Positions 1 through 64,000 of a stretch of 64,000 nt of DNA are shown piece after piece. Each line of letters begins with the position of its first letter. The first letter of the stretch is position 1. Source of the DNA: Bilabrum cf. latius (taxonomy: Eukaryota); NCBI GenBank assembly GCA_965178125.1, contig OZ237763.1, positions 744,001 through 808,000 on the forward strand, given 5' to 3'. Below the pieces are notes generated by a model. That model searched no databases and was not told where the DNA came from. It was given only the letters and a program-made list of their open reading frames with translations. The position numbers and the translations under genes are program-made.

Positions 1-1394
1 TGCCCATGGCGTGGGCTGCCAGGGCAGGTGAGCTATGCCTGCCTTCTTGCGGTGAGGGGCGCGATGGCGGTGGGGGGCTGGAGGACGAGGCAGAGGGGCT
101 CCCAGCCCAGCCGCCCTCTCCCTTTCCCCGTTCTACCCCTGCCCCTGCCCCCTCCCCCTCGCTCTCCCCCTCGCCCTCCCGCATGGCCTGCCTCAGCATC
201 GCCTCGGCAGCCGCCCTGCCCTCGGCTTCCTGCGCCTCCCGAAGGCCTCCCTCCTCGTCCATGTGCCACCGCCAGTCTGGGGAGGACGGGGCAAGGGGTT
301 GATCGTCAGCAGCAGCACCACCGCTAGCTGTAGCACGGGCTGCAGGCGATGGCGACGGGCTGTGGCTCGCAGGGTGTAGGCTCGTAGGGCGTGACGGCGA
401 TGCTGCTCCGCCCCCGCTGCTAGCTTCACTGGGCGCAGCCACCCTCGGCAAAACCGCCCCCGAGATGCCCTGCGATCCCTGCCCGTGCCCGTGCCCGTGC
501 CCCTGCTTGGCCAGCCACTGCCTCCTCATCTCTACAGAGGCACGGAGACTGCTCGGGCTGTGCCGGAGGAGGGCCTGGGAACCGGATACCACAGTGGCGG
601 GAGATGTGATGGGGCTGCCCTGCTGCTGCTGCTGCTGCTGCTCTGCGTTGCTTCTGTGCCCCTGCGAGGGGCTCGGTGCAGCGCTGCTTGAGCTCGCAGC
701 GGTGCTGCGGCTGCTTCCGGGCCCAGCCGGATACCGCCCCTCCGAAGCAACGAGATCAGGATTTGTCTTTCCGTTGTGCGCTTGGTGCGCTGCACTTCTC
801 GCATACTCCTATACGTGAGACTTGCCAGCAGATCCGGGATCAGTCCCGCCAGATGTGGCCCTCTCGGGGTCTTCCTCGACCCAGGCGGATTCCAGCGCCG
901 CCTCCTTGGCAAGACCAGCCCTCTACTACTCTCTTTTGCTGTCAACGCTGTCTCTCCAACGCACCTGTCTTTGATAAAACTCCGCCGCTTCTCCATTGCT
1001 GATCTTGCTCGCTTTCACAGGAACTGCGTTTGGCGCGTCGTCTGCAATACCCCTGTCCCTATCCGCATGCCTGCGTAATGTATCCATCTTCTGCGCAGAG
1101 TGACAGGCCCGACCACCGATAGCAAATCTGACAGGCTTGAGCGAACACTTATAAAAATGCAAACCAGCCATTCGTGCGCAAACACTAGCAACAACTTGAA
1201 CGACGTTCCTACCATACAATCCGAATACTTCTTGTGCAACATAATCTCACTTTTGCAATGTACGCACTGTGCTTCTGTTGCCGCTGCATGAATCCATCAA
1301 GGCTGGGTGAGTCGGCGGAACCATCTTGCCCAGAGTGGTTTTCCTGGACATTAAATCCAAGATGGCCAAAATCGTGGCCAACTGAACTTGACAT
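1..1394 (-). CDS. Hypothetical low-complexity/coiled-coil protein, two exons (1394-1251, 1090-<1), runs off the left edge
   Basis: ATG at 1394 (MSSSVGHD...FMQRQQKHSAYIAK), GTGAGA...CGCAG intron, then KMDTLRRH...FYQRQVRWRDSVDSKRE**RAGLAKEAALE. The frame stays open to base 1 if TAG (926, 923, 809) is read as Gln. Confidence 0.65.
1091..1250 (-). other. Putative spliceosomal intron (160 nt, phase 0)
   Basis: Minus-strand AAA|GTGAGA donor and TGCGCAG|AAG acceptor join two ORFs in frame. No homology support. Confidence 0.55.
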
Positions 1395-1632
1395 CGGACC
1401 GCAGTGGACTCGGGCGGCGCGCTTTGCCGCCCAATACAGCAGTAAATGCCGTCTTGGGAAGGCGTGCAGGTCGCTCCAAAATGACACGTTACAAAATACC
1501 ATCGAGCGAGAGATTTTGGTATAGACTAATCCAAGAAAGAACATGATACCTACGTTTATTGGCTTGTCGGCCTGACTGCCTTGCTACTGCCGCGGGCATC
1601 CGTTGCTGTTTCGAGATTGGCACCAGTAGCCA

Positions 1633-3699
1633 ATGCGAGGCGGCTGTTGCACTTCGGCCAGCCTTGCCCTTCTTATTGTGGGCGTAACGGCATCATCCGC
1701 GACACGAGAAAGCGTTCTGCGACAGGTTAGTGACCCTCCAGTGGGATGTGTCGTAGATTCGCTGTTCCCTGAGCACCAAACTCTGGTTGGTGACCGCTCC
1801 ATGAGAGTTGTCACTCAAATTGCGTGCTCAAGTGGCGACGCAGACGCTGCAGCCCTATGCATTGACATATTTCGCGGTCCTAACGCTACAGATACTACCA
1901 GACACGATGCCTGGTCCGAAGGCGAGCACCTCGGTAGGTCATGCAGGAGCGGAGCACCCTCTCCGAGTTACCCAGCAAGCGACGAGAAGCCGATGGATAG
2001 TAGGACAAAGCGGTCTGTGTATTCGATCACTGTCCGCATACCCCAGACTGGACCGTACAAAGTAGTAGCGTGGCTCCCGTCTGCACCACCGGGCCAGTTT
2101 TCTGCGCCCGCGTCTCGGCAGCCGCGGGCACCCCGGCCCCGGCCCGGCACGAGGCTGGAGCACTGGGTGGCCGTGAGCGACGGGGCGCCGAGGGCGGGGC
2201 CATGGTGGATGCGCTTCACGGGAGCGGGGCAGGGGTCCAGGGCGGGGCCCTGGGGCTGCGGGAGCGATGCCTCCTGCGTCGCAGGGAACGTTCGTCGCGA
2301 GGTGGGGGAATGGGCGGGCCACGTCCCCTTGGCGGGGACACAGGCGCAGGGGGGAGCACACGGCTTTCAAGCACCCCCCGCGTTTGCCGGCCCGACCATG
2401 CGGGTGCCGGATGGGTTGCCGGCAGGTGCTCGCGGGTCCGTCTCTGAGCCTGGCACCGGCAACGGCCGCGTGCTGGACGTGCTGCTGGTGGTCTTTGCCG
2501 GGGCCGGCCGGTCCGCCCACGTGCGCCGCACGGTGGACCATTTCATGACAGGGAGTGCCCCCTTGCCAGTCCGCAGGGCGGTCTCTGGCGATCACGACCC
2601 GCAGGAGGAAGGCTTCGGGGGGAGAGGGGATCTGTTGCGGGTGCGGTACCACCCCATGCTGTTCCTGTACTCCGGGGGCACTGCTGCCTACGAGGACGCT
2701 CCGTGGTGGGAGCGGGCGGTGGTGGTGAGGGCCCCCGGCCGCATGAAGTGGTGGTACGTGCAGCGGTTCCTGCACCCCTCCGTCGTGGTGGGGACCACCG
2801 GGCAGGAAGGTGCATCGCACGATGGTGCGCGGCGGGACGGGTACGACTACGTGGTGCTGCTGGACGATGACGCGGACTTTCTGGGGGACGCTGGCAAGGG
2901 GGTTCGGGGCCGGGAAGAGGCGGAAGCGGGCATGAGGAACAACCCCCCCTCGTAGGGGGCGCTGCTGGACCCTTAGCGGCTCGGGCGCGCGCTGTACCGG
3001 CTGGGGGCGGACCTGGCGCAGCCGGTGCACGCCACGGCGCGGGGCAGCTCCTTCGAGCTGGTGACGGCGGCCGGTCTGGAACGTATGAGAGAGGGAGGGG
3101 GGCAGAGGGGGAGAGGGGGGTCGGGGCCCGTGGTGGGTGCAGTGCACGGTGGTGTGCCCTCGCGGCACTGGTCCCGGCTCCCCACGGCCCGTGGCCTGCA
3201 GCCCCGGGGTGGGAACGACCCGGCCTCGTGGTCCGCTGCTTCCGTGGACGCGGGCGGGGCCGGGAAGCTGCTTGGGGACCCCAAGCCGGGGGCAGTTCCC
3301 CTGGGGGAAATGGGGGGCGGCCCCATGACGGAGATGCGCGCGCCTCTGCTGGCGGCCCGCAGTACCTTTGTGGAGTGCGGGCCCGCGGTGGCTGTGTCTC
3401 GCAAGGCGTGGACGTGCCTGTGGGGCCTGCTGCAGGGAGACCTGGGCAGCGGGTACGGGCTGGACCTCGTGTGGTCCCGCGCGTGCGCGCCAGGGAGCAC
3501 CTTTTTGCTGGCGGGGGAGCGAGTCTGGCATAGGGATGGAAAGGAGGCTTCGGGGAAGCACCCGAACTTCCACGCGCTGGCGGTGGCGGAGGGCGCGGCG
3601 CTATTCGGACGGCTGGGCCTGGCCCCCGAGATGCCACGAGTACTGGAGCTGGTTGAGGGCGCTGTGGGCGGCGGAGACGGCGGATGGGAATTGACTTAA
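1633..3699 (+). CDS. DUF707-family protein (putative glycosyltransferase-like), N-terminal signal/anchor, 688 aa
   Basis: ORFs 1633-2955 and 3025-3699 share a frame and are separated only by TAGs at 2953 and 2974. DUF707-type motifs lie on both sides: KWWYVQRFLHP, YDYVVLLDDD, LAQP, FVECGPAVAVSRKAWTCLWGLLQGDLGSGYGLD. Ends in TAA. Confidence 0.8.
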
Positions 3700-3860
3700 T
3701 GCCATTGGAACACACAAACAAGATGGTTTCAAATGAAATGGCCACACTCTTTAACCTGCAATCACGCCAGCCCAACAGGCCGAATCGATCGAAGACCGCC
3801 TCTTCGTCGTGCACTTCGCGCACTACACCCTCTTTACCTCCTTGGCTTTCTGACAAGCAT

Positions 3861-4208
3861 TCATGACGACTTCGAAGTCGCCTGCAGCGCCCGTGTCCGC
3901 TCAACGGGGCCCCCAGTGAACGCATCGGCGTCCTTAGCCTTGTACAGGAAAGGAGTCTTGATCTTCCCGGCAGGGTCCGCGATGCAGCGGATCAGCAAGG
4001 AGTACCTATCCGAGTAAATCTTCTTCGCGTCAGCCTCGCCGACGTTCCTGCTAACGAACGAGGAAGGATCCGCGAGGTCGTGCTCGAACAGCTTCAGGTC
4101 CAGAAACCTCCTGCGGCAGTACGACGACGGCAGTTCGTGCACATGCTGGCGGAAACGCTGAACCAAGCTGAACGTAGAATCAGCAGCAGCCTCGGTAACC
4201 TTCGCCAT
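3861..4208 (-). CDS. Hypothetical protein, 115 aa
   Basis: ATG-TGA ORF with globular-looking composition; fills the gap between neighbours without overlap. No family recognised. Confidence 0.55.
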   Translation of the reverse strand: MAKVTEAAADSTFSLVQRFRQHVHELPSSYCRRRFLDLKLFEHDLADPSSFVSRNVGEADAKKIYSDRYSLLIRCIADPAGKIKTPFLYKAKDADAFTGGPVERTRALQATSKSS

Positions 4209-4684
4209 CTCTTCAGGTACAGACTATGCCGCGGGACGCGGATTCACTCATTGCGCTCTCCGAAATCTGGTTTAATATTTATTAAAAGGTGTGAAAACTG
4301 CCAAACCAGCGGATCCGACCGATACGGCTACAGCTGCCCACCGAAGTCAGGATGTCGTCAAGCGAAGTATGGAGATAGGCGTAAGTTTTATTTTGACCGC
4401 ATCTTTTGGTCGTTCTGCTAGTTCGCTCCGAATGGCATGCGATTTGCTTGCCGCATCGTAGTGCAACAGCTGGAAGGCTCGCTGCTGTGTTTGTGGCCTA
4501 GTTGTCGGTTGCGTGTGAACTCCCTCCACTATGCACAACCAACTACGCTAACGTCTCTCTTGGGGCTTGCTCCTGGCTCCTGCCAAACCATGAGCGAGTC
4601 CCCTGCAACGTTGGCTTGTGCTGACTTGACCTACGATCTGCGCGTGCAACTGCCACCAGCTCCCTGCATCGCAGTGATACCAAT

Positions 4685-5197
4685 ATGTCCGCCAAGGCAG
4701 AGAAAAAGCTCAAGGAAAGCTTGAAGCAAGTATCGGGTGGCAAGGCTAGGAAGGACGCAACTCTGGGGGGCGCCCAGACCACGGAGTTTATCGTCGGAAG
4801 CGCAGCCATCGCAACCATCTTCTTTGGCCTTCTCCTGTCTCCTATCTTTGAGCTTACAGCGGAGTCCCCGATCGTGTTTGTATTGCCTGCCGCTCTGTTT
4901 GTTGTGTGCTTCATGGGGCTGGGAAAGATGAGGGAGCGCCGGTTTCGGACCGTGGGCGTTGCGCGGGAGGTTCGCTTCGCTGACGAGAACCCCGGCAAGG
5001 GCCCCGAGGCGAGCTTGCGGCAGGTGGCAACTTGGTACTCTCTCCTGTACGTCTCAGTGGCCGCACTGGTGCCTCTCGTGGTTGTGAGTGTTATCCTGTC
5101 GCACTCGGTGGCGTACGGCACTGCCAACGCCATCGCCACCGGAGCTGCCTCGGTCGGCAGCGTGGTTCTCGTGTCGAAGCTGTACGAATCCAAGTGA
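4685..5197 (+). CDS. Four-TM membrane protein, translocon-associated protein gamma (SSR3)-like, 170 aa
   Basis: Two hydrophobic hairpins separated by a charged loop. The C-terminal ATWYSLLYVS...ANAIATGAASVGSVVLVS resembles TRAP-gamma in size and layout. Ends in TGA. Confidence 0.6.
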   Translation: MSAKAEKKLKESLKQVSGGKARKDATLGGAQTTEFIVGSAAIATIFFGLLLSPIFELTAESPIVFVLPAALFVVCFMGLGKMRERRFRTVGVAREVRFADENPGKGPEASLRQVATWYSLLYVSVAALVPLVVVSVILSHSVAYGTANAIATGAASVGSVVLVSKLYESK

Positions 5198-5468
5198 TTG
5201 ATCGAGCCATAGGCAGTTCGAATCGTTTCCGGTGGGAGGCCCGCGACGGTGCGATGAGCGCGAGACGGTGGGAACAGAAGGTGGGGGGGCTTGTCAGGGC
5301 GTGGCATGCTGGAAACAACGTGTAGTCTTTGGATGGGCACGTAGTACCCCCCTCTAGATTTTTGGGGCGCGACTTCCCGCGGTTCGAATCGGATCATCGA
5401 TTGCAGCGCTTGACATCCCGGTTCCATTTAATTCGCCTTTCATTAATCGCGCACAAGCGACTCCTCCG

Positions 5469-7238
5469 TCACTCGCTGTCCTCTTCCACCTCGACCGCCT
5501 GTCCAGAGCCTAGCTGCCGACCGCTCGGTGTGCGTGGGGGTAGTGTACCCCTGCTGCCGGGTGGTGATGGTGCTCCATTCCCAGGCGCACCTCCACCCCC
5601 TAGGCTCGCAGCATCGGCCTGAGACTGCTGCTGTGTTTTGCCCTGTCGTCCCACCGCTCCAGTCGCATCGGTTGACCGACTCAGCGCGCCTGCACCGGAC
5701 CCCGAACCCACTCCCGAGCCACCTTGGGTGCCTGCGCGAGTTCCTGGGCCGGTTGCACCACCGTGCGATGCACCTACCTCGACACGACCCTTCGATCGCC
5801 TAGGACCACGATGGGAGGAGCCGCCGCCGCTGCCCCCTTCTCTTCTCCCTCCACCCCCCAGGACCCCCGTTGCAGCCCCTGCCCGCTGCCTGATTGCACC
5901 CACGCTGCCCGGCCGGTGCAGCTCCTGGTGCTTGTCGCACTCTGTGCCATCGTGCGGTGCAACCTAGCCGTCCACACCCTCCAATGCACTCGACAGGTCC
6001 CGCGTACCTTCACCGCTGGCAGTACCACCCGATCCTGTCCCCGCCCCCGCCCCCGCCTCCGCCCTAGCCGGCAGCGTGGGGGCCTAGTGAACGGGCGATT
6101 CGGGTGGGCTGGACGCCTTGGAGGGAGGACTCGCGTGCGGGGTTCGAACCCGGGCGCCGCCACTCCCAGCCAGCCACGAAAACACCCCGAACACTCCCCC
6201 GGAGCTGGACTCTTCCTGCTTGCTGGCAGCCCCCGAGGGCGTGTTCCCTGGCTGCAGCCCGTCCGCCTTGAGCACCGGAGCCCCCTTGACCGGCCTCAGA
6301 GCCCCGTCCTCCTATGCCAGCCCAGCCATGATCAGGTGCTGCTGGGCGCTGCGGACCCACCTCCTGTACTTGTCCATCTTCACCTTGTGCGCCAGGTATC
6401 CCTCATGCAGCTTCCTGTAGCTGTCGTCCAGCCTCCTCTTGTCGTCCAGCAGGTCCTCGTAGCCCTGCTGCCGGGAGGCCAGCTGCACCTTGGCCTCCAC
6501 CAGCCGGCCCTCGAGGTCCTTCTGCTGCTCCCGCTCCCGGGCCAATTCCACCTGGATCTGCTCCAGCTCGTCCTCCAAATCGCTCCTGGCCTGCTGGCTC
6601 TCCGCGAGCTTGGCTGTGGTGCGGCCCAGCCGCTGCAAGGCCTCCTCCATCTCGATGGGGTACGGCTCCGGCGTGCCGGGCGCCGTGGAATGCCTGGACG
6701 ACGACCCGACAGTCGACGCGGCGGCGGATTCAAGCTGCTTGCGCAGCGTCTCTGCTTGCTCAGTGGCGTGCCGGAGCTGCCTCGCCATGATGTCTCGCTC
6801 CCGACGTGCCGCAGCGGCTGCGGCCGCTCCTTGCTCCCCCCCCTGCTTCAGAGAACTCTGCAGCGGCGCTACAAAGCCGTGCCCCTCTACTATGCTGACC
6901 ATTTCGTCGGACAGGGTAGCCCCTTCTTCGTAGGCGGCCCCCAGTGCACTGAGGCATTCTGCCGCGTGGTCGTCGACGTCTTGCATTTCTTGCTTTAGAG
7001 CAGCATTCTCGGCGCGATGCTACCGCAGCGCATCTTTAAGCCGTTCGTTCTCTGCCTATATTAAAGCTACCTCTGGGTGCAATACATGTGGGTGAACATC
7101 GCCTGCAGTTAGAGCAGGGTCAGAGCGCGTGGATGCCAGCTCCGCGACAGAGGCGTCCTCGAAAGACTCTGCCTCCTCAAGCATGGCATCAAGATCTAGA
7201 GATGAAACCCTAGACTTGTTACGCGGGCCCGAAGCCAT
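5469..7238 (-). CDS. Coiled-coil protein with disordered C-terminus, 589 aa
   Basis: ORFs 7056-7313, 6312-6986, 6084-6275 and 5469-5903 share one frame and are joined across 5 TAGs (7056, 7020, 6312, 6084, 5964). ALI*AENERLKDALR*HRAENAALKQE reads as a continuous heptad pattern with Q. Ends in TGA. Confidence 0.75.
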
Positions 7239-7360
7239 GGCTTCGCGGGCACGGTGGCCGAAATCATCGGCTGGCCTTGCCCAGGCTGCACCGCACGCAA
7301 GTTGGTGCCACAAAGTGCAGGCGCTGCGACGCCACGTCCATACTGGGAGACCTGCGTTAC

Positions 7361-8782
7361 ATGAGTCATGATATAAAGCAGGTCTCTATTCAAGCATGCT
7401 TGAGGGCAGCATTCCAAGAGCGTGCGATGCGGCAGGCTGCCCTGATGTGGGAGCCATTGAGCTCTGCTGCTGGATCGGTCCGCATTCCACCGTCGTTCCT
7501 GCAATTTGGGGGCAGTGCAGCAGCTACTGTATTGAAGGAAATGCGAGGCGCGGCTGGCTATGATTTCAAAAAGAAGCCAGCTCGAAAAGCAAAGGCAGAC
7601 CCGAAGTCGGGAACGGCAACTGCAGATCACGACGGCGGTAGCGCAAGGTTGCTGCTTGATTTGACGTCCGATCGGAGTCCAGCTGAGCTACTCGCTGCTG
7701 TACTGTGCCGCTGGTGGCCTCAATCTGAATCGAGTGGCGCCGGCTCTGCCGTTGAAGCCATGGCTGCCACAGGTAGCTCAACCACAAGCGAGTGCGAGTG
7801 GCCCAGCTACACCGGGCCAGTGGCGGGGTCCATCGTTGACCTTGGGCGCGTGCGTACTGCTACTGCTGCTAAGCGGGGCGCTGTAGTAGAGGCGATACAT
7901 GCCTGTACCAAGCACGCGGCCCCGTGCACCGTGCCGGCCTCTACCCCCACAGCTGCGACCAGCTCCCCCACACGCGCATCTGCATCAGGGGGTGCCACAG
8001 CAGCTGCAAAAGTACCTGTGCGCGCAACAAGCAGCGCAATCCCTGGCATAGTTCCACCTGGCTCGCCAATGGACGAAGCCGATGGCGATTCCAGTGGAAG
8101 GAAGGCCACTGCTGCTGGAGATGGTCTGGTTCCTGCACGACCGTGCGATGCACCGACACGATGCGAAGTGGAGCACTTAGTGCGGCAGTGTTTGGGGCTG
8201 CTAGCAGCAGAGGAAGAGGAGGGAGAAGGGCGAGGGCAAGGTGGTTCCACCGCTGGCGGTGCACCATCAGAGGCCCCAGGACCGGTGGCATCTCTACCAG
8301 CTGCTGCGTTAGATTCAGGCACAAGTTTAAAGGGAAGGGGCGCGTCGGGAAAGCAACAAGCTGCGGCGGGCGAAGCAGAGGCAGGCAAAGCAGGAAATAG
8401 CTCGTTGCCAGCCGCAGCGGGAGCCAGTGGAGGAATGGGGCAGGAGGGCGGACCCGGATCAGAGTGGGCAGGGTACTCTCCCCTGGCGCGAGATGGGCTG
8501 CGGCTGCTGCAGTCCATGGGTGGATGCCCGGGCGCAAGCGTGCTGATGGGGCAGCGGGAGACGGTTGCTTCGCTGGCCGGCGCCCCTCCTCCGCTTGCTG
8601 TGCTGGTGGGAGCGTTCGTGCGAGACTGCCCAGGGTACAAAGTTAAACCGAAAAAGGGCGGGGTGTAGGAAGGTGCTGGTGCTGGTGCTGGTGCTGGTGC
8701 TGGTGCTGGTGCTGGTGCTGGTGCTGGTGCTGGTGCTGGTGCTGGTGCTGGTGCTGGTGCTGGTGCTGGTGCTGGTGCTGGT

Positions 8783-8831
<49 letters not shown>

Positions 8832-9232
8832 CTGGTGCTGGTGCTGGTGCTGGAGCTGGTGCTCGCAGCAGATCCCCGGCCCATCCAGAGCACAGGCGCG
8901 GGAAATGGCTGACTGTTGGTGCTCGTGCGTTGGCCAAGCACGCTCACAGGAGCAGCGAGTCTTTCTGGGGAGTGGCTAGCGGGCCGCAGGAGGTGCAGAA
9001 CGCGAGGGCGGTGCGGGTCCTAGGCAGGTTGCTGCGGCGAGTGGCCTGGTGGAACTGGCACCCACTGCCCAACGGTCCCTACGTGTTCGAGATTAGGACG
9101 CCTGAAGGGTATGGGGCCAGGTGGGGAGTGGATCAGAGGGCGAGCACGGTGGCGGATGCCGGCGCAGTGCACTTTCGAGGCTTTGTGGAGCCGCACATAG
9201 AGGGTGGGCACGAGAGCAAGTGGAGGCACTGA
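7361..9232 (+). CDS. Conserved protein with a C-terminal domain like that of plant ASCH-domain proteins, 623 aa
   Basis: ORF 7277-8668 continues through TAG 8666 and a (Gly-Ala)32 tract into LTVGARALAKHAHRSSESFWG...FEIRTPEGYGARW...FRGFVEPHIEGGHESKWRH-TGA. This motif series matches my recollection of the C-terminus of plant ASCH-containing proteins. Confidence 0.7.
8672..8863 (+). repeat. (GGTGCT)~32 hexanucleotide microsatellite encoding poly(Gly-Ala)
   Basis: Directly visible, with a few GGAGCT variants; in frame within the 7361-9232 CDS. Confidence 0.95.
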
Positions 9233-9356
9233 TGTGGAGACCGCAATTGCACTGCGCTCGCGCGGTTATCCTCGCTAGAGTCTACGCCAACGTGAGTGGC
9301 TCGAGCGCTGGAACCCGGAGCCGCCAATCCGTACCTTACCCATCACCTCCCGCTCT

Positions 9357-12300
9357 ATGCAGCAGGATCGCGACAAACATGGTCTTTCCTCCCGATGGTG
9401 GATAGAAAAATCACTTCAGCAGGCAGCTAGGGCGCGCGATACCTTGAGAGCTGTCGCTGCGATCACAAATAGTAGATGCTCCGGAGATGCTCGGTACTCC
9501 CTACTTCGCGCAAAACCTCCAATTGACTGTCCAGCTCCATCTGATGTTCCTGGAAAAGGTTGGAGCATAGGACCTTTGCGTGCTGCTGGTGGAAGCATCG
9601 ACAAGTTCCCGCAAGACTGGGCTCGCAGGCTTGGCATGCAGAGCGGCAACCGGGGCAAACCGACGCAAGATCATGTAGTGCTTGTATTCACTCAGCACCC
9701 TGCTATTCCTGGTGGGGAAACTTCGTTGCATGTGTCTTCTCTGGCCGCGGCTGAGCCAGGCGCGGCCGTTTAGCTATCAGCTTGGAGCAGCGACAATCGC
9801 CGGGCAGGTGACGGTGGACGAGGCCGCGGTCGCACCGGAAAGGCGACTAGCAGCCATGCCAGCGCTGCTTCGAGTGCAAAGCTTCTGGCATGGCAAGGTG
9901 AGCTAGTTAGCGTGCGCTGCAAGTCATCGTCGCCTCCCGCCCTGCCGAGCCTAGATGATGGTGCGCAGTCGGATCCACAGGCAGAAGCAGAAAGCAAATC
10001 AATGTCAGCTGCAGGAAATGTATCCTTGGCACGCCTGCCTCAAAATGGACCCCCATATGATACGATGGGCTCCAACAGCGGCGCGCTGCCCGCAGCACCT
10101 ACGGGCGCCTCTGCCCGCGCGCCTGCCCCTGCCAGTGGACCAGCACATGCCCCTGCCCCTGCCCGTGCGATGGGCGAGTGGCAAGCACTCGTTCGATTCA
10201 GAGCAGCCCCTTCTCTCGGCCAGGCACTAGTGCAGGGGGGCAGGACGGCGAGGTGGGCCCTGCACGTCGGATTTCAGGGGGCGCGGCAGCTCGCGCAGAG
10301 GCAGGGGGTCGAGGCACTGCTGCGCGGTCGCTCGTTCAGTCCCGGACTAGCCGTGGGCAGGGCGAGCGGTGCAGCAGATGAAGCAGTGGACGGCAGTGTC
10401 GATGGAAATGGCAGTAGTAGCAGCGGCGCTGGCAGTCGGGATGCAGCAGACGGTGGCAGCCCAGAGTAGACAGACCCAGACCCAGACCCAATCGACATGG
10501 CGCTTACTTCCCGACTCCCAACGTCTGCTGCTCCGGCCCCACCATCTGACCCTGCTCCTTTTGCATCCAGTACATCCTCAGTCGCATCATCTCTAGCTGA
10601 TAGGAGGAACCGCCCCCACTTCCTCATGCCGCTTCTGCTGCCGGGAGACGGCGGGGTCGGTGGTGTGGCGGGCCACATGCACAGGGAGAGGCTTCGGAGA
10701 TCGGCAAAGGAGGCTCCCGTGGATGGCCCCCGCCTGTGGCCAGACCCCCTGCAGGTGGCGGCCTATCCCTTGGGAGAGGTAGCGGATGGCAGGTTTGCAC
10801 CTGCGGGTCCCATCGATGAGTCGGGGCTGTACCAGGACCTGGTGGAGAGCAGTGGCGGTGATGACGATGACGACGATGATGATGTGGGCTCGTCCGCTCG
10901 TAGTGGTGGTATTCTAGGCAGTCCCACAGGAGCCAACGGTATCAATGGGAGTGAGAGAGACAGCGACAGCAGTAGCAGCGATGAGGAGAGGCCCAGGATT
11001 TTGGGAGGCGCGTTCGGTGCGAGGAAACAGTTGCCACCGCGCGCTAAGGGCAAGCACGCAACAGCAGCATCGGCAGCTAGATCGCAGAAACAGCAGGTTA
11101 GGATAGGAGGGCGGCGCAAAAAACGAGCCCGGCTTGACTCGGGTGCATCTGCGGGCTACCAGCAGGAGGAGGACGAGGACGAGGACGAGGACATGATGGA
11201 GGTGGACCCGCCTACCGGTCCCCTAGGCCGAGCTGAGGTAGCGGCAAAGACACGCGAGCAATATCTTCATGAAAGATCCACGATGGTGTCTAAGCTCATT
11301 GGGATGCATCCGGGCTGTTCGAAGTGGTCGCAGTGGGGCATGCGGCGCAAGCTGACGATGGGCATGAGCATGGTGCAGATGCGTACCCTGAATGCGGTGC
11401 TCGCCCGGAGGATTGGAGTGGTGATGGGGGGTCCACAGATAGGGAAGACGCGGGTGCTGGCAGCTGCGTGCGTACTGCTGCGAGAGGAATGCAAGAGGCA
11501 GAACAAATTTAGCCACAGCATATCGCCAACGACATAGTACTGGATCCCGAGCGACGTTGAGTGGCCGCAGGTGCTGGCAGTGGCACCGTCAAGGGCAGGC
11601 GTCCACCGGCTGCAGCGTGAACTGGACGCCCTCGGTGTATCCAGCATTGTCGTAGACCCAGTGCAGGGGGCAAAGGAGTTTGGAGGGGCAGGTGAAAAGA
11701 AGCCGTCCCGGGCAGAAGAGGCGCGCATCCGCAAGGCGACTACGGTGCTGTGTCAGGCGCACCACGCAGCAGCGGCTCGCTCTGCGGTGAGCTCGGCGCT
11801 GTCTGAGAGCGGACCTGTCGACTGGCGCCCCCTCATGGTCATCATCGATGACGCGCACGGGATGGATGCCAGCAGCTGCTATCTTGCGGTGCAGGGTTTG
11901 CGCGAGTGCGGTAGGGTGGTGATGGCATGCGACCTCGAGGCTCTTCGGGTGGGCATGGAGCCCGTGGGGCAGTGCAAGGCCATCGTTGATTGTGCACCGC
12001 GTGTCGGGCATGCAAAGACTGCCCGCAAGTAGGATCGGGAGCGTGGAGAAGCGGCTATCCTGCTGCGACTTGGCCTCGCTTCCTCGCTGCCTGCCGGATC
12101 AATCGATCCCGCCGTTCTGCGAGCCAGTGGCGGCATAGCAGCCAAAACAGAGAGCAGGGCCCAAGATAAGGAAAAGGACGCGTGGGGAGAGAGATCGTCC
12201 AATAGCTCGGTCCAAGACGACGATGGGCCTGCTTGGGCCCGGGCAGCCGACGCCTCGCCTGCCAATACGGATGCATGGGGTGCCGAGGTGGCCGCTGTCC

Positions 12301-15300
12301 CAACAGTCGATCCGATCTGGTAGGGGAGGCCGTGGGAGGCCATTCCATCCGTCCTGTCGCTCCCCTGCCAGCTCCACAGGCTGTGCTGGCAGTTTCTGAC
12401 GAGCAGCGGAAGCATGCGTGCCATCTGTCTAGATTCTGACCGGGGCTAGGGCATGAGCGCTGCGACAAGTCGTAGGAGCAGAAAGGGGGGCAGGCGCAAG
12501 CGCAGGCGAGGCCAGGCGTACCATGCCACAGAGGTGCACGAGCGCATTACTGGTGAACTGATGTTGCGGGCCCAACAGCATTCGGTTGCATTTGGCAAAG
12601 AAACGCCGGCTGCAGAGCGATTTGCGGACGTGTCAGATGCATTCGCAGCTGCAGATATGGTGTCTTGCATCGTGATGGGTCCTTCGATCCAGTGCGGAGG
12701 CGAAGGCGCGTGCCCCCCGCTCTAGCTGCCTTTCGATGATGCAGATCCCAACACGCAGCGCGCCTGGAGCATTATCGAAAAGCCGTCCACGAGCTTCACC
12801 TCTGCATCCGCCCGAGGCTCGAGGCCGGTGATTGCTGGCCGTGATGCACCCGCGGGGCGCTGCACGCTTGTTGCCACCCCAGCTGCTCGCCTTGTACCGC
12901 GGAGCGGATGGGACCGCGTGATGGCAGCCAAAGCAGCAAAGAGCACTGGACGGCTCATCTAGCCACTGTCGACCGTAAGCACAGCAACGGCAGGTGGGAG
13001 TGCTTCTGAATCAAAGGAAGCCCGAGAGAAGGGTAGTAGCCGCGATCCCGAAGCAATTAACGCGCCGACTTCAGGGTTGCCATGGGCTACAGCGGCTCTA
13101 AAGGGCGGGAGGACAGGCGTAAGTCGGGAGCAGTACGAGAGCCTGGCACCGTGGGAGCGACAGGTACTGCTGCAGGGCAGCAGCAGTGGGCCGCTTCGTG
13201 TGCTGCTGGGGGACATGCCCCAGGAAGTGCCGCAGAAATGGGCAGTGGGCGTGGACGTACTCAAGACTGCCGCCGGAATCGAGGCAGCTCTCGAGGCGCA
13301 GGCAGAGGCAGCGGCCCTGGTGGCGCTGCAGGGCTGGAGCGGAGTGGGGCTGGCACCGGGCTCCGCGGCGAGTGCTCAGGCGCGACTGGACAAGGTGAAA
13401 CTAAAGAAGGCCTAGCTAGGCGACGATGCCCTGCGGCCTCCTATCATCGCGGTGGTCGCGGCCGGGAACGTCTGGTTTGCCCGGCGCGTGGCCAGGGCGG
13501 TCATCAGGCTGACTAGTGCAGGCAATCGACAGCGGGAGCGTGTGGCTGAATCAGAACCTTTGGCTGCAAGCTCAAGCTCTGCGACATCGGACAAGGCCGG
13601 CAATCAACGAGACGGCACGACTGGTGGTGTGGTTGTGAATGCTGAAGCTAGCATCCAAGCGGTCCAGTCACACGAATATGCCAGTGGCGGCAGCTCTGCA
13701 ACTAGAGAAGAGACAGGGGACGGGACACGATCGATAGAATCATGTGACGACCTGCTCGTGGTGGACAGTGGGACGTGGTCGTGGCAAGGGCTGCGGCGAG
13801 ACGAAGCCGATACGTATGCCCCGCTCAATGGGCAGAGTTCCGGTGGGAGCTTGGGCTCGGGTGGTAGATTACGACCGCGCCAAATCACGGTGCAGGTGCA
13901 GTGGCCTGCGTACACTGGCCCTGGACCCATCGTATCTCCATTCCCTCGCGCAGACCTGATGATCATTGCTCCTGGCTGCGGGGCTCCTCTGGAGTGCACG
14001 GCGGCCGCGATGCACGGTCATAGCGACCTGTGGACAAAGGGTGCAGCAGCTGTCAAGGGCTTCTTGCCCCCGCAGCAGGATCTCAAGGAGGCTTGGGCTG
14101 GGGCCGCCAGCTGCGACGACCTGAAGAGAGCAGCGTGGGTGAGGCACGCCTTGTCGGCTGGCAGGCCTGGCGGCCGACTCGTCGTGGTGGGAAGCCCCGC
14201 CTCACTGGCAGGCAGCACCATGTGGGCAACGTTGCTTCGGCGCCTGTTCCACGGCCAAGCAGAGGTACGTAGACGTGCGGGCAAGGCTGTAGGTGCGGCA
14301 GGACCAATCCACGGGACAGGAGACTCCGCCTCTAGCCGTGCATGGCAAGACCCGTCGGCAGTCCCCGAGACGGTCCAATCAGGGCCGGCCCGTGGCTCCA
14401 TTCCAAAGCACCTAAACAGCTCAACGTCAAGGCAGGCCCAAGCTCAAGCCCGAGCCTCGAAGAGCGACAGAATTACCAGAGTCAGCAAGCAACTGCAGCA
14501 ACAACCACAGAAGCAGAAGAAGAAAAGAGCAAATAAGAAAAAGAAGTTGTAGCAGGCTGCACCAATGGTGGCGCACCAGCAGACAACCATGGTGCCAACG
14601 AGTGCACTGCAGGCTGCAGCTACCAGTGCCTCCAGTGCCTCGGGGACGATCACCACGAAGGGGTTATCAAGTGGTGGCCCGGGAGCGAAGCATGTCCACA
14701 GAGGATTGACAGTCTCTGGCAAATGGATAAGGCCACACCCGGCCGATGGACGGTCATGGGAGCGGGCGCCTGGTGCAGGGACAAGGCCACACCCGGCCGA
14801 TGAGCGGTCATGGGAGCGGGCGCCTGGTGCAGGGACGAGGCCACATCCGGGTGATGAGCGGTCATGGGAGCGGGCGCCTGGTGCAGGGACGAGGCCACAC
14901 CCGGCCGATGGACGGTCATGGGAGCGGGCGCCTGGTGCAGGGACAAGGCCACACCCGGCCGATGAGCGGTCATGGGAGCGGGCGCCTGGTGCAGGGACAA
15001 GGCCACACCCGGCCGATGAGCGGTCATGGGAGCGGGCGCCTGGTGCAGGGACAAGGCCACACCCGGCTGATGAGCGGTCATGGGAGCGGGCGCATGGTGC
15101 AGGGACAAGGCCACATCCGGCTGATGAGCGGTCATGGGAGCGGGCGCCTGGTGCAGGGACGAGGCCACACCCGGCCGATGGACGGTCATGGGAGCGGGCG
15201 CCTGGTGCAGGGACAAGGCCACACCCGGCCGATGAGCGGTCATGGGAGCGGGCGCGTGGTGCAGGGACAAGGCCACACCCGGCCGATGAGCGGTCATGGG

Positions 15301-15788
15301 AGCGGGCGCCTGGTGCAGGGACAAGGCCACACCCGGCCGATGAGCGGTCATGGGAGCGGGCGCCTGGTGCAGGGACAAGGCCACACCCGGCCGATGAGCG
15401 GTCATGGGAGCGGGCGCCTGGTGCAGGGACAAGGCCACACCCGGCCGATGAGCGGTCACGGGAGCGGGCGCCTGGTGCAGGGACAAGGCCACACCCGGCT
15501 GATGAGCGGTCATGGGAGCGGGCGCCTGGTGCAGGGACAAGGCCACACCCGGCCGATGAGCGGTCATGGGAGCGGGCGCCTGGTGCAGGGACGAGGCCAC
15601 ACCCGGCCGATGAGCGGTCACGGGAGCGGGCGCCTGGTGCAGGGACAAGGCCACACCCGGCTGATGAGCGGTCATGGGAGCGGGCGCCTGGTGCAGGGAC
15701 AAGGCCACACCGGACCTACTAGCGTGTCCGGACACGTGATCTCGATTCGGACGTAGGAGTCTATCGTGTGAGGGACGGGCGGGGCTGA
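9357..15788 (+). CDS. Degenerate UPF1/DNA2-like superfamily-1 helicase with C-terminal 18-aa repeats, 2143 aa
   Basis: One frame open for 6.4 kb except for 11 TAGs (9771, 10467, 11535, 12030, 12321, 12447, 12723, 12960, 13413, 14550, 15720); ends in TGA. SF1 motifs occur in order: VVMGGPQIGKT (Walker A), VLAVAPSRAGVHRL (Ia), VIIDDAHGM (Walker B-like), RVVMACD (III), VRHALSAGR..RLVVVGSPASL...MWATLL (VI region). Confidence 0.7.
14730..15710 (+). repeat. Coding minisatellite, 18 copies of a 54-bp unit (RPHPADERSWERAPGAGT)
   Basis: Unit AGGCCACACCCGGCCGATGAGCGGTCATGGGAGCGGGCGCCTGGTGCAGGGACA repeated with only a few substitutions per copy; no spacers. Confidence 0.95.
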
Positions 15789-15959
15789 GCGTTGCACTTT
15801 CATGAGTTTTGCAATAATAAATTTGAGTCGATTAACGGGCGGTCCTTGCAATTGAAATGAAAGCCCAGAATATGGTGCCGGCATACGATCAGTGGTTATG
15901 CAAGCAAGCACGCCCTTCGCCCCACACTCGCTCACTTGAGTCTGAGGGCGCCCTACCTC

Positions 15960-17099
15960 TTACTTGAGTCCAAGGGCGAGGGCGCCTTTTCCGCCCCCAA
16001 GAGACCCACCCCGCCCCAACAGCCTGGTCCCGTACTCCTCCCCCTTGGCCTTCTTCCTCCTCGCCGCCCGCCTCGCCCTCCTCCTCCCGTCCGCCACCGC
16101 GCCCATCACGTCCTGCACGCGCCCTGACACCGCCTTGCTGTCCTGAAGAGATCCGGAGCAGAAATCCGCCGCTGCGCCCGCCCGTCGGTGTGCTCTAGAC
16201 CGACCCCCCACTGGGGCCCGCCCCTCGCCCATGGCAGCCGCCGCCGCCACCCCCGCCCCGCCCATGGCAGCCGCCGCTCGAAGCACCGCGTCGCTCGCCC
16301 CCGCCTATGCCTCCTCCTCCATGCCCTCGAATACCAGCCGCTGACTAGACGCGCCACGGACCCCCGCGGGAAGTGATGGGGGCACGGCTAGTGCACCCTG
16401 CGCCTCCCGCCGCGCCGCTGCCTCCGTGGAGGCCTCTGTCCGCCGGCGCTTCCTGCGGCCCAGGGGAGCCCCTCCTTGGCCTGAGAGAACCACGGCGGCT
16501 CGATTCCTGCGCTATGCAGCCGCGCCCGTCCTGCCTGTTTGCTTCTACCCTTCGCCAGAACCTGCCTTAGCGCCGTCTCGCTGGCGCAGCTATTGGTCTA
16601 CCTGCTTGTCGAGCTCGGCGCCGCCTGCTGCAAAGAAGTCATCGGCCGATTCTACCTTGTCCTCGGCATCCTGTGCCTCGGAGCCCGTACCGATGGAATC
16701 AACCTACGTACTAAGACCAACACCCTGGCTATCGGTCTACTCGGGTAAGGGTAATTCTGCATCATCGAGAAACACGGTCGGTCCCTTTGGTCGACGTCTT
16801 CGTTTTCGCTTGCGAGAAGCCTTTGCTTCAAATGCAGCTCGAATATCGGCTTCATCTCGAGCAATTTCAAAAGTGACAGCTTCTGGAGCATCGTCATCCC
16901 CTGATTCCTCGCTCTGCTTCTGTTGTTTCCTTTGTGGTGTACCCTCTTTGCTTGACCCCGCTTCAATCAGTCGAGTGACAAGATCTGCCTTCCTACCTGC
17001 TTGAGGGAGCCCTATCTTCTTTAATGCACCCCTGAGTTCCGCGACAGTTAGCCCAAGCAGCGCTTCTCGCTGTTCAGACGCCATCTTTGTAGTTGCCAT
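15960..17099 (-). CDS. SAP-domain protein with a NOL7/Bud21-like DDAPE motif, ~379 aa
   Basis: SAP motif LTVAELRGALKKIGLPQAGRKADLVTRL, then DDDAPEAVTF...RKRKRRRR. Continues through 6 TAGs (16737, 16704, 16590, 16545, 16512, 16305) to TAA at 15960. Alternative start at 17084. Confidence 0.7.
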
Positions 17100-17202
17100 T
17101 CTGGCCCTGAACCTTGGCGCCGCGCAACCATGTAGCGGAACTGAAATCGTTGGCTTGGGTCGAAACGTGTGCCAAAGTGACTGAACTGACGCCAGGCTCG
17201 GC

Positions 17203-20200
17203 ATGGATTCGCCGTCGGGGATGGACATGGACACGAAAAAACTCGTGTCTCTGGCGCGCAGTGTCGCTGATCGGGTTTTGAAGCACCCAAGCAAGCTGGC
17301 GTCCGCAGCTCGTAGCGCAACAAATGAAATTGGCAGTTCAAACCAGAGTCCTGCCACAGGGAGGATACTTGGCGCAAGTATGGCAGTGGTATAGTCGGTT
17401 GATGGTCAGGATTCGAAGGTTTTGCCGAAACCAATTATGGTTGCCTCTGCGGATGGCACTTCGAATCATGCTGCGCAAGGTGCAATCGGGGACACAAGTA
17501 CAGCAGCAGCCTCAATCGAACACAAACTCGATGCGGAACGCAAGATGGTGCGATTTCAAGACGAAGAAGAGGCGGTCAAAGCAGCAATGGCTGGTAGTGA
17601 GCCACTGGGACCGATGACTCTCGGCTAGCAGATACCTCCAGCTGCGATCCACTCTCAGTAGCACGCTGCAACCGAATCTTCAGGAATATCTTAGTCTCTG
17701 GCATCGCTCGATCGCGAGTTGGAGTTGGAGCGTGCAGCGCAGACAGAACGGAGCGGATCATCTGCCGACAGGAGCCTACGTCCGGTGCCGCGGGAGCCCT
17801 CTGCTAGCATCGCAGGCATGCAGCGCAGGTTCGAGACCCTGAGCAAGCGCATTGACGATGCCAGCGGCAGCAGCACGCATGCAGAACCAATGGATCCAGC
17901 AAGCGCACCCGCTCCGGCCCTCGCGACCACCCCGAGCGCGACCGACACCAGCAGCTCGCCGTCTAGCCAGCGCACACTGCCGACCACGACTAACCACGAG
18001 TCGCCGGGTATGCCGAGTCGTGATGCAGGGGTAAACAGCAGTGCATCGGAAGTATCAGCTGCTGGCAATAGTGCGCCCGTGGAGCGTGAATCGGACACGG
18101 AACCTGAGCCTGCGCCTGCTCCCGCTCCCGCGCTGGGCAGGGACCGCGTGTCGAGCCGCGGATCTGCTGGCAGTGGGGGGAGCAGCGGGATGGGGGCAGC
18201 GGCAGACGAGCCGACGAGCGCGGGACCCTCCACTCCTGCCAGCCTCCCGAGATCACCGCCAGGTGGTGCGGTGCTAAGTGCATCGCATGGTGGTGCTGGT
18301 GCTGCTGCAGCCGGCCGGCGGTCGCCTCTCTCCCAGTAGCTCCCCCCGCCTGCCATGCAATAGGGCCTTAGCTTGCCCCAGCAGCCTCAGGAAGATGCAT
18401 AGGAATCCGCACAGGGTGATGCAAATGCAGAGGCCGGTGGAAGAGATGTAGTCGTGTCATAGAGAACAGCGGGTGATTCGGAGGCGTAGTACTACCAGGA
18501 AGGAGCAGGCGAGATCGAGGCATCGGGAGCAGCGCCGCAAGACGGAGACATTGACGCAGACCTGACCGAAGCCATTGGCACAGACCAAGATCAAGATGAG
18601 AAGCACGAGCAAGAGGTCGCTTTGGATGGCCACCTCACCCTGGTGCCCACTGCCACGCACCCCGGTACCGCAGCACCGCTCCTGCACGCGCCCCCAACGA
18701 ATGCTCTGGTATACTCGCGGGACGATGCAGCGCCGGGGGTATCAGCCACCGGCATGATGGCGAGTCGGTCGGCAGATAGGGACCTTGCTGGCGGTGGCCC
18801 GCTGGAGGGCAACGATGATGCTGATGCTGCCAGTGGTGCTGGTTCGGGTGAATTGGGGCCTGTACCTGCGCCTGGATGCTAGCGCGGGAGGGGAGGAGCA
18901 GTGGCAGGCAACTCGGCAGGGGGAACAGTAGAGGGTGCTCCCGGGGCCGATTCGGGGCGAGGTGCATTTTCTCGTGGCATTCCGTCCCCTGGCCGTCGCC
19001 TGTCCCGACTTGAACTGGGCTCTCAGCTGCCAGCGGCAAGGGACATGGGCGTGGTGCTGGGGGAGGCACCCCCCAGCAGGAGGGCGGCAGAGGGGGGGGG
19101 TGCTGGTGGTGGTGATGAGGAGGAGGAGGAGGAGGGCGGGGACGGCGTGACTAACGGGGTGCAGGATGAGACTCGGCATGCAGGAGGCGGTGATGGTGGT
19201 GGTGGTGGCGCTTTCGCTGGCGGGTCTAAGGCGCAATCGAGCGACAGCCAGTCGCGGGCCGCGCTCGATGGAGTTGTAACTCGGTCCAGTATGGAAGCGG
19301 CCCGCAAGCGCAGGCCGGTGCAGAGCTTCGAGTCGCCTCCTGCATTTGACCCGCTGGCAATGCTGCACGCGCGTGTGAACGGTGCATTGCTCGGCGCAGG
19401 GAAGGGCAAGGGCAAGGGCAAGGGCACGGGCAAGGGCAAGGGCAAGGGCGAGGGCGAGCACACTGGCGGGATGGAGGGCGAGTCGGGCAGGCAGCATGTC
19501 CCCCCTCGTCTCCCGGGCTGGTTTCCATCCCGCAGGGATGGATCCAGAGCTGCTTCCGGTCAATTCGTGTCCCCCCCCTCTGCGCTTCCTGGTGCCGAGG
19601 CCATGCACACCCCGCCCTCTGCGACTCTGCGCTCGAACGAGTCGCGTCGCGAGCCCGGATCGGAGCCTTGGGATGAAGAGGAGGGGTAGGAGGGCATTGG
19701 GAATGGCAGCAGGGGGTCCAGTACGAGAGCTGGAATGCAGGAAGGTGATGAGCCGCAGCGTCGGGCCGGGTCTGCCCGACAGCCGTCGGTGCAGATCGAC
19801 GGCGGGGGCAAAGGGCTTGTGTTTATGACAGGGGCTGCTCTCGGCAGCGGGCACGGTACGGTGCAGCAGGATGCACCGCACGATGGTGCATCTGGTGCCC
19901 CACCCCTGCCTTCAGAGGCACATGCAGCCGGCAGCGACGCCAGCGAACGCGATGCTAGTCCATCGATCGGCGAGCACGAGGGGCGTCCTGGCGATGCCCC
20001 GGGGGCAGCTGCCCCCTCCCCTTCCCGCTCGCAGCAATCGATGGACCCGGACGTGACCTTCCGTCCCTTTGCTGGCGCCACCACTGGGATCGCGGGTGAA
20101 GTGCCTCTGGCCGAGGCGCCGAGGGGGGCGGGTGCAGCGCACTGTGGTGGGGCCTCGGGGTCCAGGCTCCCTGCCATGTCACCCAGGGGTCGTGCCTTTG

Positions 20201-23200
20201 CTGCCTTTGCCGCTGGGTCCTCGTTGGGGATGTGGGAGGACGAGGCGGAGGTGGCCGGTGATGACCTGGAGTAGGATGCGGAGGAAGGAGCCAGGGGTGA
20301 AGATGAAGATGAAGGTGAAGAACAGGAGGAGGAGGAGGACGGGGACCATGATGCAGATCAGGTGCCTGAGGATGCAGGGGGCGCAACTGCTGGTGTGGCC
20401 GGCACCACGGCGGCCCTTGTGTCGCTGAGGTCTCCCCCCGTGAGGCGGCAGGAAGAAGAAGAAGAAGAGGGGAGGTCTCCCCCCGTGAGGCGGCAGGAAG
20501 AAGAAGAAGAAGAGGGGAGGTCTCCCCCCGTGAGGCGGCAGGAAGAAGAAGAAGAAGAGGGGGCGGCGGCGGACGAGTCGGAGAGCGGGCAAGGTGGTGC
20601 ATCGAGATCACCGGAGGATTAGACTGCCGAGGTATCCGGGGCGGAGGCGAGCCAACAAGGCACCGACAGGGCACAGCCCGCCGAAGGTCACGGTGCTAAG
20701 CCCAAGCCCAGCCCGCTATCGGACGCAGCCAAAGTTGCGCAGCTGAAGGGGCTGGTGGCTGATGGCGTGGCAGAGGCGCAGCGCAGGTTCGGTGCCAAGC
20801 GACTGCTCAGGGGTCTGCGGGCCTCAGGTGCCCTGGCACAGCGGGGGGGACTCAAAGTGAGGCTCAGGCTGGTGGAGGGGGCGGCGGGCGTGCTGCACGC
20901 AGATGCGCCCAGGGCACCAGGCGCAGTGGTGTCTGCTACATCGGACGGGCAGTTCATGGAGCGGCTGGACGGGTTTCTGAAGCGGTGCGCGCTGGCAGTG
21001 GAGCGTGCCCCGGGGGATCCAGAAATAGATTCGTCGAAGGAGCCTCCGAGTGCAAGCAAGGCTGCCGGTGGAGGGGCAGATGCAAGGGACCACAACCACC
21101 AGCAGTCGCCCGCGGAAGCTCCTGCAGGCCCTGCCAGTGCACAGTCGAACGATTCGAAAGGGTCAGAGGCGGCCGAACCGAGCCCGTTGGGAAGTGACGG
21201 TGCAGGCACTGTGAGTCGCGTGCCCATGCTCAAGCGCAGGTTGTTCCCTGAGGAACAAGAGCAAGACGACCAGGGTTCTGCCTCAGGCATGCAACAGAGT
21301 AGCGTCGATTTAGATGCACCACCGCACGGAGTCGTCGAGGAAGGTGGTAATAGCCACGATCAGCCAGGTCAGGAGGAGCAGCCATCCACGAGGAGCAGCA
21401 AGCACGAGGATGTTGGGGTGCAGGCGGATTGGAGCGAGCAGCTTGAAGGGGGGCAGGGGGGCGCGGGCCAGCTCGAGACACAGCCTTAGAACCGCCCCGC
21501 TGCATTCGATTTCGGTGAGGCAGCTGTCGCGAGGGCGGAGGAGATGGAGAGGGAGCGGGCCATGGGCCTAGGGGGTAGGGGGGAGCGCGCAAGGCCACGA
21601 GAGGAGGACGCCGAGGAGGATTGGCACGGGGAGAATGAGGGCGGGTACTATGACGATGATGATTAGGAGGAAGAGTACGACAGCGGGAGATAGGCTGTGC
21701 ATGGTCATAGTCATGGTCGAAAGCATGAGCAGGAGGAGGAGGAGTACGGGGAAGAGGAGGAGTATCGGTACGAGGATGATCAGGGGGAGAGGCAGCGCGG
21801 CAGGCGCAGGGGCAGAAGGGACAGGGACAGCAGGCGGCGAGAGCATGGAGAGATAGATTCGAGGTAGAGGCAGGGTCGCAAGGAAGTACAGACAGAGGCG
21901 GTGCGCGGAAGAATCCGCAGGATGAAGAGCGGAATCAGCAGGAAGGGGCAGAGGAAACCACCGCAAGCTGGCTTCGGGTCTTCCTCTTCCAGGTTCACTA
22001 GGCCTGGGGAGGTGGCCACCGGGAGGGGGAGAAGGCCCCGACCACTCAGGAGGAAGTCCAAGCCGTCTGGAAGGGAGGGGCTGGGTGCAGTGCATGGTGG
22101 TGGCAGAAGGCAGGGGCGGAGTCGGTCGGCATGGGTGGGCCGCCGGGGCAGGCCTGGTGTCGATTCTGAATAGGAAGAGGAGGAGGAGGAGGAGGGGTGG
22201 AGCAGACGAAGTAGGGCTGGTGCAAGGGGCAAGGTTAGGGGCAGGAACCATGCAGAGGACCAGTCTGGCATGAGGTCACGCGTGCTGGGGCGGCGCCAGC
22301 TGAGGGGTGCCTCTGGAGCGGGCTCTCGGCGGGGCGCGCCTATCGGTCGCAGTGCGTCAGTGGGACCTTCCAGCCGCATGCGCGGGAAGACTATTGCGTC
22401 AGGCAGAGGCAGAGACAGGGACAGGCCAGCGGATCACGGGTGGGCGAGTGACGGCGAGGAGGATCAGGGTCATGGTCGCGACTGGGGAGACCGCGGAGAG
22501 AGGTGGAGCCACGGCCGGGGATCCGAATCCTCCGGGGAACACAACGGGTCCTACGAGAGCGACGAGTACCTCTCCGGCTCATCTGCCACGGGCGAGGAAT
22601 ACCGAGGGACGGACGAACCTCCTCCCAGCGGGGTTCCCACGGTCTCGAGGAACTCATCGCCGGCGGCGGCAGCCAGGGCAGAAGTAGCCAGCAGGGCACT
22701 GTCCCCGCAGAAGCGGCTGGAAGGGGCCCTGCGGAACCGGCTGCTGCGGCGCGGCGCCCGCGGGTCCAGCAGCGAGGCCAGCTCGGTGGTCTCCAGGGGG
22801 GCACGGTCCGATCTGCACGGGGCCGGGGGGCGGGTGCAGCTGGAGACAGGGTCGGTATCCTCGCGGGTCACGGCACAGACGGTGTCGGTGGGGCAGGGGT
22901 CTACTGGTGGGGCCGCGGGTAGGGGGAGGAGGAGGGTGGGGCGCGAGTGGGACAGCAGGGGCCAACAGGGCAGGGGTGGCCACAGCAGGGGCTCCTCGGT
23001 GGTGGGGGGCAGGTAGCAGACCCACCAACACGGAGTGGTGGGCTTGGAGCACGAGATGAATGATGAAGATGAAGAGTAGGGTGCTGGTGCTGGCGTCGTG
23101 GGGGGGCTGTCTCCAGAGGGCAGGGCGAGGCAGCTGGCGGCTCGGCGAGCCTCAGTCCGCCGCAGGGAACAGCAGGACTCCAAGGAAGGCGCGGCGAGGA

Positions 23201-24732
23201 GGCGCGTGCTGGGCAAGCTGCTCAAGGGGAGGCCGCCGGCCGGCAGGGCGCAGGGAACGGGCAGCGGCCGTGGATCAGTGCTCTCTAGCGCCGTGCACAG
23301 CACCGTCTCCAGCCCCGCAGGCGAGAGGGAGAGTGAGAGCAAGAGCAAGGGGGAGCCGGACGTGGAATCGTTCATGTACTACAACCGCATGCACCAGCCG
23401 AGGACGAGTGGCGGTGGTGGTGGTGCAGGTGCATCACACGCTGGTGCGAAAGGGGTGGCCCGCAGCGGCGCGTCCAGCCGAATGACGAGCCCGGGACTGG
23501 CAGCTGCGCAGACGGCCAGCGACCGCTTGCTTGACTCGCTGCTGCAGAAGCTGGCCTCGGCGGAAGGGCAGCGGGCTCTAGCGCAGAAGGGGCGAGGCGG
23601 CGCGCGGGATGCGGGCGCAGGCTAGCCGGGTAGGGCTGCAGTGGCAGGGGAAGGTCTGTCCTCCACTGGGTCCTCGGAGGGCGAGGAAGGTGCACTGCAC
23701 GGTGGCGTCATCGCCGGGCTCGGTGTGCACGCAGGTTAGGCTGGCCTGCATTCGCAAGGATCGGCAGGACCGGGGGCAGGGGTGGATGCCAGCGAGGAGG
23801 AGCAGGAGCGCGCCACCCGGCTAGCTGCCCTGGAGCTGCTCGCCCACGGATACAGGGGTTTCTCCACGGGAAGCAGCCCAGTGCCCAGGAGGGTAGTGCG
23901 GCGGCTGCTGAGGCAGCTGACGGCCAGCGACAAAGACATGGACGCATCTCCTTCCAGGGAACAAGACGGGGAGGATGGCGCCATACGTACAGCGGAAACA
24001 GATCGTCTCCATTTGGCGGCTGGATTCTTACAATCAGCACAAGCCCCGCCGAGTGCCACGGGTGGCGAGGCTGCCCGCGCGTCTGCCCCATCGGACCCAA
24101 CCGCAGCACTGGGCCCCACTGCGCGAGGCACCCTCTCTGCCCTCCCCTCACTGGCTCGATTTGCGCTGTCTTCCGCGGCGAGATAGACCGCCCTGGATCC
24201 GGCTAGAGCTCGGGGGACCAACGGGGGCTCCGATGCGAGCAGCAGCAGCGAATAGGTGCAGGACAAGAACAAGAAAGCAGGGAACCGCAGCACCAGCGAC
24301 TCGGATGGAACCAAGCCGTCAAACAACGAGCCAGCGATTCGGCACCAGCCCGCTCAATCCGGCATTGCGCCCAAGGGATCAGCAGTGCAGTCATAGGGCG
24401 TTGAGGAGGAAGAGGGCGCCAGGTAGCAGCAGGCTGCAGCAAGCCACCTGGCGCCAGAAGACGGGGCCCAAACCGCCCAACCGCCGAAGGAGCAAAGTGG
24501 AGACGATCTGGTCATCTCGGGGCACCAGGACCCGCCCAAACCGACCCGACCCGACGATGTGGGAGCCGTCACAGCCCCTTCGGATCGCCCCCTCTTGTCG
24601 CCAGATCTCCCTCGCTCTAGGCGGCCCAACGGGCTCGATCGGCTGTTCGCTGGGCTCCTTCCTGAAGGGGGTTTCTCGTCGGCTGTCAAGCCTAAGGATG
24701 CGGAGAAGGGCTAGAACGATAAAGACCTGTGA
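17203..24732 (+). CDS. Very large intrinsically disordered acidic/Gly-Ser-rich protein, 2509 aa
   Basis: More than ten consecutive ORF-track fragments share one frame, separated only by TAG (about 27). No TAA or TGA over 7.5 kb until TGA at 24730. No domain recognised. Confidence 0.75.
20428..20562 (+). repeat. 3 x 45-bp coding tandem repeat (RSPPVRRQEEEEEEG)
   Basis: Identical units start at 20428, 20473 and 20518. Confidence 0.9.
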
Positions 24733-24956
24733 CGTAGTCGAGATTGAGGTGGCTAGTTGGGAGCATGTCTCCTTGGCTGCAGCACGCGCCCCATCCAAGG
24801 ATTATCCCGTGCGCGCCCGTGCCGTACTTCTGCTGTACGGCGGTGCTTTTGACTCGTGGGACTAACTTGAATACGTGGACGGCACATGCATTTTGCTTAT
24901 AGATCCATGGATATGCAATACCGCATATCCTTGCAGGACGCACGCAGCTGCCCACC

Positions 24957-27900
24957 TCACGAAGGCACGCAGTCCTCCCCGGCTTGACCCCCTGCTGTTG
25001 CCTCCACCCTGAGACCCAGTCGCACCAGCCCCCGGGCTACCTGAGTTGCCCGCCGCAGCGCAAGACTGACTTGCCGAGCATCCAGCCCACCCATCGCACC
25101 TGCCCCTGCCCCTGTTCCTGCGGTTCCCGCACCTTCGCCACCTGAGTGGCTGCCTCTGCACCCAAAGGCATCCGATGGCAGGATCGCCCCTCTGCGGAGC
25201 CCCTCCATCACGGCCCGCGATGGCCCCTTTGTCCACCCGCCTCCCGCCTCATCCCCTTCGCCCTTCCCCTTTGCCCATCCTACCACCTGCCCCCCTGCTT
25301 CCGCCCACCCCGCCCTCTCTAGCCCCTCCTCTCTGCTCTTCCCCCCGTCCTCTGACCCAGCACCTGCGCCCGCAGCGGATCCTCCATCGCCGTTCACAGC
25401 CAGCGCGGCAGCCCCCTCGGCTCCCATTGCGCCCTCCACGATCCTCTGCAGTCGAGCCACAGCAGGCAGCAGCCCATCCACGGCCTCCCGCAGCAGGCTC
25501 TCAGCGGCACCACCAGGCAGCTCCCCTTGCAGTGCAATCCCAGCCCTTGCCACTGCCCCTGCCCCTTCCCCCACGCGCATTCTCACGGGCCCGTCTCCGG
25601 ACCCAGGCTCACCGTTGCTCCCAACCTCACCATCACGAGCAGTCGCACCCGATTCTTTTGCCCTCTTGACCTCTACATCGCTACCTTCATCCGCCCGATC
25701 GGCCTGCACCAGCACCGGAGGCACTGACCCTCCGCCCTCCTCGTACGCAGCGGTTGCTGCTGCGGCGATCGAGGCGGCCTGCTGAGCAGCTTGCAGTCGC
25801 CTCTCGAGCCGCTGCTGCTGCTCGGTCCATTCCTCCCGCGCCTTGATCCAGGCCCCCTCCACCCGAGCCACTCTATCGTTCGCATGCTTCATGCCCGCCC
25901 GGGCCTCCCCCAGCTGCCGCTCCAACCCGCGCGCGCGCTCCACTTCCCCACGCCCCTCCTCAAGCTATCGCTCCAGCTCGCCGACTTGATTGCGCAGCCT
26001 CGCCACCGTCTCTCTCTCATCACTCAGAGCCTTCTCCGCCTCATGTTGCAGCCGCCTGGCCTCTGCAATGTCCCTGCTTGCCCCTCCTGCGGCCAGCCTG
26101 TGCGACTCCACCGTCCTCTCCGCCGCCCTCTGTCGCACGAAGGCCTCGTCTCTCTCCCTGGCCAGCTGCAGGCGGGCCTCTTTGAGCTGATGCTCGGCTG
26201 CATCGGCGCGCAGGGTGGCATCCTGCAGCTGTGCCCGCAGCGCAGCGGCCTCATCTGTGTTTCCTGCAGGATCATCGTCCCCGCTCCCCGAGCGCTTCAC
26301 ACCATTCGCAGCTGCTGGGGCCTTGGTCCCTGTCGGTGCGCCGGATCCCTGCATGTGATCCTGATCCTGATCCTGCTCCTGGTCTTCGGCGGCTTCAAGT
26401 GTCCCCGTGCCATCACGAGCGCCCGTCTAGGAGCAGCCGATACCCGAGTCAGTGCCTGTACTCTGCGGTCTCTGCAGGTGAGCCAGCCACATACCAGCCT
26501 CTTCTCCCCTGGCCCCTGACCCGTCACTGTCGCCGCCGCTGCCGCCGCTGCCGCCGCTGCCGCCGCTGCCGCCGAGCTCGCTGGCGTGGAGCCCTTCCCC
26601 TGTCTCCTCCATCCCCAGCTCAACCCCATCTGTCTCTGCCACCCCCACACCTAAATCATGCCTTTCGCTCAAGCCCCCACCCAAGTATCTCCCATGGGCC
26701 TCCCCTCGCCCGCCCTTCGACCGACTCGAGCCCGCCTCTCCTGCTCTCTAGCTCCTGAGCCCCCCAACAATATGCCCTGCCAGCTCGGCTGCAACTCGCT
26801 CTGGTGTTGGAGCCCTCTGCCTCTGCCTCTGCCTCTGCCTGGACTTGTCTTTGCCTTTGCCTTTGTGCTTGCGCTTGCCCTTAGAGCCGAGAGGTCGACC
26901 GCTCCCCTGCACTGCACTGCCATGTGGCATTGCACCAGCCGGCACGCCATCAGGAGCACCCCGGCCATGTCCCCGGCCCCTTTGCGCCCCCTCCCTGGAT
27001 GCCCTGGGGGCCCTTCCCCCAGGGCTCCAGGAAGCATCCAGTCCCCGGGGGTTGTTCTCTGACCAAAATGAACCCCCCTGCAGGACCACACCCTCAGCCC
27101 CTTGCCTCTCTCGGCCCCCCAGTTCCAGTGCCAGTGCCACCGCGTCCAGGCTGGGCACCTCCAGCGGCCCCTCAGAGTCGGCCCCGTATCCCCTGCCCCA
27201 CTGCCTCCACACATCCCCCGTACCCCTGCTGCTCGATCCGTCCAACAGGGCGGGGCCCCCCACAGTAGACCGAGCGATGGCAGTGCTTCCCGTGGCCAGC
27301 CCTGTGCTTCCATGCCTTGCACCTTCGTGCCTTGCACCTTCGTGCCTTGCACCTTCTCGCGGCCTCCCATCTGGCCTGCTCAACTGACCGCCACTCTGGA
27401 CGCGCGCGTGCCCCCTCGCGTGCCCCGGGTCCACCCCGGCCCACACCTTGTCCCCGACTGGGGACAAAATCTGTTCCCTGGGAGCATTCCATGCACCCGG
27501 CCTAACTGCCGCCCCATGGCCCTGTCTCGCGCCCCGCGCGGCTCGGCGGCTCCTTGCCCCGCTGGCAGTGGCACGACGTGCTCCCCTTGACCTTGAGCCC
27601 GGGGTGCCGGTTTCTGGAGTGGAAGGACTGCGATGGCTCGAGGCAGGCGTGCGCTTACTGGTTCTTCGCCGTGCCTCGCCTTTTCTTCGCGCGGCTCGCT
27701 GGCTCGTAGGGGTAGCGGCAGGCACTGCAGCTGCCGCTGGCGTGGATTGTCTCGAGCTGCCCTTCGTACGGGTCCTGGATTTCGCCGACGTCTTGGTCGC
27801 AGAGGGAGAAGTAACGCCGCGCTTGGGAGTAGCAGTGGCCGGACTGGACCGTCTTTTTCTTCCATCTGACCTAGGCTTGGGTCGCTTCGAACCTGGACCT

Positions 27901-28334
27901 GCAGCCCCTCGCGGCGCCTCCTAGTCAGCCAGTCTTCCGTTTGTAGCCGCTTTGGAGTCGGCGAGAGACTGCCGGAGCTCATCATTCTACCGGACCTACT
28001 AAGCAACCCGCTCCGCTCGATGAGCTACAGTCGCAAGCAGAGCATCCACCTCATCCAACAGAGCAGCAGATGCCAGACTTCCTGCGTCGCTGTCATCGTC
28101 GCGACCTCCACCAGCGAGCAACGTATTGCCCGTTAGCGCATCTATTGTTTCAGTTGTGCGAGCCCGAATTCCAATTTGGTCCGGGATATCCACTGAACCG
28201 CTGCTGGAGTCACTGCCACGACCACCAAGATCGCTTGCACCATCCTTTAGGGATACTACAGCGCCACGCGCGGATGCGGCTGACTCCAGGCGATCCAGCC
28301 TACCCTTTAGGTCCATCATCCAGGAGTCATCCAT
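24957..28334 (-). CDS. Coiled-coil and low-complexity protein, 1125 aa
   Basis: Five ORF fragments share one frame, joined across 7 TAGs. AERVA**VR*NDELRQSL and QVGELER*LEEGRGEVERARGLERQL read as continuous coiled coil with Q. Ends in TGA. Confidence 0.75.
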
Positions 28335-28532
28335 CCTATGTTTGTCTCAGGGGCCCCCAAAGATTTGCTTTCTTTCTGCGCAGGCCGTGACGAGTGCTCT
28401 CTTTTTGCGACGCAGTTGCCTGCCGGGCCTTCCCACTCGTTGCTTCAAACACGTTTGGCCTGCTATCAGCTGAATTGTCAAGACTTGCTAACATTTGCTC
28501 CGAGCAAGTCAATACAGCAATCTTGAACAAAC

Positions 28533-31500
28533 ATGTGGGGTGGCAAAGAGGAATCAATGCCAACGAGTTCCCAAGCTCCGGCCGAGGCTGTCGCGCGGTC
28601 GCTCAGCATGGGCCGCTGGGGCGCCCCTGCGCGAGAACAGGGTATTAGGGCCGCGGTTGAAAGAGCAGTAGATACTATGATGAATCGAAGGGTCGTGGGG
28701 CTGCCTGCCTTTCCTCTCTGCGTCGAGCCAGAGGTGCCGTCTGAGCTGCCGCTGAGCACTCTAACCAGCGAGCCGGCTGAGCGGGGGATGCGGCCTTGGC
28801 CAGCATCATCGTCTCCGCCTATCCATGCGAGCAATCTCGAGGCGAATTGGGCGTCTCTCTTGCAGCGCGAGTGCAGGCTGCATCGTCCTCTAGCGTGCCT
28901 AGTGGAGGTCTGCGCCACGGCTCATGTCGCGCATGTCCTGCGACGCCCGAGCACGAGACCGAAGATCAGCTGGCTGAAGCGGCTTTTGGTGGGAATTGCA
29001 CTTGTCTCTGGCCCTGCATTCGCAGAAGCGGTAGATGATTCGGCGAGATCGGCGGTGGCGAACGATCCGGACCTGCCCGCAATTGCGCAGCAGGCCAGGT
29101 AGCTCGCAAATGGAATGCCGGCGCGGCAGCAGACCATGGAAAATGTGTCACAGACGGTACCGTCACAGTTGTTTGCAGCTTCCAAGCCAAAGCAGGCGGC
29201 AGTCGGGCTCGGAAGCGAGCAGAAAGAGGGGGAATCTGCCGGCACACTTGCTTCGGGCCGCCGAGCGCATTTCGGACAAGGGTTGGGCGCGGTCGGCAGA
29301 GCCTCGGGAGCGCCCAGACTGCCCCCTTCATTGTCCAGGCCGACCTCGTCCTCGTCCACAGCTGCTTCATCCTCCGCTGCCTCGTCCACAGCTGCCACTG
29401 CCCCGGCGCCAGCGCCTATCCGAGCCGGTCGAAAGCGCCGCCGAGTGTCCGCCGCCCAGCTGGCCCTGGAGGCCGTCATGTCGGCGGGCGGCCTGCTCAT
29501 GGGGATTGGCGGGGGCCCCAGCTCGGGTGCCGGCGCGGGCGTCGGCGAGGCTTCGAGTGGCCAGGGCGAAGGCAAGGGTGCGGGCACTGCCGCTGTGTGG
29601 GAGGGGAGGGCGGGGCCAGGGGTTGCGGTTGGTGCCGGTGCCGGTCTCAAACCAGGAGCGTTGTTCCCGCGGGGCGGCGGTAGTCAAGACTGGGAGCAGG
29701 ATGATGCTGACGGGGCCCCCCCACAGGCACGCAGGAGGCGCGTGGACCCCACGGACTCGCTGCCCTCGGCTCTGGGAGTCATGCCCGGGCTCAAGGCATG
29801 CGCCGACCGAGCCATGCGCCGGATAGACGCGCTGGGCCGGCTGGCGGGGCCTCAGGAAAAGGTGCGCAAGGCGTGGGCGAGGCGGCTCGCGCTCTGCAAG
29901 CGGCTGTGGCACGCTGTGGACCAGACCTCGGACACGGCCCGCAGGTTCGTGGCCACCAGCATGGCGGACGAATCGCTGGTCCGTCGGGCGGCGGGGATCG
30001 GGGCGGGGTCCTGGCGCGCGATGGGCGTGGATCCAGCGAGCGGGCCCGGGGCCTGTCTGCTGGCCCTTGAGAGGGACAGGCAGTGGGCGCGGGTGGTGGG
30101 CCTGCTCTGCTGCTGCGCGCTGAGGCAGCTGCGGAGAGAGACGCTGCGGGCTTCTCGGGTGCTTTGGTACTTTGTGGGCGGGCCCGGATGCGCCTCCCTC
30201 CACCGGTGCCTGCGACTGGTGCTGGAGAGTGTGGACGAGCTGGGGCTCAGGTCGGAGGCGGCGCTGGCGGCGCTCAGGGCGCAGGTGGACTACAGGGCGA
30301 CCGCAGGGGGCAAGCACCCAGGGAACAAGACGGCGCTGGCGCGGTGGAGCGGGGGTGTTGACGCGGGGGCGCGGCCGGATCTCCTGGGGGCCCGGGGGCC
30401 CCTGCTTCCGGGATCCATGCACGTGCTGCTGAGTGAGTGCTCGGGGCAGCCGATCCAGAGCTTTTAGGAGCACCCCAGGGCGCGGGTGCTGGAGAAGGTG
30501 GCGCAGGCGATCGACGCGGCCTGGCAGTCCGTGGGGCCCACCCTGTCCCGCACCCTGCAGCGCGTGCTGGTCGCCTGTCCCCGCGCCTCGAGGCGGCAGG
30601 TGGAGCGGGTGCTGGCTTGCATGGCGGGCCCTCTGGCCGACAGCACGGGCATCCTGAGGACGCACCTCGACGCCACGGGGCCCTCTGCCAGGCCTTTGCG
30701 GGCCGCGATGCGGGCCTGGGTGGCAGACACCCCCCCGGGCCCGCCCTCCCCCTTCCCACCCACCTCTCCTGGGGGGGGGCATGGCACCGCTATCTTGTCG
30801 CAGGCAGGTGGCAAGGAGCAGCCGCAGGAGGACGAGGACGACCCGGGCAACTGCTACAACTTCGAGGGGCCCATCGCCCCGGGGGACTTCGACCTGAGGC
30901 CACTCGTCACACGCGGTGCGCGGCGCCGCGCGGCCATGGGCCTGTTCCGCTGCCTGCAGCGCATGCGAACTCGCAGCAGCAGGCGCGGCGCGGGGTCCGG
31001 TGCTGGCGAGGACGGGGGGTCCGAGAGTGGCAGTGGTGACCTCCTTGTGCAGATGGCAGACATGCTGCCCCGCCGGGGGGGAGGGGGATCCCCTGGACTG
31101 CGGGTCCTCGGCTTCGGGTGCGCCTGGGCGCGGCGGTGGGTGATTGAGGCGCTGCAGCACGAGCGGCAGGCGGTCGCGGAGCGGGAGCGGGGTCCGATGC
31201 CCGGCTCGGGGGCTCCTGGGGGCGTCGTGAGTGGTGGGGGAGTGAGGCATCAGCGCGAGGGGGCGGCGGTGGGGGGTCAAGTGGCGGCTGCGCGGGCGCT
31301 GCTGCTGCCTCCCTCTGGTGTGACGAGTGTGGAGGATGCGAAGGAGGCGGTGGTCGGAGTGGCCATGAGGGGCGCATCGGTCGGGGCCGGTCCGATGGGC
31401 GGGGTGGGCGCAGGCACTGGTGCCTCCAGTGGTAGCGGCAGCAGCTTGCCCAACCTGAGGGTGGTGCCGCCCCCACCGGTGGATCCGCAGGAGGAGGTGC

Positions 31501-32291
31501 CTGACGTCATGGGCCCGCCCCCTCCGTCCCCCACTGCGAAGGGTAGAGGGGCCGGTCGAGGCGCAGGCGCAGGCCATGAGCAGGAACAGGAGTAGGAACA
31601 TAAGCAGGAGGAGGATGAGGTGTGGGCGGGGCCGTGGGCGCTCCCCGAGCCGCCATCGGTGGTGCGAGCGCTGCTGCAGGCTGCCTCTGCCAGTGAGGTA
31701 GATGGCGAGGAGCGCCTAGCAGAGGACGTTTCAGAAAACGAGGCTCAGGTGCCGATGCCAAGCAGCATTAGCAGTAGCAGCACCAGTAGCAGCAGTAGCA
31801 GTAGCAGCAGCACCAGTAGTAGCAGTGCAGGCGGGCTTGCAAGCTCTGTGCAGCTCGGTGCCATGGCCATCGTCCCTGCAGCGCACAAGCAAGCGGCGCA
31901 GATGTAGCCACAGATGGCTCCGGTACGGTCTCCCCCGGCTCGTCAGGTCATCCGAGGGTCTCAGCCACTCATCGGAGCCCAGGATCAATGGCAATTGGCG
32001 CTTCGGCCAGCCGACTAGCAGGAGCTCGCAGACGCTGTCTCGCAAGGGGTAGACTCAGCTGTTCTAGAGGAGCTCTTCCGGTCGGTCAGGTTCGACCAGG
32101 ACGACACCGCGCGAGTAGAAACGCGCTTTGCAAAAGAAGTAGCTCATGATCACGCACGCAGGCTCGAGCGTGTGGGTCACAGAGGAGCCCAAGAAGTTGG
32201 CGACCGATGGAATGTGGCAGTAGGCCATAGTCTCGGAGCTTGGATGCAGACTGCGCTGGGGCCGGTTCTAGGAGAATCATAGTTTAAATGA
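28533..32291 (+). CDS. Hypothetical predicted alpha-helical protein, ~1250 aa
   Basis: ORFs 28533, 29115, 30486 and 31620 share a frame; 6 TAGs (29100, 30465, 31593, 31905, 32016, 32280); ends at TGA 32289. The start could be ATG 28557. Confidence 0.7.
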
Positions 32292-32750
32292 ATGAGTTGC
32301 ATGCAGCAAGCAATGGCATATTCGAATCAGATGCAATTTCACCGACGCGCGGCGTAATTACGCCGATGATTGCACACCGTTTTACAATCTCGGGGAATCT
32401 GTCCTAAGGCAGCCGAGCCGAAATTTTCGCCCTCCTCGAATACAAACGCACAGTATTTGATACGATGTCAAATCATTTTGGTATATGATCGATATTGTAC
32501 CGCGTGGCAAGTCTGAAACCCTCCTAGTGTCGAGCATCGTGATCCAGCTGTAGTGATGATGACAAATTGCTTTGCTCATTCACGCAATCATGATGACGCC
32601 ATCGCGCAATCATCAGTGATGGTGTGATTAATCAAGACTTAGCATTGCTGCTTACATCTCATTCAATTGAGCCGATAATTGGCTTGATACCTCATCGATT
32701 GGCGCACAAAGCCAGCACATCGTGTATTAGTAGAATATTTTTGCGATAGG

Positions 32751-35700
32751 ATGGGCTGTAGCAGCTCTAGCTTCTGCGTGGGAGAGGATTTCGATGGAGT
32801 GGTACAATCGGCACGTCGCTCGGATAGCATCGCCACCGCATCGGCTGCCTCTTCATTAGACGAGATGGTCCGCGTGAAATTGGAGAGCAATATTATGCCA
32901 TGTGGCATCTTGGGCGTAAGCCAGCGCTCAAGCGCGGGTAGCGACATGGTGGAGCTTCGAAAGGTACCAGGCGTGCAGCTAAGCGCAGCGAGCCGTCTGG
33001 AGTCCCTCATCCAACGATGCGTCCGAATTTCAGTGCTAACCGATGCCGTATCTCGACGACAAGTCACAATTATCCTGCGGCGCCTACTGCATATCGTTTT
33101 GACGCCGCTGTGTGCTCCTGACAGGCCGGACCCTGCCGCACCGAATCCAATCCCGGATTGTGCGGAGCAAGTGGCTGCGAGAGCGATTGCAGCCTGCTTG
33201 ATAGGAAGTATGCGAAAGTTTGTTCAAAAAGCTCGGCATTGGCCGCCGCAGCTTCGTCAATCGGTAGCATCAGCCATCGATGCCGGGGTTGCTCTTCACG
33301 AGAACCCCGCAAAGACTTCTACGCCTGGTACGCCAGCTGCGCCGACTAACCGCTCGCTGGAGCGAGCTAGAGGTTTGCAGCATGATGCTTACATTCGAAG
33401 CTTGTATTTTTAGCCGCCCTTTGCCAAGGGGGGGTTCGGTCGCGTTGCCCTTGCTACGGAAAGCGAAGCGGTGAAGTCGGAGCCCTCAGCCTCCGGGAGT
33501 AGATCCAAGGCCGCCAACGCGCTTGCGATGGTACCTAATGGTAGTAATGGCGTACTTGCGAGCGAAGCTTCGTCCGAATCTGCAGCAGGTGCCTTGAAAC
33601 TAGCAGGTTCTGGAAAAAGCGCAGGGAGCCGAAAGTGCGACGTCAACGACTCTACAGGCATGGACAGCAGCGCCGCCAGCCCTGGTAGTGTTTTTGTGGT
33701 TAAATCGGTAGACCTCGAGGCGCTGCGACGGCGAGAGTCCAATATGCTTCAAAGATGTCTTCAAGTGAGTGAAGCGCCGATTGCGCCACGTTTTACCGTT
33801 CTTTGAGGGCATCGTCCGGCTCGCCGTCTTCAACTGCAAGCACAAGCATATGCTTTTTCATTTTCTCCGCAACCCAATTTCATGTGCGCAGGAACCGATG
33901 CTGGCCGCGCTTGCTTCGCTGCACGGCAACCCGTATGTAGCCAGAATCCACGGATGGACGACAACTCGCACACAGCTTGTCGTCGCGCAAGAATTTGTGC
34001 CGGGTGGAGATCTATATTCTCTGCTGAAAGGAATCCGTCGTATTCCGGAGCGCAAGGCGGCGTCGATGATCGCCGAGGTCATTGTCGCCCTGGCGCACCT
34101 GCACCGGCTAGGCATCTTGCATCGGGACCTGAAGAGCGAGAACGTGCTCATCTCTGCCGACGGGCATCTGAAGCTCATCGACTTTGGCCTAGCTGCGGAC
34201 GAACTGGAGCTTCTGTCCCGTCCCAGCAGCAGGAGCGGGCGGCAGCTGGTGCCGCGCGGCAGCATCGAGCGGTGGCAGGCTGCCATCAAGCTCAGGCGGG
34301 GTGGCGAGGGGGATGGCGAGGAAATGCAAAGGTAGCGCCACGGCAAGGCAGCGGAGAAGAGTGGTACAGAGCACAGCGGCGGCGTGGGGCACGGGGGAGG
34401 TGCAGCGCACGGTGGTGCGGGGGCTGCAGCAGGGCATTGGCTCGCCCTGGATCCCGTGACCCGCGCCAAACCGGCCGACGTGGATGCCTTCAGGAAGGCC
34501 CGCAGGCAGGAGAAGAGGCAGGCGCGGAAGGGTAAGGGGAAGGGGGGAGAGATCGCCCCCCAGCGCAAGAGGGGCGGTCAGCAGGCGCAGAAGCGCGGAG
34601 GCAACGATCAGGGCTAGGCCGGGGCAGGAGGTCACGGAAGGAGGGCGCACGGGCCGGGTCATGCCCCGCCCCCTCACTCGTCACACCACAACAACCACCA
34701 GCAATGGTAGCGGGGTCAGGAAGGGTACGCCCGACAGGGGCCCGCCGGGGGCGAGGGCGCACTGCCACTGAGTGCCGGTAGTGCTGGGGTGGCCGCGGGT
34801 GGGGGGCGAGGGGCAGGGTTGGATCAGGTGTCCCAAGTGACGGTCACCGGTGCTGCTGGAGGCGTTGTTGCCTCCTCTCGAGTGACCTCCAACCGGAGCC
34901 AGCCCGTGTACCAGGGCACAGGGACCGCGATGCAGTCGGGCATGGTGTCCATGTCGATCGGGGGAGGCACCAGCTCGAGGCAGATGCAGCAGGGGCCGGG
35001 CGGGAGCTCGGGGCAGGGGTCCAGTGGCGGATCTGGGTCTGGGTCTGGGTCTGGGTCTGGGTCTGGGTCTGGGTCTGGCGGCAACACAGGCAGCGGGAGT
35101 GGAAGTGGAAGTGGAAGCGGAAGTGGCCTGTTTCCCGGGGCAATCGCAGGGATGGACGGACTGAGCCCGAGCAACAGCAGCATGCGGGCAGGGGGCGGGA
35201 GCGGGGATGCAGGTGGGAAGCAGGGCAGTAACTCGAGCGGCAATTCGAGTGGCAGCGGGGGCAGGACAGGTGGAGGACGAAGAGGAGAAGGTGAAGGGAC
35301 GAATGGCAGCAGCACCGCCACCAGCCAGGGGGTAAGCATCAACAGCGTGGAGTGGGGTGCCGACGGGCGAGTGGACCTGCACCGTGCGCTCGAGATACAC
35401 CGCATGCAGCAGCTCAAGAACCACCGGGGGGGTGCAGCGCACGGTAGTGCATCCAACAGCACAGACGGACAGACAGGCGGCACCGATGCCAGCGACGTGT
35501 GGCAGACCCGAGACCAGGCCTAGGGCCGCTCGCCGGACCTTGCTAGCCAGGATCAGGTGTGGCAGATGGGCCAGGACGGGCGGGGCCTGCTCTCCTCAGA
35601 GACAGACTCTGTCCAGATGAGGTGTGACGTGTGGTCCACCAGCACGGGAGTAGGGCTGCTGCGAGGCGGGCTGGACAGTGGAGGGACCCGGGGGCAGAGC

Positions 35701-36513
35701 GTCGCCACCTCTACCACTAGCACTGCGGGTGGAGGCATACCGCTCGGGGATTCCGTGCCCTCTGTGGCGGGTATGCTTGGCGGGATCGCGCCCAAGGCCG
35801 CCACCGACAGCTCCATCAGTGCGGCTGCAGTGCATCCCGGGGAGGTGACAGGAGTCGCTGCTTCCTTCCGCGGTTAGGCTGGTCTTGCAGCCGCGCTGGT
35901 GGACCGACCTCCGAGCCAGTCGACGCAACACCATCAGCATCACCTTCACCATCACCACCAGCGACAGCAACAGCAGCGCATGTCTGACGGTGAATCGCCA
36001 GTGATGAGCAGCGAGCCGTCGCCCGTGTCTGAGGGTGTGGACGAGGGCACCGGCAGTGCAAGTGCAAGTGGAAGCGGCAGAGGCAGAGGCAGTGGAAGCG
36101 GCAGCGGCAGTGCGAGCTACCTGGCAGCCGGCACTGTCCTCGCGGACCTCACAGGGAACAACCAGCACTCGGGTTCCGCGCTCGTCACACCTCAGGTCGG
36201 CTTGCTCTCGACGACCCCTGGAGCACCGATTCTGGTGCCGAGTATGGCTGTGCGCAGCGGAACGTAGCGTTCCGGCGCCGCGCACCCCTTGGTTCGCGGC
36301 GGCACGACAGATGCAGCCCGCCGGCCCGCCCAGGGGCGCCAGCAGCTGGCAGGTGCGACGTCAATGGGCATGCAGGCCTATGGCAATGCGCGGGGTCTCG
36401 GGTCAGCAGCGGGTCGATCGAGCCGGCAAGGTGCACGCACAGTGGACAACGGGGAGGACAACGGGGACGAGGATGAAGATGAGCAGTCTGGGTTCGAGTC
36501 TGCGTCTGATAGT

Positions 36514-36544
<31 letters not shown>

Positions 36545-38529
36545 TGTCTGAGTCTCACACCGGGGCCCATGGCAGCGCCACCCAGGGGGCCGAGGGCAGG
36601 CTCATGGCCGTGGCCTCTCACAGCCTCCTGCCCAGCACGCCCATGGAGAGCGTGGACCAGTGCCAGGGCGTGGGGCACGAGGAGGGGCCCGGGCTGGGCA
36701 TGCAGGTGCTGGGGAGTCCGGGGACTGTGATGGGTGCCGGGGGGTTCATGGGGGGCAACATCCCCACGCTGGGGTCCGTGACGGTTACAACCGGGTCTTA
36801 GGCAGAGGCCGTGGATGTTCACGGCGAGTTTGGGATAGGCATGCAGGCGCTCAGGGACGCGAGCAGCCCGACTGCCAGAGTACCCGCTGCTGCTGCGGCC
36901 TCGCCTGTCCCGTTTGCAGGGGCACGGGCCGGGGCACAGGCCGGGCCTGCCCACGGCAGCAGCCCGCTGGTTCCCTCTCAGGCTCGCATGGAGGACGAGG
37001 GCGAGGACTCGAGGGGGGCTGCCAACGGGCCTTTTTCTGGTGCTGGAGGACCGGGGCCGAACCAGCGGCAAGCTAAGCTCAAGGGGACGGGGCAGGGCGC
37101 CGCACCCCACCAGCAGCAGAAGCAGAAGAAGGAGACAGATCCGACTGCATCGACCAAGCACGCCGCCGCAGGGAGCGGCCCCAGCCAGGGCCCGCAGCCC
37201 GCCCCAAGCAAGTGGGGGGCCGGTCGGGGCAGCCAGGGCGAGGGCTCCCAGCCCAGCCCTATGGATGTCTCGGACGAGTACCCCTCGGGGAACAGCAGGT
37301 CGGGCGAGGCGCCGCAGTGGAGGCGTTTCTCGGCGGTGGGCACGACCGCCTACTTGGCCCCCGAGCTGATCACGGGGGAGGGGCACGGGTATGCGAGCGA
37401 CTACTGGGCGCTGGGCGTGCTGCTGTTCCAGTGCCTCACAGGCAAGACGCCGTTCAGGGACAAGAGCAGCGTGGGGGGCACGTACAGCAACATCATGTAC
37501 AGGAAGGTGAGATGGCCGCACGGGGCCTGGGAGCGCATGAGTGAGGAGGTCGTGGACCTGCTCGCAAGGCTGCTGGAGCCCAAGGTGCAGGATAGGATCG
37601 GAGGGAAGGGACCCGATGCAGCCTTTGAAGCCCTCAAGCAGCACCCCTGGTTCGCCAAGCACGGAGTGGATTGGGACAAGCTCTACGAGGAGCCGGGGCC
37701 CTATGTGCCAAGGCTGCGGGGCACCATGGACGTGGGGTACTTCGAGTGCGTGCTGGGCCTGTCCGAGATCACCCTGTCCGAGGCGGTGATCGAAGGCGAG
37801 GAGGGCGAGGACAAAAGGGGCAATGCACGCAAGAGCCGCGGCAAGAAGGGGAGCGGGAAGGGGTCCAGCTCAAACGAGGACAAGGAGCTCACCCAGGACG
37901 GACCGGAGATCTCGTACACAAAGCACAAGAAGGCCCGCGACGGGGCTGCAAGGGGCCGAAAGGGCAAGAGTGCTAAGCCAGAGCATGGTAAGGGCTCGGG
38001 AGCGAAGACTGGCAGTCTCGGGCAGCGCGCGGGTGTCTTGCCGGGTGTCAGTGGGAGCACTGGTGGGGTGCCGGGTGTCAGTGGGAGCACTGGTGGAGTG
38101 CCGGGTGTCAGTGGGAGCACTGGTGGAGTGCCGGGTGTCAGTGGGAGCACTGGTGGAGTGCCCAGCGGTGCGGCGGGGACTGCGGGCAGTTCTCAATTCC
38201 GTGGGCTCGGGGCTGCTCTGCAGCAACAACAGCAGCAACAACAGCAGCAACAACAGCGAGCCATGGCGACGAGTGCATCCAGGTCTTCGGGAGGCACTGG
38301 CACTGGCAATGGCACTGGCACTGGAACTGGGACCGGGGCAGGGTCGAGGAGCTCTGCAGCGCCTCCCGTGGACCAGTGGCAGATCGGGGGTGTGATTCCT
38401 AGTGGCAAGAGTCTAGGGAGCGGGCAATCGCCGATGATGCAGTCTGCCAGCGGCAGCCAGCAGCCTGCCCAGAGGCAGTGCACTCCTTTCGAGATGGCGG
38501 CTCCTTCAAGCGAGGACTCGTCGGGTTGA
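32751..38529 (+). CDS. AGC Ser/Thr kinase, Greatwall/MAST/IRE-like, two exons (32751-33764, 33892-38529), 1883 aa
   Basis: N-terminal MGC (acylation-type). F*PPFAKGGFGRV Gly-loop lies directly after TAG 33411. Further motifs: FVVK, alphaC Glu at the exon junction, EFVPGGDL, HRDLKSENVL, LIDFGL, then after a ~1050-aa insert VGTTAYLAPE, DYWALG, DRIG, KQHPWF, VDWDKL..PYVP. 8 in-frame TAGs; ends in TGA. Confidence 0.88.
33765..33891 (+). other. Spliceosomal intron (127 nt, phase 0) in the kinase gene
   Basis: CAA|GTGAGT...TGCGCAG|GAA. Removal fixes the frame change between kinase subdomains II and III and removes an in-frame TGA. Confidence 0.85.
38041..38160 (+). repeat. 4 x 30-bp coding tandem repeat (PGVSGSTGGV)
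   Basis: CCGGGTGTCAGTGGGAGCACTGGTGGAGTG repeated in the kinase C-tail. Confidence 0.9.
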
Positions 38530-38655
38530 AGTGTCCCATAATCCGGGACCCGGATACGAATGTGAGATCGCAATTGCGATTTAATTGAATCAGAATTTTC
38601 ACTACATTGGAGGAGGGCAGTCATCAGATCTACGCACGCATGCAGTCCGGTTGAT

Positions 38656-40377
38656 TCACCCGGTCACGCTCCCCCTCCTTCCCCTCCTGCCCCTCTGGCC
38701 GCGCGGCACCGCCACCAAATCACCCTCTGCCGCCCCCTCCTCCTGCGATGCCGCCGCCAGCCCTGCCTCCGCAGTGGCCTCCTCCCTCTCCGCCTCCGCC
38801 TCCCGCTGCTCCTTGCTCTCGCCATCACCCTCCTCCCTGCCTGGATCCGCGGCCGCTGCACCCCCCGTGGCTGCCCCCAGGCCCTCGTCCCCCTGCCCAT
38901 CCTCCCACCGCCTGTACCCTTCCAGCCGTGCCCGGTACAGATCGTCCTACCCAGGCCTCGCGGGCAGCAGCCTCAGCAGAGTCGCCCTGTCCATGGCCAG
39001 CAGACGGGCGTCCGTCGAGGCAGTCACCGTGGCTGCCCTGATCCCCCCGCCTAGCAGAGCCAGTTCTCCGAAGCACGACCCCTTGCGCAGGGGAGGGCAG
39101 CAGGGACCCGCCCCCGCACCACCGTGCGATGCACCCTCCCGCTCGGCCATGAGCTCCCCCCTCTCCACGATGAAGCACCTCGCCCCCGCGTCCTCGGCCG
39201 CCTCCCCCTCCCTCAGCACGACGTCGCCCGCCCGCACGTCCACGGTGAGCAGCGAGTCCGCGGCGGCCGCCAGCTCGGGCTCAGTCAGCGACTCGAAGAG
39301 GTCCAGCTCCCGCACGAAGGACATATTGAGCTCCCTCCGGCGGCGGGTCATCCCCACGACCACCTGCTTGAAGGTGGCCCGGTCCAGTCGCCAGCAGGAG
39401 CCCGCCACCGCCCCTCGGACCGTCGCCGCCCTGGGTGCGTCGTACAGGAGGGCCAGATCTCCGAACCCCGCCCCTGGGCCCACCTCCAGAACCTTCCCCG
39501 CGCCCTCCACGAACACGTCGCACCGACCGGTTGCAACCAAATAGTAGTAGTCCCCCGCGTCTCCCTGCCGGATGAGCTCCTCGCCGGCCTCGAAGGGGCA
39601 GGCCTCCATCGCGTGGGCAAGCACCCGCCGCTGCTCCTCTGCCAGGCCTCCGAACAGCGCGTTGGAAGCGAGGTGTCCCAGGATGCTCGCCCAGTCGCGG
39701 CGGCTCTTTTCCACCACGGGAGGCACCCAGGCATCGTCCAGCTCGGTGCCTGTGTCAAACACGCTCCCGCGGCGCTTGCCCCGCCTGGCCCTTGCACGCA
39801 TCTTGGCGGCCTGCTCCTCGTCCACCACGTCGTCTGATGCCGCAGTACCGCTGCTAGACGACCGACCCTGTGCAGCTTCAGCCCCTCCCAGCGCAGCGGC
39901 TGCTGCCAAGGCGGCCGCCTCGGTCTGCTGCTCGGTCAAATCAGCCATGCCAGCGGCCTGGCCGTCTGCCGCACTCCCATCGCCCTCGGCAAGAGCGTGC
40001 GCCGCAACAGCCGCAGCAGCGGCCGCCTCCATGTCTGTTGGGTCGCCTGCTTGACCTGGAAGCTTGTATTCAGTAGCGCCTACCGCGGACGCTCGTCGGC
40101 TTCGTCGCTTCAGCTTGGCCCGGCGTTCCGCTTCTGCGGCTTTCTTCTCTTTCGCAGTCTCGAGCGTAGCTAAAACTGCCTTTTCGATTTCAGCTGCGCT
40201 GTAGTCATCCGTTGCGACTCCTTTCTGCACCAAGGCCATTTTCTTGAGCTCGTGAGCCAGCGCAGCGACCGCAGCTCTGCCCTCTGGTTTCGGTCTCTTC
40301 TTCAGGAGAGCCTGAATGCCTTCATCCAAGGCAGTCTTGATTTCGGGGTGAGATTCCAAGAGTCGACTGAGCGCCAT
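38656..40377 (-). CDS. cAMP-dependent protein kinase regulatory subunit (two cyclic-nucleotide-binding domains), 573 aa
   Basis: N-terminal docking-like helix region, KRRGSV inhibitor site, CNB-A (LIRQGDAGDYYY...FGDLALLYDAPRAATV) and CNB-B (FGELALLGGGIRAATV). Reads through TAG 38947 to TGA 38656. Confidence 0.88.
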
Positions 40378-40685
40378 CGCTTGGCACGCTTGGAAATGAT
40401 CGTTGCAGCGCAGCGTGCGCGCAGCGTGTGCCGTTGACGGATTCGTCACAGCCGATGATCCGACCGGAAAGTAGAGGAGAACTCCTGTCAATTGATCTCA
40501 TGTCGTGGTGTTTGATACATTTGATGTTTCAATGAACCGTACATATGGCTTTGGAGCAGTCACCTGCAGGATGCATGCCACTCCAAAAACCAGTATAACC
40601 AAATCATGCATGGCGGTCCAGTATGCCCCCTGCTGCCCCGTATCAGGCACTGTACGTGTCCTGAGAAAACCAGATAGGATCTCAA

Positions 40686-41451
40686 TCACTCAGCAGCGGC
40701 TGCTGCGCCACCAGCAGCACCACCAGATGCCTTCTCCACGCGCTCAGTGCGAGAGGCGTTGCGAAGGGCAGCCTCCTTGGCCTGCTACTGCAGCTTCCTG
40801 CGGCTCTCCGCTGCCTTCTCGGCAGCCTCGGCCTCAGCGGTGAACTTCTCGTGGAAGAACATCAGCGCCCGGGTCTGCGAGGTAGGAGTGGCTATCGGCG
40901 AAGGCTCAGGTCGATCCAAGTGCCGCGGTGACAAATGCGCCGTGCCGCAGTGGACCAGAGGCGGCACTCGACACATGCACAACAATATTAATGGTAGCCA
41001 TGGACATGCAAAGGAGGGTCGTCCCCTTCGATTGAAGCAGCGTGGCGCTAGCAAGCCGAGACTTGGAGATTTGAGTCGCTCGCGAGGTGATGCGTCTGTT
41101 CAAACTCACGAACTTGTACAGGAACACGCCGACGGCAACGATGAACAGGATGGAGATCACCGGGACGATACCCTGACCCCTGGGTCCGGAGGCGATAGCA
41201 CCGTCGTCGTTCCGGTTCTTGTTGGTGTACCCGAAATCGACCTCAGTTGGGACCACAAGTCCAAAGAAAAGCCCGATAGCTAGGAGCAAGTTAAAGATGG
41301 CACCAAATTCGCCGCAAGTCGCAGCGCCGCAGGTTGTCTGTGTCGACCAGTGATTGTACCCATCCGAGAATTTCTGGCAACAAACCTCGCACGCGCCCGG
41401 CTCTTTCTTGCCGGATTTGCTTGACTTTGCCGCAACGACTCCGCTCGACAT
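40686..41451 (-). CDS. Small two-TM membrane protein with Cys-rich N-terminus and coiled-coil tail, two exons (41451-41110, 40874-40686), 176 aa
   Basis: Two hydrophobic segments. The intron joins VFLYKF|TRALMFF. The tail contains CAG-TAG-CAG (KLQ*QAKE) and ends in TGA. Confidence 0.7.
40875..41109 (-). other. Spliceosomal intron (235 nt, phase 0)
   Basis: TTC|GTGAGT donor and CTCGCAG|ACC acceptor; lower GC than the flanking exons. Confidence 0.7.
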
Positions 41452-41992
41452 TTCCAATCTGCGAACATGCACACTAGGGGTGGTAAATGAGGGCAAAGAG
41501 AAGCGTTCGCAGCCTTGCCGCAACTTGCAGACGGCACAGTGTGCAACGGCACGAACAGTAATAGAAACTCCACGCAAAACTCAGCCCCGCCGCACCACGA
41601 ACGGGTCAATATAACTCAGGAATATCGCTATTACCCCTCAGATTGCACATGCTTCAACCCAGTTTACACCAAGCCAGGCCAGATACTGAGCGCGCTATTC
41701 GGTTCACCGCAGCTTGCACCCAAACAACAGGATAGTAGCACCGCGCGATTAAGCCCGCGGGATATTCACTCAAATACAAAGACACCAACGCGCGTACAGC
41801 CAACGCATGCCTCACGTAGTCAGCAGAAGGTGCTTTCTACGAATCATCGACGTCGACTACCGGAAATCCCTTTTTTGTAATGTACACGTCACAAATAATG
41901 CAAGGCGAAATGCTGTGCTCAGTTCGCAACGCCTCAACCAGATGCGAGTTAGTACCACAAACTGTTATTAATATTTGCATAGTGTTCCATCC

Positions 41993-44900
41993 ATGCTCCA
42001 AGCGCTACCTTTCCCTCGGCATGGTGCGGCACTGCACGAGACTTTCATAAGCTTGGAGGAGCTCATGATGGAGCAACTCCCGTGCAGGGCATGCAGGGCA
42101 GTTCTCGTCTTTGTTTCTCAAGCCGAGAAACAACGTGCTCCAATTGAATAGAGGCTTGGGGAGTCCGCGTCGACGTATGTGGCGTGCTTGCGCAAAATGC
42201 TCGCCAGTCGCACATCAACGTCCAGAGGGTTGGTATTCAACGGCTGCCTGCTTGCCGCGATAGAGTACCTGAAAGATTGTACTTGCTAGGCTTCAGGTGG
42301 GGCGTACTAGGAGGGCAAAGCTATTGTACTGGCAGCTTCGACAGAGTGGTACATCGATCATATAGCATGGTAGCGAACACCCGGCACGGGTGCAAGGAGC
42401 TTATTGCATGGAGAGTCGGATCCAAAGAGGACGGATACAGACGCTAAGATGCAAGAGAGAAAGCATCTTCATGGCTTATATCACGCATTCTCGTGTATAG
42501 GGGCAGGCATGCTGGTTCGGCCGAAATTGACTGCCGGGAGTCTCGAGCAGTACCCGTGGGCTTCCGCAGCTCGATTTGTGTGTCGCTATATCAAGGGTAA
42601 AACTGCCAAAAATAACGTGGGACGGCGTCAAAGCGCACCGAAAATGGAGGACGGTTCCATCACTTCTGTCGTAGCCAGCTCCGAATCAGGGCTTGCCAAG
42701 AAACCACTCAGAATAGCCAGCACTAACGCACGTTGCAGGACGAGGGACCCCCTGCTGTAGAGTTCTGCCCTTTTGCGCAATCTAGAGCGCGGTTTGTCCC
42801 AGAGCTCGCAACAAAAGCATCGACTGTCCCAATCGTAGGTAGCAAACAGGAGACAATTGGGTTGGCAAGCCCAGGACCAGCTGCGACATTCCCCAGCGGT
42901 AGGCCGTCGAAGTCTGGAAGCAACATCGGGTATAGAGGCAAACTCCGAGTCACTGTCCCCGTCCAGCGGAATTTAGCCAGGTCGCACTGTGTGCGGTTTT
43001 CCCGAGGCTGGCACAGCTGGCCAAACACACATCCGTCAGTGGCAGAAATCTTCGCATACCCCCAACAATGAAGTCGATGCGAGCCTTAGAAGCTAGATGC
43101 TGCATTGGTAGGGCCGCACAACTACCTCTTTCGCCATCGAAGCCCAGCCTGGCAACCCGAGCTTGGAACAGACTTGGATCGCGAACGACTTGGTATACTT
43201 GAGAGCCACCATTCGACCAGAGACAAGCGGCGTTGGCCCCATAAACGCTAATACCGCGATGGATTGCGCTGTATTGTAGGTGCGCTAGGCTATCGACATG
43301 GGATCGGATGCTGTTGCTACGTCTCGTGACAGGCGCCGGCGCGCCGATGGCTTCCTCCTCGCGGCAGACTACGATGAGGATAGAAGCTATGTGGGCAAAC
43401 TGGACGCATCTGAGGATGGCAGGGGCGCAGTGGCGCGCAGAAGCAGTGGCAGCAAATCTGCAGCTGGCCCCATGTCTCCCTCGGCGGCGGCAGCAAGCCA
43501 GGGGTAGGTCGAGAAGTACCCGGCAGCGGTGCAGCGTGCCTCCACTGCAGCCATTGAATAGGCGGAGCTAGCCAGGGAAAGTGCTGCGCAGTGGGCGAAA
43601 GAGGTGGATGGGGCAGCGCTGCAGGCGGTAGAGGCGTGCGAGCAGCTGCGCGCAGACCTGGCAAAGGCTGCTATGTGGGTGCCTCGAGGGCTGTAGGAGG
43701 AGGACGAGGAGGCGCTGCGGGGCACCTTTGCAGCGGGGCCACGGCTCGCCCTGATCGGAGCAACTGCTCTACCGCGTGGACGCTTGCATGAAAGCAGACC
43801 GAAAGGAGAGGGCCAGGCGGCCTCCTCTCAGAGCCGGGCGAGAGCAGCCAGTGGTGAGGAGGAGGTGGAAGAGGAAGAGGAAGAGGAAGAGGAAGAGGAA
43901 GAGGAAGAGGAAGAGGAAGAGGAAGAGGAAGAGGAAGGTGGGGAGGTGGGCTTACAGGAATAGACAGGGCGGTCCAGCAGCACATCAGAACAGCTTGACA
44001 TCATCACCAACTGGAAAACTCAAAGGGGGCATGCGCTTGGTGCAGACATCTCTCGCCAGGGTCCTACGGCTCACCTGCACGCCATCCGGCAAGGCGTCCT
44101 GCTCGCGTCCCAGGGCCTGTCCAGCGAGAACACGGGGATAGCCGTGCACGGCATTGCGGCGGCTCTGCAAGAACTGGCCACAGCCGAGTTGATCGCGGCC
44201 CAGCTGCTGCTGGAGGTGTGCGAGTGGAGGGCTCGGCTGGTGCTCGTGAGGGAGCTGCGGGAGGGGCAGCGGCGGGCGGAGGGCAGCGGGGAGGCGGGCC
44301 AGGAGGACGCCGAGTCGGTGGCGGGGTCCATTGCAACAGATGCAAGGGGCGGGGGCGCGAGGATGGCGCGAGGGCGCGGCATCTCCAGCGCGTGGCGGGC
44401 TGCGCTGTCGGCAAGAGTCGCTCGATTGCGCGTGGAGCTGGCTGCGGTACACGCGCGGGCAGCGGCGCACTGCGTCAGGAGGGCTCGCTTGTTCTCGCTG
44501 CTCTGCATGCAGCTGGCGGGTGCTGGCGTGAGATCCCTTACCTTGCATGCACGGGTGCTGGTGGTGGGCAGCATGGGCACAGTGCCAATCGTGGCGCTGG
44601 GCCAGTCCGCAGTGGGGGCGCGAGCCACGCAGGCGGGTCTTGCAGGGAGCGGTGCTGGGGAGCGGGCTGCGGAGGGGTCCAGCAGGACGGAGATGCGAGC
44701 TGCTCGAGAGGGCAGGATGTGGCTGATCGACCCCGCGACTGGCGCCCTGTGGTCTCGACAGGCGCGTGTTGCAGCTAGGCACGCTGTCCTCGCAGCTCGT
44801 GCTCGAGGTAGCGGTGATGATGGCGCAGCCAGTGGCAGCGGCACAGCAGCCCCTCTGGATTGGTCGAGCGAGCAGCTTCACGTGTCCATCGAAGACCTCA

Positions 44901-47900
44901 TGCAGGGCCAGTTGACTCGCATCGAGATGCTCCCAGAACCTGTGCGGATGGACGGGAGTGCAAGCGCGCATTCGGAGGAGGGTGGCAGGGCGGCAGTTGA
45001 GGCCGCCGCTTTGCTCCAGGAAGAGGCAGATGCTTCCAGCCTCTGTCGCGACATGCTGCTCGGCGACAGCACCCTGTCTCCTGGAGATTGCAGGCTGCTT
45101 GTGAATCGGAGGAGGAGGGGGACTGGGCAAGGTCACGCGGAGCTGCAGCTGGCGATGAGTGCTGCTTCGGAGTTCTCCATGGTCGCTGCAGTAGGCGGGG
45201 CGCGGGGTCGCTCGGGTATAGTCCCCGATGCGCTGGACTCTGCAGAGGCATGTGGCCGGTACATGGACGCCCACACAGAAGGACCTAGCCTTCCCGTGGG
45301 CCGGTTGGCTCTAGTTGACCTGCAGCCGCTGGCTGTGTCCAAGCTTCGGGCCGCACTGCGGGATCTGGACTGGAGCGGGGATGGGCGCGTGGACGAGCCG
45401 GCACTGCGTGAGCTGGGCCTGGGACACGGGGCGCGGGGCAGGGTGGGGCCCAGGCTGCTGGCGTGGATCACCACCACCAAGGGTGAGTTCGGGGGCATCG
45501 TGCGAGCCATGGTCTAGGGAGCTGCAGCTGCCAGCGCCCGCGAGGACGCCATTGCGCAGGCCGTGGATCTGCCCGGCCTGATTCGCATCGTGCTGTGCCT
45601 GGCCACGCAGGCACCGAGAGGCTGCGCCAAGGTGCTACTGAACGCAAGAGCAATCCGACTGGTGGGTCATGCAGGCGATAGTCAAGATGCAGCAGAGCTG
45701 AGGCGGCCGTATGCTGATTTGGCCGTTTGGCTCCGCGCGCAGGATTCTGCACCAGGGGGGCATGTACCAATAGATCCAGAGGGCCCAGCGGCCTCCATTC
45801 GGAGCGGTACGGCCAATTTGGCCCAGGACGAGGTGCTGGATGCTCAGCACAGCGTGAGCATTGCTCTGTTCGGTGTTGCCCCGTCGCAGTTAGCCCATCT
45901 CCTGACCATACCTCATGCAAGTGCGCAATCAGACCCCATCGGTGAGCTAAGGACTAGCGGCCTGGCTCGCTGGTCATCGACCGGACTGGCAGCTTCACTG
46001 AAGCGAAGGGCACGTTCAAACACCGGTGATGGCAGGGATTTTACGGAAATAGCAGCTGGGTCTTCCGCCGAATCCGGACTCAGTCCCAACTCTGGAGCAG
46101 GCGCAAATGGCCAGCCCGCACCGTCCGAGGGGACCGCGATTCAGTCTAGGAGAGCAGATTCGTCAAGCAGCGCGATATCCAGCGAGTCGCACGACTCGGC
46201 CGCCAGTGATGCAACCAAAGAGCTGGCGCGCGCGGCTGCAGCCAGCCGTAGGCTGCTAATCACCGCCGGGGTGCGACCCTCGAAGGCGAAGACCATCGCG
46301 GCAAAAATGACCGCTCAGCTGGACGAGGCTGGTGTTCGCTGGCGCTCCCTAGCCGCAGATGTGCAGATAGGCACGTTTGGGTCAATCACGGTGCTGCCAG
46401 GTGGTGCGCCGCACCTTGGCTCAACCCAATCCCCTGCGCTCCTCGAGCACGTCTTGGTTCTCGAGGCGCTGAGGCCAATTGTGCCACTGGGCTCCAGCGC
46501 ACATCCAAGCGACGTGCTGCTGGGAGTTGAGACCACTGCGACCTTCCCGCGCGACCGCCGCCTGCAGCGCAACCGGCTGGAAGTGCCCGATAGCCTGGAC
46601 CGGTTTGCCTTCCAGCAACAGCCGCGTCTGACTTCCAGCTACCACGCGCCTAGAGCCTGTAGGTTTGTTATCACGCAAGCGGACGGGCAGACTTTGTTCT
46701 GCACCGCCATCGTGCTGCACGTCCCCGCCGACCCAAGGCAGCTGGTAGCACACGCCGCAAACCAGATGCGGCAGGGAGTCGCTCGGTCGCTCCAGCACAG
46801 GGGTCATGCCCCGGGCCATGCCGGTGCCACTCCGCTGGGTTCTCACTACTCCATACCCATCTGGCTGCGCCAGGCGTTGCAGCGGGGAGCCGACGCAGGG
46901 GCTGAAGGCAGGGGGGCTCGCCTGTGGCGGCCTGTGGCAGTGGTAACCACGTCTCGCTCCAGGCAGTGGGACCTGCAGAAGATGGTGTTGGCGGATGCGT
47001 CCATGATCTTGGCTGTTGCTGGCACTGCGTCGGAGCAGGCCCTGAATCCAACAGATAGTGCACGAGACGCGACGAGTGGAAGGGAGCGACAGGCCGCTGC
47101 AGCAGCCCTCGCGCTGTCTGTTGCCTGCGAGGCCGTGTGCCAGCTCCCTCTCGCCATGCATATGCCAGCCGCAGGCACCACATGGCGGCTGCGCGGGCTA
47201 TTTTCAGACATTTACATAGGGCAGGACCGCCAATCTGCGCATGCTGGTCCCCGGGACCAGACCGACAGCCTATAGCTCCCGGGCTCGCTTCGAGGCCCTG
47301 GTGGCCGGCTCGAAGACTGTGGGCTGCTGTCCGTCTCACTTGCCCCGCTCGTGCTGTACTTGCGGCCCACCGATGTGATCCTGGCGTGGCTGCTCCTGGT
47401 GTGCGAGCGCAAGGTTGTGGTGTGCGGCTCGTGCAGCGAGCATGTTGTGAGCACATGCGAAGCGCTGCTGTCGCTGCTGCACCCGCTCCGGTGGGTCGTC
47501 AGCTACGTGCCAAGCCTGCCGCCGGCCTTGATCCACATCGTAAATGCGCCTAACCCTTACTTGATCGGCTGGAATGGGTCCGCCGACGAGATTTTGCTGG
47601 AGAGTGGGTAGGACCCGCCCGCCATCCTGGACATGGACGTGGGGGAGCTGGTCATCGACACCGAGACCAAGAGCCAGTACCGATTGCCGCAGCACATTAT
47701 GAAGGGGCTAAAGAACTCGCTTGACTTTGCCGAGCCCAGGGACGCAGCGCAGAGAGCTGGACAGCAAGCAGCTCGCGCCGTGGGTGTACGTACTGAAGGC
47801 GGTAACGAGACGAGCTCTAGCAACAGGCACGGGGCCGCTCAGCTGAGTGCGCTTGGGCTCATTCGTGGGGTCCGTGCGGATAGAGGGGGCGAAAGGGGTT

Positions 47901-50900
47901 CTGCTGTAGCGCCAGCTTTGCTTGTAGTGGCCATCGCGAAAACTCTCTCAGCGAATGCCAAGGCATTGATATCGGCTAGACAGGCTACGACAGAGTCAGT
48001 GGCTGATCGCAAGCCGCATGAAGGTACAGGTCCCGCGGGCGCCAGCAGGCTGTGCATGTTGGCAGCAAGCACTAGCACGCGGGGGTTCAAGGCGTGCGGC
48101 CACCCGAGTGACCGCACCGTTGAGGTGCAGCAGTAGGAATCGCCACAGCAAGAGGGTCGGCCAGAAGCCACCCCGTCAGATGTGCCACCTTTGCTGAGCG
48201 CTACCCCTCCAATAGACAAGCTACCAGCCACCGAGGACGTCTTTGTGCTGCTTCCTGGAGGAGCTGCGGTGGGGCTAGGACCAGCGTCAGTCGCGGAGTC
48301 ACCGAGCCCACCTGGCGAGCTCGAACCGCACCAAGGTCGCCGCGAGGTCAGGCAGACACAGTACAGCACGGCGTGGCAGGACGACCAGCTGCTGCCGCCC
48401 TCGCTGGAGAGAGGTATCCGGTCAGGATTCTGTGCCGCCCTCCTGGCCCTGCTGTCCAAGGCCTTAGGGCACGTGAGTATCGTTGACATGGGGCGCACCG
48501 CCGCTGCGGGAGGCAACAGTGAGGAGCCGCAAGCTGGCACAGTATTCGCGCAATGCCAGCTGGCATCCGCGTAGCTGCTGGCTGCTTGCACTTCATCTGC
48601 GGAGCGATTTCTGTTCGAATCGGTGGCTGGCTCGCAGATGTTCATGGACATGCTGCAGGAGGCGGTGCGCCCGGCGCACAGGCCCACCACGAGGATGATG
48701 CGCAAGGCCACCATGGTAATCAGGGGTGCTCCTGGAAACGGTGCCCCCGGCGGTGCAGGAACAGGGGATCGCCCGTTGCCGGTGATGGTTGGATATGGGC
48801 GTGCCGATGGCAGGCTGGTGGCTCCGAGCAGTCCTGGCCACTCGACCGACGAGGACGACGGCGCGGTCCTTGCTGTTCTGCAGCCGTGGTTTGTCGAGCT
48901 AGTGAGGACAGCGGCACGGGGTTCCAAGCAGGCAGGTCCAGCCCCTGGCATCACCGCCCCCGGCTCGCTCCTGTCACTCCCGTGGCTCAAGGCGAGCTCG
49001 AGGTCATCTGTCATGGCTGTGAGGACCAGGCAGGACTCGCCGCAGTCTGCGGCTGAAGCGGGCGCTGTCTCGCACCAGAGACACGCCAGCCCCCTCCCAG
49101 CTGGAGCAGGGACTACGCCCAGACTCGTGGGTTCACCGGACACAGATTGCTCCTCGCCCCAGCGAGCGGGCCCAGGGACGCCAATCGCGGCTGGGTCGAT
49201 GAGTCCACCGGTCATTGACGTTGATCTGTTGGGGGCTGTGCCGGATGCGGTGCTGCAAGCCCTTGCATGGCAGCCACCCGCGACTAGTGCCGGCCAGTGG
49301 GACACTGCGAGTAAGCAACGTGGACTAGCCTCTCAACGACAGCCAGCTGGGGGATCGCAAGCGCAGGACAGCACGCTACGGTCAGCTTCGACGAGGGGCA
49401 TGCAGCTGGGACGCAGCAGCAGGCGTGCAGTGGGGTACCCGCATGGTGCGGCCGGGGCCCGTGCCCTTCGATCCACGCCGCTGCGCGCCTCCCAGTCTGC
49501 CCGCAGCGTTCTGGCAGGCAGGCACTCCGCTACCCCCACACGTCATACGGAGCTGTCTCGGTCCAGCGAAGGCGTGTTGCCTCCAGAAGCCGGGACTCCC
49601 ACGTCGCGACAGGTGCTTGCCCCTGCACCATGGACTCCAATGGCTACCGCTGGGCATGCGGCAGCTTGGTCCGAGGGTAACGATCATGAAGTGGGTCATG
49701 TAGACAGGGAGAGCAGCGGTGGCGGAGAGACCGCACCCGCTGGGGATGGAGGGGCGCCTGACCCTGACAGTGGCCCTGGAGTCGGAGCGGGGCATCAAGG
49801 AGACGCAGTGGGGGGCTCGGATGGCGGGCATGCCTCGCGCTCCATGCAGGGAGCAGGGCCCAAGATGCTTGCTCGGTCACCGAGCACGGCCCGTGTGGGC
49901 GGATCCTTCCGAGTCCTGGAAGCAGCAGCAGCAGCGGCCCCCACGGATGGCATGGGCTCCGGCGACGACGACAGCGAGGACGAAGGTGAAGACGACCACG
50001 TGATGGCGGTCGATGATCATTCGCATCTTCTGGACTGCGGACAGCGAGGTGACCCGCACCCGCACCGGCAAGGACGCGGCACAGGGCCAGCACGCACGTC
50101 AGGTGCAGCAAGGGGTGGAGCCGCTGCTGCAGAGGCGAGGCAATCGCAGCATGCCCAGGCGGCCGCAGATCAGCAAAGAAGGCACTTGCAGGTGGAGGTC
50201 TAGGCGGAGGTTGGGATGGGAGCTGGCGATAAGGGGCATGCGCGGGGCCGTTCCACCTCTGCACAGCCAAGCCAGAGCCCGGATGGAGATGCGCCCTATT
50301 TGGCACCTCACATTAGTATTGGCCATGCCCAGGCGGCAGCACTGGAGCAGTGGGAGCAAGCTGCCGTGGGGTCCACCGGGCCACTGTCCCCCGGAGAGGA
50401 AACAGCTGGAGGCCTCTCCGTGTCTGGTGCTGGTGCTGGTGCTGGTGCTGGTGCTGGTGCTGGTGCTGGTGCTAGCATTGTCGGCTGTACCGCTGGGCGC
50501 GCTGTCAGACACGTGGGAGCCAGTGCTGCCTTCGACGCGGGGCACGGGTCTGGTTCAGGGGAACTCGCCACGATCGCAGAGCAGGCAGAGGCGGGAGAGG
50601 GCGCGGGCGAGAGCGAGGGCGGTGTGGATGGCGTGCTGGGCATGGTGGCCCCGCGCACGGCCCCCAGCAGCCCCATGACGATGGCCCTGCGGCAGCTGGA
50701 GATAGGTTTCATGGAGGGCGGGCCCAGGGGAGTGGATATGGGGAGCGCTGCCACGGCCAGCTCGGCGAGCGGCAGGGGCGAGGGCAGGGGCAGGGGCAGG
50801 GGCGAGGGAGAGGATGTGGATGTGCAGGGTGACGGGAGTGGGGGCCGCACTGGGAGCGGGCCCAAGCGAGGCAGTCTTGGGATGCAAATCGGGCGGAGGC

Positions 50901-51076
50901 AGAGATCAGACACACAGTTCGCTGTCTCTGAAGCTGGCCGCAGCCTCAACCCCCCGGAGGAACATATGCATGGCCAGGGCATGGAGTAGAAGCAGGGCAG
51001 GACCTAGGTCTAGGTACCTGATCCGATCCGGATAGACAGCCATGGGTGCGGGGGCTCTGCTGAGCCGGGACAATGA
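41993..51076 (+). CDS. Giant DENN-domain protein (putative Rab GEF), ~3027 aa
   Basis: One frame open for 9 kb with about 24 TAGs and no TAA/TGA until 51074. uDENN (LLEHVLVL..TFP..LDRFAF..FVITQADGQTLFCTAI), cDENN (LLVCERKVVV...EALLSLLHPLRWVVSYVPSLP..IVNAPNPYLIG) and dDENN (IRSGF...SQMFMDML) occur in order across TAG-broken ORFs. The 5' end is uncertain (possible short upstream exon from ATG 41898). Confidence 0.8.
43868..43936 (+). repeat. (GAAGAG)n microsatellite encoding poly-Glu
   Basis: Directly visible; in frame in the DENN gene. Confidence 0.9.
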
Positions 51077-51451
51077 TTCGAGATTTATGCAATGAGCTTG
51101 TACGAGGTTTTACGATCATGATGCGCGCAAGCATGCAGTAGGATAGTGTGCAGCGCTTGATCGTTCAACAGGTTGCGAAGATGAAGACAGGGCAGGGCTC
51201 AAGCGTGCTTGATCATCGCACCGTTCAACACAAGCCTAGAACGCTTCAAAACTAGCATCTTGCTTGATTAGGCTGGTCTCTAGTACTTGCGTCTGCTGTG
51301 GATCAAGGAAAAGCCGGCCTGTATCAAAAACGTGGCAGCTGGATTGTGTAGCCTATCGGTTACGCACTTTCATCCAGGCAAGAGTCTGCTGCATCTTGCC
51401 CCTGATCGTCACCTCCTTGCGAAGCAAGACTGGATTGAGTACTCTTCGGAG

Positions 51452-52759
51452 ATGTCGCAATGCAGGTCAATCTCAGACGAAGTCGTCGATCTCGGGAGCG
51501 ACGGAGACTCATGCGGGAGCAAAGGGAGCGAAAGTGAGGTGGATGCTTTAGTTGATCTTGGTATGTCTGCTGCAGCAGTTGCATTAGACTCGAGCGACAT
51601 GTCGGGCAGGTGTGCCGCAGGTGGGAAGGAGAAGGCCCGGTCTCGGCTCAAGGCTGAATCGAACGAAGCACTGCGATTTGGTGCTGCGGCCTGCTTTTCG
51701 GAAGCAGCTTGCAGCTTAATGTCGCGGACGGAGGCGCCATCATTGATGCAAGCAGGCCAAAAAGCAGGCGCAAGAGATGCTGGCAGCACCTTGGCGGGCC
51801 AGAAACGAAGCCGACCTGAGGAATGTGGGAGCGTCAGACAGCCATGCGGTAGGAGAGGGAGGACGAAGAAGAAGCGGCGGAAGGAGTCATGCAATGGTAT
51901 GCCAGTGGCCAAGTAGGAGCGCGAGAGCGGCACTGTGCCAGGATCGGTGTCAAACTTGAGGCGGTCCTTCACGATGCACAACTTGAAGCTCAAGTGCGTT
52001 GAGTGTGGGAAGGCATTCGGGCTGGCCAGCAGTCTCACGAGGCACATGTCGACTGTGCATCTGGGCGAGCGCAAGCACGAGTGTGTCGTGTGCGGGAAGG
52101 CATTCGGGGAGGCTAGCCATCTCACGAGGCACATGTTGACTGTGCATCTGGGCGAGCGCAAGCACGAGTGCGTTAAGTGTGGGAAGGCATTCGGGCTGGC
52201 CAGCAGTCTCACGAGGCACATGTCGACTGTGCATCTGGGCGAGCGCAAGCACGAGTGCGTTGAGTGTGGGAAGGCATTCGGGGAGGCTAGCCATCTCAAG
52301 ACGCACATGTCGACTGTGCATCTGGGCGAGCGCAAGCACGAGTGCGTCAAGTGTGGGAAGGCATTCGTGCTGGCCGGCAGTCTCACGAGGCACATGTCGA
52401 CTGTGCATCTGGGCGAGCGCAAGCACGAGTGCGTTGTGTGCGGGAAGGCATTCGGGGAGGCTAGCCATCTCACGAGGCACATGTTGACTGTGCATCTGGG
52501 CGAGCGCAAGCACGAGTGCGTTGTGTGCGGGAAGGCGTTCGGGCGGGCTAGCAGTCTCACGAGGCACATGTCGACTGTGCATCTGGGCGAGCGCAAGCAC
52601 GAGTGCGTTGAGTGTGGGAAGGCATTCGGGCTGGCCAGCAGTCTCACGAGGCACATGTCGACTGTGCATCTGGGCGAGCGCAAGCACGAGTGTGTCGTGT
52701 GCGGGAAGGCATTCGGGCAGGCTAGCCATCTCAACAGGCACACGTCGAGTTGCAACTAA
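51452..52759 (+). CDS. C2H2 zinc-finger protein with 9 tandem fingers and a basic NLS-like segment
   Basis: ORFs 51287-51916 and 51935-52759 share a frame across TAG 51914. Fingers are CxxCGKAFxxASxLxRHxxxxH with linker LGERKHE. Ends in TAA. The start is uncertain: the frame is open from ~51185 and the first ATG is at 51452. Confidence 0.85.
51992..52756 (+). repeat. Minisatellite-like array of 9 x 87-bp zinc-finger units
   Basis: Near-identical DNA units sharing ACTGTGCATCTGGGCGAGCGCAAGCACGAGTG. Confidence 0.92.
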
Positions 52760-52934
52760 TCGGATACTGTTGGTTCGGAATGAGTCAGGCAGGCAGCTTA
52801 GCGAGCAAGGGAGTCACGCTTCAAAATGTGTGAATGACTTGTTCTATCGATATCCCAATTTGGATTCCCAAACAGATCCCAAACGCGCGCATGCTCACGA
52901 ACCGAGTCACGACCCCTCCTCCCCCGCTGCTTGC

Positions 52935-54498
52935 TCACGAGCCCTCCTCCCCCGCTGCTCCCCCGGTGGCAGCCCCAGAGCTAGGCACTGTTCCTCCCCC
53001 CCCCTCCTGCTCCTCCTTCTTGGCAGCCTCGATCGCGAACACGAGCGCCCTGTCCACCTCCTTGGGCAAGGGGGGGAGGGCCTGCTTGGGCACAAGGAAG
53101 GTGGACAGGTCGAACAGGTCGGTGAACACCTTGTGCCGCGCCGCTGCAGACCGCAGGTAGTGGTACCCGCTGCTGCCCCCCGTGCCCATCTTGGCTCCAA
53201 GCATGCGGTGCACCATGATCGCGTGCCTCTGCCGCCACAGGGCAGACAGCTCGTCGATGTCCACTAGCAGCTGCAACAGCCGCTTCGGCTGCTACAGCAC
53301 GGGGGCATCGTGGTGCAGCATGATCAGCAGCGCCGACTTGAAGGCCTTGTAGGAGAGCCTCCTCTCGCCCGTCTCTCGCAGGGCCTCGTAGGCGGCGGGG
53401 TCGAAGAGCTGCCTGAAGTGCGCCTGCTGCTTGGCGAGGTCGGCGAGCAGCTCCTCCCGCGTCTTGTCGTCGATCGCATCGTCGCTCTTGATGTGCCGCT
53501 CGTCCTCGCTGAACATGTGCTCCAGTCCCTCGCTGTAGTACTTCCAGAAATCGAAGCGCTGCCCCGCGCTGGCCGCGATCGACTCGGCAGCCGCTCCGCC
53601 CCCGACGGCAATGGAGGCCTCCAGCTTGGCAGCAGCGTCACTCGCAGCCGTGCCACCGTCCGAAGGTTCGCCACTATCCTCTGCGGCTACCCGCTTGGGG
53701 GATGCGCACATCTCGTACTCGATCTGGTCACCGTCGCCGACTGGCTTCTTGCGCGGCTCGAACGCCTTCACTACAGGGGCACGCTACAGCCAGCCATCCA
53801 AGAGCTGCAGCAAAGATGGCTTGTCTTCTGATGCTGCGACCTTTTTGGCGTCTTCTTCTTTCAAGAACGTCTTGTAATCACGGCGGCCGTACTTCAGCCG
53901 GATGCTCTTCGGAAGCCCCAGGCGATTCTCCAGGATACGCCACTGGACCGACTAGAACCCACTTGCTGGAAAGAGAACGTCCCGAAATGTCAAGAATCCC
54001 ATCGGAGACATGGTCTCCAAGATGCTCAGCTGCTGCACGAGCACCCTCTGGATCTCGGTTACCCGGTGCAGTCTCTCGCAGATGGTCCCAATGTCCTTTT
54101 CAGGAACATGAGGCTGGCCCAGCATTTCACAAACGCTGTCAATTTCATGCAGGATCTGCTTAAACCACAACTCGTAAGTCTGCGTGGCCATAAAGGGGGT
54201 CGAAACGGCGACTATTCGAAGGATCGCTTGCACATCAAAATTCCAAAAACGAGGACAACACCGCACTATTTCTTACCTAATGAATAATGATAAACAACGT
54301 TTCATCATGAGCCTCGTTGCCAATCTGCTTGGTCACGGGGTGCTGGGCGCTCAGCACCTTGTCAAGTCCAAGGTACTCGCCGTAGTACAATGGCGACTCC
54401 AGCCGTCTCTTGTGCACCGTACTACGCCAAGCATCAGCGTCAGATGGAGCATCTGCATGATCAGCCGATGCGGTCCTTGGTGGGGTGCTCGGATCCAT
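52935..54498 (-). CDS. TDO2: Tryptophan 2,3-dioxygenase, two exons (54498-54277, 54179-52935), 488 aa
   Basis: [120 protein letters not shown]. 4 in-frame TAGs; ends in TGA. Confidence 0.95.
54180..54276 (-). other. Spliceosomal intron (97 nt, phase 0) in TDO
   Basis: CAT TAG|GTAAGA...CACGCAG|ACT TAC. Removal restores the conserved H-Q-x-Y-E-L-W-F-K-Q motif. Confidence 0.9.
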
Positions 54499-54643
54499 CT
54501 TAACGAAATGAAGCACCCCACAACCTCAGACGAAGTCAAGTTGACCGAAGGTGCGGCCCACTCGTCAGGGCAGAGATTCGGCACCACTGGCAGGCACGCA
54601 GAGATTGCAAACCCAGAAAATTAGTCAGCGCTGTAGAGCCTAG

Positions 54644-57600
54644 TCACCACAGGGGCTGCATCAGACGCACCGCAGCCGGATCTGCCAAGCTCAGCGCCGC
54701 CAGCCCCTCCCTGGCCACTGCGTCGAGCTTCCGTCGCAGCAGCTCCCGCCCAGCCGCGGTTTCCCAGGCACTCAACAGTGCCGCAGCATCGTCCTGACTA
54801 GGACCACTCGATCCTACCGTGCAGACTGCCCAAGGATCCGTGCAGGGCCCGCACCCATCCCCCATCTCGCCCTCACCCTCACCCTCACCCTGGCCCCCAG
54901 CCCCCCTGCCCCCGAAGCTTAGCAGACCCATGGCGGCCCTGCCCACCAGCAGAGGGACTCTAGGCACCGCAATGCGGTGCATCTTGGCCCGGGCAGCCCA
55001 GAGAGCCTACTGCACCACACCTGCAGCAGTACCTGCTGGCTGTCCCTGTCCCTGTCGCTGCTGTAACGCTCCATCCACCGGCAGTGCCAGCGCCCGCTCG
55101 ACGAGTGCGAGCCCCTCCCCCGCGGCATGTGTGCCTTGCGACGCATCATCCTCCTTCTTGCCCTTGCCCTTGCCCTTGCCCTTGCCCTTGCCCTTAGCTT
55201 TGTCTTTGCCTTTCGATTTGCCCTTGCTGTTGGCCTTGCTATCCCCCCCATCGGCCTCCTCCTCCCCATGCTTCTTGCCGCCATCGCCTCCTGCACCGAG
55301 TCCATCGTCCCAGCGAGACAGAGACACCGCCTCCTCCGCCTCGGCTTGCGCGATCCAATCGAGCCCCAGGGCGTCCTAGCCCACCCACGAATCACCCCCT
55401 GAGCCAGCCCCATCCTCCTCCTGATCCCCGCCCCCGGTAACCCCTGCGTGCCCCGCCCCGCCACTGACGGGATCACCCGCTTGCCTAGTGGCCCAGGCAC
55501 CGGCGCTCTGCAGCCAGGCGGTGCGCGCACCGGTGGCCTTCGCGAGCTGCTGGCTCCTCCTGCACGCCCGGGGTGTGGCACACGGCAGCAGCAGGGGATC
55601 GACCCCGAAGGCCATGGCCGCGTCAGCCAGAGAGGGGAACACGCAGGGGGCACCTCGCTTAGCCGGCCCACGCGCCCTCCTGGACGCCAGCCACGCCTCC
55701 TCCCTTTCGGGACCCCTGCCCAGCCCGCGGACCGCGCCTCGCCGCAGCACGCCATCAAAGGCTGCCAAGCCATCGGGATCAGCCGCGCCAATCCCCTCGG
55801 CGACTCCATCCGCCGCCTTCCCCTCCTCCTCCTCGCCCTCGTATGCCGGCTCTTCCTCGCTATCATACTCCACATCTGACTCCGAGTTATCCGTCAGTGC
55901 ATCGCCCTGCACTGCGGCCGCCTGCCGCACGGGGAGGGCAGGTCCGTCCCAATCCGCCAGCGAGCCCACCACGTCGGCAGGGGCCGGGTGCAGCCACAGG
56001 GGCAGGGCCAGGGGCAGACCAGCCGCAGGGGGCGGCTGCAGCCCTCGGCCGCCGAGCCCTTTGGCCTGCCCCCCGCTGCCGCCCGCATACGCCTGCCTCG
56101 CCGCTGCCTCTGCCCTCCTTCGGGCCCTCCCCAAGGCCTGCATGGCCGCCCTGCGTCTGTCCTCCTTCGCGACAGCGTCCTCTTTCTCACCGTCCTCCTC
56201 GCTGCCCTTCTCCTGGGCCTTCCCCTTGCCCTTGCCATTGCCCTTGCCAGCTGTCTTCTTCTTGCCGCACTTCCCCTTGTCCTCGACCTTGTCCTGCTAC
56301 TCCTCATCCCCAAGCGGAACCTCCCCCCGCGCGGCGCCCTCCTCCCTCATCCTCGCGGCCCTCGCCTCCTCCATCTCGGGGGGAAGCACGCTGCCCTCGT
56401 CCTCGGGGATGCCAGCGTGGGGATGCCAACCGAAGCGCATGGCGCGGCTTGCACCGCCGTGCGATGCACCATCACCATTCCCGGCGGCAGGCACGCACAC
56501 GGCGTACAGGAACAGCCCCCAGCCCAGCCCCTGCGAGGCCAGAGGTGCGCCGCCACCACCGGCACACGCGAATGCAGCGGCCGGCGCCCCGCCCGTCAGG
56601 TCTTCCGCGCCAGCAGCCCCCGTGCCCAGCACAGCCACCGAGGAACAGCCCAGAGTCGCCTCCAGCAGCTCCTGCCCACTCCACACGCGGCCCTGGGAGG
56701 ACCCAGAAGCCTCCAGCTCCACCAGCTCCTGCATCGTGGGATCCTTGCCCTTGCCCTTGCCTTTTCCGCGGCCCTTTGTGCTTCCAGCTGCCTTGCCCAG
56801 CGGCCCCGCGGTGGCTGGATCGCTGGCTCTCGCCCTGGCCAGCCTCTCCTCGGCGCCAGCCAGCAGATCCGGGGGCGCAGCGGGCAGGATCGGCTGCGCG
56901 AGTGCCAGCCGGGGCCGCATCAAGGCGAGCGGGGACACCTCCAGAGGTGCCTCCAGTGCACTCCCCATGCCAGACGCGGGCCCCGGGCCAAGGCGTACCC
57001 ATCCGGGTCCTTGCAGCGCCAGCCACGGCTGAGGTGGGGGTGTGGGGAGGATTCCAAGCGACTCCAGGGAGGGCCGGGCCGCCGTGGCAAGCAGGGCGGC
57101 CAGCAGCCCCGGCTGCAGGCGGGGGTCCACGGATGTTCCTATGGGAGCCGCAGCGAGAAGGTCCATCTCCGGCGCGCCAGTCCGCGCCCGGCCGGCCCCC
57201 AGCATGCGGCCGATGGGGGCAGGCGCCCCGGCCTGGCCAGGAGCACAGGCCCGCAGCAACACCTGCTCCTTTTCACGCCCCCATCCGGATCTGGGGCTAG
57301 ATCCCGAGCCCGAAGGCAGCGGGATTCGCTGCACGATCGTGCCCTGTACCCTCCCGTCGTCTCCCCCCGTGCGCACCGCCGCAGCCGCAGCCTCCCCCGC
57401 CGCCCCGCCCTCCCGCTCGGCCTCCTCCTCCCCGACCCCCCTGTCTCCTGCCTCCTGTCTGGCAGCCACGGAAGCAGCCGCGCCCGCCGCCAAGGCAGAC
57501 GTCTCCTCGGCGTCCTCCCCCTCGCGCCGCAGCGGAACATGCAGTCGCGCCGCGCCGCAGCCGCTCTCCACCCACCGCGCCACGGCGTCCCCCTCCCCGC

Positions 57601-60600
57601 CCATGGGTTCCAGCGCGGGCTCGAGGGGGGCCGACAGGCAGTGCCCCAGCAGCTCCGATTCCGGCTCCGGATCCTCCTGGAAGGGCCCCGGCTCGGCCAG
57701 CGCGCCAGCCCAGGCAGCGGCCTCCGGGACTTCTCCCGGGTGCATCCACAGCCCCAGGGGACAGTGGGGCGCGGGCACGGCTGCAGGGTGGGGCACGGGG
57801 ACGGCCGCCCCGCCTGCAGTCTGGCCACCAGCATTGGCAGTGGACGCAGATGTGGACGAGTCTGGGAGGCCCCTGGGTGCCCCCGGGCCCCCGAAGAGGG
57901 AAGCGAACGTGTGCTCCGGGCCCGACCCCGGCAGCACCAGGCCCTGAAGCAGCCCAAGATCGCTGGCCTCTGCTGCATGTTCTTGGCTCCTCTCCTCTGC
58001 CAGCAGCGGGCTGCTGCTCCACAGGGCCTCGGCGGCCTGCTCCTCCTCCTGCGAGGTGAGGGTCTTGCCTGCACCTGCACGTGCACCTGCACGCCCCCTG
58101 CGGCTTCTCCCAGCGCTCCTCCCCTTCCCCTTCCCTTTGTCCTTGCTCTTGCTGCTCGACTTGGAAGCGGAGGACGACAGCCGGGGGAGGGGGAAGAGAG
58201 GCATCACCGTGCAATGCGCGCGAGGGGCGGGGGGCACTGGCACGGCAGGCAGGCGCGGCCGCAGCCCGGCTTCACCGGCGGATGCTCCTTCCAGACCGAC
58301 GAGCTGCTGCTGCTTTCCCCCCTGCAGAGGCCCCCCCGAGGCACTGGAGCCCCCCCGCGCCGACGACTGCGCCGAGTCCAGCCGAGCAGACCGCAGTGCC
58401 GCCCTCGCGCTCTTGTCACCCTGCCCCCCCCGGGGGCTGTCGAAACCAACCCCTGCGCCTGCACCTGCCCCTGCCCCTGCACCCTAACCCGTGCCACCCT
58501 CCCGCCTGCCTCGCCTTCCGCTAGCTGGCTGCGATTGACCAGCCCCAGCCCTCGCGCCTGGCATGGGCGGAGGAGGAGTCGCAGCTCTGGGCCTCAGCCA
58601 CGACTCCTGCACCTCGGCGCGAGCAGCCGCGTCTGCTGCGTCTCGCGCCACCATGGCCTCCAGCGCCGCCCTTTGCTTGCCGCCCTAATCCTACCCACCC
58701 TCCCCATCCCCCCGAAGCCCCTCGCCCCCATCGGCGTCCAGCGCCTGCGCCTCCGCCGCCACCTGATCCAGCCGGTCCCTCAGGGCCCTCAGCCGGGCCG
58801 CAGCGCGCTTGCGCACCACCACCGCCCGCGCCACGGCCCTCAGTCTCGCCAGACGGGCCCTCCTCTCCGCCCACGCCCTGGACTCGGAGTCGTACATGTC
58901 AAACCGAGGGGCGCCGCGCGGCAGCACCGCGGATTGCGGAACCACCGCCACGTGGGGCGGGGCCTTCCTGCCCGCCCCAGCCTGCTGTGCCCCGACCCCC
59001 TGGCTCGCACCGCCCTCCGGCCCCCTCAGGGCAGCGAACCGCCTCCTCCTCCTGGCCCGCCCCACGGCCAGCGCCTCCGCCTCCCGCAGCACCCGCCGCA
59101 CCCTCTCCACCTCCAGCAGGTGCTCCTCCAGCGGCCTGGGCTCCCCGCGCCACTCACCACCGGCCTGAAACGCCCTCGCCCTTTCCCCCGCGCGCACTGC
59201 CTCCAGCGCCGACACCAGCACCAGCTCCCGCGTGTGCCGCCGGTCCCTCGACGCTGGAGGCAGTGCCAGCGCAGCCCCCCCGAAGATGGGCACGGGGCCC
59301 CCCAGCCCGGCCACGCCCTCCCCGCCCTGGCCCGCCCCACTCGTCACACCCTCCGCCCCATCGGGGGGCCCCAGTGCCTTGGTGGCCTCCAGCTCGTCCT
59401 CCTCCCGCTCCACCCGCTCCCTGTCCCTGCGAGCCAGCCCGCGGGTGCTGCGCCCGCTGAGCCCGAGCCCGCCTGCGGGAGGGGGCAGCCGGGCCTCGAA
59501 CGCCACCGCTGCCTCCTCCACCACCCGCACGGACCTGGGCAGCGGCTCGTGGTCGGGCGTGTTCCTCAGCGCCTCCAGGACGAAGTCGGCATCCACAGGC
59601 CTGCCCTCTGCGGCCCCGAGGGCCTGTCCCAGCCACGAGGCCGCCACTGTCTCTTGCAAGAGAGCAGCCGGTCCCACCCCGGGGCCCACGCTCCGCACGG
59701 CACGGTGGCCACCCCCCTCGCCCTCGCCCTCCCCGTCCTCCTCCTCGCTGTTGGCCCCGCCCGCTTGCGCCCCCGCCAGCTTCCTCTGCGCCTCTCTCTC
59801 CTGCCGCCTCAGCGCGCGCTAGGTCGCCACTCGAAGAGGCACCTCCGACGCCTTGCCCCTGCCCGGCCGGTCTGACAGCAGGCCGGTCATGGCGGCGTAC
59901 GACTTGGTGTCGGCCGGCACGCGCACCCCGTCCACCACGGTGAATCTCACCGCCCGCTCCGCCTCCGCCCGCGCCGCCCTCTCCCCGCCCAAGTCCTCCG
60001 GCCTCACCACCAGCGCCCCCGATCGCACCAGCTCACGGTCAGCCCGCCTGGCCGCCCGGGCCCTCTCTGCCCTCATCGTGGTGGCCCTGCGAGCACCTGC
60101 CGCCTCCAGGGCGTGCCCACCCGGGTCATCGGCCGCCCCTGCGCCCACCCTCCGCCGAGAGGCAGCCAGCTGCACCTCTGTGCCCACGTCCATGGGCCTG
60201 AAGGCCAGCTGCGGCTGGGTGAGGGAGGTTGCTGTTCCCTGGCCTCTCCCGTGGGACGGGGGCAGGGGCGCACCCACGGGAATGCCCGAGCCTGTGAGGT
60301 CGCACGTGTACGGCACGAAGCCGAACTGGTCGCACTGCACCTGCAACTGCGAGGTGCACGTGACGGCGTCCGAGGGGCGAAACGTCACTTGTACCCGCAC
60401 CTCGCCGCGGGCAGGCACCGTGCCCTCTGCGGGGAACACGCGGAAGGCCGGGTGGGGCATCACGGTCTCCAGCTTGAACCCGAATGAGGCATCCGAATCC
60501 GACCGGAGCACCATCCGCCGGGAGGACTCGATGCCCAGCTCGCAGGGCCCGAAGTCCACCCGCCTCGGTACTCCCAGCCTGCCCAGCGACGGGTGTGCGT

Positions 60601-61372
60601 GCAGCTGCACCGCCAACCAAGGCGTGGGTCCGTCATCACTCGTCACACCGCTGCCCGCCCTACCCCTGGAGGTTCCGGGCATCAGCCTAACCCGGAACTC
60701 GTCCGTGTGGTAGGCCCCTGTTCCATGCTCCTCTTCCGCAGCGCTGCCAGAGGGGGGCGCCCTGTACACCACGATCGCTTCCTGGGTCATGCCGGGGGCG
60801 ATCAGCCCCGCTGCAGTGTACTGCACCTCGAACAGCCCGTCCTCCCCGTTGGGCGGCCTCAACTGCACCCGCGCCGGACCGCTGCTGGCGTTCAGCACCC
60901 GCACCCTCTGCTCCGCAACGGAGCCTGCAGGCACGCCAGCAAAATGAACAGACTATGGGATTACTCTGAGCGCGCCTTTGGACGCGTGTGGCTGATCCCC
61001 ATGGCGCGGTGCACCGTCTTCGAGCAAGCCGTCGTCTACCGGGCTGTCTTTGCTCTCCTCGCCGTCACCACCCGCGTATGTTGCGCTAAACAGGGCCTTT
61101 CCGGACGGTGGTAGTGGAACAGACGCGTCTGCGTCGAGGGCTGATCGTACTGCCCTTGAGCGGCGCACGAACGGGATCGCCTTGCTGCCGGCCGGTGCCC
61201 TCATCCTGCGCTGTTGCAGAGCTGTAGATACCACGGAGCTGGATGGCTCCAATCCGTCGACACCTAGTAGCATTTTAGAAGACTCCTTCCCCTGTGCGTT
61301 GTCATCGATGCCGCTCAGACCGACAGAATCATCGGAGAGATCGTGCTCGACCGAAGCGTGGTCCAGTGACAT
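54644..61372 (-). CDS. CFAP221: Cilia- and flagella-associated protein 221 (PCDP1)-like, 2242 aa
   Basis: Seven ORF fragments share one frame, joined across 8 TAGs. Two N-terminal ASH/Ig-like domains (VIP*SVHFAG..VRVLNAS..IAPGM..LHAHP; PHPAFRVFPAEGTVPARG..VTFRP..DQFGFVPYTC), PRFDMY...W..R...L.R....R..VVRKRAAARL (IQ-like helix) and DALTDNSESD match my recollection of PCDP1. Ends in TGA. Confidence 0.75.
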
Positions 61373-61640
61373 CCCCCTCGGGTTAAAATGAGTTCGTCAA
61401 GCAGCCCCGGTATAGTTGCGTCTATGAATAGCTTAATGTAGGTCACCGTGAGACGTAAAGTCTCAGCCGAGCTTCAATATCGTGCAAATCAAGTCCTAAC
61501 GAATAGATCAGTATTGCGGAACCTCTGTTTGCGCGGCGACAATGCATGGTCCGGACTCCGGAGCATTAATTCCGCCCCCATATTTTTCCGGAGATGCAAC
61601 TATTCCCTGCAGCCTATTGAATCGAGGGCTTTAAGACGCT

Positions 61641-63545
61641 ATGGTGCATCTGGCGCACCTGGTTATTGTTCAAGATGGATTCTTTGGGTCCACCGGGTCA
61701 ATGGAGCGACTGTCTGGTCTCTTGAAAAAGGTCCTTGGAAATGATGTCATTGTAATGAGATCGTGCTCGTCCCATCCCTGGGGAGCCTATCCATCTGTGG
61801 CAGGCACTTTAGACGGAATCCCTGCTGCCGGCTGCAGACTTGCCGATGAAATTGAGCGAAGCTTGCACGGAGCGCTGCGGTCGGTGGTCGGCGGTGACTT
61901 TCAGAAGAGCGGAGGTGCCGTCCACCAAGCGTGCAAGATAGCGTTGAGCCTGGTAGGTATGTCACTGGGGGGTCTGACATGTAGGTATGCAATGGGCGAG
62001 CTGGTTCGCCGCAGCGATGCAATAGGTGCCAGCATGAGCAGCTCAAGCCAGGGCAGCGGGCAAGCCGAGAAGACAACGTTGAACTCGATATGGGTAGGGT
62101 ACCGCCGCGGATTCGGAGTAGTGCGTGAAACGAGTCAGCGAAAATCACCTGGCGACGCCCTGCTCCAGGAGCCAGCGCCAGTCCTCGTCCAGCTGCGCAA
62201 CTTCGTCTCCCTGGCGAGTCCCCACCTTGGGGTCCACGGGGCCGTGCCGGGGTGCCTGGGACGATTAGCGCACGCGGGCTACGGGGGACCCACCGTGCAG
62301 CAGCTGCTAGTTGTGGACGACGCCGGAGAGAAGGAGAGGCAGCTGCAGGGGGAGTACACAGCTGCGAGGCCCAATGTGCTAGGCAAGGACAAGGACAAGG
62401 GCAAGGGGAAGGGAAAGAGAATGAGCGAAGCATAGGGTGAACTGAGTAGGCTGCGATCTAGCGGTCGATTACTGGCGCAGATGGCGGTGCCAGGGGGCGT
62501 GTTTGGCCGTGGATGGGGCTCCTTCAGGCGGCGGGTGCTGGTGGGGCACGAGGTGTGCGACTCGAGAGTGCCGCTGTGGTCCTCGACTGTCGCTGGGAGG
62601 CCGCTGCAGCGGGGTATTGGTGGCAATCGCCATGGTAATGCGGTGGAGGGCGATGAGCCCAGCGAGGTGCATGGAATTACCTCTGCTGCTGGTGGCAGCG
62701 GGGCTGTTGCGCCATCGTGGCAGCTGCAGCTGGTCAGAGCCCATGCGCTAGGAGTGCAAGCCGCTTTTTCAGCGCCGAGTGGGGGGCCGAGCAGCAGCCA
62801 GTCCAGTGAGGCTCGCAGGGTTGGAACGAGGAAGCACAGGAACTCTGGCAGCAGCACCACTGCAGTCGAGCCGGCGGAGCTCCCGCCACGGTCTACATCC
62901 CCAGGCCGTGCGGAATCCGCTGCGCTGCATGGGCCGATTGCAGCGGGGGAGCATGTCACAGGCACGTTCTGGGTCAGGCACGGGTCAGGTGCAGAGGCAG
63001 GCAGAGACGCCAAGGATACGGGGTCTGCTGCAGAGGGAGCACCCGACACGGAGTGGGGCATGGGTCAGGTAGCTGAGGCCCTGCTGTCTGGTTTGAAGCA
63101 CACTTTTGGGTACATCGCGAGCATTCGAGCGGACAGAGGCGCCGGCACGGGCGGACACAGTGGTGGTCGCAGCGGCAGCCCATCCGCCGGCGCCGCCCTG
63201 TCGCACGATCTCAAGGAGGCAGAGCGACTCGCACCTCCACCGGACAGGGCAGACGATGAGGGCCAGTCCATGGCCCTCGAGACGGCGGCTGCCTCTGGCC
63301 TGTGGGCCGCAGCCTAGGCTCACAGCGGGCCGCAGGGAGACACTGCCGTGGTGCTGCTGCGGGCCGATGGGGAGCCGTGCCTGGCGGGGACTCACGCGAG
63401 GACAGCCATGAAGTGCGAGCTGCTGGTTGGATTGGAGGCAGCCCGGCCGTGGCTGCCGCTCGAGTGCTGCCGCCGGGCAGTGAGATGCGATGGAGGGCTG
63501 CACATGCAGGACCTGCAAGGAGTAGCTGCACTGATGTTGCGATGA
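61641..63545 (+). CDS. DUF676-family putative lipase/serine esterase, 634 aa
   Basis: HLVIVQDGFFGS, TLDGI...G.RLADEI, LSLVGMSLGGLTCRYA (nucleophile elbow), NFVSLASPHLG, then after TAG 62433 FRRRVLVG...DSRVP. Second TAG at 63315; ends at TGA 63543. Confidence 0.8.
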
Positions 63546-63706
63546 CGGGGCATCCCAGATGCGATGGAGGGCTGCACATGCAGGACCTGCAAGGAGTAGC
63601 TGCACTGATGTTGCGATGACGGGGCATCCCAGATGCGATGGAGGGCTGCACATGCAGGACCTGCGAGGAGTAGCTGCACTGATGTTGCGATGACGGGGCA
63701 TCCCAG
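63483..63706 (+). repeat. 3 x 74-bp tandem repeat spanning the stop codon of the lipase gene
   Basis: Units start at 63483, 63557 and 63631 (AGATGCGATGGAGGGCTGCACATGCAGG...GATGACGGGGCATCCC); one substitution in copy 3. Confidence 0.92.
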
Positions 63707-63755
63707 CTCCAAGTTTGTCATTCGATGTCGGTTCGATTCATTTCAAGCAAGGGGT

Positions 63756-64000
63756 TTACTTCTTTTTCCCCTTCCCCTTCCCTTTCCCTTTCCCGCCAGC
63801 CCCACCCGCTGCACTCGTATCCGCCTGCAGCCCAGCATCCGCCCCTGGAGGCGCCTCCCCTGCCTGCAGATAGAAGATCCAGGGGGGCAGCCCCGCCCCC
63901 TCTCGCCCAGTAGCCCGAACCAACAGCTTACTGCTGGCCTCAGCCCGCCCCGCCCGCTGTGCCTCCTCGGCTCTCTCCGAGCAGCTCACCTCGATCCCCG
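63756..64000 (-). CDS. 3' end of a gene entering from the right edge; possibly HYDIN-like C-terminus
   Basis: Open frame ...SSKLLVRAT...PPWIFYLQAGE...GKGKGKGKGKKK-TAA. The KLxV...WxxYL pattern only loosely resembles the HYDIN C-terminus. Confidence 0.5.
   Translation of the reverse strand, partial: GIEVSCSERAEEAQRAGRAEASSKLLVRATGREGAGLPPWIFYLQAGEAPPGADAGLQADTSAAGGAGGKGKGKGKGKKK

What the first reader, a model, noticed from the sequence alone, without database searches (positions are those of the whole stretch)
1..64000. Non-canonical nuclear genetic code: TAG is a sense codon (Gln) while TAA and TGA remain stops
Seen: in 17 of 20 genes, consecutive standard-code ORF fragments lie in one frame and are separated only by TAG (manual count about 115). 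I found no in-frame TAA or TGA in these models. All 19 observed gene ends are TGA (15) or TAA (4). With TAG read through, genes tile the window without overlap, and conserved domains (kinase, DENN, DUF707, DUF676, TDO, CFAP221) continue across TAGs. Established: UAA and UAG are almost always reassigned together in nuclear codes. UAG=Gln alone (NCBI table 15 type) is known from very few lineages, such as the fornicate Iotanema spirale and some phyllopharyngean ciliates. Inference: this GC-rich flagellate does not look like either, so it may be an independent reassignment. It would need a tRNA-Gln(CUA) and an eRF1 that reads UAA/UGA but not UAG.
Basis: partly seen in the sequence, partly recalled or inferred. 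Interest (0 to 1): 0.97.

Follow-up and report, generated by a model that had tools for sequence, protein, structure and literature searches.

The report
Nuclear code reading TAG as glutamine
This GC-rich eukaryote reads the stop codon TAG as glutamine while still ending its genes at TGA or TAA, a rare kind of genetic-code change known from only a handful of lineages.

Summary
With TAG read through, 15 complete gene models plus one partial gene tile the window. They contain 115 in-frame TAGs in 18,470 codons, and 12 end at TGA and 3 at TAA. Coding potential continues unchanged after TAG but falls after TGA and TAA. Long ORFs obtained by reading TGA through are overlapping shadows of the same genes.

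TAG most likely means glutamine. In tryptophan 2,3-dioxygenase (TDO), two TAGs sit at columns that are Gln in 120 of 120 and 115 of 115 homologs. Against an environmental relative about 70% identical in protein, which also uses in-frame TAG, the 8 orthologous pairs involving TAG are 4 TAG/CAG, 1 TAG/TAG and 3 TAG/other.

Intron-less contigs in two public runs keep all four TDO TAGs unchanged. This argues against RNA editing and assembly error.

Not tested, because no genome is held: a tRNA with anticodon CUA, the release factor eRF1, and the organism's lineage. Whether TAG ever also terminates translation is not excluded.

The code type (UAG=Gln, UAA and UGA stops) is already known from Iotanema, Protocruzia and some phyllopharyngean ciliates. 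I therefore file this as a probable new member of a known kind. I found no paper describing such a code in an organism like this one.

The parts
2..1246 (-). Partial gene that runs off the window; 3 in-frame TAGs
   Evidence: Frame 0 scores best of six frames. No Pfam family.
1576..3699 (+). DUF707 gene; 2 TAGs after the first ATG; ends at TAA
   Evidence: Pfam DUF707, E 1.2e-17. Coding score is +0.187 before the TAA and -0.219 after it.
5469..7565 (-). Coiled-coil protein gene; 6 TAGs; ends at TGA
   Evidence: Weak Rab11-FIP3-like match below the Pfam cut-off. TAG and stop counts.
7040..9232 (+). Gene of unknown family (730-codon ORF); 2 TAGs; ends at TGA
   Evidence: Its frame scores as coding in the stretch it shares with the next ORF.
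8913..15788 (+). Gene of unknown family (2291-codon ORF) with a C-terminal tandem peptide repeat; 13 TAGs; ends at TGA
   Evidence: Its first ~160 codons are not coding in this frame, so the true start lies further in.
15960..17405 (-). SAP-domain gene; 6 TAGs; ends at TAA
   Evidence: Pfam SAP, E 8.5e-11. Coding score is +0.269 before the TAA and -0.032 after it.
17185..24732 (+). Gene of unknown family (2515-codon ORF); 27 TAGs; ends at TGA
24957..28346 (-). Gene of unknown family (1129-codon ORF); 7 TAGs; ends at TGA
28527..32291 (+). Gene of unknown family (1254-codon ORF); 6 TAGs, one only 3 codons before the terminal TGA
32688..33764 (+). AGC-type kinase gene, exon 1, carrying the Gly-loop GGFGRV and the VVK motif; 1 TAG
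   Evidence: Sequence read. Frame 0 scores best.
33765..33891 (+). Predicted 127-nt GT..AG intron of the kinase gene
   Evidence: GTGAGT...GCGCAG; both exons stay in frame. Not checked against reads.
33892..38529 (+). Kinase gene, exon 2. The N-lobe remainder and the C-lobe are separated by an insert of about 1000 codons; 7 TAGs; ends at TGA
   Evidence: Pfam Pkinase, E 3.5e-42, in 2 stretches.
38656..40497 (-). Protein with two cyclic-nucleotide-binding domains; 1 TAG after the second domain; ends at TGA
   Evidence: Pfam cNMP_binding, E 1.4e-27. PDB matches. The last 60 codons score +0.405.
41972..51076 (+). DENN-domain gene (3034-codon ORF); 24 TAGs; ends at TGA
   Evidence: Pfam DENN, E 1.3e-15. 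One TAG lies inside the stretch aligned to DENND1A/B.
51185..52759 (+). C2H2 zinc-finger gene (8 fingers); 1 TAG after the first ATG; ends at TAA
   Evidence: Pfam zf-C2H2, E 8.8e-51. Coding score is +0.041 before the TAA and -0.146 after it.
52935..54179 (-). Tryptophan 2,3-dioxygenase (TDO), exon 2. TAGs at 53954-53952, 53786-53784 and 53294-53292; ends at TGA
   Evidence: Pfam, 282 bits. Alignments. Coordinates.
54180..54276 (-). 97-nt GT..AG intron of TDO
   Evidence: Skipped exactly by one contig in run X6 and one in X7. Present in the X5 contig spanning 53457-55145.
54277..54498 (-). TDO exon 1. Its last codon is a TAG (54279-54277), opposite the invariant Gln of the H-Q-x-Y-E-L-W-F motif
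   Evidence: Gln in 115 of 115. The relative L001 has TAG at the same place.
54644..61396 (-). CFAP221-like flagellar gene (2250-codon ORF); 8 TAGs; ends at TGA
   Evidence: Pfam ASH and CFAP65-Ig. PDB FAP221 and CFAP221. The ortholog in L001 ends at the same TGA.
61635..63545 (+). DUF676 (putative serine esterase) gene; 2 TAGs; ends at TGA
   Evidence: Pfam DUF676, E 3.1e-11.

Best explanation
The window is nuclear DNA of a compact, 64% GC, intron-poor eukaryote. Its translation system reads UAG as glutamine and uses UGA (mostly) and UAA as terminators, as in NCBI table 15.

Shown here:
- TAG is frequent inside real coding sequence.
- TAG sits at invariant Gln columns and exchanges with CAG between orthologs.
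- TAG is retained in intron-less contigs.
- Coding ends at TGA and TAA.

Inferred, not shown:
- Decoding is by a tRNA-Gln with anticodon CUA, which would read UAG but not UAA.
- The release factor eRF1 has lost or weakened recognition of UAG while keeping UAA and UGA.

An environmental relative about 70% identical in protein shares the trait, so the trait is older than this species.
For: 1. Gene models. TAG-sense ORFs tile the window. Eight are 1000 aa or longer, against one under the standard code. At the off-frame stop rate their chance probability is 10^-8 to 10^-22.

2. Homology. 10 of the 15 complete models carry Pfam families on that strand and frame.

3. Coding potential, leave-one-gene-out codon model.
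- 77 of 83 inter-TAG segments of 60 codons or more score best in frame 0 of six frames.
- The 60 codons after 109 internal TAGs score +0.126, against +0.120 for the 60 before.
- The 60 codons after the terminal TGA or TAA score negative in 16 of 17 models.

4. Amino acid, across 120 TDO homologs.
- Column GF[TAG]SVQ is Gln in 120 of 120.
- The residue after His in H?xxE[LIMV]WF is Gln in 115 of the 115 that have the motif.
- Column VL[TAG]QP is Gln in 64 and His in 43 of 120.

5. Relatives.
- P0001, 95% identical, has Q, Q, Q at the three exon-2 positions.
- The syntenic relative L001 has TAG at the same H[TAG] exon end.
- L001 has two further TAGs where the window has CAG, and CAG at two window TAGs.
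- Both species end TDO at TGA, and end the CFAP221-like gene at QP(L/V)W followed by TGA.

6. Reads.
- Contigs in X6 (1380 nt) and X7 (1399 nt) join 54179 to 54277 with 0 other letters and cover all four TDO TAGs.
- X8 covers the three exon-2 TAGs with 0 other letters.
- X5 carries the unspliced form.
- Only one base (45647) differs in any of the 4 runs over 19.5 kb.

7. Usage. TAG makes up 115 of 887 Gln-type codons, or 13%.
Against: - One TDO TAG column, WL[TAG]RAP, is Glu in 91 of 120 homologs and Gln in only 1.
- Three of the 8 orthologous pairs involving TAG pair it with Ala, Ser or Met codons.
- The amino-acid call rests on two genes.
- No tRNA(CUA) or eRF1 was seen: there is no tRNA in the window or in L001/L002 and no genome is held.
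- Four of 15 models have a TAG 3 to 29 codons before the terminal TGA. That is 6 TAGs in the last 30 codons against 2.8 expected (P = 0.065). Termination at TAG in some genes is therefore not excluded.
- Only 3 credible genes end at TAA.
- X6, X7 and X8 are guessed by the tool to be RNA and are not on record as RNA. X6 and X7 belong to one study.
- It is unknown whether P0001's Gln positions are CAG/CAA or TAG in its DNA.
Confidence: 0.85

Rival explanations
1. Ambiguous code. TAG is read as Gln inside genes but also terminates some genes, depending on context, as in codes without dedicated stop codons.
For: Four of 15 models have a TAG 3, 6, 22 or 21-29 codons before the terminal TGA. That is 6 TAGs in the last 30 codons against 2.8 expected. 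My models read TAG through by construction, so a gene that truly ends at TAG would look like this.
Against: - The excess is not significant (P = 0.065).
- TAG is not depleted upstream of gene ends, whereas such depletion is reported for context-dependent codes (PMC11687900, passage).
- The two genes with an ortholog end at the same TGA in both species.
- Coding score after 109 internal TAGs equals that before them.
Confidence: 0.08
2. Both TAG and TAA encode Gln (table 6 type, as reported for Amoeboaphelidium), and TAA is merely rare because the genome is GC-rich. Only TGA would be a stop.
For: - UAA and UAG usually change together (PMC5304391 and PMC11687900, passages).
- TAA is the rarest stop triplet in the window: 136 against 437 TAG and 610 TGA.
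Against: - Reading TAA through lengthens none of the ten longest ORFs.
- If the TAA:TAG ratio matched CAA:CAG (168:604), about 32 in-frame TAAs would be expected in 18,470 codons. None is seen.
- Three Pfam-supported genes end at TAA, with positive coding score before it (+0.187, +0.269, +0.041) and negative after it (-0.219, -0.032, -0.146).
Confidence: 0.04
3. TAG is a sense codon for an amino acid other than Gln, such as Glu, Leu or Ser as in other lineages.
For: One TDO TAG column is Glu in 91 of 120 homologs. One window TAG pairs with a Ser codon in the ortholog.
Against: - Two TAG columns are invariant Gln (120 of 120 and 115 of 115), with Glu in 0 of 118 at the alignment column once P0001 and P0002 are set aside.
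- 4 of the 8 orthologous pairs involving TAG are TAG/CAG, a single transition that would be synonymous.
Confidence: 0.02
4. Artefact or non-translation: assembly errors, RNA editing of UAG to CAG, in-frame introns, or decaying pseudogenes.
For: None found.
Against: - Four runs from three studies show one differing base in 19.5 kb, and none at a TAG where they cover it.
- The intron-less TDO contigs keep all four TAGs.
- Only TAG interrupts the frames, never TAA or TGA, and no frameshifts are needed.
- A relative uses TAG in the same genes.
Confidence: 0.01

Closest known systems
Iotanema spirale (Fornicata) nuclear code: UAG=Gln, UAA and UGA stops
   Same: Same codon table. It is also a non-ciliate flagellate in which UAG and UAA have been decoupled (PMC5304391 and PMC9161772, passages read).
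   Different: The papers describe Iotanema as an endobiotic member of an anaerobic clade, known from a transcriptome. Its eRF1 has the GTS motif changed to GGS. This window is 64% GC and encodes TDO. That TDO needs oxygen is my own knowledge, not from a call. eRF1 could not be examined here. Relatedness was not tested.
Phyllopharyngean ciliates and Protocruzia tuzeti: UAG=Gln with UAA kept as a stop
   Same: Same reassignment of UAG alone (PMC11687900, passages).
   Different: In those ciliates UAA is the preferred stop and GC content is 27.4 to 53.6% (same paper). Here TGA ends 12 of 15 genes and GC is 64%.
Amoeboaphelidium protococcarum (aphelid): TAG and TAA reported to encode Gln
   Same: A stop-to-Gln change outside the ciliates (PMC6299283 and PMC5304391, passages).
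   Different: There both UAR codons are described as sense. Here TAA behaves as a stop. I raised this lead from recall and found no sequence evidence for or against relatedness.
Rhizaria sp. exLh (UAG=Leu) and Scotinosphaera (UAG=Ser)
   Same: UAG is reassigned while UAA stays a stop (PMC11687900, passage).
   Different: A different amino acid. Here Gln fits the invariant columns.
Phage 'genetic code 15' (TAG=Gln), for example in crAss-like phages
   Same: Same table (PMC9523058, abstract seen in the listing).
   Different: Those are bacterial viruses. This window has spliceosomal GT..AG introns, flagellar and kinase genes, and genes of 1000 to 3000 codons.

Membership tests
Nuclear code with UAG=Gln and UAA, UGA as stops (NCBI table 15 type) | In-frame UAG inside conserved protein-coding sequence | tested here: met
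   115 TAGs in 15 models. 4 lie in TDO, including positions inside the matched stretches.
Nuclear code with UAG=Gln and UAA, UGA as stops (NCBI table 15 type) | UAG aligns with Gln in homologs | tested here: met
   TDO columns: Gln in 120 of 120, 115 of 115, 64 of 120 and 1 of 120. 4 of the 8 ortholog pairs involving TAG are TAG/CAG. Only two genes were informative.
Nuclear code with UAG=Gln and UAA, UGA as stops (NCBI table 15 type) | UGA still terminates | tested here: met
   12 of 15 models end at TGA. TDO and the CFAP221-like gene end at the same TGA in the relative. Coding score falls after it.
Nuclear code with UAG=Gln and UAA, UGA as stops (NCBI table 15 type) | UAA still terminates | tested here: met
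   3 Pfam-supported genes end at TAA and coding score falls after it. There are 0 in-frame TAAs against about 32 expected if it were a Gln codon. The number of genes is small.
Nuclear code with UAG=Gln and UAA, UGA as stops (NCBI table 15 type) | UAG no longer used as a terminator | tested here: inconclusive
   No model needs a TAG stop. However, 4 of 15 have a TAG 3 to 29 codons before the TGA, and my models read TAG through by construction.
Nuclear code with UAG=Gln and UAA, UGA as stops (NCBI table 15 type) | UAG present in the mature mRNA (no editing) | tested here: met
   Intron-less contigs in X6 and X7 carry all four TDO TAGs with 0 other letters. That these runs are RNA is the tool's guess; the splice junction supports it.
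Nuclear code with UAG=Gln and UAA, UGA as stops (NCBI table 15 type) | A tRNA with anticodon CUA and Gln identity | not testable with these tools
   0 tRNA genes in the window and in L001 and L002. No genome is held.
Nuclear code with UAG=Gln and UAA, UGA as stops (NCBI table 15 type) | eRF1 altered so that UAG is not recognised (GTS to GGS in Iotanema) | not testable with these tools
   eRF1 is not in the window and no genome is held. The motif is taken from PMC9161772.
UAR=Gln code (table 6 type) | UAA also read as Gln | tested here: not met
   as set out above.
Context-dependent stop/sense codes | The dual-meaning codon is under-represented just upstream of true stops | tested here: not met
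   6 TAGs in the last 30 codons of 15 genes against 2.8 expected. The criterion is from PMC11687900.

The most novel reading that the evidence does not exclude
This is an independent, clade-wide reassignment of UAG alone to glutamine. It occurs in a GC-rich, aerobic, flagellated eukaryote lineage unrelated to ciliates and fornicates. It is present in several public data sets and in an environmental relative about 70% identical in protein. Unlike the ciliate cases it uses UGA, not UAA, as the main stop. Such an organism would give a new and possibly culturable system in which to learn how eRF1 and a tRNA(CUA) separate UAG from UAA.
Probability: 0.5. Interest if true: 0.85.

Novelty: new member of a known kind. 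Interest (0 to 1): 0.75.

Why it matters
UAA and UAG almost always change meaning together. Codes that separate them are rare and are used to study how release factors and suppressor tRNAs tell the two codons apart (PMC11687900 and PMC5304391, passages read).

A further case would add an independent data point on how such codes arise. It comes from a GC-rich genome where UGA is the main stop, and the trait is shared with a diverged relative.

There is also a practical consequence. Any standard-code annotation of this assembly will break nearly every gene into fragments, so it should be re-annotated with TAG read as Gln.

Tried and rejected
- GC3 periodicity as a frame marker was too weak to use.
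- ORF length alone was rejected as evidence, because reading TGA through also gives ORFs up to 2015 aa. Those overlap one another and mostly lie antisense or off-frame to the TAG-sense genes.
- PDB alignments of the CFAP221-like, DENN and cNMP proteins put their TAGs at variable or unaligned columns, so they say nothing about the amino acid.
- Lineage, by protein search: the cNMP search gave only 3 hits, probably because low-complexity words dominated the candidate list. The kinase C-lobe search gave 12 hits at 28 to 42% identity; the four named ones were a plant, a fungus, Naegleria and a fish. The nearest named TDO is Cafeteria roenbergensis at 45% in the alignment (48%'s table). None of this places the organism.
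- Lineage, other routes: no rRNA or other Rfam family is in the window. No whole genome is held. The protein atlas does not take proteins read under another code, and I did not pursue it.
- Aphelid lead: I raised it from recall, but the published Amoeboaphelidium code has TAA as sense, which does not fit.
- Sequencing runs: no RNA holder is listed on record. The kinds of X6, X7 and X8 are the tool's guesses. Stretches without cover in some runs (table 2) are not used as evidence.
- Literature: searches found no paper reporting UAG=Gln in a GC-rich non-ciliate, non-fornicate eukaryote. The library lacks most subscription journals.
- ORFs 4282-5427(-), 3867-4724(+) and 40525-41424(+) were dropped as gene models because no frame scores as coding.

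Full report
**What is in the window**

The 64,000 bases are 64% G+C. Under the standard code the longest stop-to-stop ORF is 1331 aa, and only one ORF reaches 1000 aa. With TAG read through, eight ORFs reach 1000 aa; the seven that became gene models are 3034, 2515, 2291, 2250, 1586, 1254 and 1129 aa (the eighth is the 1331-aa standard-code ORF). Reading TAA through changes nothing among the ten longest.

Reading TGA through also gives long ORFs, up to 2015 aa, so length alone proves little. All 20 TGA-sense ORFs of 600 aa or more overlap one another or the TAG-sense ORFs, mostly antisense or off-frame. They are shadows of the kind expected in GC-rich coding DNA. The long TAG-sense ORFs that became gene models tile the window without real overlap.

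**Gene models**

I modelled 15 complete genes and one gene that runs off the window. Ten of the 15 carry Pfam families on the modelled strand and frame:
- DUF707
- SAP
- Pkinase
- cNMP_binding
- DENN
- zf-C2H2
- Trp_dioxygenase (282 bits)
- ASH / CFAP65-Ig. The best solved-structure matches are the Chlamydomonas chains named FAP360 and FAP221 (E 1e-16 and 2.5e-16), then CFAP221.
- DUF676
- a weak Rab11-FIP3-like match, below the Pfam cut-off

From the first ATG these 15 models hold 18,470 codons with 115 TAG, 0 TAA and 0 TGA. Twelve end at TGA and three at TAA. Five more TAGs lie in TDO exon 1, kinase exon 1 and the partial gene.

In the two off-frames of the 18 first-pass models the counts are TAG 310, TAA 94 and TGA 559. 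At that rate, runs of 1129 to 3034 codons free of TAA and TGA have probabilities of 10^-8 to 10^-22.

**A test that does not depend on ORF definition**

I trained a codon log-odds model on all other genes (leave-one-gene-out). It gives:
- 77 of 83 inter-TAG segments of 60 codons or more score best in the model frame out of six frames.
- The six exceptions include both segments of ORF 4282-5427, which I then dropped as a gene.
- The 60 codons after 109 internal TAGs score +0.126 on average, against +0.120 for the 60 before. 87% are positive.
- The 60 codons after the terminal stop score negative in 16 of 17 models.
- The 60 codons before the terminal stop are positive in 16 of 17.

For the three Pfam-supported genes that end at TAA, the scores before and after the stop are +0.187/-0.219, +0.269/-0.032 and +0.041/-0.146.

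Coding therefore runs on through TAG and stops at TGA and TAA.

**Which amino acid**

TDO is the informative gene. It has two exons. Exon 1 (54498-54277, minus strand) ends ...LFIIIH-TAG, followed by GTAAGA. Exon 2 starts TYELWFKQ.

The table shows what 120 TDO homologs carry at the four TAG positions.

| TAG position | Residues in 120 homologs |
|---|---|
| After His in H?xxE[LIMV]WF (exon 1 end) | Gln in all 115 that have the motif |
| GF[TAG]SVQ | Gln 120 of 120 |
| VL[TAG]QP | Gln 64, His 43, others 11 |
| WL[TAG]RAP | Glu 91, Ala 13, Arg 8, Ser 6, Gln 1, Gly 1 |

The solved fly-like and human-like TDO chains show the same pattern. No residue but Gln fits the two invariant columns. The fourth column is variable and speaks mildly for Glu.

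TAG makes up 13% of Gln-type codons (CAG 604, CAA 168, TAG 115).

**Relatives**

P0001 is 95% identical and has Q, Q, Q at the three exon-2 positions.

Two metagenome contigs, L001 and L002, encode a TDO 69 to 71% identical. L001 is syntenic with the window. Its first 1559 bases encode the C-terminal part of the CFAP221-like gene (264 of 496 aligned residues identical), directly upstream of TDO.

L001 uses in-frame TAG too:
- It has TAG at the same H[TAG]|GT exon end.
- It has TAG at LLG[TAG]ERVPEKD, where the window has CAG.
- It has TAG at WL[TAG]SG, where the window has CAG.

In the other direction, two window TAGs face CAG in L001. Three face GCC, TCG and ATG, the last in a poorly aligned stretch.

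Of the 8 orthologous pairs involving TAG, 1 is TAG/TAG, 4 are TAG/CAG and 3 are TAG/other. Both species end TDO at TGA, and both end the CFAP221-like gene at QP(L/V)W followed by TGA. The trait is therefore shared by a diverged relative, and TGA is a conserved true stop.

**Editing or assembly error**

I laid four coded public runs from three studies on 41900-61400.
- One contig in X6 (1380 nt) and one in X7 (1399 nt) join 54179 to 54277. They skip exactly the predicted 97-nt GT..AG intron, with 0 other letters, and cover all four TDO TAGs.
- X8 covers the three exon-2 TAGs with 0 other letters.
- X5 holds the unspliced form, in a contig spanning 53457-55145.
- Over the 19.5 kb only one differing base is listed (45647, in X7).

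The kinds of X6, X7 and X8 are the tool's guesses, and X6 and X7 come from one study. The spliced junction is itself the best sign that these contigs derive from RNA. This argues against editing of UAG to CAG and against assembly error.

**Is TAA a stop, and is TAG ever one**

If TAA were a Gln codon used in the proportion CAA:CAG, about 32 in-frame TAAs would be expected. None is seen, and coding score falls after the three TAA ends. A table 6 type code is therefore unlikely.

Whether TAG also terminates some genes is less certain. Four of 15 models have a TAG 3 to 29 codons before the terminal TGA. That makes six TAGs in the last 30 codons against 2.8 expected (P = 0.065). This is not significant. 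It is also the opposite of the depletion described for context-dependent codes (PMC11687900, passage). But my models read TAG through by construction, so this point stays open.

**Mechanism**

The following is inferred, not shown. A tRNA-Gln with anticodon CUA would read UAG and not UAA, which would explain why UAA stayed a stop (reasoning given in PMC11687900). eRF1 would be expected to have lost UAG recognition, as proposed for the GTS to GGS change in Iotanema (PMC9161772). Neither could be examined. The window and L001/L002 hold no tRNA gene, no Rfam family is in the window, and no genome is held.

**Comparison with what is known**

According to the passages I read in PMC11687900, PMC5304391, PMC9161772 and PMC6299283:
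- UAG=Gln with UAA kept as a stop is reported for Iotanema spirale, Protocruzia tuzeti and two phyllopharyngean ciliate lineages.
- UAG=Leu is reported for an uncultured rhizarian and one ciliate lineage.
- UAG=Ser is reported for Scotinosphaera.
- Amoeboaphelidium is described with both TAG and TAA as Gln.

The present case has the same table as the first group. It differs from the ciliates in its GC content (64% against 27.4 to 53.6%) and in using TGA rather than UAA as the main stop. It differs from what is written about Iotanema in encoding TDO; that this enzyme needs oxygen is my own knowledge. None of this is a phylogenetic test.

**Lineage and limits**

I could not place the organism. 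The nearest named TDO is Cafeteria roenbergensis at 45% (48%), and the kinase hits scatter widely. Eight literature searches found no report of such a code in a GC-rich non-ciliate, non-fornicate eukaryote. The library is incomplete, however, and supplements were closed.

**Verdict**

It is a known kind of code, seen here in what is probably a new lineage, and shared with an environmental relative. Independence from the known cases, the tRNA and the release factor remain to be shown.

Noticed in passing
window 32688-38529 (+): The AGC-type kinase is split by a predicted 127-nt GT..AG intron (33765-33891). It also carries an insert of about 1000 low-complexity codons between the DFG and APE regions of the kinase domain. 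ORF 32688-33806 is therefore its first exon and not a separate gene.
   Followed up: partly
window 54180-54276 (-): The TDO intron donor follows directly on a TAG codon (CAT TAG|GTAAGA). The relative L001 has the same arrangement, so this TAG is conserved at an exon end.
   Followed up: yes
window 41972-43400 (+): The first ~476 codons of the DENN ORF hold about half of its 24 TAGs. They lie in the least GC-rich part of the window (56% in 40001-44000) and have only a weak coding score (+0.018). The true start of this gene may lie further downstream, or TAG density may rise where GC falls.
   Followed up: partly
window 3700-5468 and 40498-41971: These are two stretches of about 1.5 to 1.8 kb in which no frame scores as coding and no Pfam family was found. 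They may be intergenic, or hold intron-rich or non-coding genes.
   Followed up: partly
window 14400-15700 (+), 8600-8800 (+), 37900-38100 (+): There are long in-frame tandem peptide repeats: about 20 copies of an 18-residue unit at the C-terminus of the 2291-codon ORF, a (GA)n run in the 730-codon ORF, and VPGVSGSTGG repeats in the kinase. Most proteins here are very rich in low-complexity sequence.
   Followed up: no
runs X1-X8, window 51000-60999: The stretch is held almost whole (0.97 of sampled words) in runs filed under two different coded organism labels in two studies. It is held in part (0.42 to 0.69) under two more labels. In the laid runs about half of the contigs are only 95 to 99% alike. 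A second, diverged copy or strain may exist; P0001 at 95% fits this.
   Followed up: no
window 54644-61396 (-) and 55880-59875 (+): A 1331-aa standard-code ORF lies antisense to the CFAP221-like gene in the most GC-rich part of the window (74% in 56001-60000). It has no support as a gene and illustrates how long shadow ORFs arise here.
   Followed up: partly

Follow-up and report, generated by a model that had tools for sequence, protein, structure and literature searches.

In-frame UAG codons at glutamine positions of a predicted tryptophan dioxygenase gene from Bilabrum cf. latius

A tryptophan dioxygenase (TDO) gene of Bilabrum cf. latius carries four in-frame TAG codons, which raises the question of which amino acid, if any, UAG encodes in this DNA. 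Nuclear genetic-code changes are rare, and glutamine is the commonest meaning of a reassigned UAG. We analysed the gene within a window of 64 kb (the whole stretch of DNA available to us, about 64% GC), starting from an earlier note that had read the TAGs as glutamine codons on the strength of TDO motifs. In our judgement it is highly likely that UAG is a sense codon for glutamine in this GC-rich nuclear DNA and that UGA, and probably UAA, still act as stops. What makes the case interesting is not so much the amino acid as the restriction of the change to UAG in a GC-rich non-ciliate genome.

Structure and expression of the TDO gene

The gene occupies positions 52935-54498 on the minus strand and consists of two exons. 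Its features, including the four TAGs, which were all found as strings and at coordinates exactly as the earlier note gave them, are as follows.

TDO exon 1: 54277..54498, minus strand, from the ATG at 54498-54496 to the in-frame TAG at 54279-54277 that closes the exon
TDO intron: 54180..54276, minus strand, 97 nt, GTAAGA...CAG, GT..AG, phase 0, 48% GC
TDO exon 2: 52935..54179, minus strand, 414 codons plus the TGA stop at 52937-52935
TAG 1: 54277..54279, minus strand, last codon of exon 1, in the H-Q-x-YELWFKQ motif
TAG 2: 53952..53954, minus strand, PASGF-TAG-SVQWR
TAG 3: 53784..53786, minus strand, GWL-TAG-RAP
TAG 4: 53292..53294, minus strand, PVL-TAG-QP

Exon 1 is 222 nt long, or 74 codons, so the splice falls in phase 0. 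Its 3' end reads ...ATT CAT TAG, and exon 2 starts with ACT TAC GAG TTG TGG (TYELW). The four TAGs are spread over an enzyme of 489 codons. Both exons exceed the gathering cut-off of 34.9 for the Pfam family Trp_dioxygenase, PF03301, with E 6.6e-10 and 39.3 bits for exon 1 and E 1.7e-82 and 278 bits for exon 2. Fifteen distinct PDB sequences match the protein at E <= 0.001, and the solved TDO chains run colinear with exon 2 across its TAGs (best E 2.2e-75); the YELWFKQ and PASGF.S stretches align between them. The gene product is a predicted tryptophan 2,3-dioxygenase, the haem-dependent enzyme that converts tryptophan to N-formylkynurenine. Compared with long-form TDOs of PF03301, represented by solved chains of 355-403 residues, the match is full length and YELWFKQ and PASGF-Q-S are held in common. 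The Bilabrum protein differs from the solved chains in its four TAG codons and in an insertion of about 70 residues, which is encoded by exon 2 and placed between the two Pfam stretches that form the conserved halves. The insertion is present in the transcript contigs and in two relatives, P0153 and P0001 (see below), and is therefore not a missed intron. The GC content of exon 2 at the first, second and third codon positions is 0.64, 0.42 and 0.80.

Public sequencing runs were compared with the window over 52760-63450. None of the listed runs is recorded as RNA; three, X6-X8, could only be guessed to be so, and X7 was marked 'probably DNA'; the transcript evidence for TDO is therefore the spliced contig itself and not the label of a run. 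The X6 contig (1399 nt) comprises 52991-54179 plus 54277-54486, and the X7 contig (1380 nt) comprises 53023-54179 plus 54277-54499, so that exon 1 is covered to 54486 and 54499, respectively. Both contigs join 54179 to 54277 and skip exactly 97 nt, and neither has any other letter that differs from the genome. The skipped segment has plus-strand ends CT..AC, corresponding to GT..AG in the orientation of the gene. The predicted intron is therefore real. The RNA-type contigs have no joint inside exon 2. A contig from X1, a run of unrecorded kind that carries the window sequence at a share of 1.00, is collinear over 52760-55145 and lacks the joint. No variant letters were seen at the TAG sites in the runs. 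Since the spliced contigs match the genome, all four TAGs are present in the mature message and have not been changed to CAG by editing. The TDO gene is intact, transcribed and spliced, and is neither a silent pseudogene nor an edited gene; the spliced X6 and X7 contigs exclude the unexpressed pseudogene that the earlier note had allowed for.

Amino acids at the TAG sites in homologues and close relatives

A HMMER pass over 1.84 billion representatives returned 2906 TDO relatives at E <= 0.001, and the best 150 of the 2906 were aligned with the spliced protein for a tally of the residues at each TAG column. At TAG 54277, glutamine occupies 119 of 123 non-gap positions (R 2, C 1, A 1), as expected from the H-Q-x-YELWFKQ motif that the earlier note had given. 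The column at TAG 53952 holds Q in 139 of 144 sequences (E 3, H 1, S 1), which likewise bears out the PASGF-Q-S motif, and the counterpart of this TAG is Q in all four solved TDO chains displayed. The WL-E-R motif invoked for TAG 53784 was also recovered, with E in 95 of 147 sequences, A in 21, S in 11, Q in 6 and other residues in 14. For TAG 53292 the note had cited PRF-Q-xP; Q is indeed the commonest residue there (73 of 150, with H 36, N 10, S 10, others 21 and no E), but the motif is not a fixed one. The tally agrees with the note's reading of three TAGs aligned to Gln and one to Glu.

Three of the four TAG columns of TDO are Q-majority columns, and two of them are at least 96% Q. Such columns are scarce in the family: only 14 of the 366 scored have a Q majority, of which three are TAG sites and six are sites of the gene's own CAG or CAA codons. 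Columns with at least 90% Q number only three in the TDO alignment, and TAG sites make up two of these. By simple arithmetic, the chance that three of four random sites fall in Q-majority columns is about 2e-4. When the four columns are summed, the log10 likelihood is -1.74 for Q, -7.63 for A, -7.67 for S, -8.41 for E and -10.34 for L. These values, together with the closest relative described next, uphold the claim that Gln is far likelier than Leu, Trp or Tyr, with Glu as a minor alternative. Judged from these alignments, the four TDO UAGs are almost certainly read as Gln, two of them at nearly invariant Gln positions.

Close relatives were sought by a word-indexed search of 5.8 billion proteins, in which 8000 candidates were scored and the best 120 listed. 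The protein P0153 (423 aa, from an assembled contig of 2743 nt) is 95.9% identical to TDO over 418 residues and carries Q at each of the three TAG sites of exon 2, the E-majority column at 53784 among them. Since Q makes up 21 of its 423 residues, three chance Q matches would have a probability of about 1e-4 by simple arithmetic. P0153 starts at an ATG that lies inside the Bilabrum TDO intron and was therefore called on genomic DNA. A more distant relative, P0001 (74% identical), has Q, A and Q at TAGs 53952, 53784 and 53292, and P0100 (83.5% identical over 122 residues) has Q at 53292. The Q residues of the relatives are presumed to be encoded by CAG or CAA, because the collection calls genes with TAG as a stop. 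Among the best 120 of the 8000 candidates, TDO matches above 60% identity came only from assembled contigs and a JGI record, none with an NCBI or nr source exceeded 53% identity, and the best with a eukaryote-named source was a hypothetical protein of Cafeteria roenbergensis at 48%. When metagenomes were scanned for the TDO protein, 80 loci were retained; their best segments were at most 54% identical, and no close relative was among them.

Relatives of two further genes of the window also bear on the reading of UAG, at the following sites.

Second-gene TAG: 11535..11537, plus strand, in the P-loop/helicase-like part of ORF 8913-15788
CAG (Gln) codon: 11892..11894, plus strand, aligned with the end of the P0271 ORF
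In-frame TAG: 47273..47275, plus strand, in the DENN-domain ORF 41972-51076, at the end of the P0151 ORF

Opposite TAG 11535, the relative P0271 (85.3% identical over 233 aa) has Q. Taken over both this gene and TDO, Q is found in seven of eight close-relative pairings and, counting each distinct site once, in the closest relative at four of four. The amino-acid assignment rests on these two genes in one 64-kb window. The fragment ends of relatives are informative in another way. The end of P0271 opposite the CAG at 11892 fits an in-frame TAG in the relative that the gene caller took for a stop, and the ORF of P0151 (90% identical) ends exactly at Bilabrum TAG 47273, which fits a TAG common to both and again read by the caller as a stop. 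The ORF of a further fragment, P0152, stops opposite a GAG here, at an end where the alignment is poor. P0151 and P0152 were the only two fragments found for the 3034-aa DENN ORF among its 8000 candidates, probably because low-complexity words swamped the search; neither covers a TAG site, so that only their ends are informative.

Stop codons across the window

With TAG taken as a sense codon the longest ORFs of the window reach 3034, 2515, 2291 and 2250 aa, compared with 1331 aa under the standard code. Taking TGA as sense gives 2015, 1407 and 1273 aa, and reading through TAA leaves the longest frames almost unchanged. Although the window has fewer TAGs than TGAs, it is the removal of TAG that gives the longest frames. 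The counts of the three codons in the gene ORFs (17 ORFs, 19,696 codons) and in the off-frame triplets (39,358) were as follows.

TAG: 124 in frame in 19,696 codons of 17 ORFs (0.63%); 302 off frame in 39,358 (0.77%)
TAA: 3 in frame, as closing codons only; 90 off frame in 39,358
TGA: 13 in frame, as closing codons only; 552 off frame in 39,358

These counts are partly circular, since TAA and TGA themselves served to delimit the frames. Single long ORFs carry 14 to 27 TAGs. Some TAG-bearing stretches are non-coding-like, for instance the first 450 codons of ORF 41972-51076, and because some of the 124 TAGs thus stand without coding signal, the number of truly coding TAGs is lower. Sixteen ORFs have their ends within the window, of which 13 are closed by TGA and three by TAA. 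No internal TAA occurs in the 19,696 gene-ORF codons, and when TAA is read through, the gene ORFs gain nothing but short pieces whose GC is flat across the codon positions. Within the 64 kb, UAA and UGA were thus found not to serve as sense codons. Because there is no internal TAA and TGA ends 13 of the 16 ORFs, the code looks like one in which only UAG has become Gln, and UAA probably still terminates translation.

Several of the long frames match Pfam domains (protein kinase, DENN, cNMP-binding, CFAP65/ASH-type Ig, DUF707, DUF676 and SAP). The genes of the window also display GT..AG introns, C2H2 zinc-finger arrays and a flagellar CFAP65-like gene. No TAG is located within a tandem-repeat unit; the zinc-finger ORF has its three TAGs upstream of the array. 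The cNMP-binding ORF matches generic cNMP-binding clusters of mixed eukaryotic phyla in the ESM Atlas.

Other readings of UAG and comparison with known codes

Glutamate is a reported meaning of UAG in some ciliates and of UAR in Blastocrithidia, and several observations point towards it in Bilabrum. The column at TAG 53784 is E in 95 of 147 homologues, and several TAGs adjoin runs of E. Among the 248 residues that flank the 124 in-frame TAGs, 28 are Glu and 15 are Gln. Matched controls gave a mean of 18.2 flanking Glu for local Gln codons (P = 0.018 for at least 28) and 26.6 for Glu codons, so that the flanking context of TAG looks more Glu-like than Gln-like. A context classifier also placed E first for TAG and Q only fourth. 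However, the same classifier assigned just 22 of 51 ordinary codons correctly and placed Q fifth for CAG itself, and is too weak to serve as evidence on TAG. At TAG 47609 of the DENN-domain ORF both solved DENND1 chains have Leu, but this site lies in an unconserved stretch and is uninformative. The flank, classifier and DENN signals rank far below the evidence from columns and relatives. Glu has the majority at only one of the four TDO columns and is found in 0 of 123, 3 of 144 and 0 of 150 sequences at the others, with a log10 likelihood of -8.41 against -1.74 for Q. Furthermore, even at the one column in which the family favours E, the residue of the 96%-identical P0153 is Q, as it is at the other two sites compared; the second-gene TAG at 11535 is opposed by Q in P0271; and none of the 29 scored Glu sites of TDO itself falls in a Q-majority column. 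We therefore give the reading of UAG as glutamate a very small chance of being right. The excess of Glu beside TAGs could have arisen if young TAGs also came from GAG by a single G-to-T change, which would be a mild exchange of Glu for Gln in fast-evolving acidic regions.

The remaining alternatives concern termination. UAG could be ambiguous, encoding Gln inside genes and acting as a context-dependent stop elsewhere, or it could be passed only by inefficient read-through. Since TAG counted as sense when the ORFs were delimited, use of TAG as a terminator is compatible with them, and in a kinase-regulatory-like ORF the TAG at 38947-38949 comes just past the second cNMP-binding domain, a point at which proteins of this type commonly end. 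The 96 codons past this TAG are nevertheless coding-like, with GC1/2/3 of 0.80/0.60/0.81, and TAG is about equally frequent in frame and off frame, two points that speak against this reading. With four TAGs in the 489 codons of TDO and 14 to 27 in each long ORF, inefficient read-through would not be tolerable. A dual role of this kind strikes us as quite unlikely and, as it is a matter of termination, leaves the amino-acid assignment unaffected. A further proposal holds that the TAGs are true stops, in a decaying pseudogene, in chance frames of GC-rich DNA, or in messages edited to CAG. GC-rich DNA does yield long spurious frames, and TGA as a sense codon also lengthens ORFs here. Against this, the reading frame and the family match run through all four TAGs (E 1e-82), the TDO gene is transcribed and spliced, its contigs have 0 differences from the genome so that the four sites are unedited, and its TAGs fall in Gln columns and not at random. 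We attach next to no credence to this proposal.

With UAG read as glutamine, the code looks like UAG = Gln with UAA and UGA as stops, which is of the table-15 type and known but rare. A change of UAG alone to Gln, with UAA as a stop and formally equal to NCBI table 15, is described for two phyllopharyngean ciliate lineages, the ciliate Protocruzia tuzeti and the fornicate Iotanema spirale in the published accounts consulted (PMC5304391, PMC11687900). Bilabrum resembles this group in having UAG at Gln positions, no UAA inside genes and UGA as a stop. In the account of I. spirale, however, UAA is the predominant stop (PMC5304391), whereas in the Bilabrum window of about 64% GC it is TGA that ends 13 of 16 ORFs. 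Reassignment of both UAR codons to Gln (table 6) is attributed in these sources to many ciliates, ulvophycean green algae, Hexamita, Streblomastix and Amoeboaphelidium protococcarum (PMC11687900, PMC5304391, PMC6299283, PMC2984419), with TAG and TAA of A. protococcarum described as appearing to encode Gln (PMC6299283). Like those codes, Bilabrum has UAG as Gln, and the mechanism would be expected to be of the same kind, a suppressor-like tRNA-Gln and an altered eRF1. Unlike them, it has no TAA inside its gene ORFs, and TAA ends three of them. If TAA were used beside TAG as CAA is beside CAG (189:635), about 37 would be expected with the 124 TAGs by simple arithmetic. With 0 internal TAA in 19,696 codons, table 6 was rejected as the code of this DNA, although a very rare sense TAA would be compatible with so small a window.

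Among nuclear code changes, themselves rare, it is rarer still for UAG and UAA to differ in meaning, and the accounts consulted name only a handful of examples (PMC11687900, PMC5304391). These list UAG as Leu in the rhizarian exLh and a ciliate, as Ser in the green alga Scotinosphaera, and as Glu, with UAA as Lys, in one oligohymenophorean ciliate (PMC11687900, PMC5304391). Bilabrum is like them in that UAG is decoupled from UAA, and unlike them in the amino acid, since the TDO columns give -7.67 for S, -8.41 for E and -10.34 for L compared with -1.74 for Q. Searches of the open-access literature found no described case of UAG = Gln in a GC-rich, stramenopile or heterotrophic-flagellate host.

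A plausible mechanism can be borrowed from what is established for other UAG and UAR reassignments. A tRNA-Gln carrying the anticodon CUA, which probably descends from an ordinary tRNA-Gln, would decode UAG, and eRF1 would no longer recognise this codon. A tRNA scan found 0 tRNA genes in the 64-kb window. The change may have followed a codon-capture route, in which GC pressure made UGA the usual stop and so freed UAG. Known UAR reassignments come mostly from AT-rich genomes; a UAG-only change at about 64% GC with TGA as the main stop would be a clean natural example of codon capture. The presumed presence of ordinary Gln codons at TAG sites in relatives suggests an ongoing turnover between CAG and TAG by C<->T transitions. 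We put forward only tentatively the possibility that this is an independent and undescribed change of UAG alone to Gln, in a GC-rich, flagellated, non-ciliate eukaryote, that arose by codon capture and is perhaps still in flux. The relative with the 96%-identical TDO has what are presumably ordinary Gln codons at all three sites compared, while other TAGs appear to be shared.

Standard-code gene predictions for this organism break at TAG, and translation with TAG as Q is needed for annotation. The breakage is apparent from the broken-up ORFs that represent its relatives in public protein collections.

Neighbours and number of in-frame TAG codons

The 17 long frames in which TAG is read as sense hold 124 in-frame TAG codons, and Glu is over-represented beside them relative to locally matched Gln codons (28 of 248 neighbours, versus a mean of 18.2). 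Over the first ~450 codons of the 3034-residue DENN frame (41972-43320, + strand), GC content is flat by codon position at 0.55/0.49/0.57, and this stretch carries 11 of the TAGs. The start of the DENN frame is probably non-coding, and the total of 124 therefore overstates the number of coding TAGs.

The dioxygenase insertion and the convergent zinc-finger gene

About 53560-53770, - strand: insertion of ~70 residues in the tryptophan dioxygenase (TDO), between its two conserved halves
51185-52759, + strand: gene with a C2H2 zinc-finger array, tandem unit of 87 bp, 8.8 copies

The TDO insertion is rich in Ala, Gly, Ser and Glu. The transcript contigs retain it, and the TDO proteins of two relatives, P0153 and P0001, have it in altered form. 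The zinc-finger gene is convergent with TDO, its TAA stop lying ~175 nt from the TGA of TDO; its array has the linker HLGERKHEC, and all three of its TAGs fall upstream of the fingers.

The CFAP65-like gene and the sequencing runs

54644-61396, - strand: 2250-residue CFAP65-like frame; PapD-like, ASH and CFAP65-type Ig domains close to the start of the frame

The encoded protein is of a flagellum-associated kind, which suggests a flagellum or cilium in this organism. At 55973-56329 and 58115-58828, summed contig depth in each of the four runs jumped into the hundreds or higher, and joints and loose ends were numerous. Both stretches are low-complexity parts of the gene that match many other contigs.

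The sequence of 52760-63450 was found, with 0 or 1 letters differing, in public runs (X1-X8) that come from four studies and are filed under four coded labels for the organism (A-D). Further runs, labelled as algae, protist or marine metagenome, contain small shares of the sequence, which say nothing about habitat. Other cultures may commonly have this organism as an associate.

Other tandem repeats in long frames

14725-15711, + strand: tandem repeat of a 54-bp unit, 18.3 copies, 95% match
8672-8863, + strand: (GGTGCT) repeat, 32 copies

The 54-bp repeat forms the end part of a 2291-residue frame (8913-15788) and is translated as an 18-residue unit, RPHPADERSWERAPGAGT. The hexanucleotide repeat is translated as a long Gly-Ala run inside the frame 7040-9232.
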